Below are positions 1 to 64,000 of a stretch of DNA of 64,000 nucleotides, piece by piece. This stretch comes from a virus (taxonomy: Duplodnaviria > Caudoviricetes). Location: positions 320,001-384,000 of IMG/VR virus record IMGVR_UViG_3300021255_002539; one strand, 5' to 3'. Numbering within the stretch: position 1 is the first letter of the stretch; the number at the start of each line of letters is the position of its first letter. A program made the position numbers and the translations under genes. The notes below the pieces were generated by a model that was not told where the DNA came from, made no database searches, and saw nothing but the letters and a program-made list of their open reading frames with translations.

Positions 1-194
1 GAATTATCCCACAGAATCTTGCTGACCTTGATGTGGAACGAAGTGAAGTCCCACTTTTCCTGGAGGATGTGCAAAACCTTGTCCTTGGTGAACCACGGCA
101 TCGTCTCGTGGTTATATGAGTGAAGCCGTCCATGGAGAAGCTCTGACTTCTCGCCTGCCCAAAGGTTGGATTTCCCGTATTTGTGCATCGTCAT
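1..194 (-). CDS. Hypothetical protein, runs off the window edge
   Basis: ATG overlaps the TGA of the 191..586 gene; open frame to the edge. Confidence 0.55.
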   Translation of the reverse strand, partial: MTMHKYGKSNLWAGEKSELLHGRLHSYNHETMPWFTKDKVLHILQEKWDFTSFHIKVSKILWDN

Positions 195-586
195 TCCATC
201 CTCGCTGTGGGGATTGGCTTGAACCACTTGAGCATTCTGTTCAGAACCTTGTCGTCTATGTTCAACTCATTGGTGTCCATGGTGCTTCTGATCCAGATGA
301 TGCCATTCCCAATCTTGACTATGCAGTGGAGGTCGGCCAGCATCCCCATCTCCGCAACGAAGTCGTCAGAGTCCACATCGAAGAAGAACCGCCGGGCCAT
401 TGCCTTTGTCCTTAGACATTCGTCCTCCTTGCCACACAATGTAGCCACCACGACAGACGAGGACTGCATGTCGAAGTCCCGAATGGCTTTCTTCACCTGA
501 GACAGGGACATTGCTTTTTTCAGGTAGATTTCCTTGTAGTATTTGGAATACAGCAAGTCAAAGTGCTTGATGCCTTTGTAGTTCAT
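191..586 (-). CDS. Hypothetical protein, divergent member of the FDLSL/TNID paralogue family
   Basis: ATGA coupling; C-terminal ..NELNIDDKVL. Confidence 0.7.
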   Translation of the reverse strand: MNYKGIKHFDLLYSKYYKEIYLKKAMSLSQVKKAIRDFDMQSSSVVVATLCGKEDECLRTKAMARRFFFDVDSDDFVAEMGMLADLHCIVKIGNGIIWIRSTMDTNELNIDDKVLNRMLKWFKPIPTARME

Positions 587-996
587 ATGTTATCCTGCGC
601 CTCCACCATCCTCTTGAATGCCTCCATCACTTCACCATCTATGTTGGTCTGGCCATCATTGGATTCCTCGAAGTACACGCGAATCGCCCAGGACGAATCT
701 GTCCAGCCAATCCCCACTATTCTATGGGAAAGCGAGATGTCGAACAAGTCAACCAACAGTTGTTCGCCACCACCAAACTCCAATCCATACAGACGGCCCC
801 TCTTTTTGTTCCATCGCCCTTCCTTGAATACCTCGTACACCAGCATTCCTCGCCACTTGCCAGTCTTTGTGGAGTCATCCAGTTTCTGGACAATATCCTG
901 GGATGTCAAATTGCACTGCTTCTTCAATGTGCTTTTGTCAAGGGAGGATTGGGCACATGTGACACAATTTGACTTGTCGAACATTTTTCCTGCCAT
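583..996 (-). CDS. Hypothetical protein, FDLSL/TNID paralogue family
   Basis: LFDISL...EESNDGQTNIDGEVMEA. Confidence 0.8.
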   Translation of the reverse strand: MAGKMFDKSNCVTCAQSSLDKSTLKKQCNLTSQDIVQKLDDSTKTGKWRGMLVYEVFKEGRWNKKRGRLYGLEFGGGEQLLVDLFDISLSHRIVGIGWTDSSWAIRVYFEESNDGQTNIDGEVMEAFKRMVEAQDNI

Positions 997-997
997 G

Positions 998-1504
998 TCA
1001 AGTACCCTCCTCGTATTTGGCGTACTTCGCTTCGTCGCCAGGCTTCTCGTTGTCCTCCCAAGTACCCCATTTCAGAATACAACCAGCCAGGCCGACATCC
1101 CCCCACTGAGGATACGACCAATAGGCATAGGCGTTCTGAATCGACTCTGCACACAAGTCGAAGTGAAACCTTGCCTCCTTGCCCTCTGTACCATCCTTGT
1201 CAATGTCCTTGGCATAGTCAGCCATCAGCTTGACGTTCCTGACCGCATTCTCCCTCGCAGTGAGGGGCTTGAACCCAGCGTCGAAGATGTTGAAGTTGAA
1301 GTTGAGGAAAGTGGTGTCTGCTGCGAAATACTCGTTGACCCAACAAAGGTATTGATATGCCTCAGGGTTGTTGAGCGGCAGACGAATGTCGTACAAGTCC
1401 TTGTCCTTCATGTACTCAATGAACTTAATCCCAAAGCCAAGATTCCTTATGTCGTTGTACTCTGGGTCGTCCTTTTCCCGCGCCTTGATTTCAGGAATTT
1501 CCAT
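998..1504 (-). CDS. Hypothetical protein
   Basis: GGAGAGG SD before ATG 1504; first gene after a sigma70-type promoter. Confidence 0.75.
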   Translation of the reverse strand: MEIPEIKAREKDDPEYNDIRNLGFGIKFIEYMKDKDLYDIRLPLNNPEAYQYLCWVNEYFAADTTFLNFNFNIFDAGFKPLTARENAVRNVKLMADYAKDIDKDGTEGKEARFHFDLCAESIQNAYAYWSYPQWGDVGLAGCILKWGTWEDNEKPGDEAKYAKYEEGT

Positions 1505-1537
1505 TGTTTGCCTCTCCTTGATTTCCCTACGCCACAT

Positions 1538-1574
1538 ATTATATCATATTTGATGCTGTGCTGTCAATACCCCC
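1538..1574 (-). promoter_or_regulatory. Sigma70-type (early) promoter
   Basis: GGGGTA-TTGACA-N18-TATAAT with TG extended -10; same design at 4164, 20332, 34524, 35523, 63253. Confidence 0.75.
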
Positions 1575-1955
1575 TATGGGGGACATTATGTTCAACAGAA
1601 GCTCCATTACGTCTGTGGTTATGTTTGTCTTTCCATTCTTGGATCTCGCCAGATAGATTATGGCGTTGTCTGGATTGAACTCAACTATGTTGTGCGTGAG
1701 GGAGTACTTGAACAAGTCGGACATGAACCTGTCTTTGTCCAATGGAACATTGTACGCATATGATCGCAGGATCAGAATCTCGTCTGGCGGTATACCAAAG
1801 TCCATCTCAAACACATCTATTATCACAATCCCCGAACAAAACCGACCAAGCTTGGACTTCAGTTCTGATTTCCCAATTACGTGCTTGTAGTACTCCTTCT
1901 CAATCAAATTGGGCATCTTCCAGTGTCCGTTGAGTACCATCCCATCGCCTATCAT
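1539..1955 (-). CDS. Hypothetical protein, FDLSL/TNID paralogue family
   Basis: DLFKYSL...RSKNGKTNITTDVME. Confidence 0.8.
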   Translation of the reverse strand: MIGDGMVLNGHWKMPNLIEKEYYKHVIGKSELKSKLGRFCSGIVIIDVFEMDFGIPPDEILILRSYAYNVPLDKDRFMSDLFKYSLTHNIVEFNPDNAIIYLARSKNGKTNITTDVMELLLNIMSPIGGIDSTASNMI

Positions 1956-2317
1956 CGGACGACCTCCTTCCCATCCACCTTGGAATTGTCGATGGTTCCG
2001 CCATTGTTCAAGACAATTGCCTCCACCAATTCTGCGTCAATGTCGTATCCCTTCTTGCCAGCGCACTCGTCCTTGCACACCTGAAGTACTGAACACCATG
2101 AAGTCGTAAAGCCGCCTTCACCCCTTTTTGGTAGTGAGATGCATCCATACGACATCGCCTTGTGAGTCTTGGATATGTCGAACAACCTGCACATGAGGTC
2201 GTCCTGGCCGTCGGGCATGTTGAACTTCTCAAACCGCCCAGCCTCGTCTGTGTACACGATGCCAACCGAATCTGACACCCATGTGTGCCTCCATATTTCC
2301 TTGGCTAGTCTGTTCAT
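1952..2317 (-). CDS. Hypothetical protein, FDLSL/TNID paralogue family (divergent)
   Basis: LFDISKTH...YDIDAELVEA; ATGA overlaps. Confidence 0.75.
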   Translation of the reverse strand: MNRLAKEIWRHTWVSDSVGIVYTDEAGRFEKFNMPDGQDDLMCRLFDISKTHKAMSYGCISLPKRGEGGFTTSWCSVLQVCKDECAGKKGYDIDAELVEAIVLNNGGTIDNSKVDGKEVVR

Positions 2318-2724
2318 GCATTCACCTTCCTTGCGTATCTTCTGTTCATCGTGTCAATCAGCTCTGGGGTGATGTTGGTCTCCCCATTCTTGGATTCAAC
2401 CACAGTAATCACATCAGACAAGAAGCTCATCTGGGAATTGTAGTCATACAGGGTTTTGCCACATTGGTAGTCTATGACATTGAATCCCAAGGACAGGTCG
2501 AACATGTGGCAGGCGAGGTCTTCAGTCCTCTCTGGAACCGGAAAAGACCATACAGTCCCAATCTTCGTCCGAGACAGCCCGCGCACCACCACCTTCTCTA
2601 TGAACAGAACCGTGTTGTGGCGTATGAAGTCCTCCAGACTCTTGTGGTCGAGCGGGAACATCCTCTCAACCATTGAATTCTGATAGTCCTGCTGCTCAAA
2701 CGATTCGCCTGCCATCATGGTCAA
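2314..2724 (-). CDS. Hypothetical protein, FDLSL/TNID paralogue family
   Basis: MFDLSL...VESKNGETNITPELID. Confidence 0.8.
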   Translation of the reverse strand: MTMMAGESFEQQDYQNSMVERMFPLDHKSLEDFIRHNTVLFIEKVVVRGLSRTKIGTVWSFPVPERTEDLACHMFDLSLGFNVIDYQCGKTLYDYNSQMSFLSDVITVVESKNGETNITPELIDTMNRRYARKVNA

Positions 2725-2727
2725 ATC

Positions 2728-3168
2728 TCAACTCCCCCTTCTTTTGTTGAATTGCTTGGCAACCTTCTTCTGTATTTCCATCATGGCCTCCATCACTTCG
2801 TCGTCTATGTTGGTGCTTCCATCCTTGGACTCCTCCACAACTATCTCCAGGTATTCTGCATCCAGTGCAACCAACTTGTATGTGAGGGACAAGTCGAACA
2901 AGTCTGCGCATAGATCATCAAAGTCCTTGGGCAAATAGTATTTCCCAATCATGCGAGCCTCCATGTATTCGAATGGTTTGGCCGTGTAGATGTAGTCTTC
3001 GGTATTTCGGACTTCGTAGATGTTAGTACACAAATGGAACTCAGTCACCAATTTCTTGTTCTTCGTGTCGTTGTATGACTTCCTCCAAGTGAGTCTTCGC
3101 CCCTCATGCACCAATTCTTCCAACGACTTGGACACCATCGACCAATCCCGAGTTTTGTCTATTGCCAT
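2728..3168 (-). CDS. Hypothetical protein, FDLSL/TNID paralogue family
   Basis: LFDLSL...EESKDGSTNIDDEVMEA; GGAGGTG SD. Confidence 0.8.
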   Translation of the reverse strand: MAIDKTRDWSMVSKSLEELVHEGRRLTWRKSYNDTKNKKLVTEFHLCTNIYEVRNTEDYIYTAKPFEYMEARMIGKYYLPKDFDDLCADLFDLSLTYKLVALDAEYLEIVVEESKDGSTNIDDEVMEAMMEIQKKVAKQFNKRRGS

Positions 3169-3171
3169 TTC

Positions 3172-4137
3172 TCACCTCCCAACATGGTTCAGTTTGTCGA
3201 GTTTGCTCCATTGGAAGGGCAAGTTGAAGAACTCAAGCAGGTCTGGGTACTCCAGCATCCCCTTCACCCTCCTGGGGCAGTGGTCGTAGATGTAGAGGAA
3301 CAGGTCAAGCACATCGAACTGGGTCTCCACCATGTTCATGTCGAACACAGTCTCCTCGAAGGACATCTCCTTTCCGGGTCCGGTCGCTGCCAGGTTCTTG
3401 GGACATCTGCCGTACATGTCTTCCCACAGGGCGTAGTTGAACTCGTTGCAGGGATATTCAACATCAAGCACATTGAACACCCAGTTGAAGATGTCCACCT
3501 CGTTCGCAATCAACAACTGCTTGAGCAATTCGTTCGTGGCGTGGACGAGGGGCTTGGTGTAGTTCAGGCTATTGGCGAGTGCCTTGAGAACTATGAACTG
3601 CGCCTTTGTGGAGAACCTGAGGAAGTTGTTCGCCATCAGCATCGACCGACCCAGGTACGAGTGGTTGAGGATATACCTGATATCGCGTTCGTCTTTCGTC
3701 ATGACCTCCACCAACTTGAAGAAGTCAACATCCCCAGATGCGACATTTGCGTCGTCCAGAAGCCCACCCTTGTATCCAGAACTGCGGAACTTGTAGAACT
3801 CCGGGTCTGACCTAATCACCTGCTTGAGGAAGTTCCTGATGTCGGGTCGGTAGTCCTCCTGAATCAACAGCCCCATGAGCATGTTCGTGGCGAAGCACTT
3901 GTCCACCGGCTGCAAGTTCACGATGTGCTTCACCAGGAAGTCGTTGATTCGGTATGGGTGCGCAGCGAGGTCGTAGAGGTCGTACACATAGGCACTGTGC
4001 TGGTATATCTCCCCAATCTGCTTCTCATGACCCTCCAGGAAGGACACGACAACCTCAAGGTCTGTTCCATCCAGAACCATCTCGTCCAGAACCTTGGACA
4101 AGGACACCTCGGTGGATATTGACTGGTCGTAGTTCAT
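3172..4137 (-). CDS. Hypothetical protein
   Basis: Long ORF with GAGAGG SD, directly after a sigma70-type promoter. Confidence 0.8.
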   Translation of the reverse strand: MNYDQSISTEVSLSKVLDEMVLDGTDLEVVVSFLEGHEKQIGEIYQHSAYVYDLYDLAAHPYRINDFLVKHIVNLQPVDKCFATNMLMGLLIQEDYRPDIRNFLKQVIRSDPEFYKFRSSGYKGGLLDDANVASGDVDFFKLVEVMTKDERDIRYILNHSYLGRSMLMANNFLRFSTKAQFIVLKALANSLNYTKPLVHATNELLKQLLIANEVDIFNWVFNVLDVEYPCNEFNYALWEDMYGRCPKNLAATGPGKEMSFEETVFDMNMVETQFDVLDLFLYIYDHCPRRVKGMLEYPDLLEFFNLPFQWSKLDKLNHVGR

Positions 4138-4163
4138 TGTGGCATTACCTCTCAACGCCACAT

Positions 4164-4199
4164 ATTATATCATATTCGAGCTGGAATTGTCAATACCCC
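4164..4199 (-). promoter_or_regulatory. Sigma70-type (early) promoter
   Basis: GGGGTA-TTGACA-N18-TATAAT. Confidence 0.75.
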
Positions 4200-4207
4200 T
4201 AAATATA

Positions 4208-5428
4208 TCATTCTCGTGGTGGTTTTTTACACGTAAATCCTAATATACTTTGATTCAAATCATTTTTCGTATCATTTATTCCCTTTTCCAGACCTTTGCT
4301 TGCATCTGAACCAAAGTTGTTCAAACCATTGACAAATGAGTCTCGTATATTATCTTTATCTTCCTGTGTGGCGTCTTCAGGCAAAGGCTTTGGTAATTCT
4401 GTGGATATGTTACCATGTTCCTGGCTATATTCTTCTATATCATTAATGATTTTGTTTATGCTATCTTCAGTAATGTCGCCACTAGCCAATAGATCAGCAA
4501 TATCTTTTGCAATTTCCTCAAGACCCTATAACGCTTCGTTCATTTTCTATAAGGTTTCCGATAAACCATTTATGTAGTCGATTATTGGATCATCGGGCTC
4601 AAAATATGGACACCAATCGTCAAATGAATTGAATGCCTCAAAACTAGATTCCGCACAATCCAATGTTCCATTTACAGCACCCTTCTCCAAACCAGCAACC
4701 AATCCAGTCAAAAGAGTGGTCAAACATGCGCCAATTTTAGTTGGGTCTTTGTCATATGCTATTTCGTCTGCATATTCCTTGCCAAATGAAATGAATATTT
4801 GATTTACGGTCTTTAATGTATCAACTATTTTCCCCTATTCAATAATCCACTAAAGCATTTTTAGTTTGCATTCACACTCATATGGGGTGTCTGTCGTCAC
4901 ACGATATACCAAGACACCAGTTTCTATAGTCAAGTCAACTGGAAGTATCACTGTTTGTGTGCAAATTCCAGTAACTTCCCCCAAAATGTTGGATATATCC
5001 TTCAACGCATCGTATGGGTGTAGTGTTGCGGTGTCTTTTGCGAAATCCCATATATTGCCCAATGCTCGTCCAAGCCCATTAGCCACATCGCAAAAATAAT
5101 TACCCAAACCCCTTGAACTCAAGTTTCTTGAACTCAGGTTTCTTGTATTTGATTCGTCTGGATATCGTTCATTCACCAAGTCAATCAATTCTTGGGTATC
5201 GTGTTCAACTGGTTCACACCCATCCCATATATGTGGGTTTTGGTCGTATTTTTGTTGGCACATATCCAATACAGAACCGCCTATGTCATAGATATCCTTG
5301 ATTAGATTATGGGTTGTTGGCTGCCAATTTTGTTGCGCATCATTTAACTGTTGCCTAACCAATTTAAGTTGGTATTCGGGCGACAATACCGATAATTTGG
5401 TAGACTTGAATCGTTTTATGTATACCAT
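4208..5428 (-). CDS. Hypothetical protein, ~406 aa, with 4 in-frame TAG (recoded)
   Basis: ORF pieces 4850..5494 and 4208..4489 are in one frame, interrupted only by TAG; ends TGA; AT-rich; GTAAATA upstream. Confidence 0.7.
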
Positions 5429-5502
5429 GACATTAATGTGTTGATGATTTAGATATATATATTTACAAAAAATTTTGATTATCGTATAATTCAATAGATA
5501 TC

Positions 5503-6069
5503 ATGGACATAGAACTAAAGCTGATAGAAGACGAACAGGGAAGGGATCTCGCCAAGAACATTGTCGAGAAACACCATTCCTATGTTCCGACATATAAATC
5601 TGTCGGTCGCAGGGTGGATTGGCTCGTCTACATAGATGGCGAACTGTGTGGCATGATTGGCATTGGCAGTTCCACATATCCGCCCTGCAAGGACATTCTT
5701 CGGCACTTGGGCATGACCAAGGACGACTACAAGGAGCAGTTTAACTCGTTCGCCAACAACTGGAGGTTCTGCATGATGAAGTCGGTGAAGAATGCTGGAA
5801 CCCAAATACTCAAGCAATTGAGAAACAAGGCGAAGGTGGAGTGGAAGCGGAAGTATGGCGACGACTTGAAGTACCTCATCACATTTGTCGGGGCTGGGCA
5901 CAATGGGGCAGTATACCGAGCCGACAATTGGAGCTGCATTGGCAAGACCAGCGGACTTCCCTCACACAAGTCGGTCTCCATGAAATGGGACAACGGAGAG
6001 CAAATCAAGGAGAAGTTCGTCAAGCCCACTGGCGAGAACGCAAAGCTGATATTCTTGAAGAAACTCTAA
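5503..6069 (+). CDS. DUF4338/DruA-like (Mom/GNAT-like) protein
   Basis: HHSY..GR..WLV...GMIGIGS...NNWRF...W..KYG..L.TFV...GAVYRADNW..IG.T.G pattern. Confidence 0.65.
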   Translation: MDIELKLIEDEQGRDLAKNIVEKHHSYVPTYKSVGRRVDWLVYIDGELCGMIGIGSSTYPPCKDILRHLGMTKDDYKEQFNSFANNWRFCMMKSVKNAGTQILKQLRNKAKVEWKRKYGDDLKYLITFVGAGHNGAVYRADNWSCIGKTSGLPSHKSVSMKWDNGEQIKEKFVKPTGENAKLIFLKKL

Positions 6070-6085
6070 AGGAGAGAAACAGACG

Positions 6086-7123
6086 ATGATAGACTTTGAG
6101 GAAGACATATTGGAGAACACTGGAACGGGGGATTTCGCCCCAACAAGGGAAGCTGGTCTCTGGGTGACGAAGTACAGACCACGCACATTGGAGCATTTCT
6201 GCCTTGACGAAAAGCTCAAGACGATGTTCCAGAGGCAAATTGACGAGAACGATGTACAGAATGTATGTTTGGTTGGTGGTCCAGGGATTGGAAAGACGAC
6301 ATTGGCCCTGATTCTGGCCAATTCAAGCAAGGATTCTGACATATTGTTCGTTTCCTGCGCATCTGGCGAGGGCAAGGTGGAGTCGATTCAGTCGAAGATT
6401 ATTCCATTCTGCCAAAGCGCATCCAAGGGCAGGAAATTCGTGATACTTGACGAATTGGACTCCGCTTCCTCCACGCAGGCAAACTCATTCCAAAAGGCGT
6501 TGAGGAATGTGGTCGAGGCATATCCAGATTGCAGGTTCATAGCGACCGCAAACTATCAATCCAACATCATTGGGCCGCTTTGCCCATCAAGGCTTCCACC
6601 TGTGTCCTTGAGCTTCTCTGTTTCAGAAATGATTTCCAACCTGCTCTATATTCTAAGCGAGGAGAACATAGAGATTGTGAGCGAAGCCAGCAAGACAAAG
6701 CAGTTTCTCGGGAGCCTCATCAAGTCCTACTACCCAGACATGAGAAGCGTTGTTGGTCAACTTCAAGCGGCTTGCGTCGGTGGGAAGTTGGATGTGGAAA
6801 GCATCGCCATCAACAACAAGGAGGCAATCAAGAACGCAATATCGGAGTTTCTGGCTCTGGTTAAGTCCTCTGGGACTCCACTTGAGATGCGCAAGGCGTA
6901 CAACAACCAGATCCTGGCGTTTGGCAACAATGGCAACTTGTCGAAACTGTGCAGTCCATTGGGGTTGGCAGAGGAGATTCTGAACTACATAATCGAGAAC
7001 CACAACGCCAGCATGGAGGACTTGATGGCATTGGTGGAGTACATCTACAAGATTGAAAGAAGTGTTGACGGTGAAACACAATTCTTCGGCTTCTTGCTCA
7101 AAGTGAAATCAATGGCATTATGA
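6086..7123 (+). CDS. Clamp loader AAA+ subunit (T4 gp44 / RFC-like)
   Basis: WVTKYRP, Walker A GGPGIGKT, Walker B ILDELD, SR arginine finger, YPDMR. Confidence 0.9.
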   Translation: MIDFEEDILENTGTGDFAPTREAGLWVTKYRPRTLEHFCLDEKLKTMFQRQIDENDVQNVCLVGGPGIGKTTLALILANSSKDSDILFVSCASGEGKVESIQSKIIPFCQSASKGRKFVILDELDSASSTQANSFQKALRNVVEAYPDCRFIATANYQSNIIGPLCPSRLPPVSLSFSVSEMISNLLYILSEENIEIVSEASKTKQFLGSLIKSYYPDMRSVVGQLQAACVGGKLDVESIAINNKEAIKNAISEFLALVKSSGTPLEMRKAYNNQILAFGNNGNLSKLCSPLGLAEEILNYIIENHNASMEDLMALVEYIYKIERSVDGETQFFGFLLKVKSMAL

Positions 7124-7707
7124 AGTTCAACATCAGATTGGAGCAATGCAAGCGCACAGATCCCCGATACAAGGAGATTCGGGATCGTCACTACATCCCA
7201 AACCACGGGTGCATAGGTCAGCAAATACACTACCTCGTGTTCCTTGAAGACGAAGTTGTGGGCATCATATCGGGCGCGTCTGCCGTGTATGCTGTAAAGG
7301 CAAGGGACGACTACTTTGGGCTGAACAAGGACAACAAACGCCCTGGGCTGAACTCAATCATCAACAATGTGGTGTTCCGCCTTGAGAAGAACATCAAGAA
7401 CCTTGGTTCTCAGATTCTGGCGTTGTGGAGAAGGACGATAGCAAGGGACTGGGAGGCGAAGTATGGGGTCAAGGTACATGGCTTCGAGACCTTCATCATA
7501 GGCAACGAGGTCAGGTTTGGGGCGTTGTACAAGGCGGACAACTGGACATTCGTTGGCATGACAGCGGGAAGCACCAAGACGCACAAGGGCATCAACAACA
7601 AGGGTGGCAGGCAGGACACATGCCAGAAGATGATATTCTGCAAGAAGATCCCAAAGACGAAACTTTGCTCCGAATACACCTCGACTTGGCGTGGAGATTC
7701 TGTATAA
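7120..7707 (+). CDS. DUF4338/DruA-like (Mom/GNAT-like) protein, second paralogue
   Basis: RHY...G..IHYLV...RDDYFG...INNVVFRL...DWEAKYG...ETF...GALYKADNW..VG.TAG. Confidence 0.7.
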   Translation: MKFNIRLEQCKRTDPRYKEIRDRHYIPNHGCIGQQIHYLVFLEDEVVGIISGASAVYAVKARDDYFGLNKDNKRPGLNSIINNVVFRLEKNIKNLGSQILALWRRTIARDWEAKYGVKVHGFETFIIGNEVRFGALYKADNWTFVGMTAGSTKTHKGINNKGGRQDTCQKMIFCKKIPKTKLCSEYTSTWRGDSV

Positions 7708-7733
7708 TTGAAGTAACCTAAAAAGTGAATAGC

Positions 7734-7772
7734 AAAGAACCGTGACTGCTGGGTGGCAACCACGGTTTCTTG
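7734..7772. terminator. Hairpin between convergent genes
   Basis: aagaaccgtg...cacggtttctt. Confidence 0.55.
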
Positions 7773-7790
7773 TTTGGTCTGGACTGTCAA

Positions 7791-8441
7791 TCAGCCATTT
7801 AGGTAGCAACCACAGGCATACTCCCTCTGGAACTTCTCCCAAATGTCGTCGTCCCAGTCTCTTGGGTCTCCCAGCGCCTCCACATCAGGCTCATCTTCAG
7901 CCATTTCGTGCGCCTGTTCGTAGATGTCACCACAGAACAGCCAAAGTAGAATTTGGGCGAGTTCGTTGTCTGTCTTGGATTCAAGTTCCTCCTTGTCCCA
8001 GGCACCGTACTGCTAAAGATGTTCAATTGCAGCCTCCCTTGGCAGACCAACATCGAACTTGAGATCGTCCACCCACATGGCAATCTCATCGTCCTTTGAG
8101 CCTGGTCCTGAGCAGTCAACCACGCAATAGCCAGGAATTGGCTTCGTGAGTTCATAGGAGTTTCCGCCAATCTTGTGAAACCACTCAGACTTCTGTTCAT
8201 CAACCGACTCCTCGAATTCCTCTGGTCCGTCGTATGCGGTGTAATCCATCTGACCAGCCAATTCCTTGATCTCGTAGAAAGCATCGTCTGCCTGGTGCTT
8301 CCAATAGGTCTTCTCCTTTATGTCGTCGTCTGCCGTGGCAATTCCCATGCCCTCGCAGGCCTTGCCATATTCTATTACAAGCTGAATGAGCTTCTTCGAC
8401 TGCTCGTTGTTGAATGTCGTCTTTTCGTTGAACTTCCTCAT
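7791..8441 (-). CDS. Hypothetical protein, 1 in-frame TAG (8013)
   Basis: Readthrough gives AIEHL[Q]QYGAWDKEEL...LLWLFCGDI and ends at TGA 7791. Confidence 0.7.
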
Positions 8442-8467
8442 TGTAGTTTCCTCTCGTGTAATGTTAT

Positions 8468-9217
8468 TTACCATGTTTGTCCATATCTGTCTATGAAGTC
8501 CTGTCTTGCCTGCCTTTGCATTTCGAGTCTTTGCTTGTCCTCCTCGGATTCCACCGCTGGCGCATTCATCTGCTGCTCCAACCCGCTCTTGTCCAATATG
8601 ACGAAGTGGGTATATGCGCATGTGAACGAGTGTTGTATCTCGTCAGTTTCAGAATACGACAATTGCAAATCAGAGAACGCCTTGATCCAGCAGTTCTTGA
8701 ACCTGAACGCCACTATGGGCTTCTTGTAGGGCGATAGCAAGGTAACATCAATGTCGCACACATGTGTCAAACCATTGGCATCCACATTGCCAGTGTCCAG
8801 CGCATTCGCACCCTTGTTCACAGGGGCGTTGTTCATGCACCAGTTGTACAAGGCCCTGTAATCCGTCCAATCCGAGCGGATGAAGTAGTTGAAGGTGATT
8901 TCCTTGCTTCCAGGTGACATTGTATATGTTGGTCTCTCTATTTCGATTCCACGATAGGACACCTTGTCAGTTCCCATCTCTATTGATGGGATTGTGAAGG
9001 TCGAAAGACGGAGGTTCACATTCTAATAATCGGGGCCTAAAACAAGATATAACGGAACATCTGCTATCCACTTGTTTTTAGCGGCGAACGTGTTCTAATC
9101 CGATACTCCATCAGAGGCTGGAACATTTACACCCGGATATACCAACTACTAGTTCCTGTTGAGGTTCCTAGTCTAGTTTGGGTGTTGGAAGTGATTTACA
9201 TTACTTGGTACTGCCAT
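8468..9217 (-). CDS. Tail completion / tube terminator-like protein (T4 gp3-like fold), 5 in-frame TAG
   Basis: GGAGGTG SD before ATG 9217; core TIPSIEMG...YRALYNW...VAFRFKNCW..FSDLQLSY...FTCAYTHF. Confidence 0.6.
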
Positions 9218-9392
9218 CGTCTTTCACCTCCTGCTTGTTCTCTTCGATGAAGAATATCCCATTCTCGAAATCCCTTCTGGCCTGCTCCAACTGGTTCAAA
9301 TCCTCTATGCCATCCGCATCACGCTCCATTTGCTTGCGCAGCTTATCGAATTCCTCTGGCGTCATGGTATAGAATCTGACTGGGTTTCCCAT
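9201..9392 (-). CDS. Small hypothetical protein
   Basis: GGAGG SD; GTAAATA upstream. Confidence 0.6.
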   Translation of the reverse strand: MGNPVRFYTMTPEEFDKLRKQMERDADGIEDLNQLEQARRDFENGIFFIEENKQEVKDDGSTK

Positions 9393-9477
9393 GGTGGTAG
9401 TGTCCTCCTTGTTTGGTACTATTTACCATCAGTGCGACGAAATGGTAAATGTATTGAACAACACAAAGCAAAGGAAT

Positions 9478-9654
9478 ATGGGTACACTTTCAACGGTTAA
9501 TCCACGCAAGGATTGGGTATTTTTGAAGCTTGGTGAGCTTTCTGAAGCAGTGAAGATGGACAGTTTCAACCTCACCAGGGACGAACAAGACATCATAGAC
9601 ATCAAGATACAGGAGTTGAGGCAATTTCTTGACCAGAAGTACGCGGGCAAGTGA
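9478..9654 (+). CDS. Small hypothetical protein
   Basis: AAGGA SD; divergent GTAAAT motif upstream; terminator downstream. Confidence 0.55.
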   Translation: MGTLSTVNPRKDWVFLKLGELSEAVKMDSFNLTRDEQDIIDIKIQELRQFLDQKYAGK

Positions 9655-9677
9655 TCCAGTACTGCAGCAATTAAACC

Positions 9678-9712
9678 AAAGGTTGGTGGCTTTTTGAGAA
9701 CCATCAACCTTT
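9678..9712. terminator. Bidirectional hairpin terminator
   Basis: aaggttggtgg...ccatcaacctt between convergent genes. Confidence 0.65.
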
Positions 9713-9740
9713 CAGTTTCGTGTGATTTGAGTTGGATTCG

Positions 9741-11417
9741 TCAATCTTCCGCAACGCAGATATCGTAGTATTCCTTGAACGCCGATTCGCACTTCCTCAT
9801 GCAGTTCTGGAAGAACTCCATTCTGTTCACCCTGTCCTGGCGCGTGTACTCCCACAACCTCTGGCGGAACTCGTCGAATGCTGCTCCAACCTCAGCCCAT
9901 TCGTCGTCGTATGATTCGTTGACCAGTTCATCCTAGTCGATGTAGTCGTATTTGTCCTTGATTCTGGTAAGACCCTTGCTTACTATTCTGTCGTGGGATA
10001 TGCCATCAGGGGACAGTTCCAACTCAGAAGGGACGACCTCGTTGCCCTTTCTGTCCTTTGTCGCAAGAACGTCGCACATTTCGTCTGATGTTGAATAGGA
10101 CATCCTTTCGCCCTCGAAAGAGCCAACTCCACCATCAGAACCGATGAAGAACACATATCCATCTGGCGCGATTACGGTATACCTTTCGTAGAAGTCGAAG
10201 TCTGGACCAAAGTCGAAGACATGCCATTGACCATCTCCAACAGAATCATCTTCCTCGTTGTTGTCTTCAATGGACTCGTCATATTCCTCGTTTTCGTCGT
10301 CAAGGTTTTCTTCTTCTTCCTTCTCGGCGCGGTCGTAGATGCTCTGGTGTCCGCCATTTACTGCGTCAGCCAGGTCAGGCGCATTGAGTTCAAGCTTCTC
10401 TATGTCACCATAGAACTCCCTGCCTTCAACACCAACATGGTCAGACTCGATTGGCTTGTCCGTGGGCAAGTCGGCATGTACCCATCCCCAACCATAGTCA
10501 AAGGCAATGTCCATTTCCTGATTCTCAAGTTCATCGTGGAGTTCATCGTCGGCTTCGTCTTCGTCGTAGCTGTTGCAGGAATATGCAATGGTGGCGACAC
10601 CGCCATCAATCTTGGCATATGCCTTGTCTCCAATTTCATGCTCTTGCCAGAAGAAGTCGTTGTAGTAGTCCTCGGCTTCAACTTCGTATTCGCCAGGGAG
10701 GATTTCAACCTTGCATTCGTGGTAGCTCTCGTACTTCTTCTTCTGCTCAATGTACTTCTTGTCCAGAATCTTGCCGAACTTCAAGCCCTTGATGCGAACA
10801 GTATAGCCAGCACCAGCACCTTCCTTCACGAGCTTCTTTGATTCAAGCCCCAATTTCCTCTTTGTGTATTCATCAGCGTTCTCGGCGATGTCCTCCGCCT
10901 CAATCATCGTTCTGCACTGCCCTATGTTCAAGCCATTCTTGTTCGTAACAATGAAGCAATCTCCCATATCATGGATATTGCATCCATTTGCTGCTGGAAT
11001 GACCTTTCTGCCCGCTTCCTTGGCAAGTTTCTTGGATTCTGCCATTCCCGCCTTCCTCTTGTTCCACCAATCCTTCAGTTCCTTGTTGGGGTCGTCCAAA
11101 TGTACTGTCTCGCCAACATCCAATTCCTTCAACTGCTTGGTTGGAATATCCTTGTGACCATAGGTGTGGAGGAATGAGTGAATGTGGGTAAGGGTCGTTC
11201 CGGAGAGGTAGTCGTCGAGAAGCGAGAAGTCCTGTCCGTTTCCGTCTTCACACCTTTCAATCCTGGCAACTGGAGTGCCGTAGGAAATGAGAGTGAAACC
11301 ATCTCCATCGTCCTCTACATACGCCTTGCGTCCAAATGAGGCGCGTCCATTTGTGGGTTCAAGCTCCTTTCTGACATTCTCAGTCACGGGCTTTTTCGTT
11401 TCGTCTATGTGTTTCAT
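9741..11417 (-). CDS. Acidic hypothetical protein, possibly a head-internal protein, 1 in-frame TAG (9933)
   Basis: ATG overlaps the upstream TGA; readthrough continues 63 codons to TGA just before the terminator; repeated ESKKL.KE motifs. Confidence 0.7.
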
Positions 11418-12019
11418 CTTTTTGCTTCCTCGTTTTTCCAAATTGCTATTACAGGGGCTTCTTCTTCCTCCACATCGTCGTCAAGGACAATCTCGAATTG
11501 TCCATGCATGTTGTTCTTGTCGATGTATTCGTCAGATATCCTGGGGTCTTCGTACTTGAATATCTAGCCGAATTTGTCCACCAAGAAACCCACAACCTCG
11601 TCGTAGAACAAAATTGCAGAATCGCACTTCTCATCGTAGTCTGGGTCATACTTGTCGAAGTCGAACCAACATATGATTTGGTCGTCATGCAAGGTGATGT
11701 TGGTCTTGATGAAGTTGTCGCTGAACAACTGGCCATTGTATTCCCTTGCCACTGCGTGGTATATTTCGTCCAATGTGGGTTCTTTTGATGTGATGTACGA
11801 ATCAAGCATCTTCTTTACAACATCTGGGTTGAATTGGCACCAATCCTCGAAGTCCCTCAATTTCTTGTCCTGTGGGTATTTGCTGAGGTATGTCGCCTCC
11901 AGGTCGTCGAAGAACGCATCTGGGTCTATTGTCTACCCTTTGTACACCAGAAGTTCCCTGGAATCGTCGAATGTGACTCCTGGGATGCCATAGAAGCCGT
12001 CTTGTTGTAGTTTGTCCAT
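11414..12019 (-). CDS. Hypothetical protein, 2 in-frame TAG (11933, 11564)
   Basis: Readthrough ends in an ATGA overlap with the next gene; GTAAATA upstream. Confidence 0.75.
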
Positions 12020-12045
12020 GATAACATTATTTACAAAAAACGCTA

Positions 12046-13050
12046 TCAAAACATGGCAGTTAGCTTCAATCCAATAACGGTGACATAGATTTCGGACTTC
12101 GCGGCGCTGGACAACACATTGAGGTTGAGGTGGATGAGGTTGGGCTTGGAGATGACGATTTCGATGTCCTTTGCCTTTGAGTTCGCCACGAAGCTTCTGC
12201 ATGTGGAGGACAGGGTGTCGAGTATGGCCTTGTTGCAGAGGAACACGAAGTTCTGGGTGGTGGATGTGTAGCAGCAGATGTCCTTGTAGTTGGGTGCTGC
12301 GTATGTCATCCTTCCGAACTCCACGCTCACCTTGTTGCCGATGTTGGACTTCACGAGCTTCTGGTTGTCAGAGACAGTTGCGTATAGGGTGTTCTGGGTT
12401 GTGTTGGACACGACATCGCTCTCAATCGCGGCCTGCTCGGGGGTCTGAATCTTGATTGAGCTTTCCTCTGACTCTGACAATGTGGACAACAGTTCGTTCA
12501 CCTCACTGAACTTGTTGGCTGGGATGTTGGCGGTGAGGAGGAAGTTTGGTTGCAGATCATCTGGGTTTGGCGTCTTGTGGACGACCTCGCCATACTTGGA
12601 GGGGACCAGAACCTTCTCTATCGAGCCCAGTTGGGTGCTGACTGCTGCAGAAGTGGACAACTGGAACTTGATGTTGTACTTCGGGGACGATATCTTGATG
12701 CTTGCCTTGGAGCAAACAGAAACCTTCACCTTGCCAGAACTGAACAGAGTTGCGTCCTTGGTGTCGTAGTACTTCCCGATGTTCTTCAGCACCACTATGA
12801 ACTTCTTGACATTTGGCAGGAACAGCGTGATGTCATCCACTTCACAAGAGTCGTCCAGGTGGATTGCCGTGGTAAACAGGTCTGACTTGCCAGTGGCCCA
12901 TTTGTTGAACATCGTGGTCTCGGTCTTGTTGATGGTGACTTGGCAGCATGATGCAGCAAGCGTAGTGTCGAATGTGGTGATGGATCCCAGCAACTGCTCA
13001 AAGTCCTCCACCTTCAACATCAATTCTTCGTTTTTGTTGTTGTTATCCAT
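12046..13050 (-). CDS. Hypothetical protein, possibly a sliding clamp (weak)
   Basis: 334-aa ORF near helicase and clamp loader; function from context only. Confidence 0.6.
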   Translation of the reverse strand: MDNNNKNEELMLKVEDFEQLLGSITTFDTTLAASCCQVTINKTETTMFNKWATGKSDLFTTAIHLDDSCEVDDITLFLPNVKKFIVVLKNIGKYYDTKDATLFSSGKVKVSVCSKASIKISSPKYNIKFQLSTSAAVSTQLGSIEKVLVPSKYGEVVHKTPNPDDLQPNFLLTANIPANKFSEVNELLSTLSESEESSIKIQTPEQAAIESDVVSNTTQNTLYATVSDNQKLVKSNIGNKVSVEFGRMTYAAPNYKDICCYTSTTQNFVFLCNKAILDTLSSTCRSFVANSKAKDIEIVISKPNLIHLNLNVLSSAAKSEIYVTVIGLKLTAMF

Positions 13051-13072
13051 TGTGTATTCTGTTCTCCCTTCA

Positions 13073-13765
13073 TCAATATGACGAAATCATCCAAAACCTG
13101 TCGCTTGGACTGGACTGGTCCATCGCCTTGCCAGTCTGGACAAGCTTCTCCATGTAGTGTTCCATGTCGTGGATGTCCACATACGAGTCGTTCACGCACA
13201 GTTCCAATTGGCAATCCTGGAGAATCCTGCTTCCCACATTTGGGAAGAAGTACCCAATCCACTGCGCAATCTTCAGCTTTGTCCTTTTCCCAACCCAAAG
13301 CTTGACCAATTTCAGTACCTTCTCCTGGTCCAGCTCGACAACATAGTCTCCATCGGGGCCGAAGTTGTCCTTGGCCCTGCACCCCAATAGAATTCGGTGG
13401 AGGTTTCTGGAACAGGAGAACCACAAGTCCTTCGCTGGGAACTTGCCGTAGTCGAAGTTGAGGTGCGTGTTCCCATCTTCGTGGGGGGATATGGAATCAA
13501 CGAGCATCCCCAAGTATACCTTGAACTGAACTTCGTCCAATGATCGCATGAACTCTGTTAGTCTGACTTCCTCTGGTGGCAACTTGTCCAGAACCTGATT
13601 CTTCGTGAGCGTCATGCATTTGTTCTTCAGCTCAATCCACCTCTCGGCCCGTTTGCTTCTGTCGTCACCAAGGTACCAGTCCATCTCGCGCACAGCATCG
13701 TGGACAGCATACAATTCCTCCAAGTTGACCCCGGTCGTCTTCGCAACTGTTATCTCAAGACCCAT
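13073..13765 (-). CDS. Hypothetical protein
   Basis: GAGGTG SD; TATAAT at ~13802. Confidence 0.7.
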   Translation of the reverse strand: MGLEITVAKTTGVNLEELYAVHDAVREMDWYLGDDRSKRAERWIELKNKCMTLTKNQVLDKLPPEEVRLTEFMRSLDEVQFKVYLGMLVDSISPHEDGNTHLNFDYGKFPAKDLWFSCSRNLHRILLGCRAKDNFGPDGDYVVELDQEKVLKLVKLWVGKRTKLKIAQWIGYFFPNVGSRILQDCQLELCVNDSYVDIHDMEHYMEKLVQTGKAMDQSSPSDRFWMISSY

Positions 13766-13882
13766 TCGTTCACCTCTTTCGCATTTCTTCTCAACCATTG
13801 AATTATACGCCAGAAATGTGACATTGTAAAGTTTACGGCAAATCGTCGTTGGTGTATAATTGAACAAGGAATTTGACATACG

Positions 13883-15400
13883 ATGGCTATTACGACGACA
13901 ACAGACAACAAATCTACATTCTTCAAGGAGGAGCTGTCAGACAAGACCCTGGAGTTGATGCTGTTCCGGGAGATGGTGCTCAATTCTGACTTCATGGACA
14001 AGATCTCCAATGTAGTCGACTTCAGGTGGTTCAGAACACCATGCATCCAGTTCATGGCGAAGTTCGCAGTAGGCTACTTCAAGAAGAATGGCATATTGGT
14101 GACCCGGGACATAATGGAGTCCGTAATCCAGAGGGTCAACGAGAACCAAGCGATTGCTGCGAACAAGATTGACCTGAACGCCGCCATGTTCGACTTCAAC
14201 AAGGCAACAACGCTGAACCTGGGAGAGATGTCCGACAAGGACAGAATGGCGAAGATCCAGGAGTATGTGAAGCAGGAGGCGATGAGGAACGCCCTTCTGG
14301 ATTCCGCAACCGACCTGGAGCGCAAGAACACAGATGGATTGGTGGAGAACACGCTGAAGAAGTTCGACGACATCCAGAAGTTGGTTTTCGAGGAACTGGA
14401 CTTTGGAGTTGAGATGTCATCGGATGAAGTTGACAATTCCCTTGAAGACCACATCGACTTCCTCACGAATCCATCTGCGAGGATTCCGACTCTTTGGAAT
14501 TGCCTGGACGACGTGACGCATGGTGGCTTCTTCAAGGATGGCAAGTTCCTGGGTGTGTTCATGGCTCAGGCTGGACTGGGCAAGTCGAACATCTTGGCGA
14601 ACCTAGGGTACAACTTCCTCAAGCAGAACCTCAAGGTTGTGGTGATCTCGATGGAAATGAGCCAGAATGTGTATCTGCGCCGATTCGACTCCCTCATCTC
14701 CAAGATCGACATCGACGATTTGGGGTTGTCCAGCATGGTTGGTCAGTTGAAGGACAAGGTAGAGAGGTTCTACAAGCAAGACTACCCAGGGGCGAGGCTC
14801 AACATCAAGGAATTTCCACCAAACAGCAAGTCAGCGAAGAGCTTGGGGCAGTATGTGGAGAAATTGGTGGTCGCGAAGGGTTGGAAGCCGGATGTCCTCA
14901 TAGTGGACTACCTCAACCTGCTCAAGCCGAATGCTGGTTCCTCCCATGGCGATTCCACGATGTACGAAGATGGCAAGGCGGTGTCCGAGGAACTGCGCAA
15001 GTTGTCGTATGACTTGTCCATTCCCATAATAACTGCGGTCCAGTGCAACTCCAGTGGCTTCAACACCGCCGACATTGGAATGCAGAACATAGCAGAATCC
15101 AGGGGAATCGCCCACACCGCCGACTTCATAGCTGGACTCTACCAAACCGAGGACGAGCAGGAGCAAGGGGTGTTCCACATGAAGATATTGAAGTCCAGAC
15201 TGGGCGAGAGCAAGAACCTCAAGTTCGAGTTCAACAAGCGCACGATGGAGTTCACCGACATCAACGATGTTGACGATGGGATGGAAGCTGTGAAGGAAAG
15301 CGTTGATCAGGGCAAGAAACCGACAACCAATTCACTGACCCCTGTCAGATGCGAAGTCGACGACAAGGATCTGTTCATGGGAGACTTGGGGATGCCGTAA
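13883..15400 (+). CDS. Replicative DnaB-family helicase (T4 gp41-like)
   Basis: AQAGLGKS, ISMEM, IVDYLNL, TAVQCN, IAESRGIAHTADF, KSRLG. Confidence 0.9.
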   Translation: MAITTTTDNKSTFFKEELSDKTLELMLFREMVLNSDFMDKISNVVDFRWFRTPCIQFMAKFAVGYFKKNGILVTRDIMESVIQRVNENQAIAANKIDLNAAMFDFNKATTLNLGEMSDKDRMAKIQEYVKQEAMRNALLDSATDLERKNTDGLVENTLKKFDDIQKLVFEELDFGVEMSSDEVDNSLEDHIDFLTNPSARIPTLWNCLDDVTHGGFFKDGKFLGVFMAQAGLGKSNILANLGYNFLKQNLKVVVISMEMSQNVYLRRFDSLISKIDIDDLGLSSMVGQLKDKVERFYKQDYPGARLNIKEFPPNSKSAKSLGQYVEKLVVAKGWKPDVLIVDYLNLLKPNAGSSHGDSTMYEDGKAVSEELRKLSYDLSIPIITAVQCNSSGFNTADIGMQNIAESRGIAHTADFIAGLYQTEDEQEQGVFHMKILKSRLGESKNLKFEFNKRTMEFTDINDVDDGMEAVKESVDQGKKPTTNSLTPVRCEVDDKDLFMGDLGMP

Positions 15401-17225
15401 CTGGCATGGATGCCGTAAGCAATTCCTGCTCATCTTCGGTTATTTCCTTGCACTCCCAGATGTACACCTCTATGTGTGGTGGTATGTTGTCGTGTGGAAT
15501 CGTGACCGTGTGCGTATTCGACGATTCTGGGTACTCCAATGGGGACATCTGGTAGTTTACCTTCACATTCTTCACAGTGTTGGTTTCTGAGTACTCGTTC
15601 AGGGTTCCAATTGGGGTGGTCTTCACATTGACTACTGCGGCCTGTTTCCCACTGATGCCCCCTTGCAGCCAATCTTGACCTTGTGTAGTGGACTTTTCCT
15701 CCAACGTCTCGTCGTGTGTGTGGATTGGAACATTGGATTCGCGCAGACACACATATTCCTCCCCGAATCTCCTGCCCAACTTCGCGGCCTCGTCCACTCC
15801 CCGGAGGAAGTTCTCTATTCTTCTCCACCGCTTGCCACCATAGTGGTTGATTACCTTTTGCTCTATGTCGTCTGTGGTGGATATGACGACCCTCCCAACA
15901 TATGTCAATGGCCTCACAGACACGAGCAACTACCGAACCAAATCGATCTTCCCACCAATAACCTTGATTTGCTCCATCATCTTGTGGCAGCGGACATTGA
16001 ATTCCTGTCTTGATTCGAGCAGTACATCCAGGAATGGGGTCAGAATCTCGGAAATGGATCTTCCATCCTCCCCCTTGAGTTCCCTACCAGCAACATCTGT
16101 GAATATGTCCAAAAGCTGACCAACCCCCTGCCGCATCATCTTGATGTCATCCTCAATCGAATCTTCCTCAATCTGCAACCGAAGCAGACAATCGGATGGT
16201 GTAAGGTTCTCCACTTGGTATTTCACCAGTCCATTTACGGTGCTCGACTGGTATTGGGCCTCCACCATCGAATCCTTCTTGACCTTCAGTGGTTGCCCAA
16301 CAACATCCCTGCTTGATGAGGATTCCTGTTTGATGGTGGTATATGGGAATGTCACTGCCTGTCGTCCGATGGATGTATTGTTGCTGCTTTCCATGTACTT
16401 GACATATACATTCAGGCAGGGAGGTACATTGTTGTGCCTCTTGTTGGGGGTTCTCCAGTCCAGGATGTTCTGACCATAGAGTGGGAACGTGAGTTGGTCA
16501 GTTGTGGAAGAATTGCATTTGATTGGGTGAACCCGAACCCCCTTTGGAGAACCCCTGTTGTCGTCTTGGGAGACCAATTGGTAGTTCCCCTATGCGAATA
16601 TGCCCAGAACATCGCCACCCAGTTTGTTTCTGGAAATTGGCACGGTAAGGGTTTCTGCCTTCGTATTTGGGTGGTCATGACTGGGAACCTGCCCGACAAT
16701 GGATTCCTCAAAGTCGCTCTGGGGTAGTTCTGCTCCAAATGTCTGACACCATATCTGACCAAGTGCCTTTTTGAAGTTTTCGTATTTCACCAAATCAGGA
16801 ATGGCCGATTCCTTGATGGATTGGATTTCGGTGGCACCAGAGTAGTTCAAGACACCCTTCCTTCTCAATTTCAGAATGTCGTTGTCCAGTCGTTCCTCCA
16901 ATTGGTCGAGTCTAGTCTATAGGTCCGAAATGAAATCCTCTGCAACCGATCTTCTAGCATATTGGGTGAATTGCCCAGCAAGATCCTTTGGCTTCACTCC
17001 TGTTGGATCCAAGTAGGGATGTCCCTGCTAGTCGAACTTCACCAGTTGTCCGAATATGGTCTGGTAGAACTCGTTGAACATCTGCCATTGGGTGACTGCG
17101 ATGTATCCACGAGGCTCTTCCTGCATGGGGAAGAACAAGAAGCAATCGTTGTCGTTGCTGGACAGCGAAAGGTCCAGTACGGAAATCGGATTTACTCTGA
17201 GGTATTCTCTTACATCTATGTTCAT
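15375..17225 (-). CDS. Baseplate/tail-associated protein with gp10-C-like modules, ~616 aa, 4 in-frame TAG
   Basis: Four ORF fragments share one frame, separated only by TAG (17028, 16917, 16590, 15930); YVGRVVIST..GGKRW...HDNIPPHIEVYIW and an internal HNNVPPCLNVYV repeat. Confidence 0.7.
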
Positions 17226-17236
17226 TGTAGATGTAT

Positions 17237-17581
17237 TTACAATCGAGTGCGTCGTTTTCCCTTCATCTTCTTGATCGGAATGGATTTCTTGAACGATGAG
17301 TTCTTCAGGTTGTACAGAACTGAATAGACCTCATCGAGTGCGGGGTTCATCAGAACATTGAAGTCGGCCAGCAGGTTCATCAGGTTCTGGTCGCAACCAC
17401 CTTGGGTTTCTGGGTTGTTCAATCCGGCCTCAAGAATCGCCTCCTTGGTCTTGGTTGCCTCCTTCGACAGCTTCTGCAACTTGCTGCGCATATCCTTGAA
17501 CCTCCAATAGAAGTCCACCACAGACTTCTTGAACTTGGAGAACCTGTCCTTTACGCGCTTAGCGTCTGGCTCCCGTTTCAT
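17237..17581 (-). CDS. Hypothetical protein
   Basis: ATGA coupling. Confidence 0.65.
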   Translation of the reverse strand: MKREPDAKRVKDRFSKFKKSVVDFYWRFKDMRSKLQKLSKEATKTKEAILEAGLNNPETQGGCDQNLMNLLADFNVLMNPALDEVYSVLYNLKNSSFKKSIPIKKMKGKRRTRL

Positions 17582-17883
17582 GCGTTATTCTTCTTTCCCT
17601 TGTTATATACGTCTCTTCCAAACTCAAATGGATGGAACATTGGGCATTTCGACAACCACCCAACTGCCCCACCAATCACTTTCTCCAGATGCCCATTGCT
17701 CAACAAGGTTTCCAGTGGAATGTACATCCAGAAAACCAACAGAGCGACCATCACAAACGGCCAAACGAAGAACACGCTTGGCTTGGACGAACATTCCTCC
17801 AATATCCCAGCATATCCACATAAGAACATCGTGATCCACCAACCGGCGAACCACCCAACCACAATAGTCAAGGCAACTTCCAT
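17578..17883 (-). CDS. Small membrane protein
   Basis: Two hydrophobic segments; GGAG SD. Confidence 0.6.
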   Translation of the reverse strand: MEVALTIVVGWFAGWWITMFLCGYAGILEECSSKPSVFFVWPFVMVALLVFWMYIPLETLLSNGHLEKVIGGAVGWLSKCPMFHPFEFGRDVYNKGKKNNA

Positions 17884-17913
17884 GTCATATTCTCCAGTTT
17901 TAATTGTACCACT

Positions 17914-18285
17914 TCACCATTTCATTGTAAACACGATTCCCATCTTCTCGCGCCGTTTTCTCCATATGGTGACTACATCCACGATTTGTTCTATGATGTC
18001 CCAGGTTATGTTGGTGTTGCCATCCTTGCTTTCAGTGAGTGAGAACAGAACGCTTCTTGTCCAGGAGTTCTCCACCTCCACATAATCCATGGTATATGCC
18101 AAAGACCACTTGGCGAGGGTTTCTATGAGTTGATCCTTGTTGATTTGCTTGACATCCAGTGTATCGCCAAATTGACCATTTGACAAGTATATGGAGTGGA
18201 CATCCTCTGTCTGGACGAGCAGGAGGACTTGTCCAATCGCCTCCACCAGCTCGTAGTCGTCGTGTATCCAAATTGCCCGTTCCAT
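17914..18285 (-). CDS. Hypothetical protein, FDLSL/TNID paralogue family
   Basis: LAKWSL...TESKDGNTNITWDIIE. Confidence 0.75.
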   Translation of the reverse strand: MERAIWIHDDYELVEAIGQVLLLVQTEDVHSIYLSNGQFGDTLDVKQINKDQLIETLAKWSLAYTMDYVEVENSWTRSVLFSLTESKDGNTNITWDIIEQIVDVVTIWRKRREKMGIVFTMKW

Positions 18286-18496
18286 TGTGGTTGGTTTCTC
18301 TGCTTTAGATGTTCAACGCCATGGACAATATGGAGAAGGTAGCCATCGCCAGAAAGAACACCCCAGACGCGCACAACATCCAATTTGCAGTCCTGACGAG
18401 CCCAAACCAAGCAACCACGATGGACAGAACCAATGTGATGGTGCCAGCGAAGTACATGGGAATAGCAATCAAGTTGAACATGTCTCGGTCTCCTGT

Positions 18497-18877
18497 TTAG
18501 AATTCTGAATCAAACTTGTCATCAACAACCTGTCTTTCCCTTAGACGCTTCTGCTCTATTGCTTGTGCCACCCCAACCAATGCGTCAATCACATCTGCGT
18601 CTATGTTGGTGGAGAAGTCGGTCGAGGGTGTAATTCCAATTTCCAGACATGTGGAGTTTGGGATGCACAAAGACGTTATGGCGCACTTGAGGGAGAGGTC
18701 TGGCAGAATGTCAATCAGTTTTGATGGGGTTGGGTTCTGGTGCATCTTCCAACAATGGTCGTACACATACATGTCGAGATCGAAGTCGAGCATTGGGTTC
18801 GCCAATATGTTCTGCCCAAATGCCGCAATCTTCTGCAACATGTATTGCTTGCCAATCTCGCCAGACAGGTTGGTCAT
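18497..18877 (-). CDS. Hypothetical protein, FDLSL/TNID paralogue family
   Basis: LPDLSL...PSTDFSTNIDADVIDA. Confidence 0.75.
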   Translation of the reverse strand: MTNLSGEIGKQYMLQKIAAFGQNILANPMLDFDLDMYVYDHCWKMHQNPTPSKLIDILPDLSLKCAITSLCIPNSTCLEIGITPSTDFSTNIDADVIDALVGVAQAIEQKRLRERQVVDDKFDSEF

Positions 18878-18880
18878 AGG

Positions 18881-20260
18881 TCAAATGTGCCTGTAGTCGG
18901 GCTTGTAGACCATCTTCTCGCCCCACTCCACGAAGTCCTTGGGTGCGTCAGGAGTGAGGACGAAGAGGGTCGGATAGGGCGGCGGATAGGTGGGCATGTC
19001 AATGTACCCATCCGTGAAGGTGATGCAACAGTTGAAGTCGTCGCCAAGCTCGCGCAGCTTCTTGAAGGCCGGCCGGAAGTCGGACCCACCACCACCCTTC
19101 GCGCTGAACTTGTCGAACTCCATCGGCGTCTCGGGGTCGTAGGTCTTGACATCCTGCACATCGGCATCACACTGAATCATCGTGATTTCGTACTTGCCAA
19201 AGGACTCGACCAGGGACTTGAACTCCGCAAGGAACTTGGGGAGGTCGCCCAGGTAGGAACCCGAGGTGTCGAGGATGAGCGCGGCCTTGATCTTCATGTC
19301 GGTCTTTCCAGGGAGGTACATTCCCCTGCCAAGCGCGTGGCGGGAGCAACGGGACCAGGAGTGATCGCCACCCAGGGTCTTCGTCACGAATTGACTGAGA
19401 GATTCTTTCCAATTGATCTCGGGCTTGAGCATTTCCTTCACCAGATTGTCGATGCCAGCAGGAAGATGCCCCTGCTTGCGCTCAATGCTCTGCGCCACGG
19501 CCGTGACCATTTCCTTGATCCTGTTCTCAGTATCGCGGGCGTCTCCCATCTTGGGGTTGAAGTCGGGGTCGTCTCCCCTCTTGCCAAACTTGCCCTCCTG
19601 CTCCTGGGCGTCACCATTTCCATCGCCCTCGTAGATGTGCTTGTCGAACTGGTTGCCATACTGCCCCTGGTTGTTGCCATTGTTCTGGTTGCCACCACCG
19701 GACGAAGAACCACCACCCTGGGAGTCGCCATCCTGGTCTCCAGAACCACCATCCTGACCCTGGCCGTTGCCCTGACCATTTCCCTGACCACCCTTGCCAT
19801 TTTTCTTCTGCTGCTTCTGCATCTGCTTCATCAAATAGGCGTAGATGTCCTCGGCGTTCTTGCCAGCCACGATGGGATCCGGGAAGCAACCACTCTTGGG
19901 GACTTCAAGACCCTCGTTCTGGAGCATGTGGTTGATCTCCATGTCGGTCGCAATATTCCAAATCTCCTTGTCTCGGGCCTGACGACGGGTGAAGTGGAGG
20001 AAGATGTTGTGCCAAACCTCGTGGGCCAGGACGAATTCGCGTTGTCCAGGGGTGAGATTGGAGTAGAATTCGCAATCGAAGAAGATCCTGTTGCCATCGG
20101 TTGCGGCCGTCAGGCAATTGCGGTCATAGGTGGGGGTGATGGAGAAGCGCAGAAGCATCTCCCCAATGAAGGGATGCTTCTCAAGCAACTTCCAACGGGC
20201 AACCTCCAGCCCCTTGCCAACCTTTTCCTTGACTTCCTTGATGTCAACCTTCTCTGCCAT
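18881..20260 (-). CDS. DUF2201-type metallopeptidase-like + vWA protein (usual MoxR partner)
   Basis: TAATDG, HEVWH, G/Q/N linker, DTSGS MIDAS, GGGGSDF, FTDG. Confidence 0.85.
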   Translation of the reverse strand: MAEKVDIKEVKEKVGKGLEVARWKLLEKHPFIGEMLLRFSITPTYDRNCLTAATDGNRIFFDCEFYSNLTPGQREFVLAHEVWHNIFLHFTRRQARDKEIWNIATDMEINHMLQNEGLEVPKSGCFPDPIVAGKNAEDIYAYLMKQMQKQQKKNGKGGQGNGQGNGQGQDGGSGDQDGDSQGGGSSSGGGNQNNGNNQGQYGNQFDKHIYEGDGNGDAQEQEGKFGKRGDDPDFNPKMGDARDTENRIKEMVTAVAQSIERKQGHLPAGIDNLVKEMLKPEINWKESLSQFVTKTLGGDHSWSRCSRHALGRGMYLPGKTDMKIKAALILDTSGSYLGDLPKFLAEFKSLVESFGKYEITMIQCDADVQDVKTYDPETPMEFDKFSAKGGGGSDFRPAFKKLRELGDDFNCCITFTDGYIDMPTYPPPYPTLFVLTPDAPKDFVEWGEKMVYKPDYRHI

Positions 20261-20331
20261 GTTTCCTTCAACCTTCCTGGGTGGCTCTCGGGTGCCACGC
20301 CAAACCCTATTCTCTCCCTCACAACACACAT

Positions 20332-20367
20332 ATTATACCATATTCGGCGGTAAAAAGTCAATACCCC
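20332..20367 (-). promoter_or_regulatory. Sigma70-type (early) promoter
   Basis: GGGGTA-TTGACT-N18-TATAAT. Confidence 0.7.
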
Positions 20368-20419
20368 TTATGTTGGAAAAAGGTAAATAATATATCCAAC
20401 AAATGGAGGATACATAGAC

Positions 20420-21244
20420 ATGATTACGATTAACAAATTGGTGACAACTAGATTTGACATGACAACTGGAGGGGGGGAATTAAATAACCCACTGTGCTTT
20501 ACGGCGGTAGATGCTGGTGCTACGATAGCATTCAACAAAGTCGGCAGTCCAGATGCGGCAAGCATCGTGACTTCTACAGATGGACAGAATTGGATAGATT
20601 ATACATTTAATGATGTTATCACTCTTGTCAATGTAGGCGACAAGGTGTATTTCAGAGCAACTGACGAGAACGACATCTCGTTCTACAAAGATGGCAGCAA
20701 CTACTACAGATTTGCTACGACAGATGGAAAGAAGATAGCGGCAAGTGGAAATATCTAGACATTGATGAAGGCAGATGGTTCAAGATTGGACATATCTGGA
20801 AAGGACAGTTGCTATTTCAACATGTTCTACAAATGCACATCCTTGACATCCGCTCCAAGTTTGCAGGCAACAACACTTGCTAATCATTGCTACTAGAGCA
20901 TGTTCTATGGTTGCACATCCTTGATGACGACTCCTGCCCTGCCAGCAACGACTCTTACTGAATACTGTTACGGCAGCATGTTCTAGGGCTGCACATCTTT
21001 GACAACAGCTCCAAGCTTGCCAGCAACGACCCTCGCCAGCGGCTGCTACTTAAATATGTTCCGAGATTGTAGCAATCTCGCTACAATAGATGTCAGCTTT
21101 ACTGCATGGAACCCGACAAACGCAACATCGAGCTGGGTGTATCGCGTTGCAGCATCTGGCACATTCACTTGCCCAGCAGATTTGCCAACGGAGACGACTG
21201 GAAGGAACAACATCCCATCTGGTTGGACTATAGTAGAGAAATGA
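20420..21244 (+). CDS. BspA/LRR-like repeat protein (CY..MF..CTSL..AP.LPATTL repeats), 3 in-frame TAG
   Basis: SGNI[*]TL, CY[*]SMF and MF[*]GCTSL fall inside uninterrupted repeats; ends TGA. Confidence 0.85.
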
Positions 21245-21358
21245 CAATAGGATATCGCAAGCAACTCTGATTCCCAATTCAGAATCAGAATATGGCCGAG
21301 ATGGGTTGTTCTCCATCTCGGCTTTACATTTCCCCACATTTCGCGTATAATATGACAT

Positions 21359-22345
21359 ATGAAGATACGTATATTCTCAGACATCCATGTTGACATCAAC
21401 GAGCATTTCCCCTTTTCCTTCAAGGGAGAAGACAAGGACATCTTTACCTTGATCCCAGGGGATGTATCTGGCAATGTCAAGTTGACAGCAAATTGGATTG
21501 AGCAGAACATCCACAATGGCATGTTCATAGCAGGCAACCATGACCCCGCCTACAACGATCTTGGATGGACAATCAAGAGGCAGAAGCAATATCTCGCAGA
21601 CAGGTTCCCCCTTGATGGCAATGTGACATTCCTGGACGAACAGGTTGGGGTGATGTCAAAGCCAATACCCAATACCAACATCCTCGTTGTTGGCTCCACG
21701 CTCTATACCGACTACCAGTATGCGTCTGAATGGACAGTCAAGGCAATCGAGGACGCCAACAACAGAAGGAAGGAATATGACGAGCCGCAACTCACACTGG
21801 ACGAGGTAAACACATCTGCCGCATTCAGGGGACTCAATGACTTTCGGTGGGGTCATGTTGAGGACGAAATTGAGATTGGCAAGCAAAGGTATGTCCGTCC
21901 CCACGACTACAAGAAGTGGTTTGACATCACCTTCAAGAAGATCCAGGAGATTGTGGAGTCCAACCCTGACCAGGACATAATCGTGATGACCCACCATTGT
22001 CCGACGCCAAAGTGCATCTCAGAGCGGTATGTGCAGAACAACATGAACGCATCCTATGTCTCTGACCTGGAGGACTTCATCTTCAAGCATCCGAACATCA
22101 AGGTGTGGTGCTGTGGGCATGTCCATTCGCAGTTCATGTCCCAAATTGGCGACAACAAGCAGTGGATAGTCTGCAACCCCAGAGGATACGAGAGGGAGAT
22201 GGAGAGTCAGACATGGAACCCCAACACCCTCATAGACACCGACACTTGGGAATTGACCACTGCTCCATACGAGAACAAAAAGCTCGACGATGCGAGAAAG
22301 AAGTTCCACGACGACTTCATGAAATACGCACCGTTGTTCTTCTGA
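21359..22345 (+). CDS. Calcineurin-like metallophosphoesterase
   Basis: SDIH, GD, GNHD, THH, GHVH, NPRGY. Confidence 0.9.
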   Translation: MKIRIFSDIHVDINEHFPFSFKGEDKDIFTLIPGDVSGNVKLTANWIEQNIHNGMFIAGNHDPAYNDLGWTIKRQKQYLADRFPLDGNVTFLDEQVGVMSKPIPNTNILVVGSTLYTDYQYASEWTVKAIEDANNRRKEYDEPQLTLDEVNTSAAFRGLNDFRWGHVEDEIEIGKQRYVRPHDYKKWFDITFKKIQEIVESNPDQDIIVMTHHCPTPKCISERYVQNNMNASYVSDLEDFIFKHPNIKVWCCGHVHSQFMSQIGDNKQWIVCNPRGYEREMESQTWNPNTLIDTDTWELTTAPYENKKLDDARKKFHDDFMKYAPLFF

Positions 22346-22346
22346 T

Positions 22347-22718
22347 ATGCGGAACATCCCTAGACTCTCCAGCAATTCCCTCCCAATCATCGTGAAGAGG
22401 TTGGGGAAGAAGGCTGCACAATCGAAGTCCAAGTACAGAATCTCGGCAATGGGCTTCGACAAGCGGGGAGAATTCATGGCGCAGGCATTCAATGGGCTTC
22501 CACAGGATGGCGTCATTGGTCCAGGGTCAGGAAGACACGCCGAAGCCCTGTTGATGGCGAAATATGGTGACTTGCTCAAAACCATAGTCATATCCAGAAT
22601 TGGACATGGTGGGGAATGGAGACCAATTGAACCATGCCACAACTGCAGGAAGATGGCCGACAAACTGGGCGTGAAGTTGATAACGATTGACCAGTGCAAG
22701 GGAGAATCAGATGGTTAA
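22347..22718 (+). CDS. Zn-dependent cytidine-deaminase-like protein
   Basis: HAE...PCHNC. Confidence 0.7.
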   Translation: MRNIPRLSSNSLPIIVKRLGKKAAQSKSKYRISAMGFDKRGEFMAQAFNGLPQDGVIGPGSGRHAEALLMAKYGDLLKTIVISRIGHGGEWRPIEPCHNCRKMADKLGVKLITIDQCKGESDG

Positions 22719-23019
22719 GCGGAGTTGTGTACACTACAGATGGAATGGAGACTATTCTCAGGACTTGTGCATGAGGGGTGGTGAACACGCAATCACCGAC
22801 TTCAATTGCAAGAATTGTCAGGACTTCATCACGCACAACAGGGGACTAAAACCATGTCCATTCTGTGGTGGTAAGGCGTACTTGGACAGAACCTACGACT
22901 TGAAGGACGAATGGGAGGTCTTCTGCCAGAAGTGCTTGGTCTCGATGAAGAAGCGTGGAGACATCAAGCGGGTTGTTGATGCTTGGAATTGCCGCAAGAG
23001 CGGCAACAAGCTTCCTTGA
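22711..23019 (+). CDS. Lar-family (restriction alleviation-like) Zn-finger protein
   Basis: LKPCPFCGG...C..C...AWN. Confidence 0.7.
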   Translation: MVKRSCVHYRWNGDYSQDLCMRGGEHAITDFNCKNCQDFITHNRGLKPCPFCGGKAYLDRTYDLKDEWEVFCQKCLVSMKKRGDIKRVVDAWNCRKSGNKLP

Positions 23020-23650
23020 CAATCTCCTGGCATGACTTGAAGGGATTTGCGAATGGCGAGAACTCCCCATAGTGGATTCCAGCCTTGAACCTCCACCACT
23101 GATACCCTTCCTCATATGTGTCGAATGTCTCGTTGACGAAGCAGGTTCTGTTTTTGCTCATGTACTGAAACTCACCTGACCTCAAACCTTCCTCAGCATC
23201 TGCCATTGTTGGATATGACTTGCTAAAGGTGAATCTCCATTTGCCATTCTTGAGTTGATGCCCGTGGTGCTTTTCGCAATTCCAGCCATTCTGAATTGGG
23301 GAGCAAGGACGCAAGTTCTGGATTCTGTTGTCCAGTCTGTTCCGATTTTTGTGGTCAATAACCTCTCCCCAAGCCGGTATCATGTCGTTCAAGTAGGCTA
23401 CAACCTGATGCAGAGGGACTCCAAAGCAGAAGACATAGCCATTCTTGTTGACCTTCCACCCAGACCAAGGCAACTGTAGCCAAGTCTTGTCGTCCAATAT
23501 GAATTCGTTGTATTCCCCATTTGAATTACATTGGTAGTTCAACGGTTTTACTACAGCAATGCCATTGACAATGTGGAATTGGTTCTCAATCCCAGGTTCC
23601 TTGATTTGTTGATAATGGTTGCCAAACCTACGGACGAAGTTGTATGTCAT
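22964..23650 (-). CDS. HNH homing endonuclease, possibly with AP2-like C-terminus
   Basis: LHQVV...IDHKNRNRLDNRIQNLR...N. Confidence 0.8.
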   Translation of the reverse strand: MTYNFVRRFGNHYQQIKEPGIENQFHIVNGIAVVKPLNYQCNSNGEYNEFILDDKTWLQLPWSGWKVNKNGYVFCFGVPLHQVVAYLNDMIPAWGEVIDHKNRNRLDNRIQNLRPCSPIQNGWNCEKHHGHQLKNGKWRFTFSKSYPTMADAEEGLRSGEFQYMSKNRTCFVNETFDTYEEGYQWWRFKAGIHYGEFSPFANPFKSCQEIVKEACCRSCGNSKHQQPA

Positions 23651-23670
23651 CTGTATCTCCTTGATGTCGT

Positions 23671-24855
23671 TTACCGATATCGCCCAATTACCTGCAATCT
23701 GAATTGGTTCTTGCACGGCACTCCTACATTGTACTTCTTGAGGGAGTTGAAGTGGGTGTGGATGGGCAGGACTATTGTGAAGCCAGACGCGCTTTTGTTC
23801 ATGAGCATTGGCATCGACACAATGGCGTCGTAGGTTGGCTCCACCTTGTTCTCCAGATCTGTCTTGTCGTACCCAAACACGAACTGCCCTGGCTCGTATG
23901 TGTCGAAGAACACCATGTACTCGTCGTTGGCGAAGTCCTCGTCGAACACAATCTGCTTGAAGAAGATGTTGGTGCCATACCTCAAGTTGTTGAACTGCTG
24001 CACTGGTGGGTCCTCCCAATCGTCAACCTCCCACACATCCCTCATCAAGTCCTCGTTCAGAAGGACTGGGAACAGATTCTGGTTCTCGATGTACTTCTGA
24101 GAGAATATGGTCTGGTCTGACTCGTCCCACACCGGCGACTTCATCCTGAAGTACCTTCTGTCGGCAATCTTGACCTGTTGGTTCGCCTTTTCGTCGAATC
24201 CATACTTGATGCTCATCTCCATTATGCCATTGGTGGACTTCCTGATCTCGCCATATGCCGTTTCCTTGACCTCGTTCACCAATGTGTGCTTCTTGCTCTC
24301 AATCCTCCATGGGGTCTGCAGGTTCGAGTAGTCCTTCCTCAGCAAGTTGCTCTCAATCTCGTTCGCCCCAATCAAGCCATGATCCTCAGCAACATGCTCG
24401 TCCAGAAGCCCCTTGAACACATCCACCACGACATCCCTGAGCCCATTCAAGTCCTGAAGCAAGTACGACATCGGATTCAGAAGAACCCAATTCGTCTTGC
24501 TGAAGTCTGGTATGCCATCCACCATGTCGTATCCTGGCATCGCGTTGTTCAGTTGCTCGGATGTGGACATCAACAGGAACACGAACTCCCTCTTGCCTTG
24601 CTCCACAGTGTTCTGGTTGTCTTGCTTGAAGTACAGAACCACATCCCCCTTGTTGTACGATACAGTGGAATCCCACATCGTTATCGCCTTCCCAATCGAA
24701 TCTACCCCAATCCTCTTCTTCACATCATCGGTGAGGCACTGCATCTATTTCAAAACCCTGTGTATCCCCTGTATGGTCAAGGGTTCGTTGGGGGAGAGGA
24801 ACTACACATCTTGTATCCTCTGCTTGAACCAGCTATAGTCAATCTTCGTTGCCAT
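23671..24855 (-). CDS. Hypothetical, probably virion protein, 2 in-frame TAG near N-terminus
   Basis: ATG 24855 overlaps the end of the upstream gene; in frame with ORF 23671..24744; WDSTVSYNKGDVVLY motif. Confidence 0.7.
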
Positions 24856-25264
24856 GTCTCTTGCTCAAATCGTAGTCAATTATGTCCTTAAGCTCGTCCT
24901 CGTACTCCGACTGGAAGGAGCCAAACCCCAGAACCTTGTTGTTATATATGCAATAGAAGCACTGTCCATAGTCGTCCAGGAAAACAGGAACAGAAACCCC
25001 TTTGTAGGTTATGGTCTCCACATAATCCTCCAACTCAATCTTGAAGGTGTCAATCCCAACGAAGAAGTCCTGAAACTCCGACAGCGACTTGAACAAACCA
25101 CAACACTCCCAATTGTCCCTGTCCACAGAGTATTCGCATGGTCTGTCCATATCGACCACCCCACTCAAGTTGTATGTGTACCTGTAGTAGCCAGGCTGCA
25201 AGTGGCGGCCGTCCTTGTCAATCTCAGAATCCAGTTTGTGTATTATGTAGAATGTCGTGTTCAT
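24839..25264 (-). CDS. Hypothetical protein
   Basis: 141-aa ORF after GGTAAATA. Confidence 0.7.
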   Translation of the reverse strand: MNTTFYIIHKLDSEIDKDGRHLQPGYYRYTYNLSGVVDMDRPCEYSVDRDNWECCGLFKSLSEFQDFFVGIDTFKIELEDYVETITYKGVSVPVFLDDYGQCFYCIYNNKVLGFGSFQSEYEDELKDIIDYDLSKRHGNED

Positions 25265-25334
25265 ATCTTAATTATATGTATTTACCATTTCCATCCAATG
25301 TTGTATAATATAATGGCAAGGAAAGGCTAAAAAC

Positions 25335-26429
25335 ATGAGGATAATCGAGGAAACGCAGTTGGACTTCAGCGACTTGTTGATTTCGCCGAAGAGAAGCACA
25401 TTGAACTCACGAAGCGAGGTAAGTCTGCTCAGGACATTCAATTGGACAGGTCTGGATGGAAAGACCACCAACACATTGGAGTGCATTCCGATAATGGCGT
25501 CGAACATGGCGACTACTGGTACGCCAGAGATGGCGAGGATATTGACAAAGCGGGGCTTCATGTGTTGCCTGGAGAAGCACATCCCAATTCAGGAGATTTG
25601 CGACTTGTATGTTGAACTTGAAAGAGCGGGGGTGCAGAGCTGGAAGTCAAATCCAATTGAATACACCCAGAGACTGGTACCATCAATTGGCATCAAGGAA
25701 AGTCTGGATGGGTTCAAGCGGTTGGCGGAGGAACACAAGGTCACTTGCGTGTGCGTGGATGTCCCAAATGGCTACATCCCCAACTTCATGACGCGGGTGA
25801 AGGATGTCGTGAATCTGTTTCCAAATGCTCTGGTGTTCGCAGGGAATGTGGTGACTGGGGACATTTGCCAGGATCTCATATTCAATCACGCCACGGTGCC
25901 GAAATGTGGCTTAGGTAACGGAAGCGTCTGTGTTACTCGAGCAAAGACAGGCGTTGGTCGTCCACAGGCATCCACCTTGATTGAATGTGCAGACGAATGC
26001 CATCAGGTTGGGGGCTTCTGCTTGTGCGATGGTGGATGCACGACCCCAGGAGACATCGTAAAGGCGTTTGGCTGCGGGGCAGACTTCGTGATGCTTGGTG
26101 GCATGTTCGCTGGCGTAGAGGAAGCTGCTGGCGAGATCGTGGAGATTGACGGCAAGCGGTTCAAGCAATTCTATGGCATGTCGTCCAACCTGGCCCAGGA
26201 GAAGCACTTTGGGGGAGTCCGCTCGTATTCAACCACAGAGGGTCGGGAGGTTCTGATTCCAGTCACAGGGACGCTTGACGAAGCACTGGACGACATAGAG
26301 GGTGGCATCAAGTCAGCGATGTGCTACATTGGTGCCAGGCAGTTGAAGAACATCCCAAAGAACTGCACGTTCTACAAGGTACACAACCAGTTGAACACCA
26401 GGTTCGCAAACTGCCAGCACATACGCTAA
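25335..26429 (+). CDS. guaC: GMP reductase
   Basis: LDFSDLLI.PKRSTL.SRS, GLGNGSVCVTR, DGGC..PGD, MLGGMFAG, FYGMSS. Confidence 0.9.
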   Translation: MRIIEETQLDFSDLLISPKRSTLNSRSEVSLLRTFNWTGLDGKTTNTLECIPIMASNMATTGTPEMARILTKRGFMCCLEKHIPIQEICDLYVELERAGVQSWKSNPIEYTQRLVPSIGIKESLDGFKRLAEEHKVTCVCVDVPNGYIPNFMTRVKDVVNLFPNALVFAGNVVTGDICQDLIFNHATVPKCGLGNGSVCVTRAKTGVGRPQASTLIECADECHQVGGFCLCDGGCTTPGDIVKAFGCGADFVMLGGMFAGVEEAAGEIVEIDGKRFKQFYGMSSNLAQEKHFGGVRSYSTTEGREVLIPVTGTLDEALDDIEGGIKSAMCYIGARQLKNIPKNCTFYKVHNQLNTRFANCQHIR

Positions 26430-26430
26430 A

Positions 26431-27567
26431 TCAATAAGGCGTATAGTCGTCTGTCCCTTCTGGGTTCTCGGCTTGCAGTTCTTCCTCGGTTGGTGCTATG
26501 TTCTCGTCAACATCCACCCAAGGCCTGGTTTCGATTGGCTAATAAGGTAGACCCCATTGATTCATGTAGTTTTGGGATTGTATCAACTGCGTCATGTGAT
26601 CTGGCGTAATCTCAACTTCTTGGTCATACAACCTATGCCTTGGACTCACCCATGTCAATCCGTCTCCGGCCTCTGGCTTGTATCCAAATGGCTTGTTTAT
26701 CCAATCTGGGGCCTCTAGTTCCCCTGTGTCTGGGTTCTTCTGGTAGTCTATGATCCAATCCAACATCTCGTATTCTGGATATGGAATCTGCCCATTGTCG
26801 AGCTTGTCCATGTAGTTCTCTATGGACATCTGATGCTGCTCAATCTCTGATGGCTGGTCGATTCTCCCCGTGTTGTTCTTTGGCACATTGTCCTGGTCTG
26901 GCTCCAGATATGGAACAGCGTGGATTTCCGCCGATACCTTCGTGATTGGCGCGATGAATGGATTGGTGAGACCGAGTTCACCTTGCTCAGTTCCCCCGAA
27001 TATGTGCGTCTTGTAGGTGAAGTTCAAGGTTGCTGTGTGTATCTCGTCAGTGTCCTTGGATATGTCTGGCGAGGACTCTATGTTTATGTCAGGGGACATC
27101 ACGACCTGGGATGTGTACTTGACGTTTCGGTACTTCGGGTGTCTGCTCGACACATAGACATCAGTGTTGAAGAATGGCATAATCTGCCCCAGCATCATGT
27201 CTATGTCCGACAACCATCGAGAGGCCAATACCACCGTGTACTGGATGTCTATTGGGCATGGCGTGTAGAGGTTGTAGTTTACGCGGCCTTCCTGTTCCTG
27301 GTTCTTGATTTCGTTGTGGAGGTTGGTTATCCTGGCAGTCGCTATGGACAACCCAGTCCTCTGGACAGTAATCAATGGAAGCGTCAACCCCTCCTTCTCC
27401 AAGTTCTTGAATATGCGGTTTCTGTCGGCCAGAACTACTGGAACATCTATTGTAACACGGGTCTTGTTCTCGTCGTCCTATGACCTCGTTATCCTGAAGT
27501 TCCTGAACAACCCCGAGAACAGGATGTTCGCCAATTTCAATTCGTTGTTGAAGTTTCTTATCTACAT
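26431..27567 (-). CDS. Tail sheath stabiliser/terminator (T4 gp15-like), 3 in-frame TAG including codon 2
   Basis: M[*]IRNFNNELK...F...DVPVVLA...LPLI...PCPIDIQY...QIMPFFN; readthrough ends at TGA abutting guaC. Confidence 0.8.
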
Positions 27568-27588
27568 GGAATATACCTCAATTGGTAT

Positions 27589-27885
27589 TTACCATGTTCC
27601 ATCGTAGAAATATCTGTCATAGTCCCAAACTGGGCAAGGTGGCGACCCCACAATGGTGTAGTCCTTGTAGTTTGCACATATGTCGAGTCCCCTTTGCCTC
27701 ATTGCGTCAAGTAGGATGCCGAAATCAGCATCTTCCTCCAAATAGGCATAGTCACCGTCCATAAATGAGAACTCGCTTATCTTATCGGCTATTCCCAAGG
27801 CAACCAAATCCTTTTTTGGAACTCTCATCCATCCATGGCTTGGATCTTCGTAGAAGCAATAGTCTTCGGATTGTTTGAACTTCAT
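27589..27885 (-). CDS. Hypothetical protein (DPSHGW...YLEED family)
   Basis: Common phage motif. Confidence 0.7.
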   Translation of the reverse strand: MKFKQSEDYCFYEDPSHGWMRVPKKDLVALGIADKISEFSFMDGDYAYLEEDADFGILLDAMRQRGLDICANYKDYTIVGSPPCPVWDYDRYFYDGTW

Positions 27886-27912
27886 TGTATACTATTCCTT
27901 TCTTCAACCACA

Positions 27913-29451
27913 TTATACGCCAATTCCAAATGTCTGTAAAGTCAAGTTCTTGATGTCTTTGCCCCGAAGGATTATGACATTGTTCGCCAACATACACTGG
28001 TGCTTGGCTTCCATGACTTTGCATTTCCATTCGTATTCCTCGTCAGACAAGTCTCCCTTCCAAGTCAAGTACATTTCTTCTTTTCCAGTTGATTCGTTGA
28101 TTCTGAAGAAGTTATCGCCCTTGACTTCCACTATTCTGTCACCAACAAGAAAGTCTGGATGATATGTATGATGCGTTCCTTCACAATCAAATGGAATTCC
28201 TATTGATGGTTGGTACTCGAAGGGAATGTGGTTCTCAGTCAGGAAGTCATAGACCTTGAATTCCCACGAATTCCAAAATGTCATGTCTGGGTACTTGGGG
28301 TTCGTATACCGCTTGTGTGCCTTGGATGCGAATTCATTGGATTGCGAATAATGTGAAACGCCATATTTGCGCTCACATGTTTCACATATCTTCTCCTTCA
28401 CCTCCTCTGCCTGAAACGAATACTCAACTCCAAAACGTTCCTTGCATGTCTCCCGACTTTGTTGCTTCGATGATTCCAATTGGGAAGTGAATTCAACTCC
28501 ATGCTTCTCCAAGTTGTCCCTCTTCATCTTCTCAAATATCTCTTTGGATTGAAGTGGATGCTCAACACCATGATTCGCAAGGCAAGTCGCCTTTGACTTT
28601 TCCAGCAACTCGGTGTTTTGCAGAGGATGCTCGACATTAAAGTGCAGTTTTGTCGTCTGCTTGGCCTTCTCCATGAAAACCTTGCTTTCCAACGCATGCT
28701 TGACGCCGTGGCGTTCAAGCATCGTCTCCTCAATTCTTCTTCTGATGGTTGGAGACTGCAATCCAGTTCCGCCATGCCTCTCCATGTTCGTCCTGCGTAT
28801 CTTCTCCTTCGTTTTCTCCAACCTGCATGTCGCCTGTGCCTTTTCGCGTATCTCTTTTATCTGATATGGATTCGTGACGCCGTGCCTCCTGACCATCGTC
28901 TGCCTCATCTTCTCCTGAACCTCCTTGTTTTGGCATGGATTTTTGCACCCATATCTTAGTTCGCAAGTCTTCTCAATCCTCTCACGAATCTCCTTTGATT
29001 GAAATACGGACGAAACTCCATATCTGCTCTCGCAGGTTCGTTTCAACTTGTTTTTGGTCTCATCCAACTGCATCATGTTCTTGACACCATGGAGTCTGAT
29101 GCATGTTTCCTCTCTACGCTTCACGACATCCTCATCCTTGCCCATGCATGCATAGCAGCAATGTTCCCTGAATGCCTTTTTGCGCTTGTTCCATCTAGTT
29201 GGGTTCTTCCCACATGTTTTGCAGATGGGGGCAGATTTCAACCCATGCTCAAGGCAGTACAGACGCGCCTCGAACATAATGTCTCGTTCTGCCAAGAAGT
29301 CAGTTCTGCGCTTGACCTCTCCTATTATGTTCGCGCATGCTTTTCTGAACTTATTCGGCGAATATCCAAGAGACTTGACTTGCAAAAGGAGCTCTTCGTC
29401 AGATAGTTGCTTTAGTTCGTCAGAAGTATAGTGTATAATTGACTTAGCCAT
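27913..29451 (-). CDS. Putative homing endonuclease with (K/R)(Y/H)GV helical repeats and C-terminal PD-(D/E)xK domain
   Basis: About 12 T...HGV/YGV repeats; YHPDFLV..IVEVKG. Confidence 0.75.
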   Translation of the reverse strand: MAKSIIHYTSDELKQLSDEELLLQVKSLGYSPNKFRKACANIIGEVKRRTDFLAERDIMFEARLYCLEHGLKSAPICKTCGKNPTRWNKRKKAFREHCCYACMGKDEDVVKRREETCIRLHGVKNMMQLDETKNKLKRTCESRYGVSSVFQSKEIRERIEKTCELRYGCKNPCQNKEVQEKMRQTMVRRHGVTNPYQIKEIREKAQATCRLEKTKEKIRRTNMERHGGTGLQSPTIRRRIEETMLERHGVKHALESKVFMEKAKQTTKLHFNVEHPLQNTELLEKSKATCLANHGVEHPLQSKEIFEKMKRDNLEKHGVEFTSQLESSKQQSRETCKERFGVEYSFQAEEVKEKICETCERKYGVSHYSQSNEFASKAHKRYTNPKYPDMTFWNSWEFKVYDFLTENHIPFEYQPSIGIPFDCEGTHHTYHPDFLVGDRIVEVKGDNFFRINESTGKEEMYLTWKGDLSDEEYEWKCKVMEAKHQCMLANNVIILRGKDIKNLTLQTFGIGV

Positions 29452-29587
29452 GTTCAATACCCTTTTATTGGATGTGGTCAGAGGTTGGTTGGAGAACGGT
29501 CAATTCCAATCGACCTCGTTTGTTTTCATCTATAATTATACAGTTTTTTTGTAAATATACAATGTACCAAACAAAGGTGATTAAACT

Positions 29588-30325
29588 ATGAACAAGAAAC
29601 TTAGAGTAAAGCATCTCATAACAGAATCCGATATACATGATTATGACTTGGTGAAGGAATCCACAAAGGATGGTTCCACTATATTGAAGTTGGCTGGTCC
29701 ATTCGCGGTATGCGAGACCTTGAACAACAACAACCGTATGTATCACTTGGAGGAGATGGTTGAGGAATGCAAGAAGTTCCAGGAGGTAATAGACAACCAC
29801 CGCGCACTTGCTGAACTTGAGCATCCAGACGACATCAACATCAATCCAGACAGAGTTTGCGCCAGAATCACGAAGTTCTATCAGGATCCCCATGACGAAA
29901 AGACCTTCTTGGGCGAGGCTATCATAATGGGTGGTGATCCTGCACACGGCATTCCTGGAACGCCTTGTGGTCAAATCGTCTCGTCGCTGCTCCAGTATGG
30001 AACCAGGATGGGATTCTCCACCCGTGGTCTTGGAAATCCAGAGGAGGACATGGATGGCAACACATATGTTGGCGATTTCCAGCTGATCACGGCGGACCTC
30101 GTCTGCGACCCGTCAATTGGCAGATTCTGCGACGCCAAGTAGGAATCGAAGGCTGTTCATGGCATTCTGGAGTCGGTTGAATATCTAGTGGACTCCAATA
30201 GGCTGGTAGTTGAATCCAGGGTTGTTGACCAACTCAAGAAGGACTTGAAGGTTCTGCCAAACGATTCTGCCGAGAGGTACATGAAGATGAAGGGCGCAGT
30301 AGACAGGTTCTTGCGTGGGATTTAA
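29588..30325 (+). CDS. Prohead core protease (T4 gp21-like), 1 in-frame TAG (30140)
   Basis: NNNNRMY, AELEHP, GFSTRGLG, DLVCDPS; the conserved V.GILES.EY motif lies after the TAG. Confidence 0.9.
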
Positions 30326-30362
30326 TGCTGCATAGATGACAAGCAAACGAGGTAAAAGCGAC

Positions 30363-30962
30363 ATGATTACGATTCACAAATTGGTGGCGAACAGCATAAC
30401 GATAACTACTGGACCAATTGTAAAGGCTGAGACGCACATCAAGTTCGTCGATGGAACAGAAGACAACTACTTGATAGAAGGAGCTATGGACTGCCAAGCA
30501 TTGATTGACGCAGGATTGATGCCACCTGGAAGTGGAATAGAAGAGCCACCATCTTGGATAACATATCCAGCTGAAGTCGAAATTGGAAGCGCGGTGACGA
30601 GCATTGGGGATAATGCGTTCTGGGAGTGCAGAAGTCTTACGAGTGTGACGATACCAGACAGCGTGACGAGCGTTGGGAAGTTTGCGTTCTTGAGCTGTAG
30701 CGGGCTGACGAGTGTGACGATCCCCGACGGTGTTACGAGCATTGGATCTTCTGCTTTTCAAGGTTGCAGCGGTCTTACGAGCGTGACGATTCCTGATTCG
30801 GTGACGAATATCGGGGATAATGCGTTTGACGGCAACATGAGGTTGATGAGCGCGACCTTCTCTGGAAAGACCAAGGCAACTGTCCGAACCATGGCACACT
30901 ACTATTGGGGGTTTCCTCCCGGCTGCACTATCCATTGCACAGATGATGATATTACAGTGTAA
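30363..30962 (+). CDS. BspA-type leucine-rich repeat (LRR_5) protein
   Basis: VTSIG..AF..C.GLTSVTIPD repeats. Confidence 0.85.
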   Translation: MITIHKLVANSITITTGPIVKAETHIKFVDGTEDNYLIEGAMDCQALIDAGLMPPGSGIEEPPSWITYPAEVEIGSAVTSIGDNAFWECRSLTSVTIPDSVTSVGKFAFLSCSGLTSVTIPDGVTSIGSSAFQGCSGLTSVTIPDSVTNIGDNAFDGNMRLMSATFSGKTKATVRTMAHYYWGFPPGCTIHCTDDDITV

Positions 30963-30996
30963 TATGAGCATTACAATGTAATGAGAACATCACATA

Positions 30997-31030
30997 GAAA
31001 GAGACCACCATCAACTTGGTGGTCTCTTTC
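30997..31030. terminator. Bidirectional hairpin terminator
   Basis: gaaagagaccacca...tggtggtctctttc. Confidence 0.75.
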
Positions 31031-31144
31031 TTCATTTAATCATCGTGACGATGACAACGCCAATGAAAACCAACCAAGCAATCAATGTTCCCCAAATGAT
31101 TGTGGCGAACACCAATGCGAGAAAGACATTCTTCAATCGGTCAA

Positions 31145-32356
31145 TCATAATGTAATCAAGTCCTTGTTCTTGAGATACGGAGTTGGATCAAGCAGCCTCT
31201 TGTCCCTATCACCCTCAAGTTTCCAACCATCAAGGTGACAAGTCTCTGTGCGCAGTTCAAGGTGGAGCATCGCAACCGAGTGGTTCCTGATGTCGGGTCG
31301 ATACTTCTCTGGCCTGAGGACGGGTGTGACACGTCCTACAATAGTAACTCCCCTAATCACGCCTTCCCCAACCTTAATGGTTGGCTTCTTAAGCTCGCCA
31401 TATGTGACCACGCCGGATTTGCCTTCGACCTTTACGCACCAAGTTGGGTTCCACCATGGGCAATCAGCCTTCTGGCCAGTGAACTCGTATACTGCCGTGA
31501 CAATTCCATCTTCAACAGCATATACAGGGGCATCTGCATGGGTGTAGATGTCCACTCCCTCGTGGATGTCGAACTTGCGTATTGCGCCAAATGCACCTGG
31601 CTCGTAGAACCTCGGAATGTAGTCCCTGAACTTCTCCCTGCACTTTCCACGGACGAACTCGTTGCTGTTTGCGTCATACACGAATTTGCCGAACATGCCC
31701 TTGTCGTTCTCGGATTGTCCATTGTATACGGGCTTTCCAAGCAAGTCCTCCTGCTTGATGGGTTGATACCAGACATGTCCCTCAACGATGTTCTTGATTG
31801 TGGTGATGTCAGCGAGACCACCGATTCCAATTCCACCACATGCCAGGTTCTTGACAGTAGGCTCTATGAACCTGACGAAATCGAGTGAGTCGAGATATGT
31901 CCTGTTCTTCTGGTAAATCGGCCCTTGGTACATCATCGAGTTCATCGCCTCGCAAATGTAGAGCTTCTTTCCACAACCCATCCATGCAGCAAGGATACTG
32001 GACACGAAATCGTCGGCTACACCATTTGCCATCTTGCCAATGATGTTGTAGTCTGCTGGACAGACAACGCAAACGTCGGCCCAACGAACAAGGTCTATGT
32101 GCTTGACTGGGTGGGATGGCTTGTCGTGCCAATCAAGTGCCTCCCGTTCAATTGAGATGTAGTTGGAGTAGTGGTTGGTGTAGAATGTCTGGCTTTCGTC
32201 GTCCTTTGAGTTGCTTCCCTTGCTCAACGCCATCATCTGACCTGCTGCCTTGGTCATGTAGTGCTTGACCTCGTGCCCATCTTCCTTGAGTTGATGCGCC
32301 AGCTTATGGGAGAGGTAGGCCGAGACAGAACCAGTGGATAGTAGAAGGATGTTCAT
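31145..32356 (-). CDS. coaC: CoaC-like flavoprotein (PPC decarboxylase) fused to an M23-peptidase-like domain
   Basis: TGSVSAY, HIDL..WAD, PADYN.IGKMANG.AD, AMNS.M, LACG..G.G; C-terminal HEGVD...VYAVEDG...LHLE...DP. Confidence 0.8.
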   Translation of the reverse strand: MNILLLSTGSVSAYLSHKLAHQLKEDGHEVKHYMTKAAGQMMALSKGSNSKDDESQTFYTNHYSNYISIEREALDWHDKPSHPVKHIDLVRWADVCVVCPADYNIIGKMANGVADDFVSSILAAWMGCGKKLYICEAMNSMMYQGPIYQKNRTYLDSLDFVRFIEPTVKNLACGGIGIGGLADITTIKNIVEGHVWYQPIKQEDLLGKPVYNGQSENDKGMFGKFVYDANSNEFVRGKCREKFRDYIPRFYEPGAFGAIRKFDIHEGVDIYTHADAPVYAVEDGIVTAVYEFTGQKADCPWWNPTWCVKVEGKSGVVTYGELKKPTIKVGEGVIRGVTIVGRVTPVLRPEKYRPDIRNHSVAMLHLELRTETCHLDGWKLEGDRDKRLLDPTPYLKNKDLITL

Positions 32357-33102
32357 GCGTTGTGTTCCTTGAAGCACTCGTCCACGACATTCTTCGCAAG
32401 TGGATATACTGCACAATACTTTCGTTCTTCAGGTGGCGGAAGTGTATACAGTCTGGGGTCAAGATTGTGCTTGGACATGACGAGAAGCTGATGGTCGTCG
32501 TTCTTGATATCCCGAAGGTCGTTGCCTATAACGAGGTCAACATTGGACTCCTTGATTTGCTTCCTCATTGCGTCAAGCAATTCGTCCTTCGTTGAATCGA
32601 CAAGCAACTTGAAACCGCAGATTGTGGCATTTGGGGCAAGTTCCCTCATAATGGGCAGAATCTTTGGGAGCTTGACGAGCTTGATGCACATGTCGTCTTC
32701 CCTGGAGCGGTACTTGCCATTGTAGTAGTTGGCAACGCCATAGTCAGACACCGCGGCGGCCGCTACGATGATGTCGTATGTCTCCTTCTTAAGCAACTCC
32801 TCAATGCCAGACTTGTAGTCGTCGAAGGTGGAGTACTCGACATATTCAATCGGCCTGTATCCATCTTCGTAGGTCTCGTTGGTCAAGGATTGGAGCGTTG
32901 GCTTCCTGCTGCCCTTCGCCATGAAGAAGGTGATCTTCTCTATTGGTGTTCCATGCTCGTTTCCTGCGGCGAATGCCCCAAGTCCCTTAGCGAAGAATGC
33001 ATCTGCTATCCGTGAGCCAAATGTCCCTCGGCTCATGTTCGTTATCGACCTCACTCGGTCAATTGGTACCTTTGTCCCACCAGATGTTATGAGTATCTTC
33101 AT
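32353..33102 (-). CDS. coaB: Phosphopantothenate-cysteine ligase (CoaB-like)
   Basis: ITSGGT.VPID.VR.ITNMS.GTFG, AAAVSDY, GFKLL, GND. Confidence 0.85.
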   Translation of the reverse strand: MKILITSGGTKVPIDRVRSITNMSRGTFGSRIADAFFAKGLGAFAAGNEHGTPIEKITFFMAKGSRKPTLQSLTNETYEDGYRPIEYVEYSTFDDYKSGIEELLKKETYDIIVAAAAVSDYGVANYYNGKYRSREDDMCIKLVKLPKILPIMRELAPNATICGFKLLVDSTKDELLDAMRKQIKESNVDLVIGNDLRDIKNDDHQLLVMSKHNLDPRLYTLPPPEERKYCAVYPLAKNVVDECFKEHNA

Positions 33103-33516
33103 TTACTTGGTGATGTTGCGGGTGGATTCAAGTATGGGCAAGCCACCTTCGGTCGGGATGTAGATGATGGTCTTGTTGTTGAGATCGTTCTGCTGGCGCA
33201 CCCAAAGATACCTAATGTAGGTCTCAGTGAGCTTGCCATTCTCAATCTCAATCGCTGCGGCAGCACCCTTTGCCCGCTCAACCTCAGCCTGGGCATTTAG
33301 CTTCTCGGCCTCCAGGTTCGCCTTTGCTTCCTCAATCTTGATCTGGCGATTCTGCTCGGCTCGGACGAACTCAGCGCGTCCCTCTAGCTCAGAAGACCAC
33401 ACCTTGTACTTGGGTATGACGAACATGAGGGTTGCGATGACCAATATGGCAACTGCAATCACTCCAAACAGAATTCCAAGTTCACCCTCTCCACGGCGCA
33501 TGTGCTTTGTGTTCAT
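33103..33516 (-). CDS. Membrane-anchored SPFH-like coiled-coil protein
   Basis: N-terminal TM helix, AE-rich helix, IYIPTE.GLPI. Confidence 0.65.
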   Translation of the reverse strand: MNTKHMRRGEGELGILFGVIAVAILVIATLMFVIPKYKVWSSELEGRAEFVRAEQNRQIKIEEAKANLEAEKLNAQAEVERAKGAAAAIEIENGKLTETYIRYLWVRQQNDLNNKTIIYIPTEGGLPILESTRNITK

Positions 33517-33544
33517 AGTTTGTCTCCTTTTGTCATATTATACC

Positions 33545-33763
33545 TCACTTCATCGCATCTGTAAACTGCGCCATCATCACATTGAAGCAATCTCCGCATA
33601 GGTGATGCATTGTCGGACCTATGTTGAAGATGTGCGTCGCGTCATAGTGGTGGCAGACTTCGCATAGACCATTTCCACCATTGCAGTCAATGTCCAGATG
33701 GATGCCCTTTAGACACCTTGATTCAACCTTTGGCTGCTCCATCGGAAAGTCCCATATCTTCAT
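33545..33763 (-). CDS. Small Zn-finger hypothetical protein
   Basis: CxxC...CxxC; ATGA coupling. Confidence 0.55.
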   Translation of the reverse strand: MKIWDFPMEQPKVESRCLKGIHLDIDCNGGNGLCEVCHHYDATHIFNIGPTMHHLCGDCFNVMMAQFTDAMK

Positions 33764-34044
33764 GGTGTTGTCCTCCTTTCTATGGTTCCGTCAGGATTCC
33801 AGACGACATTGGAAACAAGAGTGCTTGATGTCACCTCTAGCCTTACCTGATACACCTCAATGTCTCCCGACTGGTTCTCTGGCTCCTGCAGATACTTGGT
33901 TATGGCCGCCTCTGCCTCTGCTTGGGTCTTGTGACCGCCAAGGAAGTCCAGGCACCACCACCCCTCCGTATTTGGCTTTGGATCATAGGCGTAGATTCTG
34001 TAAACGGACTCACAGTGAGTCGGGCTACCATCAATGTACTTCAT
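33760..34044 (-). CDS. Hypothetical protein
   Basis: AAGGAG SD. Confidence 0.65.
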   Translation of the reverse strand: MKYIDGSPTHCESVYRIYAYDPKPNTEGWWCLDFLGGHKTQAEAEAAITKYLQEPENQSGDIEVYQVRLEVTSSTLVSNVVWNPDGTIERRTTP

Positions 34045-34100
34045 GGGCTTGTTCTCCTTTGTTGTCGGGCGTATTTCAGCAGATATGCGTATTTCAGCAG

Positions 34101-34478
34101 TTATGCATATTCCAACTTCGATACCTTGATCTTGTTGCAGTCGACGATGTACCAGAAGTAGTGGTCAGAAAGGAAAGTGGCCTTCGCCAGGTCAAGGGTT
34201 CTGGCCCTCACCGTGAAGTGCCTGACCTCACCACCCCTGATGTTCTTGGCGTTCGCGTCGTTGTCGAGGGTCGCCCCAACAATCTCCACCGCAAACACGT
34301 CCCAAGTACAAAGTGGCATCCCAACCTTGTCATAGAGCTTGCCAATCTTCTTGAACACCTTCGCCCGATACTCAGGAGAGATACGGGTCGACCGAATCTC
34401 CTCAATCACCTTGTTCACCACTAGGCAAACAACGACTATGGAGACGAATCCCAATATTGATAGTCCTACATATACCAT
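34101..34478 (-). CDS. Membrane-anchored hypothetical protein
   Basis: CAGGAG SD; N-terminal TM; promoter 34524-34555. Confidence 0.6.
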   Translation of the reverse strand: MVYVGLSILGFVSIVVVCLVVNKVIEEIRSTRISPEYRAKVFKKIGKLYDKVGMPLCTWDVFAVEIVGATLDNDANAKNIRGGEVRHFTVRARTLDLAKATFLSDHYFWYIVDCNKIKVSKLEYA

Positions 34479-34585
34479 TGCGAATCTCCTGTTTCTGTTT
34501 GGGGTGGTTTTCCACCACGCCAATATTATATCATATTCGAGATCAATGTGTCAATATACCCTATACCAAGCATGTTGTGTCTCTT

Positions 34586-35491
34586 TCAGTTCACGAGACT
34601 GGCCTTGCTGTCCCACTGCGAGTAGAGGTGGCAATTGGGGCGCAGGATGAGGTACTTCAGAACATCAGTCTCGGGGTTCTTGCCCATGCAGTCGTCGTCG
34701 AACATCACTGACATGCCATCCACATCGTGGCAAGTCGCGCCATATGGAGTCTTGCCGAGGATTGGCTGATTTGCCAGAAATTCCTTGATTCTCTCAATGG
34801 TTTCTGCACTGACCATGTGTTCCTCAATCCACTTACCCTGTGGGGTCTCCTTGTCAGAAACGTAGAGTTTTCTAAAGGTAATCTGGTTGGCATGCCACGC
34901 CTTTGCCCAATCAAACAGCTCCCAAGTGGTGTACTTGTCGAACTCGCTTGTCAAGTTGAAGCAAATTCGGATGTTGAAGTCGTAGTCCTTGAGGTTGTCG
35001 CAAAGCTGTCCAATGCGGAACTTGGGGATGACCTTGCCAGTTACAGGATGTTCGGTGCAAGGATGTCCCAGAATCTCGCAATTCGTGGCCGAGATGGGGG
35101 AGTTGATGGAGAGCGCGATTGTGTTCACTCCCACGAAGTTGCGCAGGAATCGGAGATAGTCCCTGTCCTTGTCCAATCCAAACCCTGTGGTCTGCATTTC
35201 TATGTTGGTGAATGGGGAACCGATGGTCTGGTGGAGCAGGGCGAAGGTGGCGAGGAACTGCTTGTTCTGCTGAGGTTCTGATGTGCCAGTGAGCATGATG
35301 GTCTGGCAACCATTGTCAGCAACGAACCTGAGTCTCTTCAGGTATTCCCTCACATTGATGTCGTAGTGTGGGTGGTTGATGTCCATCCGGTTCTCGTAGA
35401 CATTGGAGTTCACCATGCGCGACACGCAGAACGGACACTTGTTGATGCACCCCTTGTTGGGAACCACGATTGACAGAGACTGAATCTTCAT
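34586..35491 (-). CDS. Radical SAM protein
   Basis: CINKCPFC; LTGTSEP. Confidence 0.85.
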   Translation of the reverse strand: MKIQSLSIVVPNKGCINKCPFCVSRMVNSNVYENRMDINHPHYDINVREYLKRLRFVADNGCQTIMLTGTSEPQQNKQFLATFALLHQTIGSPFTNIEMQTTGFGLDKDRDYLRFLRNFVGVNTIALSINSPISATNCEILGHPCTEHPVTGKVIPKFRIGQLCDNLKDYDFNIRICFNLTSEFDKYTTWELFDWAKAWHANQITFRKLYVSDKETPQGKWIEEHMVSAETIERIKEFLANQPILGKTPYGATCHDVDGMSVMFDDDCMGKNPETDVLKYLILRPNCHLYSQWDSKASLVN

Positions 35492-35606
35492 TTGCTATTC
35501 TCCTTCCTTCACAGAACACCTATATTATAGCATATTCTAATATGGAGAGTCAATACCCCCTTGGCGGTATTCTTATCAACTTTGTTGATACTCAATACCC
35601 CCTAGA

Positions 35607-36005
35607 TCACTTTTTTGAGGTTCCAGACACCCTGCCCATGGCGTCCCGATAGGTGGTTTTCCCATTCTTGTCGGTGGTAGATGTTCCTTGGATTCTCCCC
35701 ATTGAATCCCTGTATGTGGTCTTGCCATTCTTGTCAGTAGTCGCTGTTCCTTGTGTCCTACCCATTGCGTCCCTGTAGGTAGTCTTGTTGCCTTGGGTGG
35801 TTGCAGTGCCCTGAATCCTGCCCATGGCATCCCTGTATGTCGTCTTGCTCCCATTTGTGGTTCCAGTACCCTGGATGCGCCCCATCGAGTCCCGATAGGT
35901 TGTCTTGTTGCCTTGCGTGGTGGAGGAACCGGACACCCTTCCCATAGAATCACGGTAGGTTGCTGCCAGAACAGCAATCAGCAATATGTTCAATATGGAC
36001 TTCAT
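35607..36005 (-). CDS. Secreted/membrane repeat protein with 6 x TYRD(S/A)MGR
   Basis: Hydrophobic N-terminus followed by 20-21-aa tandem repeats. Confidence 0.7.
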   Translation of the reverse strand: MKSILNILLIAVLAATYRDSMGRVSGSSTTQGNKTTYRDSMGRIQGTGTTNGSKTTYRDAMGRIQGTATTQGNKTTYRDAMGRTQGTATTDKNGKTTYRDSMGRIQGTSTTDKNGKTTYRDAMGRVSGTSKK

Positions 36006-36012
36006 GGTTCAA

Positions 36013-36516
36013 TTATACGCCTTTCCTCTGCTTCTTCAGCCCGAGTTCCTTCAAGGCAATCTTGGCATTCTCGTAGTCCTCCCAATGGCACACGACATAC
36101 TATACCCTCCCCATTTGGGTCTACGACAGGTCAATCACCTTACCCTGGAAAGTCGCACATACATGACCAGACGAACTGGTTGCCAGAGGGTGGATCAATT
36201 CAGAAGTAGCCAAAGCCACCCTCCACCTGGTCACTGGCTTCTTGAAGTATATCCGACGCCAACCCCTTCTCCTCAGCATCGTGTCCCAGAATTCTGCGCC
36301 ATTCCACAACTCGTTGGCGGACTACGCCCACAGAATCTACTCGTTCTTGACTTGAAGATACTCCATCCCCAGGCAATACGAGATGCATCTGGTGGAGCAA
36401 TCGCCCTTCAACGTCTTCACTCCCTTTGGTCTGACATTCACATACTTGAAGACAGAACTATGTGTCCGCTTATCGTCGCTCTAAACCTTGGCAGCAAATG
36501 TCAATCTCCTTTTCAT
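36013..36516 (-). CDS. Hypothetical GDCxxR-motif (papain/C39-like?) protein, 5 in-frame TAG; largely missed by the ORF track
   Basis: One frame ATG 36516 to TAA 36013 with TAG at 36481, 36337, 36322, 36121, 36100; GDCSTRCIS...GHVCA...G.VID. Confidence 0.7.
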
Positions 36517-36569
36517 GGCGGGTAGTCGTCACATAATGCGCCTCAACCGCAATTTGGGGGTTCTTGACA

Positions 36570-36854
36570 TTATTTACCATTTGTTGGCTTCGACATCAGC
36601 CAATTGCAGAACTCCCTGTAGTAGCCATCGTCTGATATGTCAAGACTGGGATGTTCCCTTTGGAATGCCTCGTCTGCCTCCACAATGTCCTTGTACAGTT
36701 CTGCGTTCTTGGTTGAGGATCCAGAAATGGCAACCCTCGCCCGATCAACCATGTCAGCCAAGTCGAATGTGTCGTACACAATACCCTCGGCCCCATCGTT
36801 CCATGCCTGCAGAACGACATCCTCAATCGAATCAACCACCACGGTGCTGTCCAT
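36570..36854 (-). CDS. Hypothetical protein
   Basis: GGAGGTG SD; TGATG coupling. Confidence 0.6.
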   Translation of the reverse strand: MDSTVVVDSIEDVVLQAWNDGAEGIVYDTFDLADMVDRARVAISGSSTKNAELYKDIVEADEAFQREHPSLDISDDGYYREFCNWLMSKPTNGK

Positions 36855-37107
36855 CAATATCCACCTCCACATACCCGGATCTTCTGCCTTGACGACGAGA
36901 CATCCTCCAGCGTGTTGTCTTCGTTTGTGGAGGTTGTTGTCTTTCTTGACTTGTCGAATCGCATTGGACAAGGAATTACGCCCCAAGCCCCAAACAGGCG
37001 GTTGCACTTCTCGCACTTGCCGCAGAACTCCTTCACAGAATAGCCATCCTTGCTGAACTTCAACTTCAACCAACAAAGGACATCCCTCCAATGCCACCTA
37101 CGCAACC

Positions 37108-37470
37108 TCATAGTTCAATTGTCTCCTGATTTACAATGGTCTTGGACTCTCCAACCACATCCACATATTCAATTCTGCGAACTTCTCTGCTCACCAATCC
37201 AACGTAGTAGTGGTTTCCCTTTGAGTCCTTTACGATATACGCAAACACACCAGAATCGGTACTGCAAGCAGCAACAATCTCCGTATTCTTTGGTATGGAA
37301 TGCCTTGATGTATTGTCCACAAGATGTCCAACTATGCCATTGTCGGTCGTGGTATTCTTTGGATGGAAATTGATAATGATGTCAATGGCTATTCCAATGC
37401 CAATGGCAATGACTACCAACACCATCAATACGGCCTTAACGCAATTCCACAGTTCCCTTCCTTCTATCAT
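37108..37470 (-). CDS. Membrane-anchored hypothetical protein
   Basis: AAGGAG SD; N-terminal TM helix. Confidence 0.65.
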   Translation of the reverse strand: MIEGRELWNCVKAVLMVLVVIAIGIGIAIDIIINFHPKNTTTDNGIVGHLVDNTSRHSIPKNTEIVAACSTDSGVFAYIVKDSKGNHYYVGLVSREVRRIEYVDVVGESKTIVNQETIEL

Positions 37471-38053
37471 GCTCGTTTCTCCTTTCGCTTCAGAAGTTCC
37501 CGAGCAGAGGCAAGCCAATTCTCGACATCCTTCGTGAACTGGTCGTTTGGATCATGCTTCTTCATCAGCTCAAGAAGCAGCGCCATCATCGGCTGCGCCT
37601 TGAACACCAACTCAATTGCCTTGACATGCTTCGCCATGATTCTTTTCCTTTCGCACAGTTATCTGCAACCCATCGTAGTCGTCAAGTCCAGTTCCATGGT
37701 TGTCCCACCATTCACTGACCTGCTTGAGGACTTCCTTCTTCGTGAACTCGCCCTCTATGTGGCTTGCCACAGACGCCTCGCCACCTTTCTTGAAGGCAGT
37801 GACAGCAACCCGCTTTTTCCTCTTTTCTCCCATTCCAAACATCATTTCTCATCCTTTCCGTTTTCAGTGTGGGACGCAACATAATTGTACATTTCGCCCA
37901 TTACTGCTTGAATGTTCATTTCGGCGTCCGACAACTTGCGCTTTGCCTCTGGCGAAAGCAAGTCATATGCCCCAACTCGATATATGTACTGTATGCCATC
38001 AGCAACGTTTATTAGATTGGCATATCCAATGCACATCACCCTGTCGCCATATG

Positions 38054-38443
38054 TCATGCCATGGTCCCTTTCAAGTCCACGGCACCAACCATCTTGGACT
38101 CAATCACTGAAATCCACTTCTTCATCAAGTCGTTGTATGCCTTTTCTGCCTCTTCCTTGGTCTCGAAGAACCCAGTCCAATGCCTACTGCAGGTTATCTT
38201 GTCTATGTAGCCATACGATTCCAAACTGTTGTCGAATGGATTTGGATCTGAAGACCACACGAATATGCCACCCCTATCCGCTTCAGCCTTTACAATCTTC
38301 ACCTTCTTGAAGACGACCTTGTGCTGCTCTGGATCCCAAGGATTGAACTTGAACGTACACATCCACATTTCATCGAGAACAGGTGTGTATAGTTCCTTGA
38401 TCGTCAGCTTCTTCTGCTTCTTGAATATGTCGAACAGTTTCAT
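38054..38443 (-). CDS. Hypothetical protein
   Basis: ATGA coupling in a run of small genes. Confidence 0.65.
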   Translation of the reverse strand: MKLFDIFKKQKKLTIKELYTPVLDEMWMCTFKFNPWDPEQHKVVFKKVKIVKAEADRGGIFVWSSDPNPFDNSLESYGYIDKITCSRHWTGFFETKEEAEKAYNDLMKKWISVIESKMVGAVDLKGTMA

Positions 38444-38820
38444 TTGCCTTCAGTCCTCCATTCCTTGTACTTTCCCTTGTTTCGGTTCCAATGCTGTCTG
38501 CAATTGGATGCAAACATGGCATTTCTCGCCATCTGAAGTGGCTTGTTCATCCCCATCCACGCCTTGTCGAACAACTCTGCATTCTTCTCGGTCTTTCTCT
38601 TCATGAACTTGAAGAAAGCCTTGTTAAAGTCGTCCATGACAATAGACATCGCAGACCTTGCAGCATTCCAATCATGGACAGTTCCAGTTGCTGGCGTTTT
38701 CCTGTTGAGGATGTCGTATGTATAGACAACTGACTCCCGAAACTCCATCGCGTCCTTGTAGAACGCATCCAACGGGTCACTGTGCTTTATATTCGCCCTG
38801 TAGTATTCCCACATGGTCAT
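38440..38820 (-). CDS. Hypothetical protein
   Basis: AAGGAG SD. Confidence 0.65.
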   Translation of the reverse strand: MTMWEYYRANIKHSDPLDAFYKDAMEFRESVVYTYDILNRKTPATGTVHDWNAARSAMSIVMDDFNKAFFKFMKRKTEKNAELFDKAWMGMNKPLQMARNAMFASNCRQHWNRNKGKYKEWRTEGK

Positions 38821-38849
38821 TGGTTGTTCTCCTTGTTTGGTATATCATA

Positions 38850-39992
38850 TTATACAACTTCTGGAGATTCAAGTTTAGCCTGTTCAAGACGGTTTTCGGC
38901 AATCTTGAAGTACTCCGACTCCTTCTCAATGCCCAAGAACCTTCGTCCAATCTCAATGGCAGCAACACCAGTAGTCCCACTCCCCATGAAGGGGTCAAGA
39001 ACCAATGCTCCCTTTGGAGTGACCAACTTGACAAGGTACTTCATCAACTCAATCGGCTTGACTGTTGGATGTACATTATCCTTGCCCTTCTCCTTCTTGC
39101 TTGCCTTGGGGCAGTAGAAGAACCTTGCCGAATCGTTGGGGAACACTTCAAGAACTTCATCTGACCCGTCGTGGATGATGTTGGCCGGGAAGCGTCCCTT
39201 CAAGTTTGCATGACCCACTTTCCCCTCTTCTCCTGTAATTCTCCAACTCGCACCTTTGTCTGCACCGTGGTTGTTCTTGCATCCACGCAGCTCCCTAATC
39301 AACGGGTTTGTCGCAGCCGTTCCACCTTCCTCATAGGGAACGCGGCACTCGTCTATGTTCAATCCACCAACACAGTTCTTCATCACGTTCTCGACAACCG
39401 TTCCCTCCACTGGTTTCCGTGCAAGAACAATAGGCTCAAATGCTGGCTTGAGGCAAGTTCCCCAACCACTCCACTTCTTGGCTTCGTCCGTAATCGGAAC
39501 CAAGTCGTCCCTGGGGCATGTACAAGGATTGGCCGAGAAGAATGGCTTTCCACACTTCGGACACCTGTTCTTCACTCCAAAGCCAATAATTCCTCCCTTG
39601 TCTCCAACTGCTTCCCTCACTGCCCTTTGCGCACCCAACTTCTTGTCTATTGCCTTTGAGATGTCCATTGACTTCGGCATTCCTGAGCTGTAAATCCAAC
39701 CCAAACAATCCCTGACCTCCCAACCAGCATCCTCTATGGCGCAAGCCAGCCGATGGTATGTGCGTGTTCCACCAAACGCCAGAAGATGCGCACCAGGCTT
39801 CGCAACCCTCAACGCACCCTTCCAGAACTCAATCCCAGGAACACCATGATCCCAGTTCTTCCCCATGAAGTCCAATCCATATGGGGGGTCAGTGACAATG
39901 GCATCAATGGAATTGTCCGACATGCGCTTCATCGCGTCCAGACAATCAGCATTCACCACGCCATACGGCTTTCCACTATTGTTTTCACTCAT
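38850..39992 (-). CDS. Orphan DNA N6A/N4C methyltransferase (beta class)
   Basis: TDPPY...HPTVKP...LDPFMGSGTT. Confidence 0.9.
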   Translation of the reverse strand: MSENNSGKPYGVVNADCLDAMKRMSDNSIDAIVTDPPYGLDFMGKNWDHGVPGIEFWKGALRVAKPGAHLLAFGGTRTYHRLACAIEDAGWEVRDCLGWIYSSGMPKSMDISKAIDKKLGAQRAVREAVGDKGGIIGFGVKNRCPKCGKPFFSANPCTCPRDDLVPITDEAKKWSGWGTCLKPAFEPIVLARKPVEGTVVENVMKNCVGGLNIDECRVPYEEGGTAATNPLIRELRGCKNNHGADKGASWRITGEEGKVGHANLKGRFPANIIHDGSDEVLEVFPNDSARFFYCPKASKKEKGKDNVHPTVKPIELMKYLVKLVTPKGALVLDPFMGSGTTGVAAIEIGRRFLGIEKESEYFKIAENRLEQAKLESPEVV

Positions 39993-40161
39993 TGGAATAA
40001 TCCTTGTCTTTCTTGATCATCAACCACAGCGCAACCACTCCAATCAATATGCTGGCAACTGAGCATCCTGCGCCAATAGCCAACCAAAACACATTCTCAG
40101 TCATTTCTGCTTCTCTCCTTTCTCCTTTAACCGAATCAGAATCTGCCGAAGCAACTCGCCC

Positions 40162-40632
40162 TTAACCATCAGAGGATTTCCTTTTCTTTTTCTTTTCATA
40201 TTCCTCCTCCTTTCGGGACTCGTATGTCTTCTCCTTCAGGACATTTACGCAATAGTCGTTCATCGTCAATATGGCAGAGACCTTCTTGGAGAGACTTTGG
40301 ACCTCATCTTCACTCTTCGCAAACGCCCGAATGTCAGGAATCGCATCTTCCGGCCACTTGCCCTCTGTCCAAGGATAGTCGGGGTCGTCTTCGTCCTTGG
40401 TTTGCTCCTTCGTGGGCTTCGGCAACTTCTTGAACAGGGCGTTGCGCTTCTTCAAGTCAACCTGAAGGTAAATAGCCAACTTGACCCAATCGTGGTCAGT
40501 GCTCTTTGCTGGCCTCTCAGACATAATCCTGTCCAAGAGCCACTTGTACCACTTCGTGTTCCATTTCCACATGTCATATTGGGAACCATATGGGATGAAT
40601 GGATATGTCTTCCTCAATTCGTCTATTGTCAT
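40162..40632 (-). CDS. Hypothetical protein
   Basis: 156-aa ORF, ATGA coupling. Confidence 0.65.
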   Translation of the reverse strand: MTIDELRKTYPFIPYGSQYDMWKWNTKWYKWLLDRIMSERPAKSTDHDWVKLAIYLQVDLKKRNALFKKLPKPTKEQTKDEDDPDYPWTEGKWPEDAIPDIRAFAKSEDEVQSLSKKVSAILTMNDYCVNVLKEKTYESRKEEEYEKKKKRKSSDG

Positions 40633-40838
40633 GACAACTTCCTTCCAATCTTTTTGGTTTTCTTGAGAATATCCTCGGTCTTAGTGACAGTGGAAAACAC
40701 ATTGAGCAGAAGCATAGTCGCGCCAAGAACACAATATAGAGCAACACCGCCGTGTACACTTCCATTGGCATCCCCTTCGATGAAGCAGAAGATGCCAAAT
40801 GCCATAATGTACACAAACTTGAGGAATCCCTTCATCAT
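40629..40838 (-). CDS. Small two-TM membrane protein
   Basis: Two hydrophobic segments and a basic tail. Confidence 0.5.
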   Translation of the reverse strand: MMKGFLKFVYIMAFGIFCFIEGDANGSVHGGVALYCVLGATMLLLNVFSTVTKTEDILKKTKKIGRKLS

Positions 40839-41055
40839 CAATCTTCTGACAACGCGAATTGAGCAAAGCATTGCAGTATATTTCCACACTTCCAACTATC
40901 CCAATCCAACAAGTCGGTTATCTCGCCCCTTCTCCGAATACATCCCATTGGACATCTTTGTTCGCAATAGTTGCAATGTTCCACAAACGCCTTGACCAAT
41001 TCCTGTGAGGCGTTGACAACATCGCATTTCCGTTTTGGTTTACTTGCCATGGTTC

Positions 41056-41382
41056 TCATTCTTCCTTATCGTGGTCAATCACCCGCCTGGTGTGTTTTCC
41101 AAGTATTCTCTGATAGTCTGCAATCTCCTTGTCCAAATGCCTGCTATATCTCCCGTACAAATCATAATACATGTTCTTCCAAGACTCCTTCTCGCGCCAC
41201 AATTTGCAGACAACCCCAATAATCTTCTGCATGTCGTTGTCAATTGGCTTGTTGTCCCTCTCCATCTTGTCCACAATTCCCAGAAGAAATCGCTCCAACT
41301 TGTCATGGTCGATCTGCTTGGATTCTGGATTCAGCGTGTTCGCAATCAAACTCTCCAGAATGTTGTCGTCGTCTTCAAGCAT
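41056..41382 (-). CDS. Hypothetical protein
   Basis: GAGGAAGG SD. Confidence 0.6.
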   Translation of the reverse strand: MLEDDDNILESLIANTLNPESKQIDHDKLERFLLGIVDKMERDNKPIDNDMQKIIGVVCKLWREKESWKNMYYDLYGRYSRHLDKEIADYQRILGKHTRRVIDHDKEE

Positions 41383-41680
41383 TGTTGTCCTTCCTCCTCT
41401 CGTGTTCAATCTTGCATTTCCAATACTCCGTAGCAGAATCCAGAAGCTCCCCACGTCACCTCTGGCACAAATCCACCAATGCACCAATAGTATTTCCATC
41501 GGACACATCAAGCTTTCCAGCAACCTCTGCCATTACATGAATGGCTTCCTCGGCTTTCTTGATTAGGACTTCATCTTTGTTCTTCATATCATGATTTTCC
41601 TCTAAGAAATTATACCACTTTTGGCTGAATTGGTAAAGTTTCAATCAGAATTCAGAATGGACTACTGTAGAAGACGACAA

Positions 41681-41710
41681 CAAAAAAGACGACATCCGAA
41701 GATGCCGTCT
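41681..41710 (-). terminator. Intrinsic terminator closing the RNA array
   Basis: AGACGGCATC-TTCG-GATGTCGTCT-TTTTT on minus strand. Confidence 0.8.
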
Positions 41711-41963
41711 ATCAAAAAGATTCGAGGGTTTTCTCGCCCAAGGCAAGTCCCATATCGCATATCAATGGGAAGCCCTTTCAGGCGAAGGACACTATGCTGT
41801 GCGTGTATCGTCCATGCCAACCCTATACCCAACATAGACACGACCCACCGCCTGCCAATCCATTACAAAAGATGTTCCGGAAACACCCATTGGTGGATAT
41901 GGCTGCGCATTGGGAAGATGTTTAGGACAGATTTAACAAGCCAATCGGGATATAGAAGGAAAC

Positions 41964-42052
41964 TGGAGCCACAGGTCCGATTTGAACGGACGCGACCATA
42001 AAGGTGCGGGTTTACAAAACCCGTGCAATCGACCTGGCTATGCGACTGTGGC
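41964..42052 (-). tRNA. tRNA-Thr(UGU) with long variable arm
   Basis: CGGGT-TTTGTAA-ACCCG; CCA encoded. Confidence 0.75.
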
Positions 42053-42060
42053 CTCGAAAC

Positions 42061-42135
42061 TGGTGGACCGCCGGGGAGTTCAACCCCGCTATCTGCCGTG
42101 CAAAGGCAGTGTAATAAGCGATATACGAGCAGCCC
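42061..42135 (-). tRNA. tRNA-Ala(UGC)
   Basis: CTGCC-TTTGCAC-GGCAG; G3:U70; CCA. Confidence 0.85.
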
Positions 42136-42168
42136 ATTGTAAATCTTGTTATGTTCAATTATACGAAA

Positions 42169-42924
42169 TCATTTAAGTAGAAGTGAATCATTCAGAACTA
42201 TCTTGCCATCTACAAAGTCCTTATACTGTTTCTCACCAATAAAGTAGATTCTTATTCCTGGATTGTTTTCCAAGACAAGACGCATCTTTTCCTTGTCTTT
42301 GTCTGAATAATAACCCTTTACTTCAACATACTCGTTTGTATCTGGTAAGTAGAAATCTGGATTATAGGTTTTGCGTATACCATCTTTAATGTATTTCAAT
42401 GTTTTGTTCCTAATCCAATTTATACCATTTGCTGTCAATTTGTTGGCAACATTCTCCTCCCAATGACCCCTTACAGTATATTCAACACCATCTAAATTCT
42501 TCACTTTGTACCAACCAACATCTTTGAATCCCACTTTACACGAATCAAGATATTTAGAACGAATTTCAGAAAGTTTCTCCCGCGTTTCTTTGGTATGATG
42601 GAAAGTTCTTCCTTTCTGCGAGATTTTGTTTTTCTCTGCTATTTGTCTTACTTTTGTTGATGTTTCACTGGTCAATCCCTTGTTCCATGCCATTCCCTTC
42701 TTGAATCCATGTTTCTCTTTTCTGTGGATTTGCATTTCGTTTCTTGTATGAAAAAGACCTCCACAAATTGTACACTTCCAAGTGTGTTGTTGCCTATTCA
42801 CATTAAAATTGCACACATGGTGCTTTACTTGCTTCGCAATATACGAACATCTACAATGCTTGGAGCAGAACCTTCCGCTTCCATACGAGCCATCATGCTC
42901 GTTTCCACATACTTCACATATCAT
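42169..42924 (-). CDS. Free-standing homing endonuclease (Zn fingers, NUMOD3-like, PD-(D/E)xK)
   Basis: AWNKG, HTKETREKLS, YNPDFYLP...VEVKGY; AT-rich insert. Confidence 0.8.
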   Translation of the reverse strand: MICEVCGNEHDGSYGSGRFCSKHCRCSYIAKQVKHHVCNFNVNRQQHTWKCTICGGLFHTRNEMQIHRKEKHGFKKGMAWNKGLTSETSTKVRQIAEKNKISQKGRTFHHTKETREKLSEIRSKYLDSCKVGFKDVGWYKVKNLDGVEYTVRGHWEENVANKLTANGINWIRNKTLKYIKDGIRKTYNPDFYLPDTNEYVEVKGYYSDKDKEKMRLVLENNPGIRIYFIGEKQYKDFVDGKIVLNDSLLLK

Positions 42925-43045
42925 AATCTTTTTACCTTTAGTTTAATGTCGTTGTTCTAGCAACGACATATCTATTTATAATTATACGAAAAGTTGCCTC
43001 CCAACTTGTGTTGGCTAGAACCATGACGGTTGGGAAGCGCAATGT

Positions 43046-43121
43046 TGGTAGGAGGGGTGGTAGTTGCAACCACGACCCATTGCTTATAAGACAATCGCTC
43101 TTACTGCTGAGCTACCCTCCC
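43046..43121 (-). tRNA. tRNA-Ile(UAU)
   Basis: ATTGT-CTTATAA-GCAAT; CCA. Confidence 0.8.
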
Positions 43122-43235
43122 GTTGAAATGAAAAAGTTGAAGCCCAGGAAATGGGTCAAAGACACCGGTTTTCTTCCGGAGTGAAATTCCCATCTTCGCC
43201 GTTTGGACATTTCTGCTTTACACCTCCTGGACTTC

Positions 43236-43398
43236 TGGGAGTTGCATCCAGTGCGTTCAATCACTCCGCCACTATGCTGCGGGCTGCAACAAGGAGGGAT
43301 TCAAACCCCCGGTCGAGTATCCTATATAGGAGCATGGGTGGCAGAAAGCAACCGGTGCGCGATTGCCACCACTCGACTCTGAATGCTGTTATCTCCCA
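43236..43398 (-). ncRNA. Circularly permuted tRNA-like RNA (YrlA-like topology)
   Basis: T arm precedes a loop-closed acceptor stem and then the D arm; all closed by terminal helices. Confidence 0.6.
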
Positions 43399-43414
43399 TT
43401 TAACTTGAAAAACT

Positions 43415-43489
43415 TGGAGCGAACGATGGGTGCTGCCCCCACTTGATCCAACCTGGCAGATTGGTGTACTGCTGATGTACCACGTTCGC
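43415..43489 (-). tRNA. tRNA-Gly(GCC)
   Basis: CCAAT-CTGCCAG-GTTGG; atypical T-loop GGCAGCA. Confidence 0.8.
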
Positions 43490-43747
43490 ATTGAAATGGT
43501 GTGAGATTCGAGGACTCTTACCCCCATTACCATCAACTTGGAATGCGGACTTGACGTCCTAATCCACATTCTGCTTGATGACCAAGCGGACTCACCGGCC
43601 GAATGGCATTCTACCAAGGAGCGACCTTGGCATTGAAACTTGGAGCCCCGATACAAGTACGACTTGATCCAATCCTCCATTACTGGGTGGGATTGACATT
43701 CCCCGTTATGGAATTACCGAAGCATGTTGAAATCGTCTATATGAAAT

Positions 43748-43821
43748 TGGTTGTCCCGCCTGGGTTCGGACCAGGTCTAAGGGTATCAAAAACCCCTGTG
43801 CAGCCGATACACCACGGGACA
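43748..43821 (-). tRNA. tRNA-Gln(UUG)
   Basis: Loop TTTTGAT; U1:A72. Confidence 0.8.
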
Positions 43822-44276
43822 TTTTGAAATTGGCGGTGGCGTTGGGTTCGCACCAACAGTCTCGTGGGGCTTTGGGGAATTTTTAGTACGCACGAATGCA
43901 AGGCGAGAGCCTATAGTCAACTGAGGCAGAACTTGACATTCCAACCCCAATCCAAACTCGCCAACCCCAGGGTCACCTGGCTCCCTGCATGGAAGTTGTC
44001 AAGACCTCCACGCAACTTCTGTGACACTACTTGCTCCTCGTTCCCTTGGAACATGCCCTTTGTTCTTTTGTGTTTGAACTATCCACCATTGAAAGGGTCT
44101 GCAGACTGTCTTTACATTGGAATCTCTGCAGGGAAACCAACAACCAGACCTGACTAGCAGGGTTTCGTTTCTCGTCTGGTATGCCATCTAGCATAGCGAT
44201 ACACGCAGTGGGCTACGCTGCTCCCTGGGTCTGCTTTCCTCCCAGCTCAGCCCAACACGTTCTTGGGACTTGCATA

Positions 44277-44397
44277 TGGCGTCTGTGATATCCCACAATT
44301 GACTTCAATCAGCACATCGGGATTCGGACCACGGTTTCACTCTTCGTGTATTCTACCTTTTTGAACTATTTGTGCCTAATCTTCATGTGACAGACGC
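44277..44397 (-). ncRNA. tRNA-like RNA with extended acceptor helix and rudimentary anticodon arm
   Basis: GCGTCTGT/ACAGACGC terminal stem; D arm GTTC..GGTA-GAAT; T loop TCCGAAT. Confidence 0.5.
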
Positions 44398-44688
44398 ACA
44401 TTGAAATGCTTGAAGCGGAGATTGCTTATGTTTGACCGGTGCACCGGCAAGTTCATCGTGTTTACGGACCAGGAAAGAACCAGCTGACCCCTGAATCCTA
44501 TTTGTTAAGTGTCATGACACTTAACAACCCACTGGACGCTTGTTATGTCCTCTCCGCAGAATCTATCCAGGGGAAATCCACTTGTGGCATGCGATATATT
44601 TGGCGCAGGTGCCGTCGGCGCATATACTTTGTTTGCCGCACATATTCCCATATGAACCAATTGATCCACATGTGCCATAAGGGGAAAG

Positions 44689-44778
44689 TGGTGTGGAACG
44701 CCGGATTCGGACCGGCAATGTCCCGTTGGGGACGCAGGATTAGGAATCCTGTCGAGTGTCCAATTGTCGCAGTCCCAC
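44689..44778 (-). tRNA. tRNA-Arg(CCU) with long variable arm
   Basis: CAGGA-TTCCTAA-TCCTG; V arm GTCCC-CAAC-GGGAC. Confidence 0.75.
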
Positions 44779-44915
44779 ATGTTGAAATTGGTGGCTGTCT
44801 TGCGGGTATCAACCCCGCTGTCTCCCCAACGGGCGATGCATCAACCCATCTTGTCAGGGAACCCGTTTTACGCACAGGCCAGGACCAAATACCTGAGTAT
44901 CAAGCCATTGAAATC

Positions 44916-44990
44916 TGGCGGGGTAACGGGTAGTCGAAACCCGATAGTCTGCTCGACAGGCAGATGAACTAGCCGTTGTTCTATTACCCC
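44916..44990 (-). tRNA. tRNA-Asp(GUC)
   Basis: TCTGC-CTGTCGA-GCAGA. Confidence 0.85.
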
Positions 44991-45155
44991 GAAATGGTGT
45001 GGTCTACCGAGATTGATTTCTCAATCTCGGCTTCATGCTTCATCGTCCCAACCGTGCTTGGTTTTCGCTAATCTATTATTGGTCGGAACTCCACATGCAT
45101 GTCGTTCGCAACGCGAACGATCCCTGCGACCCACAGGTACTGAAACCAAATCGTC

Positions 45156-45242
45156 CAATTGTCAAAGAACAACCTTTGTCTAATGCGCAAGCATTATTCA
45201 AAGAGCATATCCAATTATACAACACATCCAGTCAAATGTAAA
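45156..45242 (-). promoter_or_regulatory. Internal array promoter plus boxA-like element
   Basis: TTTACA-N17-TATAAT, then GTTCTTTGACAATTG. Confidence 0.65.
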
Positions 45243-45291
45243 GTGGTTTCCGATGTTGGATTTGAACCAACGACTCCAATCGGAATCAAAC

Positions 45292-45367
45292 TGGTAGATG
45301 TGGAGAGAATCGAACTCCCGACGCATACCATGTGAAGGTATCGCTCTAGCCACTGAGCTACACATCC
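45292..45367 (-). tRNA. tRNA-Val(CAC)
   Basis: ATACC-TTCACAT-GGTAT. Confidence 0.9.
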
Positions 45368-45376
45368 ATTTGAAAC

Positions 45377-45455
45377 TGGGTCGCCGTGCAGAATTCGAAT
45401 CTGCGATTTCCTCGTTCACAGCGAGGCGTCTTAACCAGGCTCGACTAACGGCAAC
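45377..45455 (-). tRNA. tRNA-His(GUG)
   Basis: CCTCG-CTGTGAA-CGAGG; G-1:C73. Confidence 0.9.
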
Positions 45456-45462
45456 ATCTAAA

Positions 45463-45555
45463 TGGCGGATGAGGCGCGTCCCGGCCGCGCATGCCCGATT
45501 TCTCGGAGCCATTCGCTTTCCAAGCGAAGCTGTTTGCCAATTCCAGCACTCATCC
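45463..45555 (-). tRNA. tRNA-Ser(GGA)
   Basis: TTCGC-TTGGAAA-GCGAA; long V arm. Confidence 0.8.
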
Positions 45556-45563
45556 ATAAACTG

Positions 45564-45655
45564 CGGAGCAAGCAGGCTCTGCCCCTGCGGGGGACATTTC
45601 TGCCCCACGACGGATTAGCAATCCGCGCCCTTATGACTGACTTGGGTATTGCTCC
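45564..45655 (-). tRNA. tRNA-Ser(GCU), CCA not encoded
   Basis: GCGGA-TTGCTAA-TCCGT. Confidence 0.8.
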
Positions 45656-45666
45656 ATGTTGAAATC

Positions 45667-45750
45667 CGGATGCGGAGCGACTCGAACGCCCAATCCCGTG
45701 AAGGACACCTGAGTTCAAATCAGGCCGACTACCAATTATCACACGCATCC
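45667..45750 (-). tRNA. tRNA-Ser(UGA), CCA not encoded
   Basis: CCTGA-TTTGAAC-TCAGG. Confidence 0.8.
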
Positions 45751-45765
45751 ATAAATTGAAATCTG

Positions 45766-45851
45766 CAGATGGAGCTGGAATTGCACCAACATGTGACTTT
45801 CGCCACCCCGACTTTCGAGGTCGGACCTTTACTGTTTAGGAGAATCCATCC
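45766..45851 (-). tRNA. tRNA-Ser(CGA), CCA not encoded
   Basis: CCGAC-CTCGAAA-GTCGG. Confidence 0.75.
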
Positions 45852-46496
45852 ATCTTGTGAAATTGAAAAGGATATGGCGTTCCTGTTTCGCAAGATTATG
45901 AACCTTGGACGACATGGACTCAAAGAACTACTCCTGGTGGCTGGCAACATCTTCCGGAAGTTTTATGTGCTTGGCTGTTTCAGCACCTCCAGTTGGCAGA
46001 TATTTCGTTCTTAAGGCAAGCCATCTTGCCTTGGTATTTTTCTTTCCTCACGAAAGAAAAACAACCAACAAAAAGAAATCATCTATTAAATCAAAAGAAC
46101 CATCCGATTGGGAGTTGCTTCACCTTGCGGTTCATCAACCATCGCAGGACTTCCCACGACTTTTCAATATATCCCATTTATCTGCATCCAAATGCCAGCA
46201 ATTGCCATCTTGTTGAGAGTTATCACCTTCGTATGTTCTAGTTTATCAGAACACACCTCTCGGTGGTTGCCGTGGTGAACATTGCATTTGGGTAGCCTTT
46301 CTTTCGGGTATGCACTCAATGGAAGGACTTGAACACTTCATGGTAATGGGCTTTTGCTCATCTACATTAAGATGAACATCGCCAGCCAACCTACCATCAT
46401 GGCGAATGACCGAACGAGTTGCCACTACTCTCGTCACTGAGCTGCCGTTGAAGCATTAAGCATACTGGGTTTAACTCCCCATCTGGTTCATTTAAA

Positions 46497-46574
46497 TGGC
46501 ACCTCTGGTCGGACTTGCACCGGCAAATATCCTGGATGAAAACCAGGTGACTCTACTAATTTGTCTACAGAGGC
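46497..46574 (-). tRNA. tRNA-Glu(UUC)
   Basis: CCTGG-TTTTCAT-CCAGG. Confidence 0.85.
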
Positions 46575-46581
46575 ATTGAAA

Positions 46582-46657
46582 TGGCAGTCTTAATGTGATT
46601 TGAACACATGTTTCGGGAGTGAGGTTCCCGCGTCCTAACCAACTAGACGATAAGACC
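46582..46657 (-). tRNA. tRNA-Glu(CUC), C33
   Basis: CGGGA-ACCTCAC-TCCCG. Confidence 0.8.
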
Positions 46658-46781
46658 ATTCATTTGGCAATATTCAACCAATGTTCCAAGGGGGAATCGG
46701 ACCCGTTGTTGCCTATCGTCATACTTCTCACCAGAGTAGGAACATCGGTCATGGAATTGCCCAACCATCTTGCAAGTCATT

Positions 46782-46858
46782 TGGAGAGCAAGGTGGGAAT
46801 CGAACCCACATTTGCGGATTTGCAGTCCGCCGCCAAGACCACTATTGGCAACTCGCCC
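46782..46858 (-). tRNA. tRNA-Cys(GCA)
   Basis: GCGGA-CTGCAAA-TCCGC; U73. Confidence 0.9.
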
Positions 46859-46939
46859 ATAAAAATGTGGAAGGTGGGTCTGGTTACCCACAACTTGTTC
46901 CTGGACAGGATTGTTTTTGCTGAAGACTACTTCCACAAA

Positions 46940-47013
46940 TGGCAAGGGCGATGCGAATCGAACACATGTCTTCAGTTTTGGAGACTGAGATACTACCACT
47001 GTATGACGCCCTT
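46940..47013 (-). tRNA. tRNA-Trp(CCA)
   Basis: TCAGT-CTCCAAA-ACTGA; A1:U72, G73. Confidence 0.9.
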
Positions 47014-47021
47014 ATTGAAAC

Positions 47022-47101
47022 TGGTAGGACTGGCGAGACTCGAACTCGCAAATCTCTTCGTTCGTAGCGAAGTGCAGTAGATCCGATTTTGCTACAGTCC
47101 C
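47022..47101 (-). tRNA. tRNA-Arg(ACG)
   Basis: CTTCG-CTACGAA-CGAAG. Confidence 0.9.
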
Positions 47102-47109
47102 ATTGAAAT

Positions 47110-47183
47110 TGGTTGGGGATGATGGTATTGCGCCACCTCTAAGAGGTTCAGAGCCTCCTGTACCACTTTTATACGAATCCCCA
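47110..47183 (-). tRNA. tRNA-Gln(CUG)
   Basis: GGAGG-CTCTGAA-CCTCT; U1:A72. Confidence 0.85.
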
Positions 47184-47193
47184 ATTGAAATCC

Positions 47194-47379
47194 TCAAACT
47201 TCCTCGCAGAAGTGCTTGCTTATCCTGAAACCCACTCCCTTGAGTTGATACACAGGCTTGCCATCGTTTCCAGTGCATTCGCCAATCACCTTGAAAGTCT
47301 CCCCTTGGTGTTCCCTAATCCACCTCTTGAAGTCCTCTGATTGCCAGGACGCGCTTGATTCAACTACCTTTACGAACAT
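47194..47379 (-). CDS. Small hypothetical protein inside the RNA array
   Basis: AAGGAGG SD; 61 aa. Confidence 0.65.
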   Translation of the reverse strand: MFVKVVESSASWQSEDFKRWIREHQGETFKVIGECTGNDGKPVYQLKGVGFRISKHFCEEV

Positions 47380-47605
47380 GTCTTTCCTCCTTGTTCTTCT
47401 TGATGAAATGGTGGCAACATCCGATTCTCACGGAACCTGCGACCACCAATGTCGCTGCGCTCATATGACCACCCTATCTAGAGTCAGATGGTCAAGTCCC
47501 TGTTTCTGGTGGAAGGCGAATTCAATTCCCTTCATACCCTTTGGGATTATACTATATTGCCTAAATTGGTGGACTAGTGCCGCACAAGGCGACATTGACC
47601 ATAAA

Positions 47606-47680
47606 TGGTGGACCGGCGGGGTAACGCTCCCCGACTCTTTCGTTGCGAACGAAAAGTGCTGCTTCTATCACTATCGGCCC
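47606..47680 (-). tRNA. tRNA-Ala(CGC)
   Basis: TTTCG-TTCGCAA-CGAAA; G3:U70. Confidence 0.8.
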
Positions 47681-48036
47681 ATTGAAAGGGAATGTTCAAG
47701 TTATCGGGCCCAGCCCTCTGGCTTCTGCAAGGTTGGAACTTGCGAGAACTTTGCTGCGTGGGGAAACCCCCTTGGCAACCGTAGCCAGTTTGTCATTTGT
47801 TAACTATGGTGGAAAGTTCCGACTTGAATGAACTTGAACAAAAGCGCACACCTACCACATGGCTGGACTCGAACCAACACCTCCGCCCTATGACGGGCGG
47901 TGTGCCACCATTACACTACACATGATTTCGACCACTGCAAGATGGTCTTGCCCGGTGTCTGGCAAAATGTTCTCAATTATACGAAATAATCACCCTCAAA
48001 TCTGTTGGCTGCAACCATGAGTTTGGGGGTTGAAAT

Positions 48037-48369
48037 TGGTGGAGCGGAGGGGAATCGAACCCCTGTCCGAAACAGTCCTGTTGGACGCTTTCTACAACAG
48101 TTTCCTATGTCATTTAACCTCTCATCATAATAGGAATCAGATGACAGGCGAGAATCCCCATTGTAATGTTCCATCGGGTGGGGAAACCAGACCCAATGGA
48201 CATGCCAGACAATGAATTCCCTACTCAAGCCCCATCTGGCGTCAGGCTTTTTTGGTAGGCTTAAGCAGCCATTCTGTAATCGTTGCCGTTTACTTGTTTT
48301 GGAATTTACGCCTCCCGGCATGGTGCTGCGTCTTTGGGATATTGCTCCGTCGAATACCTGAACCGCCCC
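48037..48369 (-). ncRNA. ssrA: tmRNA, tag (A)GNDYRMAA*
   Basis: 5' GGGGCGG..TTCGAC; 3' GGGGTTCGATTCCCCTCCGCTCCACCA with G3:U70; tag ORF 48287-48261. Confidence 0.9.
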
Positions 48370-48379
48370 ATTGTCAAAT

Positions 48380-48455
48380 TGGTGGGAGGATGTGGGATCG
48401 AACCACAACCTTCGGATTTTCAGTCCGTAGTACACACCAAGTATACGATCCTCCC
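48380..48455 (-). tRNA. tRNA-Phe(GAA)
   Basis: Loop CTGAAAA. Confidence 0.9.
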
Positions 48456-48462
48456 GATGAAA

Positions 48463-48642
48463 TGGATGAGCGGGGTGGATTTGGACCACCAATGCCAAGG
48501 ACGAACAGTCGCACATTGAAAAGGAGCTACCTTTCTGGCAACTAGCGAAAACCCATGGGCATTGTGTTTTTTAACTCGCTTGTTATCGTCAATGGCTACC
48601 AGATTACGAATCCGGCGCGTTTGCCAATTCTGCTACCGCTCA
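48463..48642 (-). tRNA. tRNA-Thr(CGU)-like with ~105-nt variable-arm insertion
   Basis: Acceptor TGAGCGG/CCGCTCA-TCCA; CCGGA-TTCGTAA-TCTGG; T arm GGTGG-TCCAAAT-CCACC. Confidence 0.7.
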
Positions 48643-48645
48643 AAT

Positions 48646-48731
48646 TGGTTGCCAGTCAGGGTAACGCTCCCCGTGGGCTTTGAAACAAGTGATTTACAGT
48701 CACTCCTCGCTCTTTACGAGACTACCTGGCA
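48646..48731 (-). tRNA. tRNA-Tyr(GUA)
   Basis: AGTGA-CTGTAAA-TCACT. Confidence 0.8.
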
Positions 48732-48737
48732 ATAAAT

Positions 48738-48815
48738 TGGTTGGGCGAGTGGGTCACGATCCCACGACCTTCTGTGTATCAGACAGACTATCTAAACCAA
48801 CTGATATACCGCCCA
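48738..48815 (-). tRNA. tRNA-Ile(GAU)
   Basis: TCTGT-CTGATAC-ACAGA. Confidence 0.85.
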
Positions 48816-48828
48816 ATTGAAATCTTAA

Positions 48829-48902
48829 TGGTAGCGAGTGAGGTAGTCGAAACCCCATTGAAGGATTATGATTCCCCTGTTCTGCCGTTGAACTAACTCG
48901 CC
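48829..48902 (-). tRNA. tRNA-Met/Ile2(CAU)
   Basis: Loop ATCATAA. Confidence 0.8.
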
Positions 48903-48905
48903 ATT

Positions 48906-48983
48906 TGGAGCTGGAAGAGGGTGACGATCCCACCACCTGCGGTTTACGAAACCGCCGCTCTACCAAGCATGAGCTATTCCAGC
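48906..48983 (-). tRNA. tRNA-Thr(CGU), canonical size
   Basis: GCGGT-TTCGTAA-ACCGC. Confidence 0.85.
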
Positions 48984-48994
48984 ATTGAAATCGT

Positions 48995-49073
48995 TGGTAG
49001 GGATGATGGGATTCGAACCCATACTACGATGACCCTGAATCATCCGCCGACTGCCAAATTGGTCTAGTCTCCC
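48995..49073 (-). tRNA. tRNA-Leu(CAG) with short variable loop
   Basis: GATGA-TTCAGGG-TCATC. Confidence 0.7.
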
Positions 49074-49079
49074 ATTATC

Positions 49080-49153
49080 TCCCGATGGAGGGAGTCGAAC
49101 CCACAACCAGGGAGTTTTAAATTCCCCTGCTCTGCCAATTGGCATACATCGGG
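49080..49153 (-). tRNA. tRNA-Leu(UAA) with short variable loop, CCA not encoded
   Basis: GGGAA-TTTAAAA-CTCCC (31:39 mismatch). Confidence 0.65.
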
Positions 49154-49199
49154 TCTAACACAGACAAGGAACAATGAACAACGAACCACAACAACAAAT

Positions 49200-49283
49200 T
49201 GGTGTGCGATAAAGGACTTGAACCTTCACATCTTTCGACACAGCCACCTCAAGGCTGCGTGTCTGCCGTTCCACCAATCGCAC
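49200..49283 (-). tRNA. tRNA-Leu(GAG)
   Basis: CAGCC-TTGAGGT-GGCTG. Confidence 0.9.
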
Positions 49284-49516
49284 AATAAAGGCCGCACCTA
49301 CCTCCAAAGTGGGAGTCGAACCCACGGGCAACACGTCTGCGCCCATGCCGATATTTGGAAGTTTTGTCCCTTATGAGACGCGCCTGATGCAAGGCGCAAC
49401 ATTGAAAGCCATCTTCTGACCTTTACATACGCAGTTGGAGTTGAACCAACCTCTCCTCCCCATGAGGGGAGCAACTATCCGAGAATACGAAAGGTGTGGA
49501 CAATCAATGCTTGAAA

Positions 49517-49591
49517 TGGTAGAAGCGACAGGTGCTGCCCCTGCATATCACATCTTAAGAGGATGTTGCCTAGCTGCTCGGCCACGCTTCC
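49517..49591 (-). tRNA. tRNA-Lys(CUU)
   Basis: ACATC-CTCTTAA-GATGT; T loop GGCAGCA. Confidence 0.85.
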
Positions 49592-49646
49592 AAAAATTGC
49601 TCCCCAACCTATGTTGGCACGAACCATGAGTTCGGGAACATTGAAA

Positions 49647-49737
49647 TGGCTCGGGTGAGAGGGTTCAAACCTCCAGGGGCGCAGTTTGCGTCTCGGCTTA
49701 ACAGGCCGTGCCGTTATCAGTTACGGTTTACACCCGA
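49647..49737 (-). tRNA. tRNA-Asn(GUU) with long variable arm
   Basis: CGGC-CTGTTAA-GCCG; G73. Confidence 0.75.
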
Positions 49738-49745
49738 ATAAATCT

Positions 49746-49820
49746 TGGAGCATCGTACCAGTGCTGCCCTGGTCTACTTCAGCTTGGAGGGCTGACGGAC
49801 GGCTGATGTCCCAACGATGC
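49746..49820 (-). tRNA. tRNA-Gly(UCC), C33
   Basis: TCAGC-CCTCCAA-GCTGA. Confidence 0.8.
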
Positions 49821-49828
49821 ATTTGAAA

Positions 49829-49916
49829 TGGTCCCGAGAGTGAGACTCGAACTCACACGTCTTTATGGGACAGCGGATTTTGAGTCCGCCAAGTCTACCA
49901 GTTCCATCATCTCGGG
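49829..49916 (-). tRNA. tRNA-Leu(CAA)
   Basis: GCGGA-CTCAAAA-TCCGC. Confidence 0.9.
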
Positions 49917-49923
49917 TTGAAAT

Positions 49924-49997
49924 TGGTCGGGGTGAGTGGAGTCGAACCACCGCCGTATGAACCCAAATCATAAGTGCTACCGTTATACCACACCCCG
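49924..49997 (-). tRNA. tRNA-Pro(UGG)
   Basis: TATGA-TTTGGGT-TCATA. Confidence 0.9.
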
Positions 49998-50521
49998 TTT
50001 GAAATTGAAAAGGTCGTTCTCAAAGGCAATCTATCGTGTTCTGGACAACACGGGTCAATTACTCCCTAGTTGCTTTCTCCCAGATACATGAATGTGTCTT
50101 ACTAATTTACGCGCAGGCACAATGTTGCTCTAGACCAATCGCAGGCCACTTGTGGGTTTTCTGCCCAATCCGTGCTTCTTACACCATGGAGCAATTCGAC
50201 TTGCCTTTGATTCATCGCATGAAAAACCAACTTTTACCTTGTTGGACTCGAACCAACCTCTCCTCCCCTGCCGGGAGGCGTACTGACCACTAATACGAAA
50301 GGTGTGGATTTCCATGCTAAATTGAAGTGGCTGTATCTCGCAGTCATGCCACATTGAAATTGAACAAGGCACTATTTGGATGACAAGTATCCAAAAGATT
50401 CCCAGCTCCGAACCGGGCGTTTCAATAACTAAGGCATAGACTGTCCATCTTGTCATAATGGTCATCTACACCCATAGCGGAGGCGTTTATCTCCTCAATC
50501 TTGTCGTGCCATGAAATCTAC

Positions 50522-50604
50522 TGGTAGCGGGTGACCGAGTTGCACGGTTGCTTTCGCACCAGGGTATGAACCTGGCAAGGGCGCTGCTCCCTAACACACC
50601 CGCA
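50522..50604 (-). tRNA. tRNA-Met(CAU), initiator-like 1:72 mismatch, with small V arm
   Basis: CCAGG-TTCATAC-CCTGG. Confidence 0.7.
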
Positions 50605-50730
50605 CTCTTGAAATAGCAAAACCATTCGCTTTAGACCCAAGGTTCTCATCTGAGTTTCCTCCAAGGGCTGACTCGCGCATGAGTATTCCCACATGGGGAA
50701 CAGTCTTTCCATCTTTCTTTTCCTCTATGT

Positions 50731-50850
50731 CAATTATCAAAGATCGCTTGTGATTGCCTTGCGTGGTTCAAGCAAACCTTGCTTTGCTTTAGCAAACCTT
50801 GCTTTGCTTTCACATCACATATTATACCACATTTGACTGGTATTTGTAAA
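50731..50850 (-). promoter_or_regulatory. Array promoter P2 plus boxA-like element
   Basis: CCCCC-TTTACA-N18-TATAAT, then GATCTTTGATAATTG. Confidence 0.7.
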
Positions 50851-50875
50851 GGGGGTTTGAAAAGTTTTTTGAAGT

Positions 50876-50952
50876 TGGTTGGGGTGACGGGGCTCGAACC
50901 CGCATCCCACGGTTTAAAGGACCGTTGCAGAATCCACTTTTGCTACACCCCA
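50876..50952 (-). tRNA. tRNA-Lys(UUU), C33
   Basis: ACGGT-CCTTTAA-ACCGT. Confidence 0.8.
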
Positions 50953-51102
50953 TCTGTTGAAATCCACTAAAAGCGCAAGCTCTAGACCTGGGGCTAATGA
51001 CTTCCTCCCAGGAAGACTCGCAATGCTCTACGCTCAGTCTTTACTTCTATATCCCACGAAGTTTGCTGGTTCTCGTGAACCCTCAAACATCTGTCCTAAA
51101 TT

Positions 51103-51228
51103 CAATTGTCAAAGATCAATGTCCTTGTCCCTGGACACTTGGGGTCTCAACTTGATTGATTCACTTGTGAATCCTCTCGTCTCAACGCTGCATATTATAT
51201 CATATTCTCTTCATGCTTGTAAAGGGGG
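51103..51228 (-). promoter_or_regulatory. Array promoter P1 plus boxA-like element
   Basis: CCCCC-TTTACA...TGATATATAAT, then GATCTTTGACAATTG. Confidence 0.65.
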
Positions 51229-51244
51229 TTTCCTAAAAAACTTT

Positions 51245-51274
51245 TGGGATGACCTTTTTCTTTTTAGGTCATCC
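51245..51274. terminator. Hairpin insulating the array from upstream genes
   Basis: tgggatgacct...aggtcatccca. Confidence 0.6.
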
Positions 51275-51636
51275 CATCTTCCTCGTTTTCCTTGAAGGAT
51301 ACTCTCTTTACTCGCTCGTCCTTTTCTCCTTCTTTTACTATCCTCGGTTGATGTTCAGACCCACATGTTCTGATGCTTTCTTCGCCTCGTTATCTACCAA
51401 ATTGCGCTTCGTGCTGCCACAATACTGAAGTCGGGACTCGGCAAACGGCAACATGCCATTGGCTATCTGAGACATAAATCTCAGATTACCATGGTTCAAT
51501 GCGCCAAATTGCTGTGTCGTCATCGTCATGTTTTGTCTATCTATCTTTCTTTCCACCTTCTTCGGTGTTCGTATATTATTTACACGGAATCACTCGAAAA
51601 CCATGCTTCAATTATACGAAAAGTTCAGGAAAATTT

Positions 51637-54630
51637 TCAGGAGTTGTTTTTTGTTGTGTTCCTTAGTTCCTCCAAGTCGGCATCGCTTGACAAGAACGCA
51701 TCTTCTTCCTTGTCTGGGTTGCGCATGAACTCTGCGTCTGGCTGGGCGAATTTACCACTTACGAAACATCTTGGATCACTTACCAATGTACTCAAGACTG
51801 TGTTAGAAGAGTTCTTCTCAATGTTGTTTTTTAATTCCCATATATTATTGTTTAATGTGTCCCATTTATTATTTTCATTATCTATTATTTCACATACCTC
51901 ATCAAATATTTCTTCGGCATAGATATCCATATCGTCGTTATCAAATTTATCCCAATCAATGTTATCGGCCATCCAAATCAACCTTTTCCTTGGATCTGTA
52001 TTTGGTTCATAATCTTCGTCGTCAGTTGAAGGTTTAACATAATCCATTACATTCAGTGAGTAATTGGCGAATATATTTGTAATTTTCTCAGTTATGTGTT
52101 TTTTCAATGTTAAAAAATTGGGCCAAGAGTTATATCTGACAAAATTACAAAGAATCCCATCTATGTTATGCAATATGTATCCAATGAAACTGTTGTGTAT
52201 TCTATATCTTTTTCCAAATACATCCGGGGCGATGAAGTTGTCTATATAGGAATTCGCCGGTGGATATATATATTGCCCACTGTCGTTTTTCCTATAGTTT
52301 CCATTTGAATCTTTATATGGTTCTTGTTCATCCCTCGAAAAATAAGTATTTCCATTGTCTCGTATGTCAGCCAGAATATATGGCTATAAGGTCTTCCAAT
52401 TTTCAACGAACCTGTCGCTTGGGAGAAAATGACACATTAGTTCAAAATTGTTTATGTAAAATTCCTCTATCAGCTTAAATGCTTTTGTCCTGTACGCAAT
52501 CATGAAATTGTTGAAATTCTATGCTATATCGGAGCAATGTTTTGATTGTTTAATGATCTTGCGTAATACTGGCCAAGCTGCATATTCGCAGTTCTAATAA
52601 TATGGTTTTCCATTTACAAGAACTCTCTCGATATTTCCAATACCTGTGTGTGTGGCATTTGCGTCAAAAAACGCCATTGTATCTGTATATCCACAAAATT
52701 GGTTTAAGTTTGTGAATATATGACTATTTGGACTTCTTCTACTGTAATTATCTCGTGTAATACCCTATCCAAAACAACAATGATCAAATATCAAGAATTT
52801 CGTTATACTAGAAAGATTGGTGCAGAGAAAGTGGAGTTCATCAAGAGACTCGCCAGTCCACCACTTGTTGGGGTTATCAGATGAGCAAATATATGAACAA
52901 TCTTTCTTGGAATCTATGTCGTTATATTCTATTCTGGAACCATGACACTTTAGAAATTCCACCCTAAAAGGCGAGTCTGTTTTACAATATTGAACTATTG
53001 CGTTTTTATCTACTCCATCCTAAAGATTGGCCGAAGCATAGATTCTGGTATAGTAGTGTTTACGATTCCAATCATCATCTACAGCCCCATAATTCTTATC
53101 TAACTTTCTATGCAAGTACTTATATCCTATATTGTCTGGAAATCCAGTTGAGTCTTTTGATCCAAATGAACCACCACCCTTTGATGAATCACAATGCAAA
53201 ACAAATTCCACAGCTGCCCAGGGTTTGACTATCGGTATTACAATTTTATTATATAATTTGTCTTCGGGAATAAAATCCTCATTGTGGCAAATTCTAACTT
53301 CATTTGAATCCCATGCTACACTGTCGTCCTCGCCAACTTCCCTTACATACCAATAGTCTGTGAATCTGTGAAATAGTGAATTGCATTTCGCAATTTGTTC
53401 CAAAGACAATTGTTTTTTACCTTTGGTTACTTGTCTAACTATGTTGTAGTATCCAGATATGGGATAATTGTAATTTAGGTTAAATAGACAAACCCATCTA
53501 TGCTTATATGGGATATTTTGGACATCTTCCCCATTTTCTATATATCTGTTCAATCTGTCGTCGTCCGGGCGGGTATTTCTATCAATATCCTTGTTCCGAA
53601 TATAATCATAATATGAGTTGTACAAGAACTTTTGCGTATTGCGCTTTTCCAATACTGTACTCTCATCTCCAAATAAAGTCTTGGGGAGAGTTGAATAGGA
53701 AACTTTTAGAAGTGATTTTCCACATTTATACCTTGTTTCATCAACAAGATTATATTCATCGCTTTCGCCATATGGAAACGAAGCTTGAAAAATCGCCAAA
53801 AATGCATCTATATACATCAATATTGTTTTTATGTTTTTGCAATCTATTCGTAGTCCAAAGGAATTGTTTATTGTACAACTATACCCCTATATAAAATTGC
53901 TTTTTTCCTCCCCAAAATGCCCAATATATGAATCTTTTGGAACATCGGGATTCCTGGTCCCAATGTCAAATTGATGCACTTTTTCCCTTACAAGTTGATT
54001 GTCTTCATTTGTTGGGGACGAATAGTCTCCTTCCGTGTTATACAACCAATCAAAACCCAAAATATTTGTATATGTGTGTGTATTTCCAGTGTGTTGTCTA
54101 TGTATAACTATTTTTGGATCCGCCCCTTCTTCCCAGGTGAATTTGTAAAACAAGCACTCGTCGCACTAATCATTGCCAATAATTTTCAATTGCATATCTG
54201 TTTGTTCGGCAATGATTTTAATATGACTAATCATATTACGTGAATTTAAGGGCTCCGCGTCCACTTTCTTAACAAACTCCCAGTCATCATCAATATGTAT
54301 GCAACTTGATAGATATTCTTTTCCATTGGAGGTATACTCTCCCCTGTCTCCCAATAAATTCATGCTTCGGGTTTCCCATTGAGGTTCATAGTCAGGCTAA
54401 TCCAACGATGATGTATCTTTGACCAAACATTTGAGTACATGAACTCCGGGATTTGGCTTGAACAAAACAAACCATTTGGTGTTTGTCACTACACTTTCTC
54501 CTGAGTTGTTATACATTTTTCCTCCAGGAATGCGAATTATGCTTCCGAATTCACTTCCTTCCTCAAGTATCACTTGATTGGTTTCAAAATATGTATATTC
54601 AGCCATGGATGTGTACCTCGTATATTGCAT
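51637..54630 (-). CDS. Large hypothetical protein, ~997 aa, with 8 in-frame TAG
   Basis: Six ORF fragments plus the gap 52174-52764 read in one frame with only TAG interruptions; TAATG coupling at start; ends TGA. Confidence 0.75.
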
Positions 54631-55967
54631 TATTGGTCTAGTTCTTCGTTAAATGGTACTTCATATAGATATGGTAGCGATTTATCATCTGGGGTTTCTT
54701 CGTTGATAATCACAACTTTATTTGGTATTCTTGCGTCCGCCGGGGCAGCTGCTGTTGGTATATCTATATCACTTATGAGATCCGTCCATAGTTGAGTTGT
54801 CATTGTGGATTCGTCATTCCCTGAATATTTTATATTGTATCCCAATTGATTCACCACTATGGTTTCCCATTCAGAATCCAGATAGCCAGTTGAATTGGAT
54901 GGTACTGTAAGGGTCTTGTTGTCGACCAATATTCCCATCTGATACTCCGGTGATGATTCGCCAAAGGCACTCTGCCCCAGACGGGGTGCGGCAACTGCCT
55001 TGGATATGATGTTCTTCAGGTTCAAGCATCCAAATAAAGCCCCCCTGTATATCATAACAAGATTTTTGGGCAATGTGATGCTGGTTATGTTCTTGCAGTC
55101 CTTGAAGCAGAACGATATGATTTCTACCACCTTGTCACCAAGCTTCACATCCCCAACAATCATGTTCGCGTTTGTATTTGTTTCTGGGTCAAATCCAACC
55201 GTTGAAATTCCGAACCGGGACACATTGTCGTCTATCCTTACATTGTATGTTCCAACTTCCCCATATGTGTGCGTAATCTCAGAAAAAACGCTTTGTGCAT
55301 AGGTATTGGTGGTGCCATCTCCCCAATCTATGGTGGCTTGTTCAGAACCCTCCGAAAGTGTTATTCCATTGTGTATGTAAAATGTCTTGTTAGACTCATC
55401 TGTTATCTGGACGGTAAATTGTGTTCCAGTGTATTCAGATTCACTTGGCTCGTCTGGCTCGTTTGGATCGTCTGGATCGAATTGGGGTATTGGATATTGT
55501 TCGTCCAACTCCTAATCCCATCCACTGGGCAGTTCATAAACATGCTTTGAGATCGTGATGTCAGAATTGACGGCAATCGTATCTCCCTCTTTATATGTCG
55601 TCTATCCTATGTCTATTCCACTCATTACGCATTCCTTTATCGTGTATGTCCCCTTCTCAACTACAATGTCCTTTTCCCCACCATATATCCCAGGCAAGGT
55701 TATGTCAGTACTGGACGCTCCCCTAGAATTTGGGCAGATTACTATGTCGAATCCAACTTGATTGTGTATTGTTGCAGGGTTTTGTATTTCAATTGGCTCA
55801 TCTGGTTCATCTGGTTCAATTGGATTGGATGGATCAATTGGTTCGTCCGGATCAATTGGATTGGATGGTTCATCGTCGCTCCATTGTTGGTATGTTCCAA
55901 GGTATATTGCAGAAACCTTTCGATTTCCAATATACAATCCAGATAATCCATTCAAGTTGTTCGCCAT
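54630..55967 (-). CDS. Adhesin-like protein (Pro/Asp/Glu linkers, PKD-like IDWGDG, BspA LRR), 2 in-frame TAG
   Basis: Fragments 55602..55967 and 54630..55508 joined via TAG 55602 and 55512. Confidence 0.75.
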
Positions 55968-56145
55968 AAAAACAAATCTCCATTGTTGTAGAAGTATTTA
56001 CCATAATTGGGTAAATTAACTATCATTATTCCAAAAATGTGGAATGACTGCAGGGGTCCGCAAGCGAATGGGATTGAGGTGGTTGGGTTCAGAGATTTCC
56101 AAAAACCAGGTGAAGTGGGCGGAGGACAGACTCGCAGATACAGTA

Positions 56146-56529
56146 TCAGTTGTCAATGACTGTGTTGGTGTTGGTTGTGGACGACAAGACGCCAGCATCA
56201 ATCTCCCTGAACAAAGTGGCAATCTTGAGCAGGTCGTCAAGCTTGATTGATATTGAGTTGGTTGGTGTTGACGAGTGGAGACCGCCCAGGTTGAAGTTCA
56301 CTGTCTTGTTGCTTGTGATCTCGGCAGACATTGAGTCTATCTATGTGCTGAACCCCCATTTCGTGTATTTCACTTGGTAGCCCTGGTCAACTATGACATA
56401 TTCCACTGGATTGGTCTGGCTGGATTCGGAGTATATTGGGAATGCCAGATTTGGCCGCTTGTCTACAATCACCTTGGCGAAGCATCCTGACAGAACCAGG
56501 GATATAAGCAATATCAGGATCTTGTTCAT
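56146..56529 (-). CDS. Lipoprotein (lipobox LSGC), candidate lysis accessory, 1 in-frame TAG
   Basis: MNKILILLISLVLSG-C; in frame with 56146..56331 across TAG 56341. Confidence 0.7.
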
Positions 56530-57089
56530 CGTTCAAGCTTGCTTGGTTCGGACGCCACCATCTTGATTTCCTGTGTCCCGAATATCTCCGCAACGAAGTC
56601 CTCGAACCTCTCCTTGACATCGTGGTTTCCACCAATGGAGCTGTAGTACTCGAATTCGTCCTTGATTCGCCGATACTGCTTTTGCGTTATCTTCTTCGTG
56701 GCTTCGTGGAAGTCGATTGTCTTGATGATGTCGTCCCTCAAGAGCCAGATGGTACCCTCCTTCGCCTTGTTCATCATCTCCTGGTGGGTTACAGCATTCT
56801 TCTTCTCGAAGTTGTCGAACTTGTCACCAATCTTGTCGCCAATCTTTGACTACATCCAGTGGAAACCAATTATGATGCTGATGACTATAATGGCATCACA
56901 AATGAGGGAGAACCTTCGCGCACTTCTATTGGAGATGTCTGTCTTCTAATTGCCGCAGTTCTGGTTGTATACTGCCCCATCTCCAAAGGTGATGTTCGTG
57001 CCAGTCTGCTTGAAGGAGTCGTCCACATTGGAATGATCGTCCATGCTCAGGTCTGCCGACACATGTGGATTTGTGATTGGAATGTCCAT
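56526..57089 (-). CDS. Holin-like single-TM protein, 2 in-frame TAG
   Basis: TM AIIVISIIIGFHW flanked by TAG 56946 and 56850; LLRDDI...YY.SIGGN..V motif seen in phage holin-annotated proteins; GAGGTG SD. Confidence 0.55.
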
Positions 57090-57191
57090 TTGTATTGTTG
57101 CACCTCGAAGATTGGTTGTTGATGTTTACATTTTTGCGCCTATTATGTAGGTTCTATTATATTTACATTTTTTGCGTGAAAAGAAAACAAC

Positions 57192-57215
57192 AAACCCACC
57201 TGGTTCAGATGGGTT
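57192..57215 (-). terminator. Intrinsic terminator
   Basis: AACCCATCTG...CAGGTGGGTT followed by T-rich tract. Confidence 0.6.
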
Positions 57216-57281
57216 GCTGCAATAGGTTTAATTACAACTCTTAAAGTGGAATTCCACCCACAAGGGGTTTAATTCCACCTA

Positions 57282-57614
57282 TTATGGATTGAGTGCCGCC
57301 CGAATCTTCATGTTGGCGAGGTCGTTGTTGCCATTCACGATTTCCTGCACGACACTGAAGAGGACGCATGTGGAGGAATTGTCTTTCATGAAGCCATTTA
57401 CTATGCAGTACATCCTCAGGGAGAACAGGAACGACTTTGGGTATTCGCAGTCGCACAGACCAACATAGTACTTGGCTCTGGTGAGATATTCTGACTTCTT
57501 CTCCATCTGCCACTTCGTCAGCCACTTGATTACAGACGCCAGGCAGAAATCCACCTTGAAGGCCCGTATCAGGTCAATTGGCTGAATCACCAGTTTTGCA
57601 TACGACTCTCCCAT
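57282..57614 (-). CDS. DUF3310 (T7 gp1.7 nucleotide-kinase-like) family protein
   Basis: Y....IQPID.I.....F....VIK.......YL.RA.YY. Confidence 0.55.
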   Translation of the reverse strand: MGESYAKLVIQPIDLIRAFKVDFCLASVIKWLTKWQMEKKSEYLTRAKYYVGLCDCEYPKSFLFSLRMYCIVNGFMKDNSSTCVLFSVVQEIVNGNNDLANMKIRAALNP

Positions 57615-57617
57615 GTG

Positions 57618-57911
57618 TCATCCAACCTTGAAATTCCAAATCTTGGACTTGGCTCGGGGCGTTGTCTTGAACTCCACATCAACGACGATTGGATTGGTCT
57701 TCTCGTTTGGCGCAGAAACCTTTGTCTTGTATTCGACAAGCATTCCCTCCAGTCGAGCGCGTTCAAACATGCGACTTATTGACAGTTCGATTTCATCAAT
57801 GTTCTTCTTGGTTCTGTCCTCGTATCCCCAACGCATAAGATATCCGGAAATTGCACATCTCATGCCCAGTTTAATGTCGTTCCATGTTGTTTTCTTTGTT
57901 GCTTTCTTCAT
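57618..57911 (-). CDS. Hypothetical protein
   Basis: 97-aa ORF in operon. Confidence 0.6.
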   Translation of the reverse strand: MKKATKKTTWNDIKLGMRCAISGYLMRWGYEDRTKKNIDEIELSISRMFERARLEGMLVEYKTKVSAPNEKTNPIVVDVEFKTTPRAKSKIWNFKVG

Positions 57912-57932
57912 TGTTGTTTCCCTTTCGTCAAG

Positions 57933-58874
57933 TCAGTCCATGTCCTCACCAACGAGCTTGTCGAGGTTCTTGGCAGGCTTCTGTTCCTCGACTTCCCGCT
58001 CTTCATGCTCTTCTTCTGGTTCTGCGTCTTCTGGTGCCTCGTCAAGTGGAGCAGGCTCGTTGTTTGGCGTCAGAATCAGCTCGGTGACGATTGCCAACAT
58101 CTCCTGGTTCTTGGAGTTCTCGTGGTGCTTGTCGCACTGCTTCTCCACGATGTCAGTGGCCTTCTCGGCATCTCCATTCATGGAGAGTTCGTCGGTCTTC
58201 GCCTGGAGATCTGCCAATGCTGAGAACTGGGCTTTCTTGATGCCCTTGGGGTTGCTCTCCGAGTACTTCATGTTGTCAGGGATGTTCTCGAATATGACAT
58301 CCTCAATCTCTGCGTTCTTCTCGAACATGTCGTTCTTGACGTCGGCGGCCCGTGTAATGTAGTCCGTGATTGTCTTCTTGTCATCCTCGTTGTTCGCCAA
58401 GTCGAGGTTCGTGATTGGCTTGGTGAACCGAATCTCGATGCCAGCGTCAAACAACGCCCGCTTCACCTCTGGGATGAGCCTGGCCGCATAGAGGTTGGTG
58501 ATGATGTCCAGGGCGTAGGTGTCTGCCTTTGGCGGCGTGTTCTCCTTTGGCTTTCCACCCTTCTTGAGGTACTCGAAGTCAGCAGATTTGCCGAACATCT
58601 TCCCAAAGAAGGACTTGAGCGCACCCTCAATCTTCTTCTCGCGCTTCTTCTTGTCCTCGACATCGGCGAAGCCGTTGAACAAGCCAAGCCTCTCTGCGAT
58701 CATCTTGAACTCGTCTGCCACATTGTCGTACATGAACTCAGAGAATTCCCGCTTCATGTTCTTGAGCGATTCCTTGCAGGTGGAGTTGATGTCTGTCTTG
58801 ACCCTGGCGGCGTCGTTGATTACGGTCTTGAGGTTGTCGTACTGATTGTTGATTTCGTTCTGTTCTTCTGACAT
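57933..58874 (-). CDS. Hypothetical helical protein with acidic tail
   Basis: AAAGGA SD; 313 aa. Confidence 0.75.
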   Translation of the reverse strand: MSEEQNEINNQYDNLKTVINDAARVKTDINSTCKESLKNMKREFSEFMYDNVADEFKMIAERLGLFNGFADVEDKKKREKKIEGALKSFFGKMFGKSADFEYLKKGGKPKENTPPKADTYALDIITNLYAARLIPEVKRALFDAGIEIRFTKPITNLDLANNEDDKKTITDYITRAADVKNDMFEKNAEIEDVIFENIPDNMKYSESNPKGIKKAQFSALADLQAKTDELSMNGDAEKATDIVEKQCDKHHENSKNQEMLAIVTELILTPNNEPAPLDEAPEDAEPEEEHEEREVEEQKPAKNLDKLVGEDMD

Positions 58875-59130
58875 TTGGTGTTTTCCTTTCAATTAGAAAT
58901 CTGTGTATATTGGCTTCACTATGTATATCCCCTTTGCCTCTGACTTTATGCTTTGGCTTTTGTTCCTGTCCTCGGCGAATTCGTTTGCGATTCCTTCGTC
59001 CCGAAACACCCCAATTACCTCATGGTTTCCACTGATGTGGTTGATGAATTGCACCGAATACAATTTGTTGATGTTGTCCATTATCCAAGATGCCTTTCGT
59101 TTGAAAGATGCCTTTCGTTTGATGGTTCAA

Positions 59131-59583
59131 TTATACGCCATCCAGTTTGACGAATCTGAGGCACACGCCAGCTTCCTTGAACATTTGGCTGGTGAGTTCT
59201 GTGCTTTCCTTCCACCGCTCCGGTATCTCGGCATCTGGGACATACACGAACTTAATTCCACTTTGGATAATCAAGGCGGCGCAATGGGCGCAAGGTGGCA
59301 TCTTGGTGACATAGATGGAGCAGCCATTCAGATTCTGCTTTGCGAACATTATGGCGTTTTCCTCAGCATGCAGAATCATCTTGTACTTGGTTGCCCTGTC
59401 TCCCAGTCGGTCGTTGGTATCCTGCACCCCAACAGGCAGCCCATTGAACCCCGTGGAGATGACCCTGTTCTGGGAATCCACTATCACAGCCCCAATTTGG
59501 GAAGACGGGTCCTTGCTCCAAGACGCAACCAAGTACGCCATGTCAAAGAACCGCTTCTGCCATTTCGTAGCCAGTTCAGCCAT
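59131..59583 (-). CDS. dCMP deaminase
   Basis: SKDPS.QIGA, TGFNG, HAEENAI, PCAHCA. Confidence 0.9.
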   Translation of the reverse strand: MAELATKWQKRFFDMAYLVASWSKDPSSQIGAVIVDSQNRVISTGFNGLPVGVQDTNDRLGDRATKYKMILHAEENAIMFAKQNLNGCSIYVTKMPPCAHCAALIIQSGIKFVYVPDAEIPERWKESTELTSQMFKEAGVCLRFVKLDGV

Positions 59584-59848
59584 TGTCCAATCCCCCAATC
59601 TTGAGCAGATCTGAAAGCGAGGAATTGGTCTCCTTCATCAAGTTGGACAAGTCCGACACGGCAGAATACAATGCCATCTCCTGCTCCACAGTGAACTTCT
59701 TGGTCTCGCCATCGACGCAATCGTAGATGCGGTCGTCGTCGAACACGCCTGCCCTTTCTGCCTCATCGCGATCCCTTGCCATCTCGGCCAGTTCATCCTC
59801 GGGCAAGTCCTTCAATATGCCCTCTATGTCGTCTACTTGATATGCCAT
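59576..59848 (-). CDS. Hypothetical protein
   Basis: AAGGAG SD; promoter TTTACC-N17-TATAAT. Confidence 0.7.
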   Translation of the reverse strand: MAYQVDDIEGILKDLPEDELAEMARDRDEAERAGVFDDDRIYDCVDGETKKFTVEQEMALYSAVSDLSNLMKETNSSLSDLLKIGGLDNG

Positions 59849-59933
59849 TGGTTTTCTCCTTTTGCTATATTATACCACTTCGCGGTCAAATGGTAAATAT
59901 ATCCAAACATCAACATTCATCTTCATCATCACC

Positions 59934-60173
59934 ATGGTATACGACGCACAGACATACAAGGTTTTCCACCAACTCACTGAGAATGGGCAGTTCCACTATT
60001 TCGCAATGCTTGAACACAAGGCAGACGAACTCTTGTTCAAGAAAAAGCACTTTTTCCTGTATTGGTGGTAGAGGTTCCGCAATTGGGTGAGGACTGGGGA
60101 TTCAGAATGGATTGGACCAGAATACCCAGACGAGAAGCAGTACCAAGATGGCTTTTCCTACTCAGAATCCTGA
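59934..60173 (+). CDS. Small hypothetical protein, 1 in-frame TAG
   Basis: GGTAAATA upstream; readthrough of TAG 60069 fills the gap up to the convergent gene. Confidence 0.55.
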
Positions 60174-60452
60174 TTTGTGGTTACAACTACGCAAGTGATC
60201 CACTACCTTTTGCAGGTTGTCGGCGTCCTCTTTGCGCAGAATCACCTCGTCGAACGCGCCATATCGGCTCTTGTGGCCGAATACATACTTCACGGCATGC
60301 CAAAGCCTCTTCCAAAAGCCCATGTAGTTGGCGAGATGCACCGACACATACACCTCGTTGTCCTCGTCGTCCCATCGTACAATCAACTGGTGCTCTACTG
60401 ACGAGCAATCGCAAAGCAACAGAATCTCGTTGTCGTTCTTCATGTCTGTCAT
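60162..60452 (-). CDS. Hypothetical protein
   Basis: C.C...EH, FWKRL..A.KYVFG motif. Confidence 0.7.
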   Translation of the reverse strand: MTDMKNDNEILLLCDCSSVEHQLIVRWDDEDNEVYVSVHLANYMGFWKRLWHAVKYVFGHKSRYGAFDEVILRKEDADNLQKVVDHLRSCNHKSGF

Positions 60453-61381
60453 CCTTCGTGCATGTTCCAGGTCATCGTTGCTTCCTTCAAGTCCCTCCAT
60501 GTGATTCTTTTGCCATTCAGGAAGTCGTATATCTCGCCGCGCATCTTGTCCTTCTCGGAAAGATACTTGTCGTCAATCTTCATGAACTCCAGGAACTTGG
60601 GGTCGTTGGGGTTGACCTTGCCCAGATTCACCAGATTGCGCAGAAGAACCTCGCACAACCTGTCGAATGTCCAGGACTCGGTGTCGAACTCCTCGGTTTG
60701 ATCTATTGAATCGCCATAGGGCATCTGATTGTCGTCAGCATGGACGAAGAACCTGGCCACCTTGGACTTAATCACATCCAGGTTGGTCATGATGCCTGCC
60801 TCGGTCCTCAAGTCTCTGAGGAACTTCCCAACATAGTCTGGCATAGGCTCGTAGTGTCCAAACTCCCCGGTCTTTGGATCCCGCTTGTTCGACCGGATGA
60901 ACCTATCCACCTTGCACTTCGCAGACTTTGACGATTCGCGCAACTCCCACCTGGAGACATCCAGTATGTCCGAGACGCCATCTATTATGTTGTTGAACTT
61001 GGATATGGCGTTGGTGCCGAACAGCACTTCTTCCTTTTTCTTGCCATTGCAGACATAGTGGCAGTTGTTGGCGTCCCACTCCCCCAGAAGCCTACCCCAA
61101 CGCTCAATGGCCTCCTTCTTGTCATCCTTGTCCCACAGGTCGTATACCCAAATGGGCCCGAACGAGCCGAACTTGATCTCGTCCTCGTGCCACTCAGGTT
61201 GCTTTGCTACGGACCTCGCGACAGATTTGACCTCCTCGTTGTAGGACTTCCTGCCATATGCCTCGATGATGGCGTCCATTATGTCGGCCTTCGTGATGTT
61301 GAAGAACTCGAACAGCTCGTTCTGAGCAAGAACGAAGCTCGATGAACTTGAATTCGAAACATAGTCTGTGCGTATCTTCAT
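60449..61381 (-). CDS. Hypothetical protein, MKIRxD(F/Y)VSNSSSSSF family
   Basis: N-terminal signature. Confidence 0.8.
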   Translation of the reverse strand: MKIRTDYVSNSSSSSFVLAQNELFEFFNITKADIMDAIIEAYGRKSYNEEVKSVARSVAKQPEWHEDEIKFGSFGPIWVYDLWDKDDKKEAIERWGRLLGEWDANNCHYVCNGKKKEEVLFGTNAISKFNNIIDGVSDILDVSRWELRESSKSAKCKVDRFIRSNKRDPKTGEFGHYEPMPDYVGKFLRDLRTEAGIMTNLDVIKSKVARFFVHADDNQMPYGDSIDQTEEFDTESWTFDRLCEVLLRNLVNLGKVNPNDPKFLEFMKIDDKYLSEKDKMRGEIYDFLNGKRITWRDLKEATMTWNMHEG

Positions 61382-61848
61382 TTGTGAATCCTTTCCAGCC
61401 AGTTGATGATGTCCTTTGGACGACTTGGCGAATGGTCGTCTACAATCCAGCAGGAGATGCGTTCACCCCGCTTCTTGGGAATGTCCTCCAACTCCATCTT
61501 CTCTCCCTTTGAACAACCACCCCAATCAGATGCGTCGTAGACGAACTCAGTGGCCCAATCGTCGCTCCTCCACTTGCGAACTTTCCATATGGTCACATTG
61601 TCAGAATATGTGTCAATCACAATGGGGGTTGGGCGCATGTCGAAGTCCATCATCAACTCTGGCGTCAACTTGAACACATAGTCTCCATCGCAAATGTTGG
61701 GGAACACGACGAAGAACGCCTCGCCATCCTCCAGGTTGTCGAAGTCCTCTATAGTCAATCTATAGCCATCCCTGGGCGTATACTTCGACCCAAGCACCAT
61801 GAAAGAGCTTGAACTGGAGTTTGAAACGAAGTCAGAGCGAATCTTCAT
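61378..61848 (-). CDS. Hypothetical protein, MKIRxD(F/Y)VSNSSSSSF family
   Basis: N-terminal signature; ATGA coupling. Confidence 0.8.
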   Translation of the reverse strand: MKIRSDFVSNSSSSSFMVLGSKYTPRDGYRLTIEDFDNLEDGEAFFVVFPNICDGDYVFKLTPELMMDFDMRPTPIVIDTYSDNVTIWKVRKWRSDDWATEFVYDASDWGGCSKGEKMELEDIPKKRGERISCWIVDDHSPSRPKDIINWLERIHK

Positions 61849-62162
61849 CGGAAGCAAATCCCCATTTGGTCAGTATAATCCCCCAGGAGCTTCAACGAAC
61901 CATCAGGCTCCAGAACCATGATGTCGTTGAACTTGTCCGAGTCAGTTATCGTCTCATTTCCAACACCCGTGTAGATGGACACTTGAGCATGGCCGGAAAG
62001 ACCCGGAGTGTTCTCTGCCTTGACTGCCACGACTTGCGTTGCTGTGCAAGCATCCTCGTATCTATCCCGAAACAGAATTGTTTTCCCCACCAGGAAACTC
62101 AGCTTCGCTGCAACACCCCTTGTGTCAATGCCAATCTTCTCAATACCCATATCAATACTCAT
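61845..62162 (-). CDS. Hypothetical protein
   Basis: GGAGG SD. Confidence 0.65.
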   Translation of the reverse strand: MSIDMGIEKIGIDTRGVAAKLSFLVGKTILFRDRYEDACTATQVVAVKAENTPGLSGHAQVSIYTGVGNETITDSDKFNDIMVLEPDGSLKLLGDYTDQMGICFR

Positions 62163-62661
62163 AGTCAACCTCCACTTCCTTCAACAGATCCTTCAAGTCG
62201 TCAGTCATGTCGTCCCACTTCACGATGCGTTCCAACTCCCAACTAGTGGGTGGCGCATATGTATCGCGCATTCTCTTCACAGCATCCTCGGGAACACCAT
62301 GTATGTTCTGAAACTGGGTCTTCATGTGGATGAACACCACATTGTAGCCATGTTCATCTGCCAGGTGGAAGTAGACCTTCCTGTCTGCCCTCTTGACATT
62401 CGTGTTGGACACAATCAAGTTCTGCCCCTTGTTCATGACCATCGTGGCTTGATCACAACACCACTTGTGCGCCTTCCAAAGCAACTTGGGGTCGAATGCA
62501 TACTGCCCATTGCCCCGAATGTACCAGAACTCGTCGGCCTCGCAAATCTCGGCGATTGGGGAGATGTACATCGGCGCAACCTCCTGAATCCTCTGCGCCA
62601 AGGTGGACTTGCCAGAGCCAGCTGCCCCAGTTATGATGAAGATGTACTTTGAGTTATCCAT
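62152..62661 (-). CDS. P-loop kinase (AAA_33 / N4BP2-like polynucleotide kinase)
   Basis: GAAGSGKST, AHKWC, VSNTN, NIHGVP. Confidence 0.8.
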   Translation of the reverse strand: MDNSKYIFIITGAAGSGKSTLAQRIQEVAPMYISPIAEICEADEFWYIRGNGQYAFDPKLLWKAHKWCCDQATMVMNKGQNLIVSNTNVKRADRKVYFHLADEHGYNVVFIHMKTQFQNIHGVPEDAVKRMRDTYAPPTSWELERIVKWDDMTDDLKDLLKEVEVDYEY

Positions 62662-63019
62662 TGTCAATAATCCCACTTGAAATATGTGTCCCTGCCAGTC
62701 TGACGGCCATCTTGCCACGCATCTTCTATAATGTCGGAAATGTCGTCCTTAAGTGCTTCTCTGTTTTCAACAATGCCATACTTGTCCAGAATAGCATCAA
62801 GTTTCTTCATCCACTCATCCATTGCCAGACTTCCTTTCAATCTTCAATGCCTGTTTTACCAGCTCTTCCATGTCCTTCTCGAACTTGTATATTTCCACCT
62901 TGGACAACCAACCTTCGGAAATCCCATCCATGCAGTCGCGATAACAGCACTCTAAACGCAAGGAACCGAATTCCTTGACTCGCTTCTTCATGGCAAGGAG
63001 TGTTTTGTGCAATTCCTTG

Positions 63020-63217
63020 TTATCCATTATACGCCTTTCTGAGATTGTCTCCAACCTCGTCAGCAAGGGCTTTCATCTTCTTGTAGATGTCATCGCACAT
63101 GGTATGGTTGCTCTCCATGGTGACTTGCTGAAGTTCCTCCATGAAGGAATTCCAAGCCTTGCAAGCCCTCTGAGCCCGCATCTTCACCCTAGCCTGGTCA
63201 ATCCTGTGGTATGTCAT
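63020..63217 (-). CDS. Small hypothetical protein
   Basis: First gene after the promoter at 63253-63283. Confidence 0.55.
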   Translation of the reverse strand: MTYHRIDQARVKMRAQRACKAWNSFMEELQQVTMESNHTMCDDIYKKMKALADEVGDNLRKAYNG

Positions 63218-63290
63218 AATCAATCGCCTTCTTTGATACTTACAACACCTATATTATACCATATTGAAGGATGGTCTGTCAATAGACCAC

Positions 63291-63953
63291 TCACAACGAA
63301 TTCGTCTTGCCATTCAACCGCTTTTCCAGTGCGTCGAACACAATGAGCAAGGCGTTCAGGTCATCTTTCAATGGCTCGATGTAGGGCAGGAGGTTGGGGA
63401 GATTCACCCAGCGCTTCTCCTTGGGATTGAAGAACAACAGACCCTTGTCGTCATCCCCAGCATACTTCATGTTGAGGGAATCGCCAATGTAGATGTTGAT
63501 GTCTGTCCCGAAGATGTAGATCAACTTGGCGACATTGGAGAACTGAAATTCTGTGAAGTAGTGGAGCTTCGGAAGCCAGACCTTCGTGATCCAGGCATTC
63601 ACCTTCTTCTCGTCCACACCCATCTTGATGAACTTGTCGTGCAGCTTGCGCATCAGGCGAATCGAGAACTGCCCGCAACCGGCACAAGCATCACAAGTCG
63701 TGGATGTCAAGGTCAGATTCGGAATCTCCGGCTCAAGCATCTCGTCAACCAACCAAAGGGGCGTACATACCCAGCCAAAATCCTTGAATTGCTGTTTGGT
63801 CGTCTTTTGTTGTTGATCATCCCCACGCTCGAAGTGTGGCGTGGACAAGTCAAGGTGAGTCAAGCCAGTGACTTCCTTAAAGCGAGATTCTGTGGTTGCG
63901 ATGTCCATTTGCTTGTAAATAGGCAATTCATTCAATGCGAATGAATTGCCCAT
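63291..63953 (-). CDS. N6-adenine MTase-like SAM-binding protein lacking NPPY
   Basis: FGWVCTP..LVDEML...DACAGCGQF...IYIGDSL. Confidence 0.6.
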   Translation of the reverse strand: MGNSFALNELPIYKQMDIATTESRFKEVTGLTHLDLSTPHFERGDDQQQKTTKQQFKDFGWVCTPLWLVDEMLEPEIPNLTLTSTTCDACAGCGQFSIRLMRKLHDKFIKMGVDEKKVNAWITKVWLPKLHYFTEFQFSNVAKLIYIFGTDINIYIGDSLNMKYAGDDDKGLLFFNPKEKRWVNLPNLLPYIEPLKDDLNALLIVFDALEKRLNGKTNSL

Positions 63954-64000
63954 TCTAAGTATGGTTTAGTTCAACGAACCACCCTTCGTTCGGTTGCACT

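Follow-up and report, generated by a model that had tools for sequence, protein, structure and literature searches.

UAG is very probably read as glutamine in the late genes of a T4-like jumbo phage from ruminant gut samples

TAG-bearing late genes and a tRNA array in a T4-like genome

The window, a 64,000-nucleotide stretch of DNA (G000:C1:320001-384000), belongs to a virus record of 414,060 bp that is complete and has direct terminal repeats. The genome carries a T4-like core (gp20/gp23/gp15/gp21/gp55) comprising a portal gene (PF07230, E=6e-68), a major capsid gene (PF07068, E=4e-72), gp15 (PF16724, E=6e-19), gp21 (PF03420, E=1e-11) and a gp55-like late sigma gene (PHROG 234 'late sigma transcription factor', E=3e-17). 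The relationship is distant; cultured cyanophage gp15 is about 24% identical to the gp15-like protein of this phage. Translation of the window with TAG held open yields 16 credible genes with 45 in-frame TAG codons, in line with the 16 genes broken by TAG alone and about 46 codons of the initial annotation. Genes behind a T4-late-like motif, [GT]GTAAATA, are assigned to class L, promoter classes being k-mer motifs rather than mapped transcription starts. The TAG-bearing genes and the tRNA genes of the window are as follows.

4208..5428, minus strand: late gene, 406 aa, frame open only if TAG is sense; 4 TAG (codons 193, 198, 294 and 301 from the ATG at 5428); late-type motif TGTAAATA at 5467, 39 nt upstream of the ATG; product without a match in Pfam and PHROG
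7791..8441, minus strand: late gene, 216 aa; 1 TAG (codon 143); late motif at 8472
8468..9217, minus strand: tail-tube-like late gene, 249 aa; 5 TAG (codons 15, 23, 24, 41 and 65)
9741..11417, minus strand: late gene, 558 aa; 1 TAG (codon 495); start overlapping the upstream stop (ATGA); homologues of 53-69% identity on five IMG/VR contigs
11414..12019, minus strand: late gene, 201 aa; 2 TAG (codons 29 and 152); late motif at 12035, ATG 8 nt further on
15375..17225, minus strand: baseplate gp10_C-like late gene, 616 aa; 4 TAG (codons 66, 103, 212 and 432); weak PF21939 match (E=0.0055); late motif at 17241
20420..21244, plus strand: BspA-type LRR late gene, 274 aa; 3 TAG (codons 113, 159 and 189); weak PF13306 match; late motif at 20382
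23671..24855, minus strand: late gene, 394 aa; 2 TAG (codons 18 and 37); late motif upstream, at 25286
26431..27567, minus strand: T4 gp15-like tail sheath stabiliser, 378 aa; 3 TAG (codons 2, 30 and 343); PF16724 match above cut-off (E=5.8e-19); late motif at 27593
29588..30325, plus strand: T4 gp21-like prohead protease, 245 aa; 1 TAG (codon 185); PF03420 (E=1.1e-11) and PDB 5jbl (E=8e-4) matches; late motif at 29550
36013..36504, minus strand: candidate late gene, 163 aa, with the weakest case among the 16 for being a true gene; 5 TAG; late motif at 36578; no homologue in two relatives and no family match
41964..50952, minus strand: tRNA array of 27 tRNA genes and a tmRNA gene (ARAGORN and Rfam tRNA model)
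43748-43821: tRNA-Gln(UUG), within the array
51637..54630, minus strand: large late gene, 997 aa; 8 TAG; start sharing TAATG with the stop of the gene upstream; product without a match in a family search
54630..55967, minus strand: BspA LRR and PKD-like late gene, 445 aa; 2 TAG (codons 122 and 152); PF13306 match (E=1.3e-8); late motif at 56002
56146..56529, minus strand: small late gene with a lipoprotein-like N-terminus, 127 aa; 1 TAG (codon 63)
56526..57089, minus strand: late gene, 187 aa; 2 TAG (codons 48 and 80); phrog_4105 match (E=4e-7); late motif at 57167
59934..60173, plus strand: small late gene, 79 aa; 1 TAG (codon 46); late motif at 59892

TAG is used as a sense codon

The use of TAG as a sense codon in this phage is confirmed by stop usage, frame continuity and coding density. 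Of the 85 genes called in the window, 57 have TGA and 28 have TAA as their stop, as described earlier for the remaining genes, and none requires read-through of TGA or TAA. Genome-wide, 104 of 449 genes contain in-frame TAG, with 314 sites in total and a density of 2.5 per 1000 codons. Stops were counted across the whole genome only where 50 strongly coding codons precede them. Past an in-frame TAG, the frame that was being read is still the best-coding of six in 86% of 134 cases, while TGA gives 15% of 250 cases and TAA 28% of 105. Coding density, determined together with gene length by our own simple gene caller instead of Prodigal, rises across the genome from 86.2% under code 11 to 91.6% if TAG is taken as sense, mean gene length going from 208 to 283 aa, and drops if TGA (81.7%) or TAA (85.3%) is treated in this way. 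The corresponding change in density in the window is from 71.7% to 79.3%.

Several local features reported in the initial annotation were also located: the TAG-TAG pair at codons 23-24 of 8468-9217, the M-TAG start of the gp15-like gene, the contexts SGNI*TL and MF*GCTSL, both in 20420-21244, the ATGA overlap at 11414-11417 and the abutting stops at the end of the gp15-like gene, whose TGA adjoins the TAA of 25335-26429 on the plus strand. The label 'gp3-like' given to 8468-9217 was not retained since Pfam points weakly to a gp19 tail tube (PF06841, E=0.0024, below cut-off). Public protein fragments of relatives start or stop at the TAG places of this gene. Two related complete genomes of 418 to 434 kb, G1 (G001) and G2 (G002), served as the comparison set and contain in-frame TAG in the same genes. 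RNA contigs from one sheep-gut metatranscriptome span parts of the region, none of them including a TAG site.

TAG as sense is confined to late genes

TAG as a sense codon is confined to late (virion) genes. In the window, 16 of 20 class L genes contain in-frame TAG versus 1 of 65 others (Fisher p=1e-12), corresponding to 7.4 and 0.09 in-frame TAG per 1000 codons, respectively, while out-of-frame TAG differs only about 2-fold between the two groups. The lone carrier among the 65 is a spurious ORF. Across the genome, TAG frequencies are 4.06, 1.55 and 0.28 per 1000 codons for classes L, E and B, and TAG occupies about 10% of glutamine positions in genes behind the late-type motif. TAG is essentially absent from two sigma-70-like motif classes that include the clamp loader, a DnaB-like helicase, IMPDH/GMP reductase and a DNA methylase, among others; 33 TAG are found in genes whose nearest motif is of the early-type class E. 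The division is also visible by function, with tail-tube-like, gp15, gp21 protease, gp10_C-like and LRR proteins among the carriers and replication and nucleotide-metabolism enzymes among the TAG-free genes.

Searches of the complete genome with PCRF, RF-1 and tRNA-synt_1c gave no match while positive controls were found, so the phage encodes neither a release factor (RF2) nor GlnRS, which are an accessory and not a defining trait of some recoded phages. Host RF1 would have to be outcompeted at as many as 8 TAG in a single gene. One reading of these observations is that TAG has not been reassigned and acts as a leaky stop, low-efficiency read-through serving to attenuate late proteins. Consistent with this, neither RF2 nor an anti-RF1 function was found in the phage, TAG is wholly avoided by the major capsid gene and a few TAG lie near ORF ends. 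A leaky stop is nevertheless highly unlikely given that essential virion genes contain several TAG each (4 in the portal gene, 8 in the 997-aa gene, a TAG-TAG pair, a TAG at codon 2), such that low efficiency at each site would leave almost no full-length product, and that coding signal and homology continue unbroken past TAG.

A candidate UAG decoder is encoded outside the tRNA array

No tRNA of the window array (41964..50952) has a CUA anticodon. Our own scan identified a single cloverleaf with this anticodon in the genome, at G000:C1:297902-297980 on the minus strand, 22 kb before the window. Neither ARAGORN nor the Rfam tRNA model detected it, and its non-canonical D and T loops explain why it was overlooked. 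The putative tRNA(CUA) forms a unit of its own with a terminator and a TATAAT promoter of early type; its CCA end is encoded, and it possesses U1-A72, G2-C71, G73 and U35. Its location matches that of the tRNA(CTA) of G2, which ARAGORN does detect, both following the same 487-aa gene, and it has promoter and leader in common with the tRNA(CTA) of G1. A homologue in IMGVR_UViG_3300021399_000102 differs at 13 positions, eight of which make up four compensatory pairs, including one between D-loop and T-loop, while two keep a wobble pair and three are unpaired. Because the elbow is unlike that of any standard tRNA and whole-sequence similarity does not group tRNA(CUA) with tRNA-Gln, both its tRNA function and its charging are what we infer from sequence. 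This cloverleaf is the likely UAG decoder.

Host or competitor tRNAs have been proposed for recoded phages in which no suppressor was detected (PMC13037316). Decoding of UAG by a host or by a co-resident element, with the phage cloverleaf playing no part, would fit the non-standard elbow and the failure of two tRNA finders to report it. We consider an external supply very improbable here: early-class genes avoid TAG (0.28 per 1000 codons), as expected if UAG is a stop at entry, tRNA(CTA) genes are present in both complete relatives, one in the same syntenic place, and the changes in the cloverleaf are compensatory with the CUA and the CCA end kept. The avoidance of TAG by early genes likewise suggests a standard-code host.

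Aligned codons and homologues point to glutamine

UAG almost certainly specifies glutamine, the residue put forward in the initial annotation and still the best call from aligned codon columns, a portal column and a sigma factor motif. In alignments to G1 and G2, the kind of homologue comparison proposed there, glutamine codons stand opposite TAG in 88 of 175 well-aligned columns (CAG 63, CAA 25), followed by AAG (20) and GAG (12), while TAT/TAC (3), TGG (3), TTG (1) and TCG (1) are rare. The log-likelihood is -346 for Q and -599 for K as the next best residue. True glutamine codons in the same alignments show the identical partner order, Q > K > E. Within the window, 12 of 18 columns have CAA or CAG and two have TAG opposite TAG. 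All five TAG places of the tail-tube-like gene have CAG, CAA or TAG in relatives, with columns 41 and 65 variable among homologues and uninformative as to the residue; codon 30 of the gp15-like gene corresponds to CAG or TAG and codon 343 to CAA or ACA, and codon 185 of the gp21-like gene to CAA and CAG. The 79-aa gene is kept in both relatives (E=3e-24), its TAG opposite Q in both, and another of its sites is TAG in G1 and Q in the present genome. The 127-aa gene, also kept in both (E=9e-41), provides a non-glutamine column, codon 63 being GAC (Asp) in both relatives. In relatives, roughly one in two aligned TAG columns holds something other than glutamine, indicating that TAG is mostly found at polar sites under weak constraint. 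Standard-code relatives provide an outside test at portal codon 161 (TAG), where 56 of 78 distant homologues have Q (72%; 37-61% identity; Q background 4.3%). In the invariant sigma factor motif FAYFTQ[VI]CWSC, G2 has TAG where G1 and the present genome have Q.

It is scarcely probable that the same tRNA(CUA) inserts a different residue such as Lys, Glu, Tyr, Trp, Ser, Leu or pyrrolysine. After glutamine, TAG most often stands opposite Lys (23) and Glu (17), and the body of tRNA(CUA) is not clearly glutamine-like; yet both residues are also the usual replacements of true glutamine codons in the same alignments, Q is ahead of other residues by about 250 log-likelihood units, and the portal column is predominantly Q. 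There are 25 cases of CAA, which is two mutations from TAG, while the one-step neighbours of TAG are rare. ARAGORN labels the tRNA(CTA) of the relatives 'Pyl' from the anticodon alone, and the glutamine substitution pattern speaks against pyrrolysine decoding of UAG. Assembly or sequencing errors and decaying pseudogenes are already excluded as the source of the TAGs. No frame is broken by a TGA or a TAA, and the TAGs are seen again in sequences assembled independently from other samples, are confirmed by a second run of the sample itself (codons 2 and 30 of the gp15-like gene are identical) and are limited to one promoter class.

The late sigma factor may link recoding to timing

Taken together, the genome is very probably that of a T4-like jumbo phage from ruminant gut samples in which UAG encodes glutamine in late genes. 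The gp55-like late sigma gene has an early-type promoter and contains TAG at codons 24 and 26; a TAG at codons 24-26 is retained in three of three genomes, and no in-frame start is present between these TAGs and the conserved part of the protein. In the order of events we propose, tRNA(CUA) would be made early, be charged with glutamine by host GlnRS and beat host RF1 at UAG. Full-length late sigma factor would be produced only after tRNA(CUA) acts, to be followed by the TAG-bearing virion genes. This early-to-late order may be a selected timer or the neutral result of a suppressor that is present late.

Borges et al. (bioRxiv 10.1101/2021.08.26.457843) put forward recoding as a means of timing late gene expression; since the T4-like frame gives recognizable promoter classes, this idea can be read gene by gene in this phage. 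More tentatively, the amber codon could be a developmental clock, meaning stop early and glutamine late, with an early-made, rebuilt tRNA(CUA) as master switch. Late transcription and late translation would then both wait on tRNA(CUA), via sigma codons 24-26, and a few early genes might keep TAG as a real stop with a second stop nearby. We regard this clock as possible, though doubtful.

Comparison with other recoded phages and with T4

The phage is a sound further example of code 15 recoding, a phenomenon already known in large gut phages, and the earlier comparison with Lak megaphages and crAss-like phages named the right class. To this class also belong the TAG-recoded gut phage clades of Borges et al. 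(bioRxiv 10.1101/2021.08.26.457843), and for crAss-like phages TAG to glutamine is proven by proteomics (PMC9523058). The present phage resembles them in its in-frame TAG in structural and late genes beside early genes that look standard-coded, in a phage-borne tRNA(CUA) with glutamine as the deduced residue, in its animal gut habitat and in fragmented code 11 gene calls. In contrast, its 414 kb and T4-like gene set match no clade size in that study (bioRxiv 10.1101/2021.08.26.457843), its TAG-bearing and TAG-free genes are interleaved singly instead of in blocks, its TAG codons are sparse (2.5 per 1000 codons) and it lacks RF2. Its suppressor tRNA is non-canonical and was overlooked by ARAGORN and the Rfam model; a suppressor was found in only 40% of TAG-recoded genomes, with overlooked non-canonical tRNAs predicted as a possible cause (bioRxiv 10.1101/2021.08.26.457843).

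T4 late genes depend on the gp55 late sigma factor and the late promoter TATAAATA, and classical amber suppression uses the supE tRNA-Gln(CUA). The present phage is similar to T4 in its gp15, gp21 and gp20 homologues and gp55-like sigma factor, in a -10-type late motif, GTAAATA, that resembles TATAAATA, and in late genes scattered among early ones. Growth of T4 amber mutants on supE hosts is mechanistically alike, late genes interrupted by ambers being restored there too by a tRNA-Gln-like CUA suppressor. However, the T4 ambers are laboratory mutations and the suppressor comes from the host, while the ambers described here are wild type and conserved among relatives and the putative suppressor is phage-borne. 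Protein identity to T4-like cultured phages is also only about 24%.

Under code 11, about a quarter of genes are split or truncated, among them those for the late sigma factor, the portal and components of tail and baseplate. The density gain of about 5 points is below the 10% cut-off of one jumbo-phage survey (PMC13037316). With so small a gain and an overlooked suppressor tRNA, such genomes could escape density cut-offs; genomes of the same type could also be filed as 'recoded without a suppressor'. Public protein sets already contain fragments from relatives that begin directly past TAG sites.

TAG is read as a sense codon in a distant T4-like phage

The window covers bases 320001-384000 of a 414,060-bp IMG/VR record, a single contig with direct terminal repeats and a GC content of 48% that is rated complete. 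Pfam and PHROG matches assign the genome to a distant T4-like myovirus, including the following:

Window 26431-27567, minus strand: gp15 tail sheath stabiliser (E = 6e-19)
gp21 prohead protease (E = 1e-11)
Genome 407865-409808, minus strand: portal protein (E = 6e-68)
Genome 204870-206054, plus strand: gp23 major capsid protein (E = 4e-72)
Genome 79305-79961, plus strand: gp55-like late sigma factor (E = 3e-17)

Among cultured phages (INPHARED), the top gp15 matches are cyanophage proteins that are ca. 24% identical and thus too distant for residue calls at TAG. The stretch is present in gut runs from ruminants and other animals, and close relatives of it were seen in gut runs from sheep, bovine and goat.

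The initial annotation had proposed that 16 genes are interrupted by about 46 in-frame TAG codons. With TAG left open, we found 16 credible genes carrying 45 TAGs in the window. The individual features it described are likewise present: a TAG-TAG pair at codons 23-24 of 8468-9217 (minus strand), TAG as codon 2 of the gp15-like gene (M-TAG, 26431-27567, minus strand), the contexts SGNI*TL and MF*GCTSL, both in 20420-21244 (plus strand), the ATGA overlap at 11414-11417 and the abutting stops at 26429/26431. All 85 called window genes close with TGA (57) or TAA (28), as had been stated for the other genes. Another sequencing run of what is probably the source sample has the same TAG at codons 2 and 30 in the gp15-like gene. 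RNA contigs could be matched to the stretch; the parts they cover include no TAG site.

Reading TAG as sense, the comparison suggested in the initial annotation, raised the coding density of the genome from 86.2% to 91.6% using a simple gene caller, with values of 81.7% and 85.3% when TGA or TAA, respectively, was treated as sense. Mean gene length increased from 208 to 283 aa and coding density in the window from 71.7% to 79.3%. Using a codon log-odds model trained on long ORFs, we further asked for each stop following 50 strongly coding codons if the same frame was still the best-coding one past it. This was the case for 86% of TAG (n = 134), 15% of TGA (n = 250) and 28% of TAA codons (n = 105). 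The observation of in-frame TAG is therefore real. In public sets, proteins closely homologous to the tail-tube-like and portal proteins are N-terminally cut and start just after TAG positions, with cut portal homologues starting, for example, at residues 75 and 159-178. These cut proteins were called under code 11, in which TAG is a stop.

Codon columns and distant homologues point to Gln as the probable inserted residue

Two complete genomes, G1 and G2 (IMGVR_UViG_3300021400_000025, 418 kb, and 3300031992_000002, 434 kb), were compared with this genome by aligning all proteins codon by codon and keeping columns whose 8 neighbours are gap-free with at least 5 identical. The codons facing TAG in the two relatives are CAG (63), CAA (25), AAG (20), GAG (12) and TAG (11), with TAT/TAC (3), TGG (3), TTG (1) and TCG (1) as rare partners. 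This profile yields a log-likelihood of -346 for Gln versus -599 for the runner-up Lys. Substitutes of true Gln codons in these alignments follow the order seen for the TAG partners, mainly K, then E. The 18 alignable TAG columns of the window contain CAA (7), CAG (5), TAG (2) and other codons (4). A non-Gln column is codon 63 of 56146-56529, which faces Asp in both relatives.

Because the relatives share the recoding, an outside test was sought at the portal gene (genome 407865-409808, minus strand), where TAG codon 161 falls within the Pfam domain. In full-length homologues of 37-61% identity, this column is Q in 56 of 78 sequences, while E and N occupy it in 9 and 6, respectively; the background frequency of Q is 4.3%. 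Given where these distant homologues come from, and since close relatives are truncated in the manner of code 11, it is unlikely that their Q was itself produced by code-15 translation, which reads TAG as Gln. In addition, the invariant motif FAYFTQ[VI]CWSC of the sigma gene contains TAG in G2 where G1 and this genome have Q. The assignment to Gln made in the initial annotation is thus supported by the codon columns, portal column 161 and the sigma motif. Sites 41 and 65 of the tail-tube-like protein are variable polar columns in distant homologues, where Q is no more than mildly enriched (12% and 9%, background 3.8%) and does not inform the residue call. TAG positions overall are mostly weakly constrained and polar. 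In a PDB sequence search, the gp21-like alignment ended short of the TAG and the gp15-like protein had no match.

In-frame TAG is concentrated in genes behind late-type motifs

Upstream 8-mers fall into three groups, class E ([CT]GTATAAT), class B (TATAATAT) and class L ([GT]GTAAATA), the last of which resembles the T4 late promoter TATAAATA. Genes were classed by the nearest upstream intergenic motif on the same strand. Across the genome, the 140 class L genes contain 264 TAGs (4.06 per 1000 codons), compared with 33 in 99 class E genes (1.55 per 1000) and 9 in 176 class B genes (0.28 per 1000). In the window, TAG is found in 16 of 20 class L genes versus 1 of 65 others (p = 1e-12), and the one ORF outside class L is spurious, lying inside the tRNA array. 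Class L genes of the window have 7.4 in-frame TAGs per 1000 codons and all other window genes 0.09; the difference for out-of-frame TAG is only about 2-fold. Among the TAG-bearing window genes are those for virion parts and LRR proteins, while the TAG-free set includes a gp44-like clamp loader, a DnaB-like helicase, IMPDH/GMP reductase, a metallophosphatase and a DNA methylase. As in T4, late genes are mixed with early ones at the level of single genes. In class L genes, TAG accounts for about 10% of Gln positions. The portal gene carries four TAGs and the major capsid gene none, possibly because TAG is selected against in the late gene with the highest expression.

Five of the nine class B TAGs lie no more than 14 codons from the end of the ORF, all in genes outside the window. 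Early-class genes with a single TAG 1-14 codons before TGA or TAA are:

Genome 273368-273826, minus strand
Genome 386320-387213, minus strand
Genome 385222-386235, minus strand
Genome 249323-249535, minus strand
Genome 53697-54545, minus strand

For one of these genes, the G2 orthologue terminates one residue past the TAG position. A few early genes may still terminate at TAG, backed up by a second stop.

A divergent putative suppressor tRNA is encoded 22 kb before the window

The CUA anticodon is absent from the window array of 27 tRNAs and a tmRNA, and ARAGORN and the Rfam tRNA model detected no CUA tRNA anywhere in the genome; the 857 calls made by ARAGORN with introns and a low threshold were rejected as noise. 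A genome-wide scan for YU-CUA-RN anticodon stem-loops found a single candidate, and a looser cloverleaf scan again returned that one only:

Genome 297902-297980, minus strand: CUA cloverleaf, 22 kb before the window

The cloverleaf has a 7-bp acceptor stem with U1-A72 and G2-C71, discriminator G73 and an encoded CCA end. Its anticodon loop is C-U-CUA-A-C, the D loop lacks GG and the T loop has 8 nt (GTGGCAAA). It occupies a 182-nt intergenic gap, preceded by a class E TATAAT promoter and followed by a strong terminator hairpin, and lies directly after a 487-aa gene, the same gene that precedes the ARAGORN-detected tRNA(CTA) of G2. The cloverleaf has its promoter and leader in common with the tRNA(CTA) of G1. 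Of its 79 positions, 13 are changed in a homologue from IMGVR_UViG_3300021399_000102. Eight of these changes make up four compensatory pairs, of which the anticodon stem has one and the T stem two, while the fourth joins D-loop position 17 to T-loop position 60; 2 further changes keep wobble pairs and 3 are unpaired. These compensatory changes indicate that the cloverleaf is a selected, structured RNA. Pattern scans for additional copies of this tRNA yielded one IMG/VR contig and no copy in metagenome contigs, so that the covariation rests on two sequences. A short helix between D loop and T loop seems to hold the elbow (TGCC:GGCA here, TACC:GGTG in the homologue).

A BLAST search with tRNA(CUA) gave no match in the relatives' genomes, and their suppressor tRNAs are unlike it in sequence and architecture. 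Global similarity to the phage's other tRNAs revealed no clear Gln affinity; from acceptor features and the codon data we infer that tRNA(CUA) is charged with Gln. Neither a release factor nor a GlnRS-type synthetase was found in the genome. Borges et al. predicted that suppressor tRNAs of non-canonical form might account for the finding of a suppressor in just 40% of TAG-recoded genomes; the present genome is an example.

Three suppressor tRNA architectures occur among the three genomes: a long variable arm in G2 (410487-410576, minus strand), an A.A mismatch atop the acceptor stem in G1 (268611-268687, minus strand) and a rebuilt elbow in this genome. The suppressor tRNA gene thus evolves fast, with its CUA anticodon kept. 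The hexamer TTTCAA is present upstream of the 5' ends of several tRNAs, the suppressor among them, and may be a shared processing signal.

The late sigma factor gene contains TAG

In the gp55-like gene (genome 79305-79961, plus strand), the match to the PHROG 'late sigma transcription factor' spans residues 36-205. The gene has a class E (early-type) promoter, and its codons 24 and 26 are TAG. Between these and the conserved part there is no start codon in frame, so a full-length late sigma factor needs UAG decoding. TAG is kept in both relatives, at codon 25 in G1 and codon 24 in G2. This requirement would place late transcription under tRNA(CUA). The TAGs could represent either a selected timer or a tolerated by-product.

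Comparison with known TAG-recoded phages

TAG-to-Gln recoding as seen here is a known phenomenon of large animal-gut phages. It occurs in Lak phages, crAss-like phages and the clades of Borges et al., and PMC9523058 supplies proteomic proof. The genome shows those defining features of TAG-recoded phages that were tested; accessory RF2 is absent. The gain in coding density is about 5 points in this genome and falls below the cut-off of 10% used in PMC13037316. Observation and interpretation in the initial annotation are both right. Compared with known TAG-recoded phages, particular to this system are the T4-like lineage of 414-434 kb, the partitioning of TAG genes gene by gene by promoter class, the low TAG density, the hidden tRNA and the amber-bearing sigma gene.

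Other features of the tRNA array region

Two TAG-containing ORFs were rejected as genes, namely 44984-45172 (minus strand), located inside the tRNA array, and the 73-aa ORF 51335-51556 (minus strand), which has no homologue and carries its TAG at the ORF end. A late-type motif, TGTAAATA, at window 51584 (minus strand) has no convincing gene behind it, just the latter ORF, and the next feature downstream is tRNA-Lys (50876-50952). A tmRNA gene (window 48037-48369, minus strand) in the middle of the array encodes the tag peptide GNDYRMAA, the corresponding tag in G1 being GNDYSMAA. Eight ARAGORN tRNAs fall under the Rfam model cut-off (Thr-tgt, Ala-tgc, Gln-ttg, Arg-cct, Ser-cga, Glu-ttc, Ala-cgc and Leu-cag, the last with a weak 19-bit match), and two of them are 89-90 nt long (window 41964-42052 and 44689-44778, both minus strand). 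Like the suppressor, these tRNAs may have introns or odd structures. For the tRNA at window 47853-47926 (minus strand), ARAGORN gives a 2-base anticodon that it leaves undetermined; by eye, the loop reads G-U-CAU-A-G and the anticodon is probably CAU (Met or Ile2).

Follow-up and report, generated by a model that had tools for sequence, protein, structure and literature searches.

The late promoter of the T4 family, recognized by the sigma factor gp55, is TATAAATA at −13 to −6, with the variant CTAAATA in Aeh1 (PMC1524935). Stop-codon recoding has been described in gut phages, where it is biased to late, lytic genes (Borges et al., 10.1101/2021.08.26.457843), and code 15 is known from Lak and crAss-like phages (PMC6784885, PMC9523058). 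The words promoter and sigma are absent from the Borges et al. preprint, we found no paper describing a link between promoter class and TAG content, and the T4-like clade of 414–434 kb treated here has no counterpart among the clade genome sizes given in that preprint.

We analysed a 64-kb stretch (the window, whose coordinates are used below unless genome coordinates are indicated) of a 414-kb T4-like phage genome. As in T4 late transcription, a single short A/T-rich −10-type box with a TAAATA core and no −35 element fronts tail, head-protease and baseplate genes (gp15, gp19-like, prohead protease, gp10-like), and a gp55 homologue is encoded. Unlike in T4, the box is GTAAATA with AAAT[G/T] upstream, many units have almost no leader, and there are in-frame TAGs in the sigma gene; searches for gp33 and gp45 gave no match, in this genome or in the control genomes. 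The resemblance to recoded gut phages lies in the predicted reading of TAG as Gln by a phage suppressor tRNA, in early genes that fit the standard code and in recoded modules scattered over a large genome. In contrast to those phages, a defined promoter class delimits the recoded genes here, and recoding extends to the late sigma factor; set against them, no phage release factor was found in this genome.

The GTAAATA box and the genes behind it

The genome contains 118 copies of GTAAATA, and 16 of them fall in the window against an expectation of 3.2. A sequence-only reading had proposed (G/T)GTAAATA as a late promoter at 14 window sites, and every one is an exact match on its strand, with G or T at −1 and a same-strand start 8–70 nt downstream. 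Motif discovery upstream of genes ranked GTAAATA first among 7-mers genome-wide (87 copies versus 6.1 expected), and the motif was far from equally frequent at non-promoter positions: intergenic DNA is 9% of the genome, yet it holds, inside or at its edge, 96 of the 118 copies, and a same-strand start lies within 120 nt downstream of 93. One-mismatch variants are scarcely enriched, and the T4 consensus (T/A)ATAAATA does not describe these sites, ATAAATA occurring 14 times in the genome, twice upstream of genes, without enrichment. The full consensus is AAAT[G/T]GTAAATA, with information content at −5 to +6 and nothing conserved near −35. Distances to the start codon are bimodal (∼8 nt and ∼18–53 nt), as they are for TATAAT boxes, and ∼19 copies in the genome lie only 3–11 nt from an ATG. 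GTAAATA also forms fixed back-to-back cassettes with a TATAAT box (N17) or with itself (N18), and, across seven relatives, no other block is conserved in the region before the gp15 gene. The units behind it are short, at 1–4 genes. These sequence data support a role for GTAAATA as a promoter that has a −10 element alone and serves a late class of genes. The group of boxes 8–9 nt from the ATG gives an indirect hint that transcripts would start ∼6 nt past the box.

Tail, baseplate and head-protease genes lie behind four of the window boxes. The box at 27586..27592(−) precedes by 18 nt the gene for a T4 gp15-like tail sheath stabilizer (26431..27567, −; 3 TAG). That at 9420..9426(−), with a GTAAATG on the plus strand as its degenerate divergent partner, lies 27 nt before a 63-aa gene without TAG (9201..9392, −), which is followed by a gp19-like tail tube protein (phrog_45; 8468..9217, −; 5 TAG). 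Only 8 nt separate the box at 17234..17240(−) from the ATG of a 616-aa gene (15375..17225, −; 4 TAG) that weakly matches the baseplate gp10 C-terminal domain and in which every inter-TAG segment shows coding signal. The prohead core protease (Peptidase_S77; 29588..30325, +; 1 TAG) starts 30 nt after the box at 29551..29557(+), which has a TATAAT box just upstream in a tandem early and late arrangement. Outside the window, a late unit also includes the tail sheath gene.

Other late boxes are interleaved with early-type elements. The box at 5460..5466(−) precedes by 31 nt the ATG (at 5428) of a 406-aa gene (4208..5428, −; 4 in-frame TAG) and stands back to back with ATTATAC, the TATAAT box of the plus-strand gene at 5503; an early TTGACA-N17-TATAAT promoter (∼4160–4195) comes after the 406-aa gene. 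In the early/late back-to-back cassette at 25279..25285(−), with ATTATAC 17 nt upstream, the box lies 14 nt before a gene without TAG (24839–25264, −), and the second gene encodes 394 aa (23671..24855, −; 2 TAG) and has orthologues in seven relatives that are also TAG-bearing. The same cassette recurs, again with ATTATAC 17 nt upstream, at 59893..59899(+), 34 nt before a 79-aa gene (59934..60173, +; 1 TAG). A 274-aa BspA-type repeat protein (20420..21244, +; 3 TAG), whose repeats are located past the first TAG, starts at the ATG at 20420, 30 nt after the box at 20383..20389(+), and has a terminator hairpin and an early promoter on its 3′ side. The box at 36571..36577(−) overlaps the preceding early gene at its stop codon and lies 66 nt before a 163-aa gene (36013..36504, −; 5 TAG), a lone late gene amid a long same-strand run of TAG-free early genes. 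At 51577..51583(−) the box follows a CGTATAAT box (51611–51617) by 27 nt and lies ∼20–49 nt before the start; behind it come a doubtful ORF of 73 aa, which has one TAG, and then the tRNA array.

The remaining boxes head further TAG-bearing genes on the minus strand: a 216-aa gene (7791..8441, −; 1 TAG) 23 nt after 8465..8471(−); a nearly leaderless 201-aa gene (11414..12019, −; 2 TAG), with its ATG 8 nt after 12028..12034(−), and then a 558-aa gene (9741..11417, −; 1 TAG); a 445-aa PKD/BspA-LRR protein (54630..55967, −; 2 TAG) 27 nt after 55995..56001(−), followed by a 997-aa gene without a family match in a 35% G+C island (51637..54630, −; 8 TAG); and a 187-aa gene (56526..57089, −; 2 TAG) 70 nt after 57160..57166(−), followed by a 127-aa gene (56146..56529, −; 1 TAG). 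Two extra copies, 40468..40474(+) and 63915..63921(+), lie inside minus-strand genes, the former with no gene downstream, and are probably chance copies, since ∼3 matches are expected by chance. A weak TAG-bearing call at 23258–23524(+) was discarded as an antisense shadow cast by the genuine minus-strand gene at 22964–23652.

TAG as a glutamine codon and its link to promoter class

With TAG read through, coding density across the genome is 91% in 453 genes, compared with 86% in 574 genes under the standard code. Genes were called with a per-gene penalty; without it, 47 of 74 TAG-terminated pieces run on into a same-frame gene. Family matches extend across TAGs. Of 41 window TAGs aligned to relatives, 26 stand opposite Q and just 3 opposite TAG, so that positions turn over; in the reverse direction, 23 of 42 TAGs of the relatives stand opposite Q of the window. 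Codon 2 of the gp15-like gene, for example, is TAG, and CAA or CAG in 7/7 relatives. The sheath alignment gave no residue for TAG, its TAGs lying in variable columns, whereas the orthologues around gp15 did, and on these alignments TAG is a glutamine codon in this phage. Recoding of TGA or TAA was rejected, the TGA-coding stop-to-stop ORFs being noise that overlaps on both strands.

A tRNA(CUA), which ARAGORN misses, is located after a CGTATAAT box at genome position 297902–297980(−). Its cloverleaf has CUCUAAC as the anticodon loop and 8 nt in the T loop, and the CCA end is encoded; it would serve as the phage's amber suppressor, with a predicted Gln identity. A DNA search found the suppressor tRNA in one of four related records, and an exact search with its anticodon arm matched six other contigs. 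Within the window no tRNA(CUA) was found by ARAGORN (with and without introns) or by Rfam on the tRNA array. The ‘tRNA-???’ at 47853–47926(−) was rejected as a suppressor; its anticodon is CAU in a normal 7-nt loop.

The sequence-only reading had also claimed that the box marks exactly the units containing TAG. Within the window this is the case: each of the 16 solid TAG-bearing genes takes first or second place after GTAAATA, and TAG occurs in 0 of ∼66 others (Fisher test on a curated gene list, p = 5e-14), genes behind TTGACA/TTTAC-N17/18-TATAAT promoters having zero in-frame TAG. Early units hold DnaB, the clamp loader, a methylase, GMP reductase and CoaBC; late units hold gp15, the tail tube and the prohead protease. 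Genome-wide the word ‘exactly’ does not stand and the link is strong but statistical, with unit classes that depend on an in-house gene caller and on plain rules for motifs: a TAG gene is present in 49 of 78 late units versus 11 of the 95 that have TATAAT promoters (p = 1e-12), and 29 of the 78 late units are without any TAG. Counted by gene, TAG is held by 65/130 in late units versus 13/253 in early units, at 3.86 versus 0.48 TAG per 1000 codons; it accounts for 9% of Gln codons in late units and 1.7% behind early-type promoters. Late genes are TAG-free more often than under a uniform rate (65 observed versus 44 expected). A complete 418-kb relative (G002) gave the same picture (62/154 late versus 20/263 early genes with TAG, p = 2e-15), and at gene level in seven related loci of 7–13 kb, where the caller misplaced gene starts, the odds ratio was 3.3 (p = 0.06).

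The companion claim, that early genes stay readable in either code, holds for most of them. Of the 253 early-unit genes, 240 are free of TAG and 246 terminate at TAA or TGA; among the seven with a TAG stop, five have a second stop codon as back-up at most 14 codons on. Up to 11 of the 95 early-type units nevertheless contain TAG. Since TAG genes are tracked by the late promoter, late transcription and the genetic-code change look wired together.

A gp55-like sigma factor and the proposed circuit

A search of the rest of the genome for a gp55-like sigma factor returned a single copy (phrog_234, E = 3e-17), which matches T4 gp55 by BLASTP (2e-8) and PDB 7D7C chain F (1.6e-5). Its gene lies behind an early-type promoter, has a conserved antisense GTAAATA in its leader, and contains TAG at codons 23 and 25, just before the conserved domain. 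In five relatives the gene has 1–2 TAGs at codons 23–29 behind an invariant GTATAATT, so that in all six genomes at least one TAG falls within codons 23–29 while its exact position shifts. Neither gp33 (phrog_254, E 0.1) nor the gp45 clamp (phrog_223, PF09116, PF02916) had a match in the genome, and the control genomes were silent too. A clamp loader is encoded at 6086–7123 (phrog_168, 1e-45), and a divergent sliding clamp is therefore likely.

We consider it probable that these elements form one system. GTAAATA would most likely be read by host RNA polymerase carrying the gp55-like sigma, while host-type TATAAT promoters would drive the early genes, which are free of TAG, together with the suppressor tRNA and the mRNA for sigma. 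With two TAGs before its conserved domain, sigma would be made only once suppression works; it would then switch on the short GTAAATA units, whose messages would again need suppression, giving a feed-forward AND gate. The late sigma gene would need TAG read-through, which places the code switch upstream of both late transcription and late translation. The sequence-only reading had envisaged a double lock, and its components were borne out in the −10-only motif, the gp55-like sigma gene and early genes that shun TAG, whether inside the reading frame or at its end. The locks are linked to each other, however: the late sigma gene itself carries TAGs, which would set them in series. More tentatively, and with slightly less than an even chance, the early suppressor tRNA, needed first for sigma and then for sigma's GTAAATA messages, would make the circuit a coherent feed-forward timer, to which the antisense GTAAATA in the sigma leader may add negative feedback once sigma is present.

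Alternative explanations for the box and for TAG

The late promoter could be real and the TAGs without a gating role, CAG/TAG drift being tolerated only in genes expressed once the suppressor tRNA is abundant and purged from early genes, in which case expression timing alone would produce the association. We regard this as somewhat unlikely. The turnover of TAG positions, mostly opposite Q, suits neutral drift, as do the small TAG share of Gln codons in late units and the many late genes without TAG. Against it, the sigma gene is TAG-bearing behind an early-type promoter, where TAG is rare among Gln codons, and the retention of a TAG in 6/6 genomes while its exact position shifts points to selection for TAG there.

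A second possibility, which we judge improbable, is that GTAAATA is read by one of two TAG-free sigma-70-family proteins and that the gp55-like protein serves another promoter class. Both genes are present behind early-type promoters (genome 250057–251124(−), with region 2 only, and 309490–310278(−), with regions 2 and 4); a region-2-only sigma would fit a promoter without a −35 element, and the silence of the gp33 and gp45 searches, shared by the control genomes, would suit such a reader. However, the TAAATA core is common to GTAAATA and the gp55-read boxes of the T4 family, GTAAATA heads orthologues of T4 late genes, and no further over-represented box remains for the gp55-like factor.

That GTAAATA is an RNA-level signal in the 5′ leader (acting, for instance, in processing, translation or stability), as its constant sense orientation a short way ahead of start codons might suggest, is very improbable given its resemblance to the T4 late promoter, its fixed cassettes with TATAAT and with itself, its TATAAT-like spacing to start codons and the boxes 3–11 nt from an ATG, a gap that leaves no room for a leader element.

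The link between promoter class and TAG builds on the tendency, already known, of recoded codons to fall in late phage genes. If the proposed circuit is correct, two separate layers of phage timing, the late sigma factor and the switch of genetic code, would be joined in one circuit, and the late-gene bias of recoded stop codons would gain a concrete, testable mechanism. For mixed-code phage genomes the link supplies an annotation rule, in which promoter class predicts the genes that need code 15. The circuit would also represent a natural expression cascade gated by amber suppression, which could be rebuilt in laboratory strains.

Reading of TAG in the genome

The source virus record (414,060 bp, with direct terminal repeats and rated complete), of which the window covers bases 320001-384000, encodes T4-type head and tail genes, together with an array of 27 tRNAs and a tmRNA. 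We called genes with a home-made caller that joins codon log-odds scoring to dynamic programming and permits TAG as a sense codon. It returned 453 genes at 91% coding density when TAG was read through, against 574 genes at 86% under the standard code; 280 in-frame TAGs are spread over 89 of the 453 genes, and TAG terminates only 16. In the first calling pass, 47 of 74 TAG-ended fragments led directly into a gene in the same frame. The family alignments of gp15 and of the tail tube run across TAGs, and the BspA-type repeats of the gene at window 20420-21244 lie past its first TAG. Orthologue alignments placed a window TAG opposite glutamine in 26 of 41 cases and a relative's TAG opposite window glutamine in 23 of 42; the second codon of the gp15 gene, TAG in the window, is CAA or CAG in 7/7 relatives. 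No phage release factor was found encoded in the genome. A tRNA at genome 297902-297980 (-), about 36 nt past a CGTATAAT box, folds into a cloverleaf whose anticodon is CUA and whose T loop is unusual in having 8 nt.

The caller overlooked a probable 229-aa TAG-free gene at window 22964-23652 (-), which has a GGAG ribosome-binding site and stands third behind the 25279 box; a weak plus-strand ORF at 23258-23524 was rejected as its antisense shadow. The 997-aa gene at window 51637-54630 (-) contains eight TAGs, matches nothing in Pfam or PHROG and lies in a 35% G+C island; it looks foreign by composition, yet it is adapted to the code that the phage uses. ARAGORN's 'tRNA-???' at window 47853-47926 (-), called with a two-base anticodon, has a normal 7-nt loop (GUCAUAG), and its anticodon reads as CAU (Met, or Ile2 if modified).

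The GTAAATA box

Motif discovery, a check proposed by the sequence-only reading, ranked GTAAATA first: in a blind count covering every 7-mer of the 100-nt stretches ahead of called genes it precedes 87 genes (6.1 expected), followed by GTATAAT (79 genes, 6.4 expected). The window holds 16 copies against 3.2 expected, a number reached in 0/100 shuffles. Among the 118 copies in the genome, 89 are fully and 7 partly intergenic, although intergenic DNA makes up only 9% of the sequence, and 93 have a same-strand start at most 120 nt downstream. Intragenic copies (about 22 in the genome; in the window, 40468(+) and 63915(+)) are at chance expectation. The full consensus is AAAT[G/T]GTAAATA, no conserved signal was found near -35 of the sites, and one-mismatch variants, T4's ATAAATA included, are scarcely enriched. 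Late boxes of the T4 family, those that vary in the first positions included, have been described (PMC1524935), and a literature search for GTAAATA as a phage promoter found nothing relevant. In front of the gp15-like gene, the only sequence that seven relatives with proteins 72-82% identical have in common is [T/A]GGTAAATA or TAGTAAATA, the remainder of the region being unalignable.

Distances from GTAAATA to the start codon are bimodal (about 3-11 nt and about 18-53 nt), and TATAAT boxes fall into the identical two groups, as expected of two kinds of -10 element that include a nearly leaderless class. The gap of 6-11 nt between box and ATG, found at the window sites 12028 and 17234, at about 17 further GTAAATA sites in the genome and at about 20 TATAAT sites (for example window 36005-36030), implies leaderless or nearly leaderless messages in both promoter classes. 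Judged on sequence, the GTAAATA box is very probably a promoter.

Back-to-back cassettes of fixed spacing occur in the window at 5460 (-), 25279 (-) and 59893 (+). Genome-wide, divergent late boxes (TATTTAC-N18-GTAAATA) occur 10 times and an early box facing a late box (ATTATAC-N17-GTAAATA) 9 times. The tRNA array at window 41600-51620 (-) is headed by a tandem pair, CGTATAAT plus GTAAATA, and contains at least eight TATAAT boxes of the early type in the orientation of the array.

TAG codons behind probable early and late promoters

The proposal that GTAAATA marks exactly the TAG-containing units held within the window, where each of the 16 solid TAG genes is the first or second one after a box and TAG occurs in 0 of about 66 other genes (p 5e-14), and gave way genome-wide to a strong bias: TAG is present in 49/78 late units (those behind GTAAATA) against 11/95 early-type units (behind TATAAT; odds ratio 12.9, p 1e-12). 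By gene the counts are 65/130 and 13/253, with 3.86 and 0.48 TAGs per 1000 codons, and TAG makes up 9.3% and 1.7% of glutamine codons, respectively. Some early-with-TAG calls are artefacts of simple unit rules, such as a chance TATAAT within a late unit. When the entire analysis was rerun on a complete 418-kb relative, of which 400 kb was used, GTAAATA again led the upstream 7-mers (81 against 6.2 expected) and TAG was concentrated behind it (62/154 against 20/263, p 2e-15). Recoded codons biased towards late genes have been reported in a preprint by Borges et al. that mentions neither promoters nor sigma factors (10.1101/2021.08.26.457843), and a literature search for sigma factors linked to alternative codes found nothing relevant.

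Early and late units switch many times along one strand, as where a lone late gene (window 36013-36504) lies amid TAG-free early genes. Late units of the window encode the gp15 sheath stabiliser, tail tube, prohead protease, a gp10-like protein and BspA/PKD repeat proteins; early units encode a DnaB-type helicase, clamp loader and DNA methylase, and a GMP-reductase/IMPDH-type enzyme, CoaBC-type flavoproteins and a radical SAM enzyme. At window 5503-7707 (+), the clamp loader (phrog_168) has Mom/DruA-like proteins on either side in one early unit. Two late BspA-type repeat proteins (window 20420-20470, genome 406234-406285) begin with MI(T/N)INKLVT, both genes preceded by GTAAATA boxes; these paralogues share a head piece. 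Seven early-unit genes terminate in TAG, five of them with a TAA or TGA back-up stop 1-14 codons on, as if made to tolerate later read-through.

The late sigma gene and a possible role of TAG

The gp55-like sigma factor sought elsewhere in the genome was found at 79305-79961 (+), the sole match to the late sigma profile phrog_234; its product aligns to T4 gp55 from T4 residue 5 onward, and its closest solved relative is gp55 in PDB 7D7C. The gene has TAG at codons 23 and 25, with neither ATG nor GTG between these and the conserved domain; the sole start codon further on, a TTG near codon 50, would truncate that domain. Five relatives retain one or two TAGs within codons 23-29, at varying positions, with an invariant GTATAATT box ahead of them. 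TATTTAC, a minus-strand GTAAATA, is likewise invariant within the leader in 6/6 genomes (L004:19230-19245, genome about 79237, in the phage studied; L027-L031 in the relatives). It points backwards across the TATAAT promoter of the sigma gene itself and could provide negative feedback or promoter interference.

Passive tolerance of TAG explains the late genes taken alone equally well, because TAG positions drift between relatives; the TAGs kept in the sigma leader favour a gate instead. Two further sigma-70-family genes, at genome 250057-251124 (-) and 309490-310278 (-), one with region 2 only and the other with regions 2 and 4, are TAG-free, stand behind early-type promoters and are possible alternative readers of GTAAATA. 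Profile searches of the genome for gp33, the co-activator of T4 late transcription, and gp45, its sliding clamp, gave no match, and control genomes were equally silent. From the sequence evidence we predict that the gp55-like factor probably reads the GTAAATA box; that TAG truly gates expression is a candidate role to which we give even chances.

Follow-up and report, generated by a model that had tools for sequence, protein, structure and literature searches.

Two nested pairs of complementary 12-nt arms stand at the opposite ends of a ~9-kb phage tRNA array, and together they probably represent a selected RNA leader-trailer structure of the pre-rRNA kind, here carried by an operon of tRNAs and other non-coding RNAs. 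In the model that we favor, the 5′ arms (A and B) and the 3′ arms (B′ and A′) would form a three-way junction of two ~12-bp helices, and this junction appears on balance to connect the two ends of the array transcript. Comparison among related sequences makes it quite likely that the complementarity of the arms is selected at the RNA level. That the pairing occurs in cis, within a single array precursor, is a narrower claim to which we give slightly less than an even chance.

Nested arms at the ends of the array

The array belongs to a 414-kb gut phage, and the window analyzed here is a 64-kb stretch of its genome. All tRNA genes lie on the minus strand; therefore, the right end, as the window is written, is the 5′ leader. 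Read along the transcribed strand, the 5′ side runs through an upstream terminator, a sigma-70 promoter, an rrn-type boxA, arm A, a hairpin and arm B, and the 3′ side through the last tRNA, arm B′, arm A′ and a terminator. The features of the unit are as follows.

51250..51290, minus strand: upstream intrinsic terminator, GGGATGACC...GGTCATCCC plus a T run, read from the sequence; conserved in G001 and L196
51194..51223, minus strand: promoter P1 (TTTACA, 18 nt, TG-TATAAT), 11/12 matches; conserved in G001, L190 and L196
51101..51117, minus strand: boxA of rrn type, GAUCUUUGACAAUUGAA, by sequence match to bacterial loci
51089..51100, minus strand: arm A, 5′ strand, UUUAGGACAGAU, by complementarity
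51056..51088, minus strand: junction hairpin separating arms A and B, variable in sequence and alike in fold across five lineages
51044..51055, minus strand: arm B, 5′ strand, GGGAUAUAGAAG, by complementarity; extendable to 51040
50960..51043, minus strand: conserved leader element, AAAGACUG...GCGAGUC...GGUCUAGAGC, preceding tRNA-Lys, by conservation
41964..50952, minus strand: enclosed array of 27 tRNA genes, tmRNA, conserved spacer RNAs and an endonuclease ORF (42169-42924)
50730..50850, minus strand: second promoter and boxA unit (P2, boxA2 GATCTTTGATAATTGA), no arms
45155..45242, minus strand: third promoter (P3) and boxA-like unit, GTTCTTTGACAATTGG, no arms
41947..41958, minus strand: arm B′, 3′ strand, CUUCUAUAUCCC, 5 nt past the CCA of the last tRNA
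41933..41946, minus strand: 14-nt spacer between the 3′ arms; ~2 nt in L047, L048 and L190, absent in L196
41921..41932, minus strand: arm A′, 3′ strand, AUCUGUCCUAAA, by complementarity
41713..41920, minus strand: trailer insert of ~205 nt, shared with G001, missing from L047, L048 and L190
41687..41710, minus strand: intrinsic terminator closing the array unit; another hairpin and T run stand at this place in G001

The sequence at 41921-41932 (TTTAGGACAGAT) is the perfect reverse complement of 51089-51100, and that at 41947-41958 (GGGATATAGAAG) of 51044-51055, which bears out the exact complementarity and the nested order A-B...B′-A′ described in the first-pass annotation. Its account of where the arms sit was also accurate: boxA (GATCTTTGACAATTGAA) occupies 51117-51101 and arm A runs from 51100, just after it, while tRNA-Thr, the last tRNA, ends at 41964 and arm B′ runs from 41958. 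Helix B can be extended to 16 nt with one mismatch, the pairing then reaching 51040, and in co-folding the two ~12-bp helices could stack to ~24 bp across the junction. The structure is asymmetric, with a hairpin on the 5′ strand only and a spacer of 0-14 nt on the 3′ strand.

The arms are the sole nested inverted-repeat pair of at least 12 nt in the window, and each 12-mer has one copy per strand in the complete 414,060-bp phage genome. In a third-order Markov simulation, 14 of 300 windows contained such a nested pair anywhere, so the bare pattern is merely mildly unusual per window. Both arm pairs, however, belong to a single transcription unit and fall inside its leader (235 nt) and trailer (279 nt), between which ~0.004 12-mer complements are expected (hand arithmetic, no program). 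Because of this placement, chance is negligible.

The terminator at 51250..51290 appears to isolate the transcription unit of the array, and transcription from P1 would start near 51187. No strong intrinsic terminator was found inside the array unit. Promoter-like sites occur in the array beyond P2 and P3, one of them just upstream of the last two tRNAs; given these internal starts, many trailer-bearing RNAs would be without 5′ arms. RNA contigs from two studies cover spacers inside the array only, and contigs cannot show ends. A paralogue of the leader element stands after boxA2. When known RNA families were searched (Rfam, gathering score and E<=1), only the tRNAs and tmRNA were named, and the leader, trailer and spacers were unmatched. 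The trailer insert has a fold z-score of −1.04, and a 1-nt indel relative to G001 argues against coding within it. A plus-strand ORF at 41621-42001 was considered as coding DNA for the trailer and rejected, as it has no family match, overlaps a tRNA and changes frame relative to G001.

Covariation of the arms in relatives

Four lineages with both ends available could be compared: this phage, G001, L190/191/192 and L196. Across the 24 columns of the pair table, 15 show at least two canonical pair types, and 91 of the 96 cells pair. The helices of this phage have 12 + 12 bp. In G001, helix A keeps 10 of 12 pairs and includes two double compensatory changes (U-A to A-U and A-U to C-G), and helix B has 10 Watson-Crick pairs and one G-U; 3 of its 24 pairs are broken, so the constraint on the arms is not absolute. 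In L190/191/192, helix A consists of 8 bp, a bulged C and 3 bp, and helix B of 11 bp.

L196 differs in the sequence of both arms. Its arm A (UUUGACGACGAU) pairs with AUCGUCGUCAAA and its arm B (UGCGAUAAGGAA) with UUUCUUAUCGCA, again giving 12 + 12 bp, one of them G-U, even though arm A differs from that of this phage at 6 of 12 positions and arm B at 7 of 12. The complement is single-copy in the 20.7-kb locus and lies 13.7 kb downstream, right after a tRNA CCA end. Here the 3′ arms follow the fourth-from-last tRNA, leaving three tRNAs outside the arms. Since the arms of the other three lineages are closely alike, most of the covariation rests on L196. Co-folding returned the same three-way junction for this phage, L190 and L196, and the three other lineages with both ends available retain it.

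Covariation in related genomes had been named in advance as a check on the helices, and complementarity is indeed kept in all four lineages, including the one with different arm sequences. Loss of complementarity, which would have counted against them, was not seen in close relatives, but the trailers of two more distant ones (L051 and L053) contain no arms. In run X6, 51209 is joined to 50843 on a DNA contig, which implies that the leader module bearing the arms is missing from some relative. The L187/L188 lineage has the leader sequence UAUAUGACGAU...AUGCGAUAAGG; treating the L187 leader and the L048 trailer, from the same samples, as one lineage was rejected because L190 places an L048-type trailer with a type-1 leader. 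Among 50,697 phage records (megablast and blastn) there were single tRNA matches only and no relative, a metagenome scan with a trailer 20-mer gave two unrelated chance matches, and viral-contig scans with a trailer 25-mer and a leader-element pattern returned just G001 or unrelated coding DNA. A search for relatives of the 178-aa upstream ORF yielded one short contig with no leader, and on the contigs for P0063 and P0072 the 83-aa neighbour protein stands in different surroundings with no array.

boxA and possible modes of pairing

Exact copies of the boxA 17-mer occur in over 120 bacterial loci, which include rrn leaders; of 80 such loci checked, 10 have a 16S 5′ end 56-231 nt further downstream. 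In the phage genome boxA occurs three times, every time in the array. Arm A begins 1-2 nt past the 16-nt boxA core in all four lineages, here directly past the 17-mer, and only the first boxA unit has arms: no downstream complement comparable to them was found for boxA2 or boxA3.

It had been suggested that the array is either handled like pre-rRNA or is the fossil of an rrn operon. The conserved, covarying arms, the rrn-type boxA and the bracketing terminators agree with the former. The latter found no support, as no ribosomal RNA or rRNA fragment was found inside the helices (E<=1) and, in 8 of 29 unrelated viral contigs, the same boxA 17-mer adjoins tRNA arrays, which points to boxA recruitment rather than a relic. 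Those unrelated phage contigs gave no convincing leader-trailer complement, and RNAduplex on their long flanks was uninformative. An 11-mer complement in L038 was discarded because it sits in GC-rich, probably coding DNA.

For pre-16S rRNA, it has been proposed that a boxA-anchored 5′ arm pairs upon emergence of the 3′ arm (PMC10250234). By analogy, RNA polymerase starting at P1 and modified at boxA by host Nus factors would read through ~9.5 kb of untranslated RNA. If boxA remains attached close to the RNA exit channel, as proposed, the 5′ arms would be in place to pair as the 3′ arms emerge. Once closed, the junction could offer host RNase III a double-strand site for processing, or it could clamp the ends, and it may additionally signal, shortly ahead of the terminator, where the antiterminated unit stops. 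Each ~12-bp helix is short for RNase III, and no RNase III gene is encoded by the phage.

Pairing could also occur in trans. Acting as an RNA of its own once freed by RNase P at tRNA-Lys, the P1 leader would pair with trailers whichever array promoter their transcripts started from and could guide the 3′ processing of these transcripts or protect them, and a 9.5-kb RNA would be unnecessary. Several internal promoters exist, the arms are present at the first of three boxA units only, and the covariation fits trans pairing as well as cis. However, trans pairing leaves unexplained why the arms lie 1-2 nt past boxA in every lineage, which the co-transcriptional cis model predicts, and we regard it as unlikely, although worth keeping in view.

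Readings that do without RNA pairing fare worse. The arms border a mosaic stretch with many homing-endonuclease genes, and modules are gained and lost among the relatives, as might be expected of inverted repeats that act in DNA. Such repeats could be binding or recombination sites, or the terminal repeats of a mobile cassette of tRNA genes, and gene conversion or a protein reading both copies would keep them alike. Yet the spacing is unequal between the ends (33 nt against 14, 2 or 0), the covarying hairpin is on one side only, and G-U positions would count as repeat mismatches; these features fit RNA, not DNA repeats. Moreover, the arms lie inside a transcription unit, downstream of a promoter and boxA, with three tRNAs left outside in L196, the array was never seen in inverted orientation in the relatives examined, and no transposase, as a mobile element might carry, was found among the ORFs scanned. 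We therefore hold a DNA-level role to be quite improbable. One could also suppose that the complementarity has no function and was merely inherited, having arisen by chance or from an old inverted duplication; a nested 12-mer pair does occur in ~5% of random 64-kb windows, and G001 has lost three pairs. But the L196 arms, different in sequence, are again fully complementary at the same positions. Neutral inheritance cannot yield such arms, which makes this explanation very unlikely indeed, the faintest of prospects.

Returning to the leader-trailer structure, its boldest form remains tentative and is perhaps a one-in-three proposition: 8-14 kb phage tRNA/ncRNA arrays may each be transcribed by Nus-modified RNA polymerase into one giant precursor, with the boxA-anchored leader zipping onto the emerging trailer and the helix serving both as a processing entry site and as a signal that ends antitermination before the terminator. 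Outside rRNA, it would be the first helix of the leader-trailer type.

Comparison with known leader-trailer and boxA systems

RNA looping anchored at boxA and leader-trailer helices count as specialities of ribosome biogenesis. If our reading is true, the RNA polymerase/Nus 'chaperone' mechanism would be a general means of closing very long non-coding transcripts, one that phages have copied, and it would help account for how large phages avoid Rho termination when expressing tens of tRNAs along with small RNAs. The phage array system is small and non-essential and has no confounding ribosome assembly phenotype, so it suits tests of the looping model. For annotation of jumbo-phage genomes, it supplies a search rule: boxA, arm, hairpin, arm, and a complement after the last tRNA.

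The tRNA cluster of phage T4 spans ~1.5 kb and encodes 8 tRNAs and stable RNAs that undergo multi-enzyme processing. As in the array, its tRNAs are co-transcribed with small stable RNAs, interspersed with homing-endonuclease genes and processed by host RNases; we are not aware of a leader-trailer helix or boxA described there. In 2020, Stringer et al. reportedly found boxA-dependent protection of Salmonella CRISPR arrays from Rho. In such systems, which include rRNA operons, a promoter-proximal boxA likewise precedes a long non-coding array, but no trailer strand that pairs with the leader is described for this protection, whereas here boxA is coupled to a long-range helix.

A close counterpart is the leader-trailer helix of pre-rRNA, for which a model has the leader strand anchored by boxA and pairing with the trailer as it emerges (PMC10250234; PMC11404451). 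In bacterial pre-rRNA, made with the rrn antitermination complex (boxA, Nus factors, SuhB and S4), complementary strands likewise flank mature RNAs within one operon, the leader strand lying just downstream of boxA and the trailer strand soon after the last enclosed mature RNA, and covariation likewise shows that structure outweighs sequence. The pre-rRNA helix is a single one of 25-40 bp (Enterobacteriaceae) that is cleaved by RNase III, whereas here there are two of ~12 bp at a three-way junction. It spans 1.5-3 kb, in contrast to 8-14 kb for the phage helices, and the phage array differs further in holding two more boxA units that are armless. Finally, where the bacterial helix encloses rRNA, the phage-borne helices enclose tRNAs, tmRNA and small RNAs.

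Layout of the tRNA array

The window corresponds to bases 320001-384000 of a complete virus record (414,060 bp; G+C content 48%) that carries direct terminal repeats, and parts of its array are contained in metagenome runs from gut, bovine and sheep gut. ARAGORN placed 27 tRNA genes and a tmRNA in the window at 41964-50952, with a single further tRNA in the whole genome. Because all array tRNAs lie on the minus strand, the RNA runs from right to left, so that the 5' leader contains the right-hand arms (51100-51044) and the 3' trailer the left-hand ones (41958-41921). No strong intrinsic terminator was found inside the array on the array strand.

Elements in their order on the RNA
51290-51250, minus: terminator hairpin and T run, first element, upstream of P1
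51223-51194, minus: promoter P1, TTTACA-18-TATAAT
between P1 and boxA, minus: non-conserved hairpin
51117-51101, minus: boxA GAUCUUUGACAAUUGAA
51100-51089, minus: arm A, directly 3' of the boxA 17-mer
between arms A and B, minus: 33-nt hairpin
51055-51044, minus: arm B
after arm B and before tRNA-Lys, minus: conserved element of ~85 nt
after the ~85-nt element, minus: tRNA-Lys, then the remaining array
3' end 41964, minus: tRNA-Thr, last tRNA
41958-41947, minus: arm B', 5 nt past tRNA-Thr
between B' and A', minus: 14-nt spacer
41932-41921, minus: arm A'
41713-41920, minus: 205-nt segment between arm A' and terminator
41710-41687, minus: strong intrinsic terminator, followed by the next gene's promoter

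Three boxA-like motifs occur in the genome, all within the array and on the minus strand (51117, 50745 and 45170), each preceded by a promoter; only sequences after the first, not those after boxA2 or boxA3, have a long-range complement downstream. The boxA call is sound, since the 17-mer is identical at more than 120 bacterial genome loci: of 80 examined, 10 are followed at 56-231 nt by the 5' end of a 16S gene, and other copies follow a tRNA in an apparent 16S-23S spacer. Among the 80 matches listed (loci L066-L143), 14 come from the gut MAG 'Azospirillum sp. 51_20' and 8 from a gut MAG binned as Anaerovoracaceae, most near contig ends after a conserved short motif; these copies may represent a leader element that is repeated, or phage DNA that was binned with the MAGs. 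The exact 17-mer is also present in 29 other viral contigs (loci L018, L029, L037, L038, L040, L041 and L043 among these), often right after a promoter, and in eight of the 29 it adjoins or lies in a same-orientation tRNA array. Judging by these sequences, boxA use by phage tRNA arrays looks widespread.

Leader-trailer complementarity in related phages

The first-pass annotation described two nested 12-bp leader/trailer helices enclosing the array. Both 12-mer pairs (A with A', helix A; B with B', helix B) are indeed exact reverse complements in the order A-B...B'-A', the sole nested pair of inverted repeats of at least 12 nt in the window, and each arm occurs once per strand in the entire genome. 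Third-order Markov simulations gave a nested pair anywhere in 14 of 300 windows, and the pattern by itself, regardless of position, would not be compelling. The position of the arms speaks strongly against chance, as each pair has one arm in the leader and the other in the trailer of a single transcription unit; by our own arithmetic, not tool output, ~0.004 12-mer complements are expected between these stretches.

The phage database search and most pattern scans yielded no relative; relatives were reached through proteins encoded next to the array. G001 is a 201-kb IMG/VR contig with a syntenic array and both ends present (across the 20.3 kb compared, it shows 100% identity to the ENA contig of 422 kb behind L044). 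Its helix A keeps 10 of 12 pairs, with two 5'-arm substitutions both compensated in the 3' arm (U-A to A-U, A-U to C-G; our estimate for these double changes under neutrality is ~0.01), and helix B has 10 Watson-Crick pairs and one G-U. Three ENA gut assemblies with whole arrays (L190/L191/L192) carry 5' arms UUUAGGACCGAU and GGGAUAUAGAAG and the 3' strand CUUCUAUAUCC-AA-AUCGUCCUAAA, with a terminator ~20 nt further on; helix A there consists of 8 bp and 3 bp separated by a bulged C, and helix B of 11 bp.

We regard L196, a 44-kb Logan contig obtained by walking along the contig, as the decisive case for the putative conserved pairing. In its leader, boxA GAACUUUGACAACUGA is followed by A, UUUGACGACGAU, the hairpin UCCGAAAGCAAUUUCGGA, A and UGCGAUAAGGAA, and its trailer, UUUCUUAUCGCA then AUCGUCGUCAAA, lies 13.7 kb downstream, immediately after the CCA of tRNA-Thr(ggt). 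Relative to the window, arm A differs at 6 of 12 positions and arm B at 7 of 12; helix A has 12 pairs, helix B 11 Watson-Crick pairs and one G-U, and the arm A complement occurs once in the 20.7-kb locus. Across the four lineages, 91 of 96 cells are paired and at least two canonical pair types occur in 15 of 24 columns. Helices A and B of the annotation covary in relatives, including L196 with both arms replaced; the trailers of L051 and L053, which are more distant, lack these arms.

In each of the four phage lineages, arm A starts 1-2 nt past the 16-nt boxA core. The hairpin separating the 5' arms differs in sequence in each of five lineages and folds in all, and short leader and trailer pieces of the window, L190 and L196 all co-fold into the same three-way junction. 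Two trailer-only contigs (L047, L048) keep type-1 3' arms and lack the 14-nt spacer and 205-nt insert; L187 and L188 have a type-2-like leader and stop within the array. In a DNA contig of run X6, from a relative of roughly 90-95% identity, 51209 is joined to 50843, which implies that some relatives lack the 365-nt module (leader 1 with the arms, and tRNA-Lys(ttt)) between the two repeated promoters. Unrelated phage arrays with the same boxA showed no comparable complement, and for now the pairing appears confined to one phage family.

Spacer RNAs and other array elements

Many inter-tRNA spacers (43140-50516; e.g. 50330-50510, 47107-47187, 46441-46491) share 91-98% DNA identity with G001, far exceeding the 51% amino-acid identity of the protein encoded next to them. 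RNA contigs match several of the spacers at 100% identity, no Rfam family matches the conserved ones, and these are likely unannotated stable RNAs. The segment 46092-46496 (minus), which begins right past the 3' end of tRNA-Glu(ttc) and has a long closing stem (fold z-score -3.0), forms circular unitigs in RNA runs X5 and X8 from two studies, with 46496 connected directly to 46092 over a length of 405 nt; the segment is a candidate for a circular RNA, or a tandem form, excised from an array spacer. A second circular junction in X5 links 43407 and 43140, with an additional T. Genes for a Ro60/TROVE protein and a T4 Rnl1-like RNA ligase are present in the phage (G000:C1:393313-394242; G000:C1:12037-12648), and one for RtcB is not; the ligase could seal the 5'-phosphate and 3'-OH ends that RNase P and RNase Z leave.

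Paralogous copies of a conserved element, AAAGACUG...GCGAGUC...GGUCUA(A/G)AGC, lie after boxA1 and the arms (51043-50960) and after boxA2 (50700-50620); G001, L187, L190 and L196 retain the element, which may form a leader structure or be a small RNA. The motif TTTCGTATAATTGA occurs four times on the minus strand of the window (42150-42172, 42973-42991, 47968-47990, 51603-51625) and immediately 5' of a boxA in L053, and is probably a second promoter class inside and beside the array. The ~205-nt trailer segment (41713-41920) has ~80% identity in G001, no stable reading frame and little structure (z -1.04), and is missing in L047, L048 and L190. A 251-aa endonuclease ORF (42169-42924, minus; Phage_endo_I/PHROG endonuclease, faint zinc finger) lies within the array, and in relatives other positions of the array are occupied by DUF559, NUMOD3 and GIY-YIG genes; this variety is consistent with homing-driven mosaicism. 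Other contig joints show array modules rearranged among strains.

Possible role of the pairing

Complementarity outlasts the replacement of both strands, which argues that it is under selection. The arms fit RNA structure better than DNA repeats, since the hairpin is one-sided, the 3'-strand spacing varies (0-14 nt), G-U pairs are present, and the arms lie inside the transcription unit, 3' of promoter and boxA. In the literature that could be searched, phage tRNA arrays are nowhere described as having leader-trailer helices or a boxA, which does not prove that no such description exists.

The array had been proposed to be one precursor handled like pre-rRNA. RNA contigs from two studies match internal spacers and the tmRNA only and reach neither end of the array, and contigs by nature cannot show transcript ends; for RNase III both helices are short, and no gene for this enzyme occurs in the phage genome. 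Transcripts started at the two internal promoter-boxA units, or at other promoter-like sites such as the one directly ahead of the final two tRNAs, would have trailers without 5' arms, which favours a live though improbable rival, in which the leader fragment, once released, pairs in trans with trailers. Nothing speaks for the other proposal, a fossil rrn operon refilled with tRNAs: no trace of rRNA was found, and boxA also stands beside tRNA arrays of unrelated phages.

The selected complementarity, the RNA-like features and the layout make recruitment of an rRNA-kind leader-trailer helix to a phage tRNA/ncRNA operon the best explanation, and a rather probable one. Such a helix would most likely close full-length P1-initiated transcripts, for processing or protection, and perhaps also signals where the antiterminated unit ends, as suggested by the terminator within ~20 nt in short-trailer lineages. 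In pre-rRNA, what comes after boxA is boxC, the leader strand of a leader-trailer helix whose structure counts above its sequence, and in the current view NusB/NusE hold boxA at the RNA exit channel, keeping the leader strand ready until the trailer emerges (PMC10250234; PMC11404451). The phage array has this layout in common with pre-rRNA: boxA, then the leader strand of a putative leader-trailer helix.

Follow-up and report, generated by a model that had tools for sequence, protein, structure and literature searches.

The DNA analysed here, a window of 64,000 nt, comes from a 414-kb IMG/VR megaphage in which TAG is read as a sense codon. The phage carries an array of about 9 kb with about 45 tRNA genes and one tmRNA gene, all of its RNAs being encoded on the minus strand. 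Homologues of the array were found in three large relatives (G1–G3) and seven metagenome contigs. The tRNA genes share a leader whose consensus at positions -10 to -1 is CAATTTCAAT, and the word TTTCAA occurs 36 times on the minus strand between 42 and 52 kb, compared to about 2–3 occurrences expected from length. Conventional tRNA-Tyr(GUA) genes exist, as does a distinct suppressor tRNA(CUA), and the genome encodes a TROVE/Ro60 homolog about 26 kb from the array.

Seven elements within the array, designated A to G, had been singled out by a sequence-only reading as one cassette of like, CCA-ended RNAs punctuated by the TTTC linkers of the real tRNAs. Minus-strand location and an NCCA end were confirmed for all seven (low coordinates 43497, 43641, 43831, 44789, 44995, 47409 and 45244). 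The linker was found in six cases, which are followed by TTTC(A); G is followed by CTTTACA, which holds the -35 hexamer of an internal promoter. A, B, C and D likewise start behind a leader motif of the CAATTTCAAT type. None of the seven, D and F included, matched an Rfam family. The tRNA model RF00005 hit none of them at E-values up to 10, even in short searches, and ARAGORN found none in default, -ps90, -ps80 or mitochondrial mode; both also missed several true tRNAs of the phage. A 7-bp acceptor with discriminator and CCA is present in F, where it covaries, in G and in B, and absent in A, C, D and E, which show 4–5 Watson-Crick pairs or none. A conserved 7-nt anticodon loop in the right place was not found in G, F, B or D. 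Folding energy alone is weak evidence here, with z-scores between -1.6 and -1.9 for A, B, D and G and a value of -4.9 (-4.85) for E only.

Element G (45244..45285, minus strand) is a minihelix of 42 nt that lacks the whole anticodon arm and the greater part of the D arm. Its 5’ end and 7-bp terminal stem are as claimed, as are the 5’ end and the terminal stem of B (9 bp here), and the T arm of G, GTTGG-TTCAAAT-CCAAC, is canonical. Its reading as a bare minihelix RNA did not survive comparison with relatives. In G1, G2 and G3 (3 of 3) a full Val(GAC) gene occupies the slot directly after Val(CAC), and G matches the gene of G2 at ~90% over that gene's initial ~21 nt and its final ~31 nt. G alone among the seven has such a full ortholog in its slot with both deletion flanks alignable. 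Judged by this alignment, G is a tRNA-Val(GAC) gene from whose middle ~35 nt were deleted, in this genome only. Minihelices composed of acceptor, T arm and ACCA are substrates of RNase P and CCA-adding enzymes in vitro, and G matches this form since it retains a perfect 7-bp acceptor, the T arm and ACCA.

Element E (44997..45134, minus strand) abuts tRNA-Asp (44990) and represents the structured 3’ part of a putative leader RNA. Its closing helix pairs GTGGGTC (45134–45128) with GACC-CAC (45004–44997), and of its three inner hairpins one is an 11-bp GAAA hairpin. The consensus fold with the G2 ortholog comprises 35 pairs and keeps the 3’ hairpin though length and sequence differ. The best consensus fold pairs most of the ACCA, and the CCA is not conserved, the G2 ortholog ending in ACGA. 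A sigma-70-like promoter is predicted at 45214..45242 on the minus strand (TTTACA, 17 nt, TATAAT; 11 of 12 matches in the promoter scan). Downstream of it on the same strand lie two boxA-like words, TGCTCTTTGAATAA at 45207–45194 and TTGTTCTTTGACAA at 45172–45159, their likeness being judged against TGCTCTTTAACAA, the boxA of E. coli rrn operons. As read from this order of features, the predicted internal promoter drives E, tRNA-Asp, D and tRNA-Arg, with E as the putative leader RNA of this internal transcription unit.

Elements A, B and C are lineage-specific. A is a 135-nt unit between two leader motifs (43497..43631, minus strand). It consists of a 5’ hairpin with the loop UCGCU and an anticodon-arm-like relic with the loop AUUCCAA (UCC); the acceptor-like stem ascribed to it is absent in that no terminal stem of six or more pairs forms. 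An ortholog exists in G1 only, with three compensatory pairs in the 5’ hairpin and without CCA, the ACCA end being restricted to this genome. B (43641..43723, minus strand) is an 83-nt unit that RNAfold draws in cloverleaf shape (z = -1.7). Its 9-bp terminal stem, including three G-U pairs and with 7 of 7 pairs formed directly after the leader, closes over three arms and is followed by the tail UCCA. It has no anticodon loop; one arm forms a GUAA-tipped extension instead. We found no homolog of B in G1–G3 or elsewhere in its own genome and no resemblance to Gln tRNAs. For C, the low end of the proposed extent 43831–43966 was right, and that segment turned out to be only the 3’ half of a 257-nt unit (43831..44087, minus strand), which starts directly after TTTCAAT and ends in GCCA. 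C has a near-canonical T arm (GUUGG-UGCGAAC-CCAAC) and, where an acceptor-like structure had been claimed, only five terminal pairs (GGUGG with CCACC); its fold did not outperform shuffled sequences (z -0.7 to -0.9). No homolog was detected, the unit being known from this genome only. Of 3975 internal-deletion variants of C, none was called as tRNA. The simplest view of A, B and C is that tRNA genes decayed or were remodelled while keeping their tRNA slots.

D and F behave differently from these five elements. D (44789..44907, minus strand) is an RNA of 119 nt that adopts a five-helix fold in an alignment of ten genomes (A4). The GGCCTGT previously read as its acceptor belongs to a local hairpin with the loop GCGTAAA, and the conserved unit begins 27 nt further 5’, at 44907. 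The closing stem (44907–44903 with 44796–44792) is followed by CCA at 44791–44789 and bounds P1 (44895–44880), P2 (44879–44861, loop GCGUAAA at 44873–44867), the long hairpin P3 (44860–44823) and P4 (44818–44802). The fold contains 35 pairs, 98.7% paired and 4 with compensatory change, at a mean column identity of 94%. Identity to G1–G3 is 88–92%, compared to a median of 63% for same-anticodon tRNAs; in these alignments D is the most evenly conserved gene of the array. Each genome holds one copy, located between Asp and Arg here and before Phe in the relatives. The P2 loop reads GCGUAAA, GUGUAAA or GGUAAA and thus measures 7 nt in most genomes and 6 nt in genome L060; GUAAA and the ACCA end are invariant. 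Loop position 33 is a C in most genomes, which does not exclude decoding since a real suppressor tRNA of G3 also has C33. The helix order is that of a type-II cloverleaf with only 4–5 Watson-Crick terminal pairs. This terminal stem is short, and it is without covariation support because its sequence never varies. The T-like arm lies 5 nt from it unless non-canonical U.C, G.A and A.G pairs form.

F (47409..47561, minus strand) is a tRNA-shaped RNA of 153 nt, folded by RNAalifold in an eight-genome alignment (A3). Its 5’ end had been placed 55 nt too far downstream; the true end is at 47561, where a covarying 8-bp acceptor forms (47561–47554 with 47420–47413; it can also be read as 7 bp), ahead of the tail ACCA (47412–47409). 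Together with the T arm (47434–47420; 3/4-bp stem, 7-nt loop UGAGAAU) it makes up an acceptor branch of 8/3 or 7/4, 11 pairs in total. A 4-bp helix in D-stem position (47552–47549 with 47460–47457) encloses two hairpins that replace the D loop. Hairpin A (47545–47498) carries an invariant UGAAUUC in its loop. Hairpin B (47494–47466) displays the 7-nt loop CUCUAGA at 47483–47477; in 8 of 8 sequences this loop reads (C/A)UCUAGA, with A-U and G.A closing it. The arm that bears the CUA loop has 11 pairs and lies within the D-loop position. At the place of the anticodon arm, a hairpin (47455–47439) has a loop that varies between 5 and 7 nt. The fold comprises 40 pairs, 15 of them with compensatory change including three in the acceptor. 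Pairing holds in 96.6% of cells; the observed values were reached by 0 of 500 shuffles, and slid controls gave at most 2. Identity to G1–G3 is 72–74%, again compared to the 63% median, and each of four genomes has one full-length copy. In G1 and G4 the encoded 3’ end is GACA, not CCA. Both D and F lie inside the tRNA cluster on the same strand without a conserved reading frame, the one short frame inside F not being conserved among the relatives in A3. Their core motifs are absent from 185,579 prokaryote species genomes.

In summary, the seven elements are of four kinds and not one uniform RNA system: D and F; G; E; and A, B and C. The case for D and F stems from comparison with other genomes, not from folding energy. 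Neutral evolution as pseudo-tRNAs is excluded for these two only, because they show clear purifying selection and covarying helices. The full scheme, in which D and F are single-copy, clade-wide, tRNA-shaped and non-decoding and units are released in a tRNA-like manner, has in our view somewhat better than an even chance of being correct. The array would be transcribed as long precursors, from which host tRNA-processing enzymes would release those units that start after an (A)UUUCAAU leader and end in a terminal stem with NCCA. RNase P would generate the 5’ end, and the 3’ end would be trimmed back to the encoded CCA. Given such release, the acceptor/T/CCA module would serve as a release-and-stability handle. 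tRNA-like modules on non-tRNA RNAs that are cut by RNase P and receive CCA have been described for YrlA of M. smegmatis (PMC4201824). On sequence grounds, D and F are probably excised in the manner of tRNAs and probably work as tRNA mimics that do not decode.

More tentatively, as our preferred guess but with clearly less than an even chance, both RNAs may act in trans by occupying a tRNA-recognising protein. The parts engaged would be, in D, the Tyr-like GUAAA loop, which is invariant, and the long extra arm, and in F the invariant amber-suppressor-like CUCUAGA loop. The alternative that they have no job in trans, being spacers that assist folding or cutting of the precursor in cis or tolerated stable by-products, is unlikely. 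Both do lie between tRNAs in one transcript, and E illustrates that conservation extends to structured parts of the precursor other than tRNAs. However, D has been relocated in this genome, between Asp and Arg and not before Phe, yet remains 88–92% identical, and loops and single strands of D and F are as invariant as their stems, which points to sequence-specific recognition and not mere folding.

A narrower version of action in trans, distinctly unlikely as it stands, would make D and F, in a phage clade that reassigns TAG, hyper-conserved sponges or regulators for proteins recognising tRNA-Tyr (D) or a suppressor tRNA (F). Both PtuAB and Septu are defences that attack tRNA-Tyr (PMC11555353, PMC13096335). 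The target of D could be a tRNA-Tyr nuclease of the Septu/PtuAB type, for which it would mimic the GUAAA loop, the long extra arm and the A before CCA. F, which would present the suppressor's anticodon loop as a copy on an additional arm of its tRNA body, could engage a factor acting on the suppressor tRNA or the recoding switch, CUCUAGA also containing UAG.

Very unlikely is a decoding role, with D as a working tRNA-Tyr(GUA) with remodelled acceptor and F as an oversized amber (CUA) reader for the TAG-recoded phage. D has the type-II helix order, an A before CCA, a G-C first pair and a loop xxGUAAA as in the real tRNA-Tyr of the clade (CUGUAAA). In hairpin B of F, the 7-nt loop is of perfect anticodon type, contains U33 and CUA and does not vary among eight genomes, and many true tRNAs of this phage escape ARAGORN and Rfam. 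Against this, conventional genes for tRNA-Tyr(GUA) and a suppressor tRNA(CUA) apart from F exist, and neither D nor F is called as tRNA at relaxed thresholds. In F the CUA loop is borne on the 11-pair arm in D-loop position while the loop in anticodon position varies between 5 and 7 nt; D has 4–5 Watson-Crick acceptor pairs and a 6-nt loop in L060.

The original proposal, that all seven form one co-evolved cassette of CCA-ended decoys against anticodon nucleases, acceptor-end toxins or stringent-response enzymes, we consider highly improbable. Part of it stands: non-tRNA RNAs with tRNA-type ends do occupy tRNA slots behind the tRNA leader motif. All seven share the NCCA end and a tRNA slot, D and F carry invariant anticodon-like loops (Tyr-like GUAAA and amber-suppressor-like CUCUAGA), and it is known that phages use tRNAs against defences that cleave tRNA (PMC10264068, PMC11464382, PMC11555353). 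Uniformity is what fails. G is a deletion remnant of tRNA-Val(GAC) in this genome only, E is a leader, CCA is absent in the G2 copy of E and the G1 copy of A, B and C have no relatives, and the elements are not conserved as a set but lie in different places in relatives. Least probable of all is that D or F is a Y-RNA-type partner of the phage’s own Ro60, since, although that gene is encoded ~26 kb from the array and bacterial and phage Y RNAs mimic tRNAs (PMC4201824), it is not adjacent to D or F, the YrlA model RF02553 in Rfam matches neither, GNCGAA was not found by eye in D or the window’s copy of F, and in Y RNAs it is the Ro-binding stem that holds both ends, with no acceptor stem bearing a free CCA.

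Returning to D and F as non-decoding tRNA mimics, the tRNA arrays of phages are commonly treated as catalogues of tRNAs, and here the most evenly conserved gene is D, a tRNA-shaped RNA of 119 nt that is not a tRNA. In F, a loop of the anticodon type is displayed on an RNA with a genuine acceptor/T/CCA module. If both are mimics directed at proteins that bind tRNAs, RNA decoys would become a further layer in the recently discovered struggle of phage tRNAs with defences that cut tRNAs, and F might also touch stop-codon recoding. ‘CCA-ended tRNA-like’ elements chosen by visual inspection are a mixture in which genuine RNA genes stand beside deletion remnants and operon leaders, so relatives have to be compared in order to sort them.

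Several known systems resemble these RNAs in part. RNA C and RNA D of T4 are, like D and F, small non-tRNA RNAs among phage tRNA genes and are co-transcribed with them in T4 (PMC3014915). In this comparison, made by description and not by sequence, D and F differ in coming from an unrelated megaphage clade, and F in its demonstrable covarying acceptor and T module. YrlA and other bacterial Y RNAs mimic tRNAs with a T arm and an acceptor-like stem, the M. smegmatis YrlA being cut by RNase P and gaining CCA (PMC4201824); in the permuted YrlA both ends fall within the Ro-binding stem, whereas D and F have their ends in acceptor position and an encoded CCA. The tRNA-like domain of tmRNA resembles F in that a large insert unlike tRNA lies within a frame of acceptor stem, T arm and CCA. 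F and D were rejected as tmRNAs: the separate gene at 48037–48369 (minus strand) is the sole match to the tmRNA model, and F, at 153 nt, lacks a conserved reading frame, a G3:U70 pair and an Rfam tmRNA match. Allo-tRNAs of the 8/4 and 9/3 type, with examples from phage and rumen, have a longer acceptor and a shorter T stem (PMC5389517), to be compared with 8/3 or 7/4 in F and a drawable 9/3 in B. They retain a normal anticodon arm and translate, whereas F and B have no conserved 7-nt loop in anticodon position and were rejected as members of this class. Among tRNA gene fragments and pseudo-tRNAs (cf. PMC9897764, PMC3399842), G is a partial tRNA gene that retains its perfect acceptor, T arm and ACCA, and A and C hold tRNA-type pieces. 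Finally, phage tRNAs act against defence systems: tRNA-Tyr of T5 against retron-Eco7 PtuAB, tRNA-Tyr of T6 against Septu and tRNA-Lys of T5 against PARIS (PMC11555353, PMC13096335, PMC11464382, PMC10264068). Like D they are RNA genes of the phage tRNA region, and D shares the Tyr-type loop and long extra arm; they are functional replacements of cleaved host tRNAs, whereas D and F look like non-decoding mimics.

The record of the phage under study (G000) comprises 414,060 bp with terminal repeats and 48% G+C, the window corresponding to G000:C1:320001-384000. An array of tRNA genes plus a tmRNA occupies about 41,960-50,960 on the minus strand, and all array elements, genes and units described below lie on that strand. 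Default ARAGORN called 27 tRNAs and the tmRNA in the array, and Rfam at the gathering score called 18 tRNAs. Since relaxed ARAGORN adds about ten tRNAs with good acceptor stems and odd D and T loops, tRNAs are under-called by the standard tools here. The genes missed by default ARAGORN, and mostly also by Rfam, have 7-bp acceptors and non-canonical D/T loops (e.g. the T loop GGCAGCA); they include Gly-GCC (43415-43489), Ser-GGA (45463-45555), Ser-GCU (about 45564-45655, seen by eye), Gln-CUG (47110-47183), Lys-CUU (49517-49591) and Gly-UCC (49746-49820). A leader motif, that is a TTTCAA(T)-type linker directly 5' of the tRNA units, separates the members of the array. The minus strand has 36 copies of TTTCAA in the 42-52 kb interval, and the consensus of the ten bases preceding the tRNAs is CAATTTCAAT. 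A strong terminator (41710-41687) closes the array, which has promoter-like sites inside it at 51223, 50850 and 45242.

BLAST against GenBank phages returned nothing similar beyond a generic tRNA-Trp likeness, and the neighbouring 997-aa gene used as query found zero relatives. By means of the T4-type major capsid protein we reached three large relatives in IMG/VR, G1 (433,895 bp), G2 (418,068 bp) and G3 (a 201,557-bp fragment), all three of which carry a rearranged homolog of the array. Between G000 and G1, G2 or G3, tRNAs with the same anticodon share a median identity of only 63%; the arrays thus evolve fast, and conservation within them is therefore informative. Since the capsid proteins of the three relatives are 80-96% identical to that of G000 over the matched parts, the low tRNA value points to quick replacement or divergence of the tRNA genes. 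The sequence-only reading had named seven NCCA-ended elements in the array, here called A to G. Rfam provided no family for any of them, either at gathering or at E up to 10 with short-range searches included, and BLAST found no paralogs within G000.

As judged from sequence comparison, D is the clearest selected non-tRNA gene among the seven because of its identity in three relatives, its relocation, its single copy and the lack of matches in Rfam and in prokaryote genomes. D shares 92, 91 and 88% identity with its counterparts in G1, G2 and G3, while the array tRNAs have a median of about 63% and none of them reaches 88% in all three. It is located before tRNA-Phe in the relatives and between the Asp and Arg tRNAs in G000, and each genome yields one covariance-model match. 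A 19-base word of D led to a fourth IMG/VR contig near G1 and to six more distinct metagenome contigs.

The boundaries of D had to be moved. It had been placed at 44789-44880; conservation in the relatives opens 27 bases upstream, directly after the leader, giving a true unit of 44789-44907. GGCCTGT, taken earlier for the 5' acceptor strand, forms the 5' side of a local hairpin whose loop is GCGTAAA; a U-G to C-G change backs this hairpin. The alignment of ten sequences (nine distinct, mean column identity 94%) supports 35 pairs, and 98.7% of cells are paired. Four of the pairs are compensatory: P1 and P4 contribute one apiece, the inner part of P3 two. As in a type-II tRNA, the terminal stem is followed by a 4-bp stem (8-nt loop), a 5-6-bp stem (7-nt loop), a long extra hairpin and then a T-like hairpin, with ACCA at the end. 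Only 4-5 Watson-Crick pairs make up this terminal stem, and they are invariant in all 10 sequences. Gaps of 7 and 5 bases set the stem off from the helices next to it, unless it is lengthened by putative U.C, G.A and A.G pairs. The 7-nt loop reads GCGUAAA, changing to GUGUAAA in G2 and to GGUAAA at locus L060 of a relative, so that GUAAA is fixed and the preceding base is free. The real tRNA-Tyr of the clade has the loop CUGUAAA. CGTAAAAC was rejected as a recurring loop of the G000 array, where it occurs a single time, within D.

Element F likewise proved longer than first outlined (47409-47506), with conservation in the relatives reaching 55 bases further 5' to a true unit of 47409-47561. 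We aligned eight distinct sequences and analyzed them by RNAalifold and pair counting. The consensus contains 40 pairs with 96.6% of cells paired over the 8 sequences. Both sides have changed at 15 pairs; none of 500 shuffles reached the observed values, and slid controls gave at most 2 such pairs. The fold has the outline of a cloverleaf, with an 8-bp acceptor including 3 compensatory pairs (and a U-G to C-A change in two genomes), a 4-bp helix at the D-stem position, a 5-bp hairpin at the anticodon-arm position followed by 3-5 unpaired bases, a T stem of CCG/CGG plus one more pair closing the 7-nt loop YGNNAAU, and N-CCA at the 3' end. Seven sequences end in ACCA or GCCA; G1 and its near-twin have GAC(A) there. 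In place of the D loop stand two hairpins over 90 nt. The loop of hairpin A includes an invariant UGAAUUC; hairpin B consists of nine covarying pairs followed by G.A, A-U and the 7-nt loop (C/A)UCUAGA, all three of them invariant. Both loops contain a six-base palindrome (GAAUUC and UCUAGA). Each of four genomes has exactly one full-length covariance-model match to F, and Rfam has zero matching families. The core motif of F was found in none of 185,579 prokaryote species genomes and nowhere in IMG/VR beyond the clade; that of D has no copy in prokaryote genomes either, and in IMG/VR both RNAs are found only in the same four relatives.

The loop of hairpin B is shaped like an anticodon loop, with U33 and with CUA as the anticodon, and in-frame TAG is present in a TAG-rich gene of the window as well as in its G2 homolog. 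F is nevertheless unlikely to be an amber decoder: the CUA loop sits on an eleven-pair arm in the wrong position, and separate tRNA(CUA) genes exist in G000, G3 and G2, which makes F improbable as the sole amber reader. The G000 gene, of conventional length and with TTTCAAT directly 5', lies at about G000:297,903-297,981 and has a homolog in G3; the G2 gene is called by ARAGORN. The loop of the hairpin at the anticodon position of F varies between genomes (5, 6 or 7 nt), so this hairpin cannot decode. The amber-suppressor tRNA of G3 (L073, G3:C1:114645-114738, minus strand) has the anticodon loop CCCUAAC and hence C33 in place of the near-universal U33; the loop of the G000 copy is CUCUAAC.

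Two small features were noticed next to F. Between F and tRNA-Ala(CGC) lies a 33-nt hairpin ending in UCCACCA (47567-47599), which is present in G3 and in the related sequence L062 and absent in the related sequence L068. It looks like a partial duplication of the end of tRNA-Ala(CGC), because the 3' acceptor strand of that tRNA recurs at the beginning of the hairpin. An open frame of 61 aa (47194-47379), with AAGGAGG as a strong ribosome-binding site, is found between F and tRNA-Gln(CUG) and has no Pfam match.

At 48463-48642 a 180-nt unit behind the leader motif has a perfect 7-bp terminal stem and UCCA; it is conserved at 90% in G2 and 80% in G1, directly before D in both. The approximately 600 nt between Ser(CGA) and Glu(UUC) (45860-46495) contain no credible frame and no detected tRNA save a low-score Tyr call at 46314-46401. 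Several blocks of this region are 76-98% conserved in G1-G3, and it probably holds one or more further structured RNAs. The array also includes a 251-aa gene (42169-42924) whose product has a phage endonuclease I domain and weakly matches a C2H2 zinc finger (E 0.01). It is kept together with its flanks in G3 and is probably a mobile nuclease gene.

E (44995-45094) forms the last part of a leader of about 210 nt and stops four bases short of tRNA-Asp. At 45242-45214 on the minus strand lies a promoter-like site (TTTACA, 17 nt, TATAAT; 11/12 matches), and two words after it resemble the rrn boxA of E. coli. An ortholog of E exists in G2, and the consensus fold of the two shows a 7-bp helix (45134-45128 with 45004-44997) around three hairpins, the 3' one having 11 bp and GAAA in G000 and being shorter and of different sequence in G2. 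As most of the ACCA is paired within the enclosing helix and G2 reads ACGA, E is a conserved structured leader and not a CCA-ended RNA.

The minihelix G (45244-45285) is composed as it was first described, with a 7-bp stem, 7 unpaired bases, the canonical T arm GTTGG-TTCAAAT-CCAAC and ACCA. The gene following tRNA-Val(CAC) is a full tRNA-Val(GAC) in G1, G2 and G3, and the first ~21 and last ~31 bases of G match the G2 gene at about 90%. G is thus a deletion derivative of tRNA-Val(GAC) seen in G000 only, about 35 bases having been lost from the middle (the remaining D arm and the entire anticodon arm), and does not belong to a conserved minihelix class. Since G retains the features needed by RNase P and CCA-adding enzymes, it could be released and its CCA protected. 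The bases right after G are the -35 hexamer of the next promoter.

A (43497-43595, with the unit extending to 43631) has a counterpart in G1 only. Its 5' hairpin (loop UCGCU) has three compensatory pairs, the 3' part is not kept, the G1 copy has no CCA and a terminal stem of at least 6 pairs is absent, so that A does not hold up as a conserved CCA-ended element. A stem-loop with the loop AUUCCAA looks like the anticodon arm of tRNA-Gly(UCC) in this clade. In G1, however, an A-like unit exists alongside a Gly(UCC) gene, so descent of A from a decayed tRNA-Gly(UCC) is no more than a possibility. B (43641-43723) and C (43831-43966, with the unit extending to 44087) have no homologs in the whole records of the three relatives or elsewhere in G000, and are best treated as putative lineage-specific tRNA-derived units. 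B directly follows the leader and has 9 terminal pairs, for which we estimated a chance of roughly 0.5% at that position; it folds into a four-way junction with a UCCA tail at a z of only -1.7 and has no anticodon loop. Descent from Gln(CUG), considered because of position, was discarded as B shows no likeness to that tRNA. C combines five terminal pairs with a near-canonical T arm and GCCA, and folds no better than shuffles. An interrupting intron or insert was rejected for C as well: none of 3975 internal-deletion variants was called a tRNA at default or relaxed thresholds, in a test in which shuffled controls were sometimes called, and no group I intron match was found.

The sequence data establish position, conservation, covariation and the shared leader, and units with a terminal stem and NCCA would be released by host tRNA-processing enzymes; the phage genome has no PF01743 CCA-adding enzyme, no TyrRS and no TrpRS. 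A precedent for such release is YrlA of M. smegmatis, a tRNA mimic that is cut by RNase P and CCA-extended (PMC4201824). The phage encodes a TROVE/Ro60 homolog, a 552-aa open frame at about G000:C1:392,600-394,242 on the minus strand, outside the window and about 26 kb from the array; neither D nor F shares the topology of a Y RNA. For both RNAs we lean, tentatively and well short of even confidence, towards a function as tRNA mimics for a protein partner, because their unpaired loops vary no more than the stems do, because these invariant loops copy anticodon loops, and because PtuAB and Septu are documented to target tRNA-Tyr (PMC11555353, PMC13096335).
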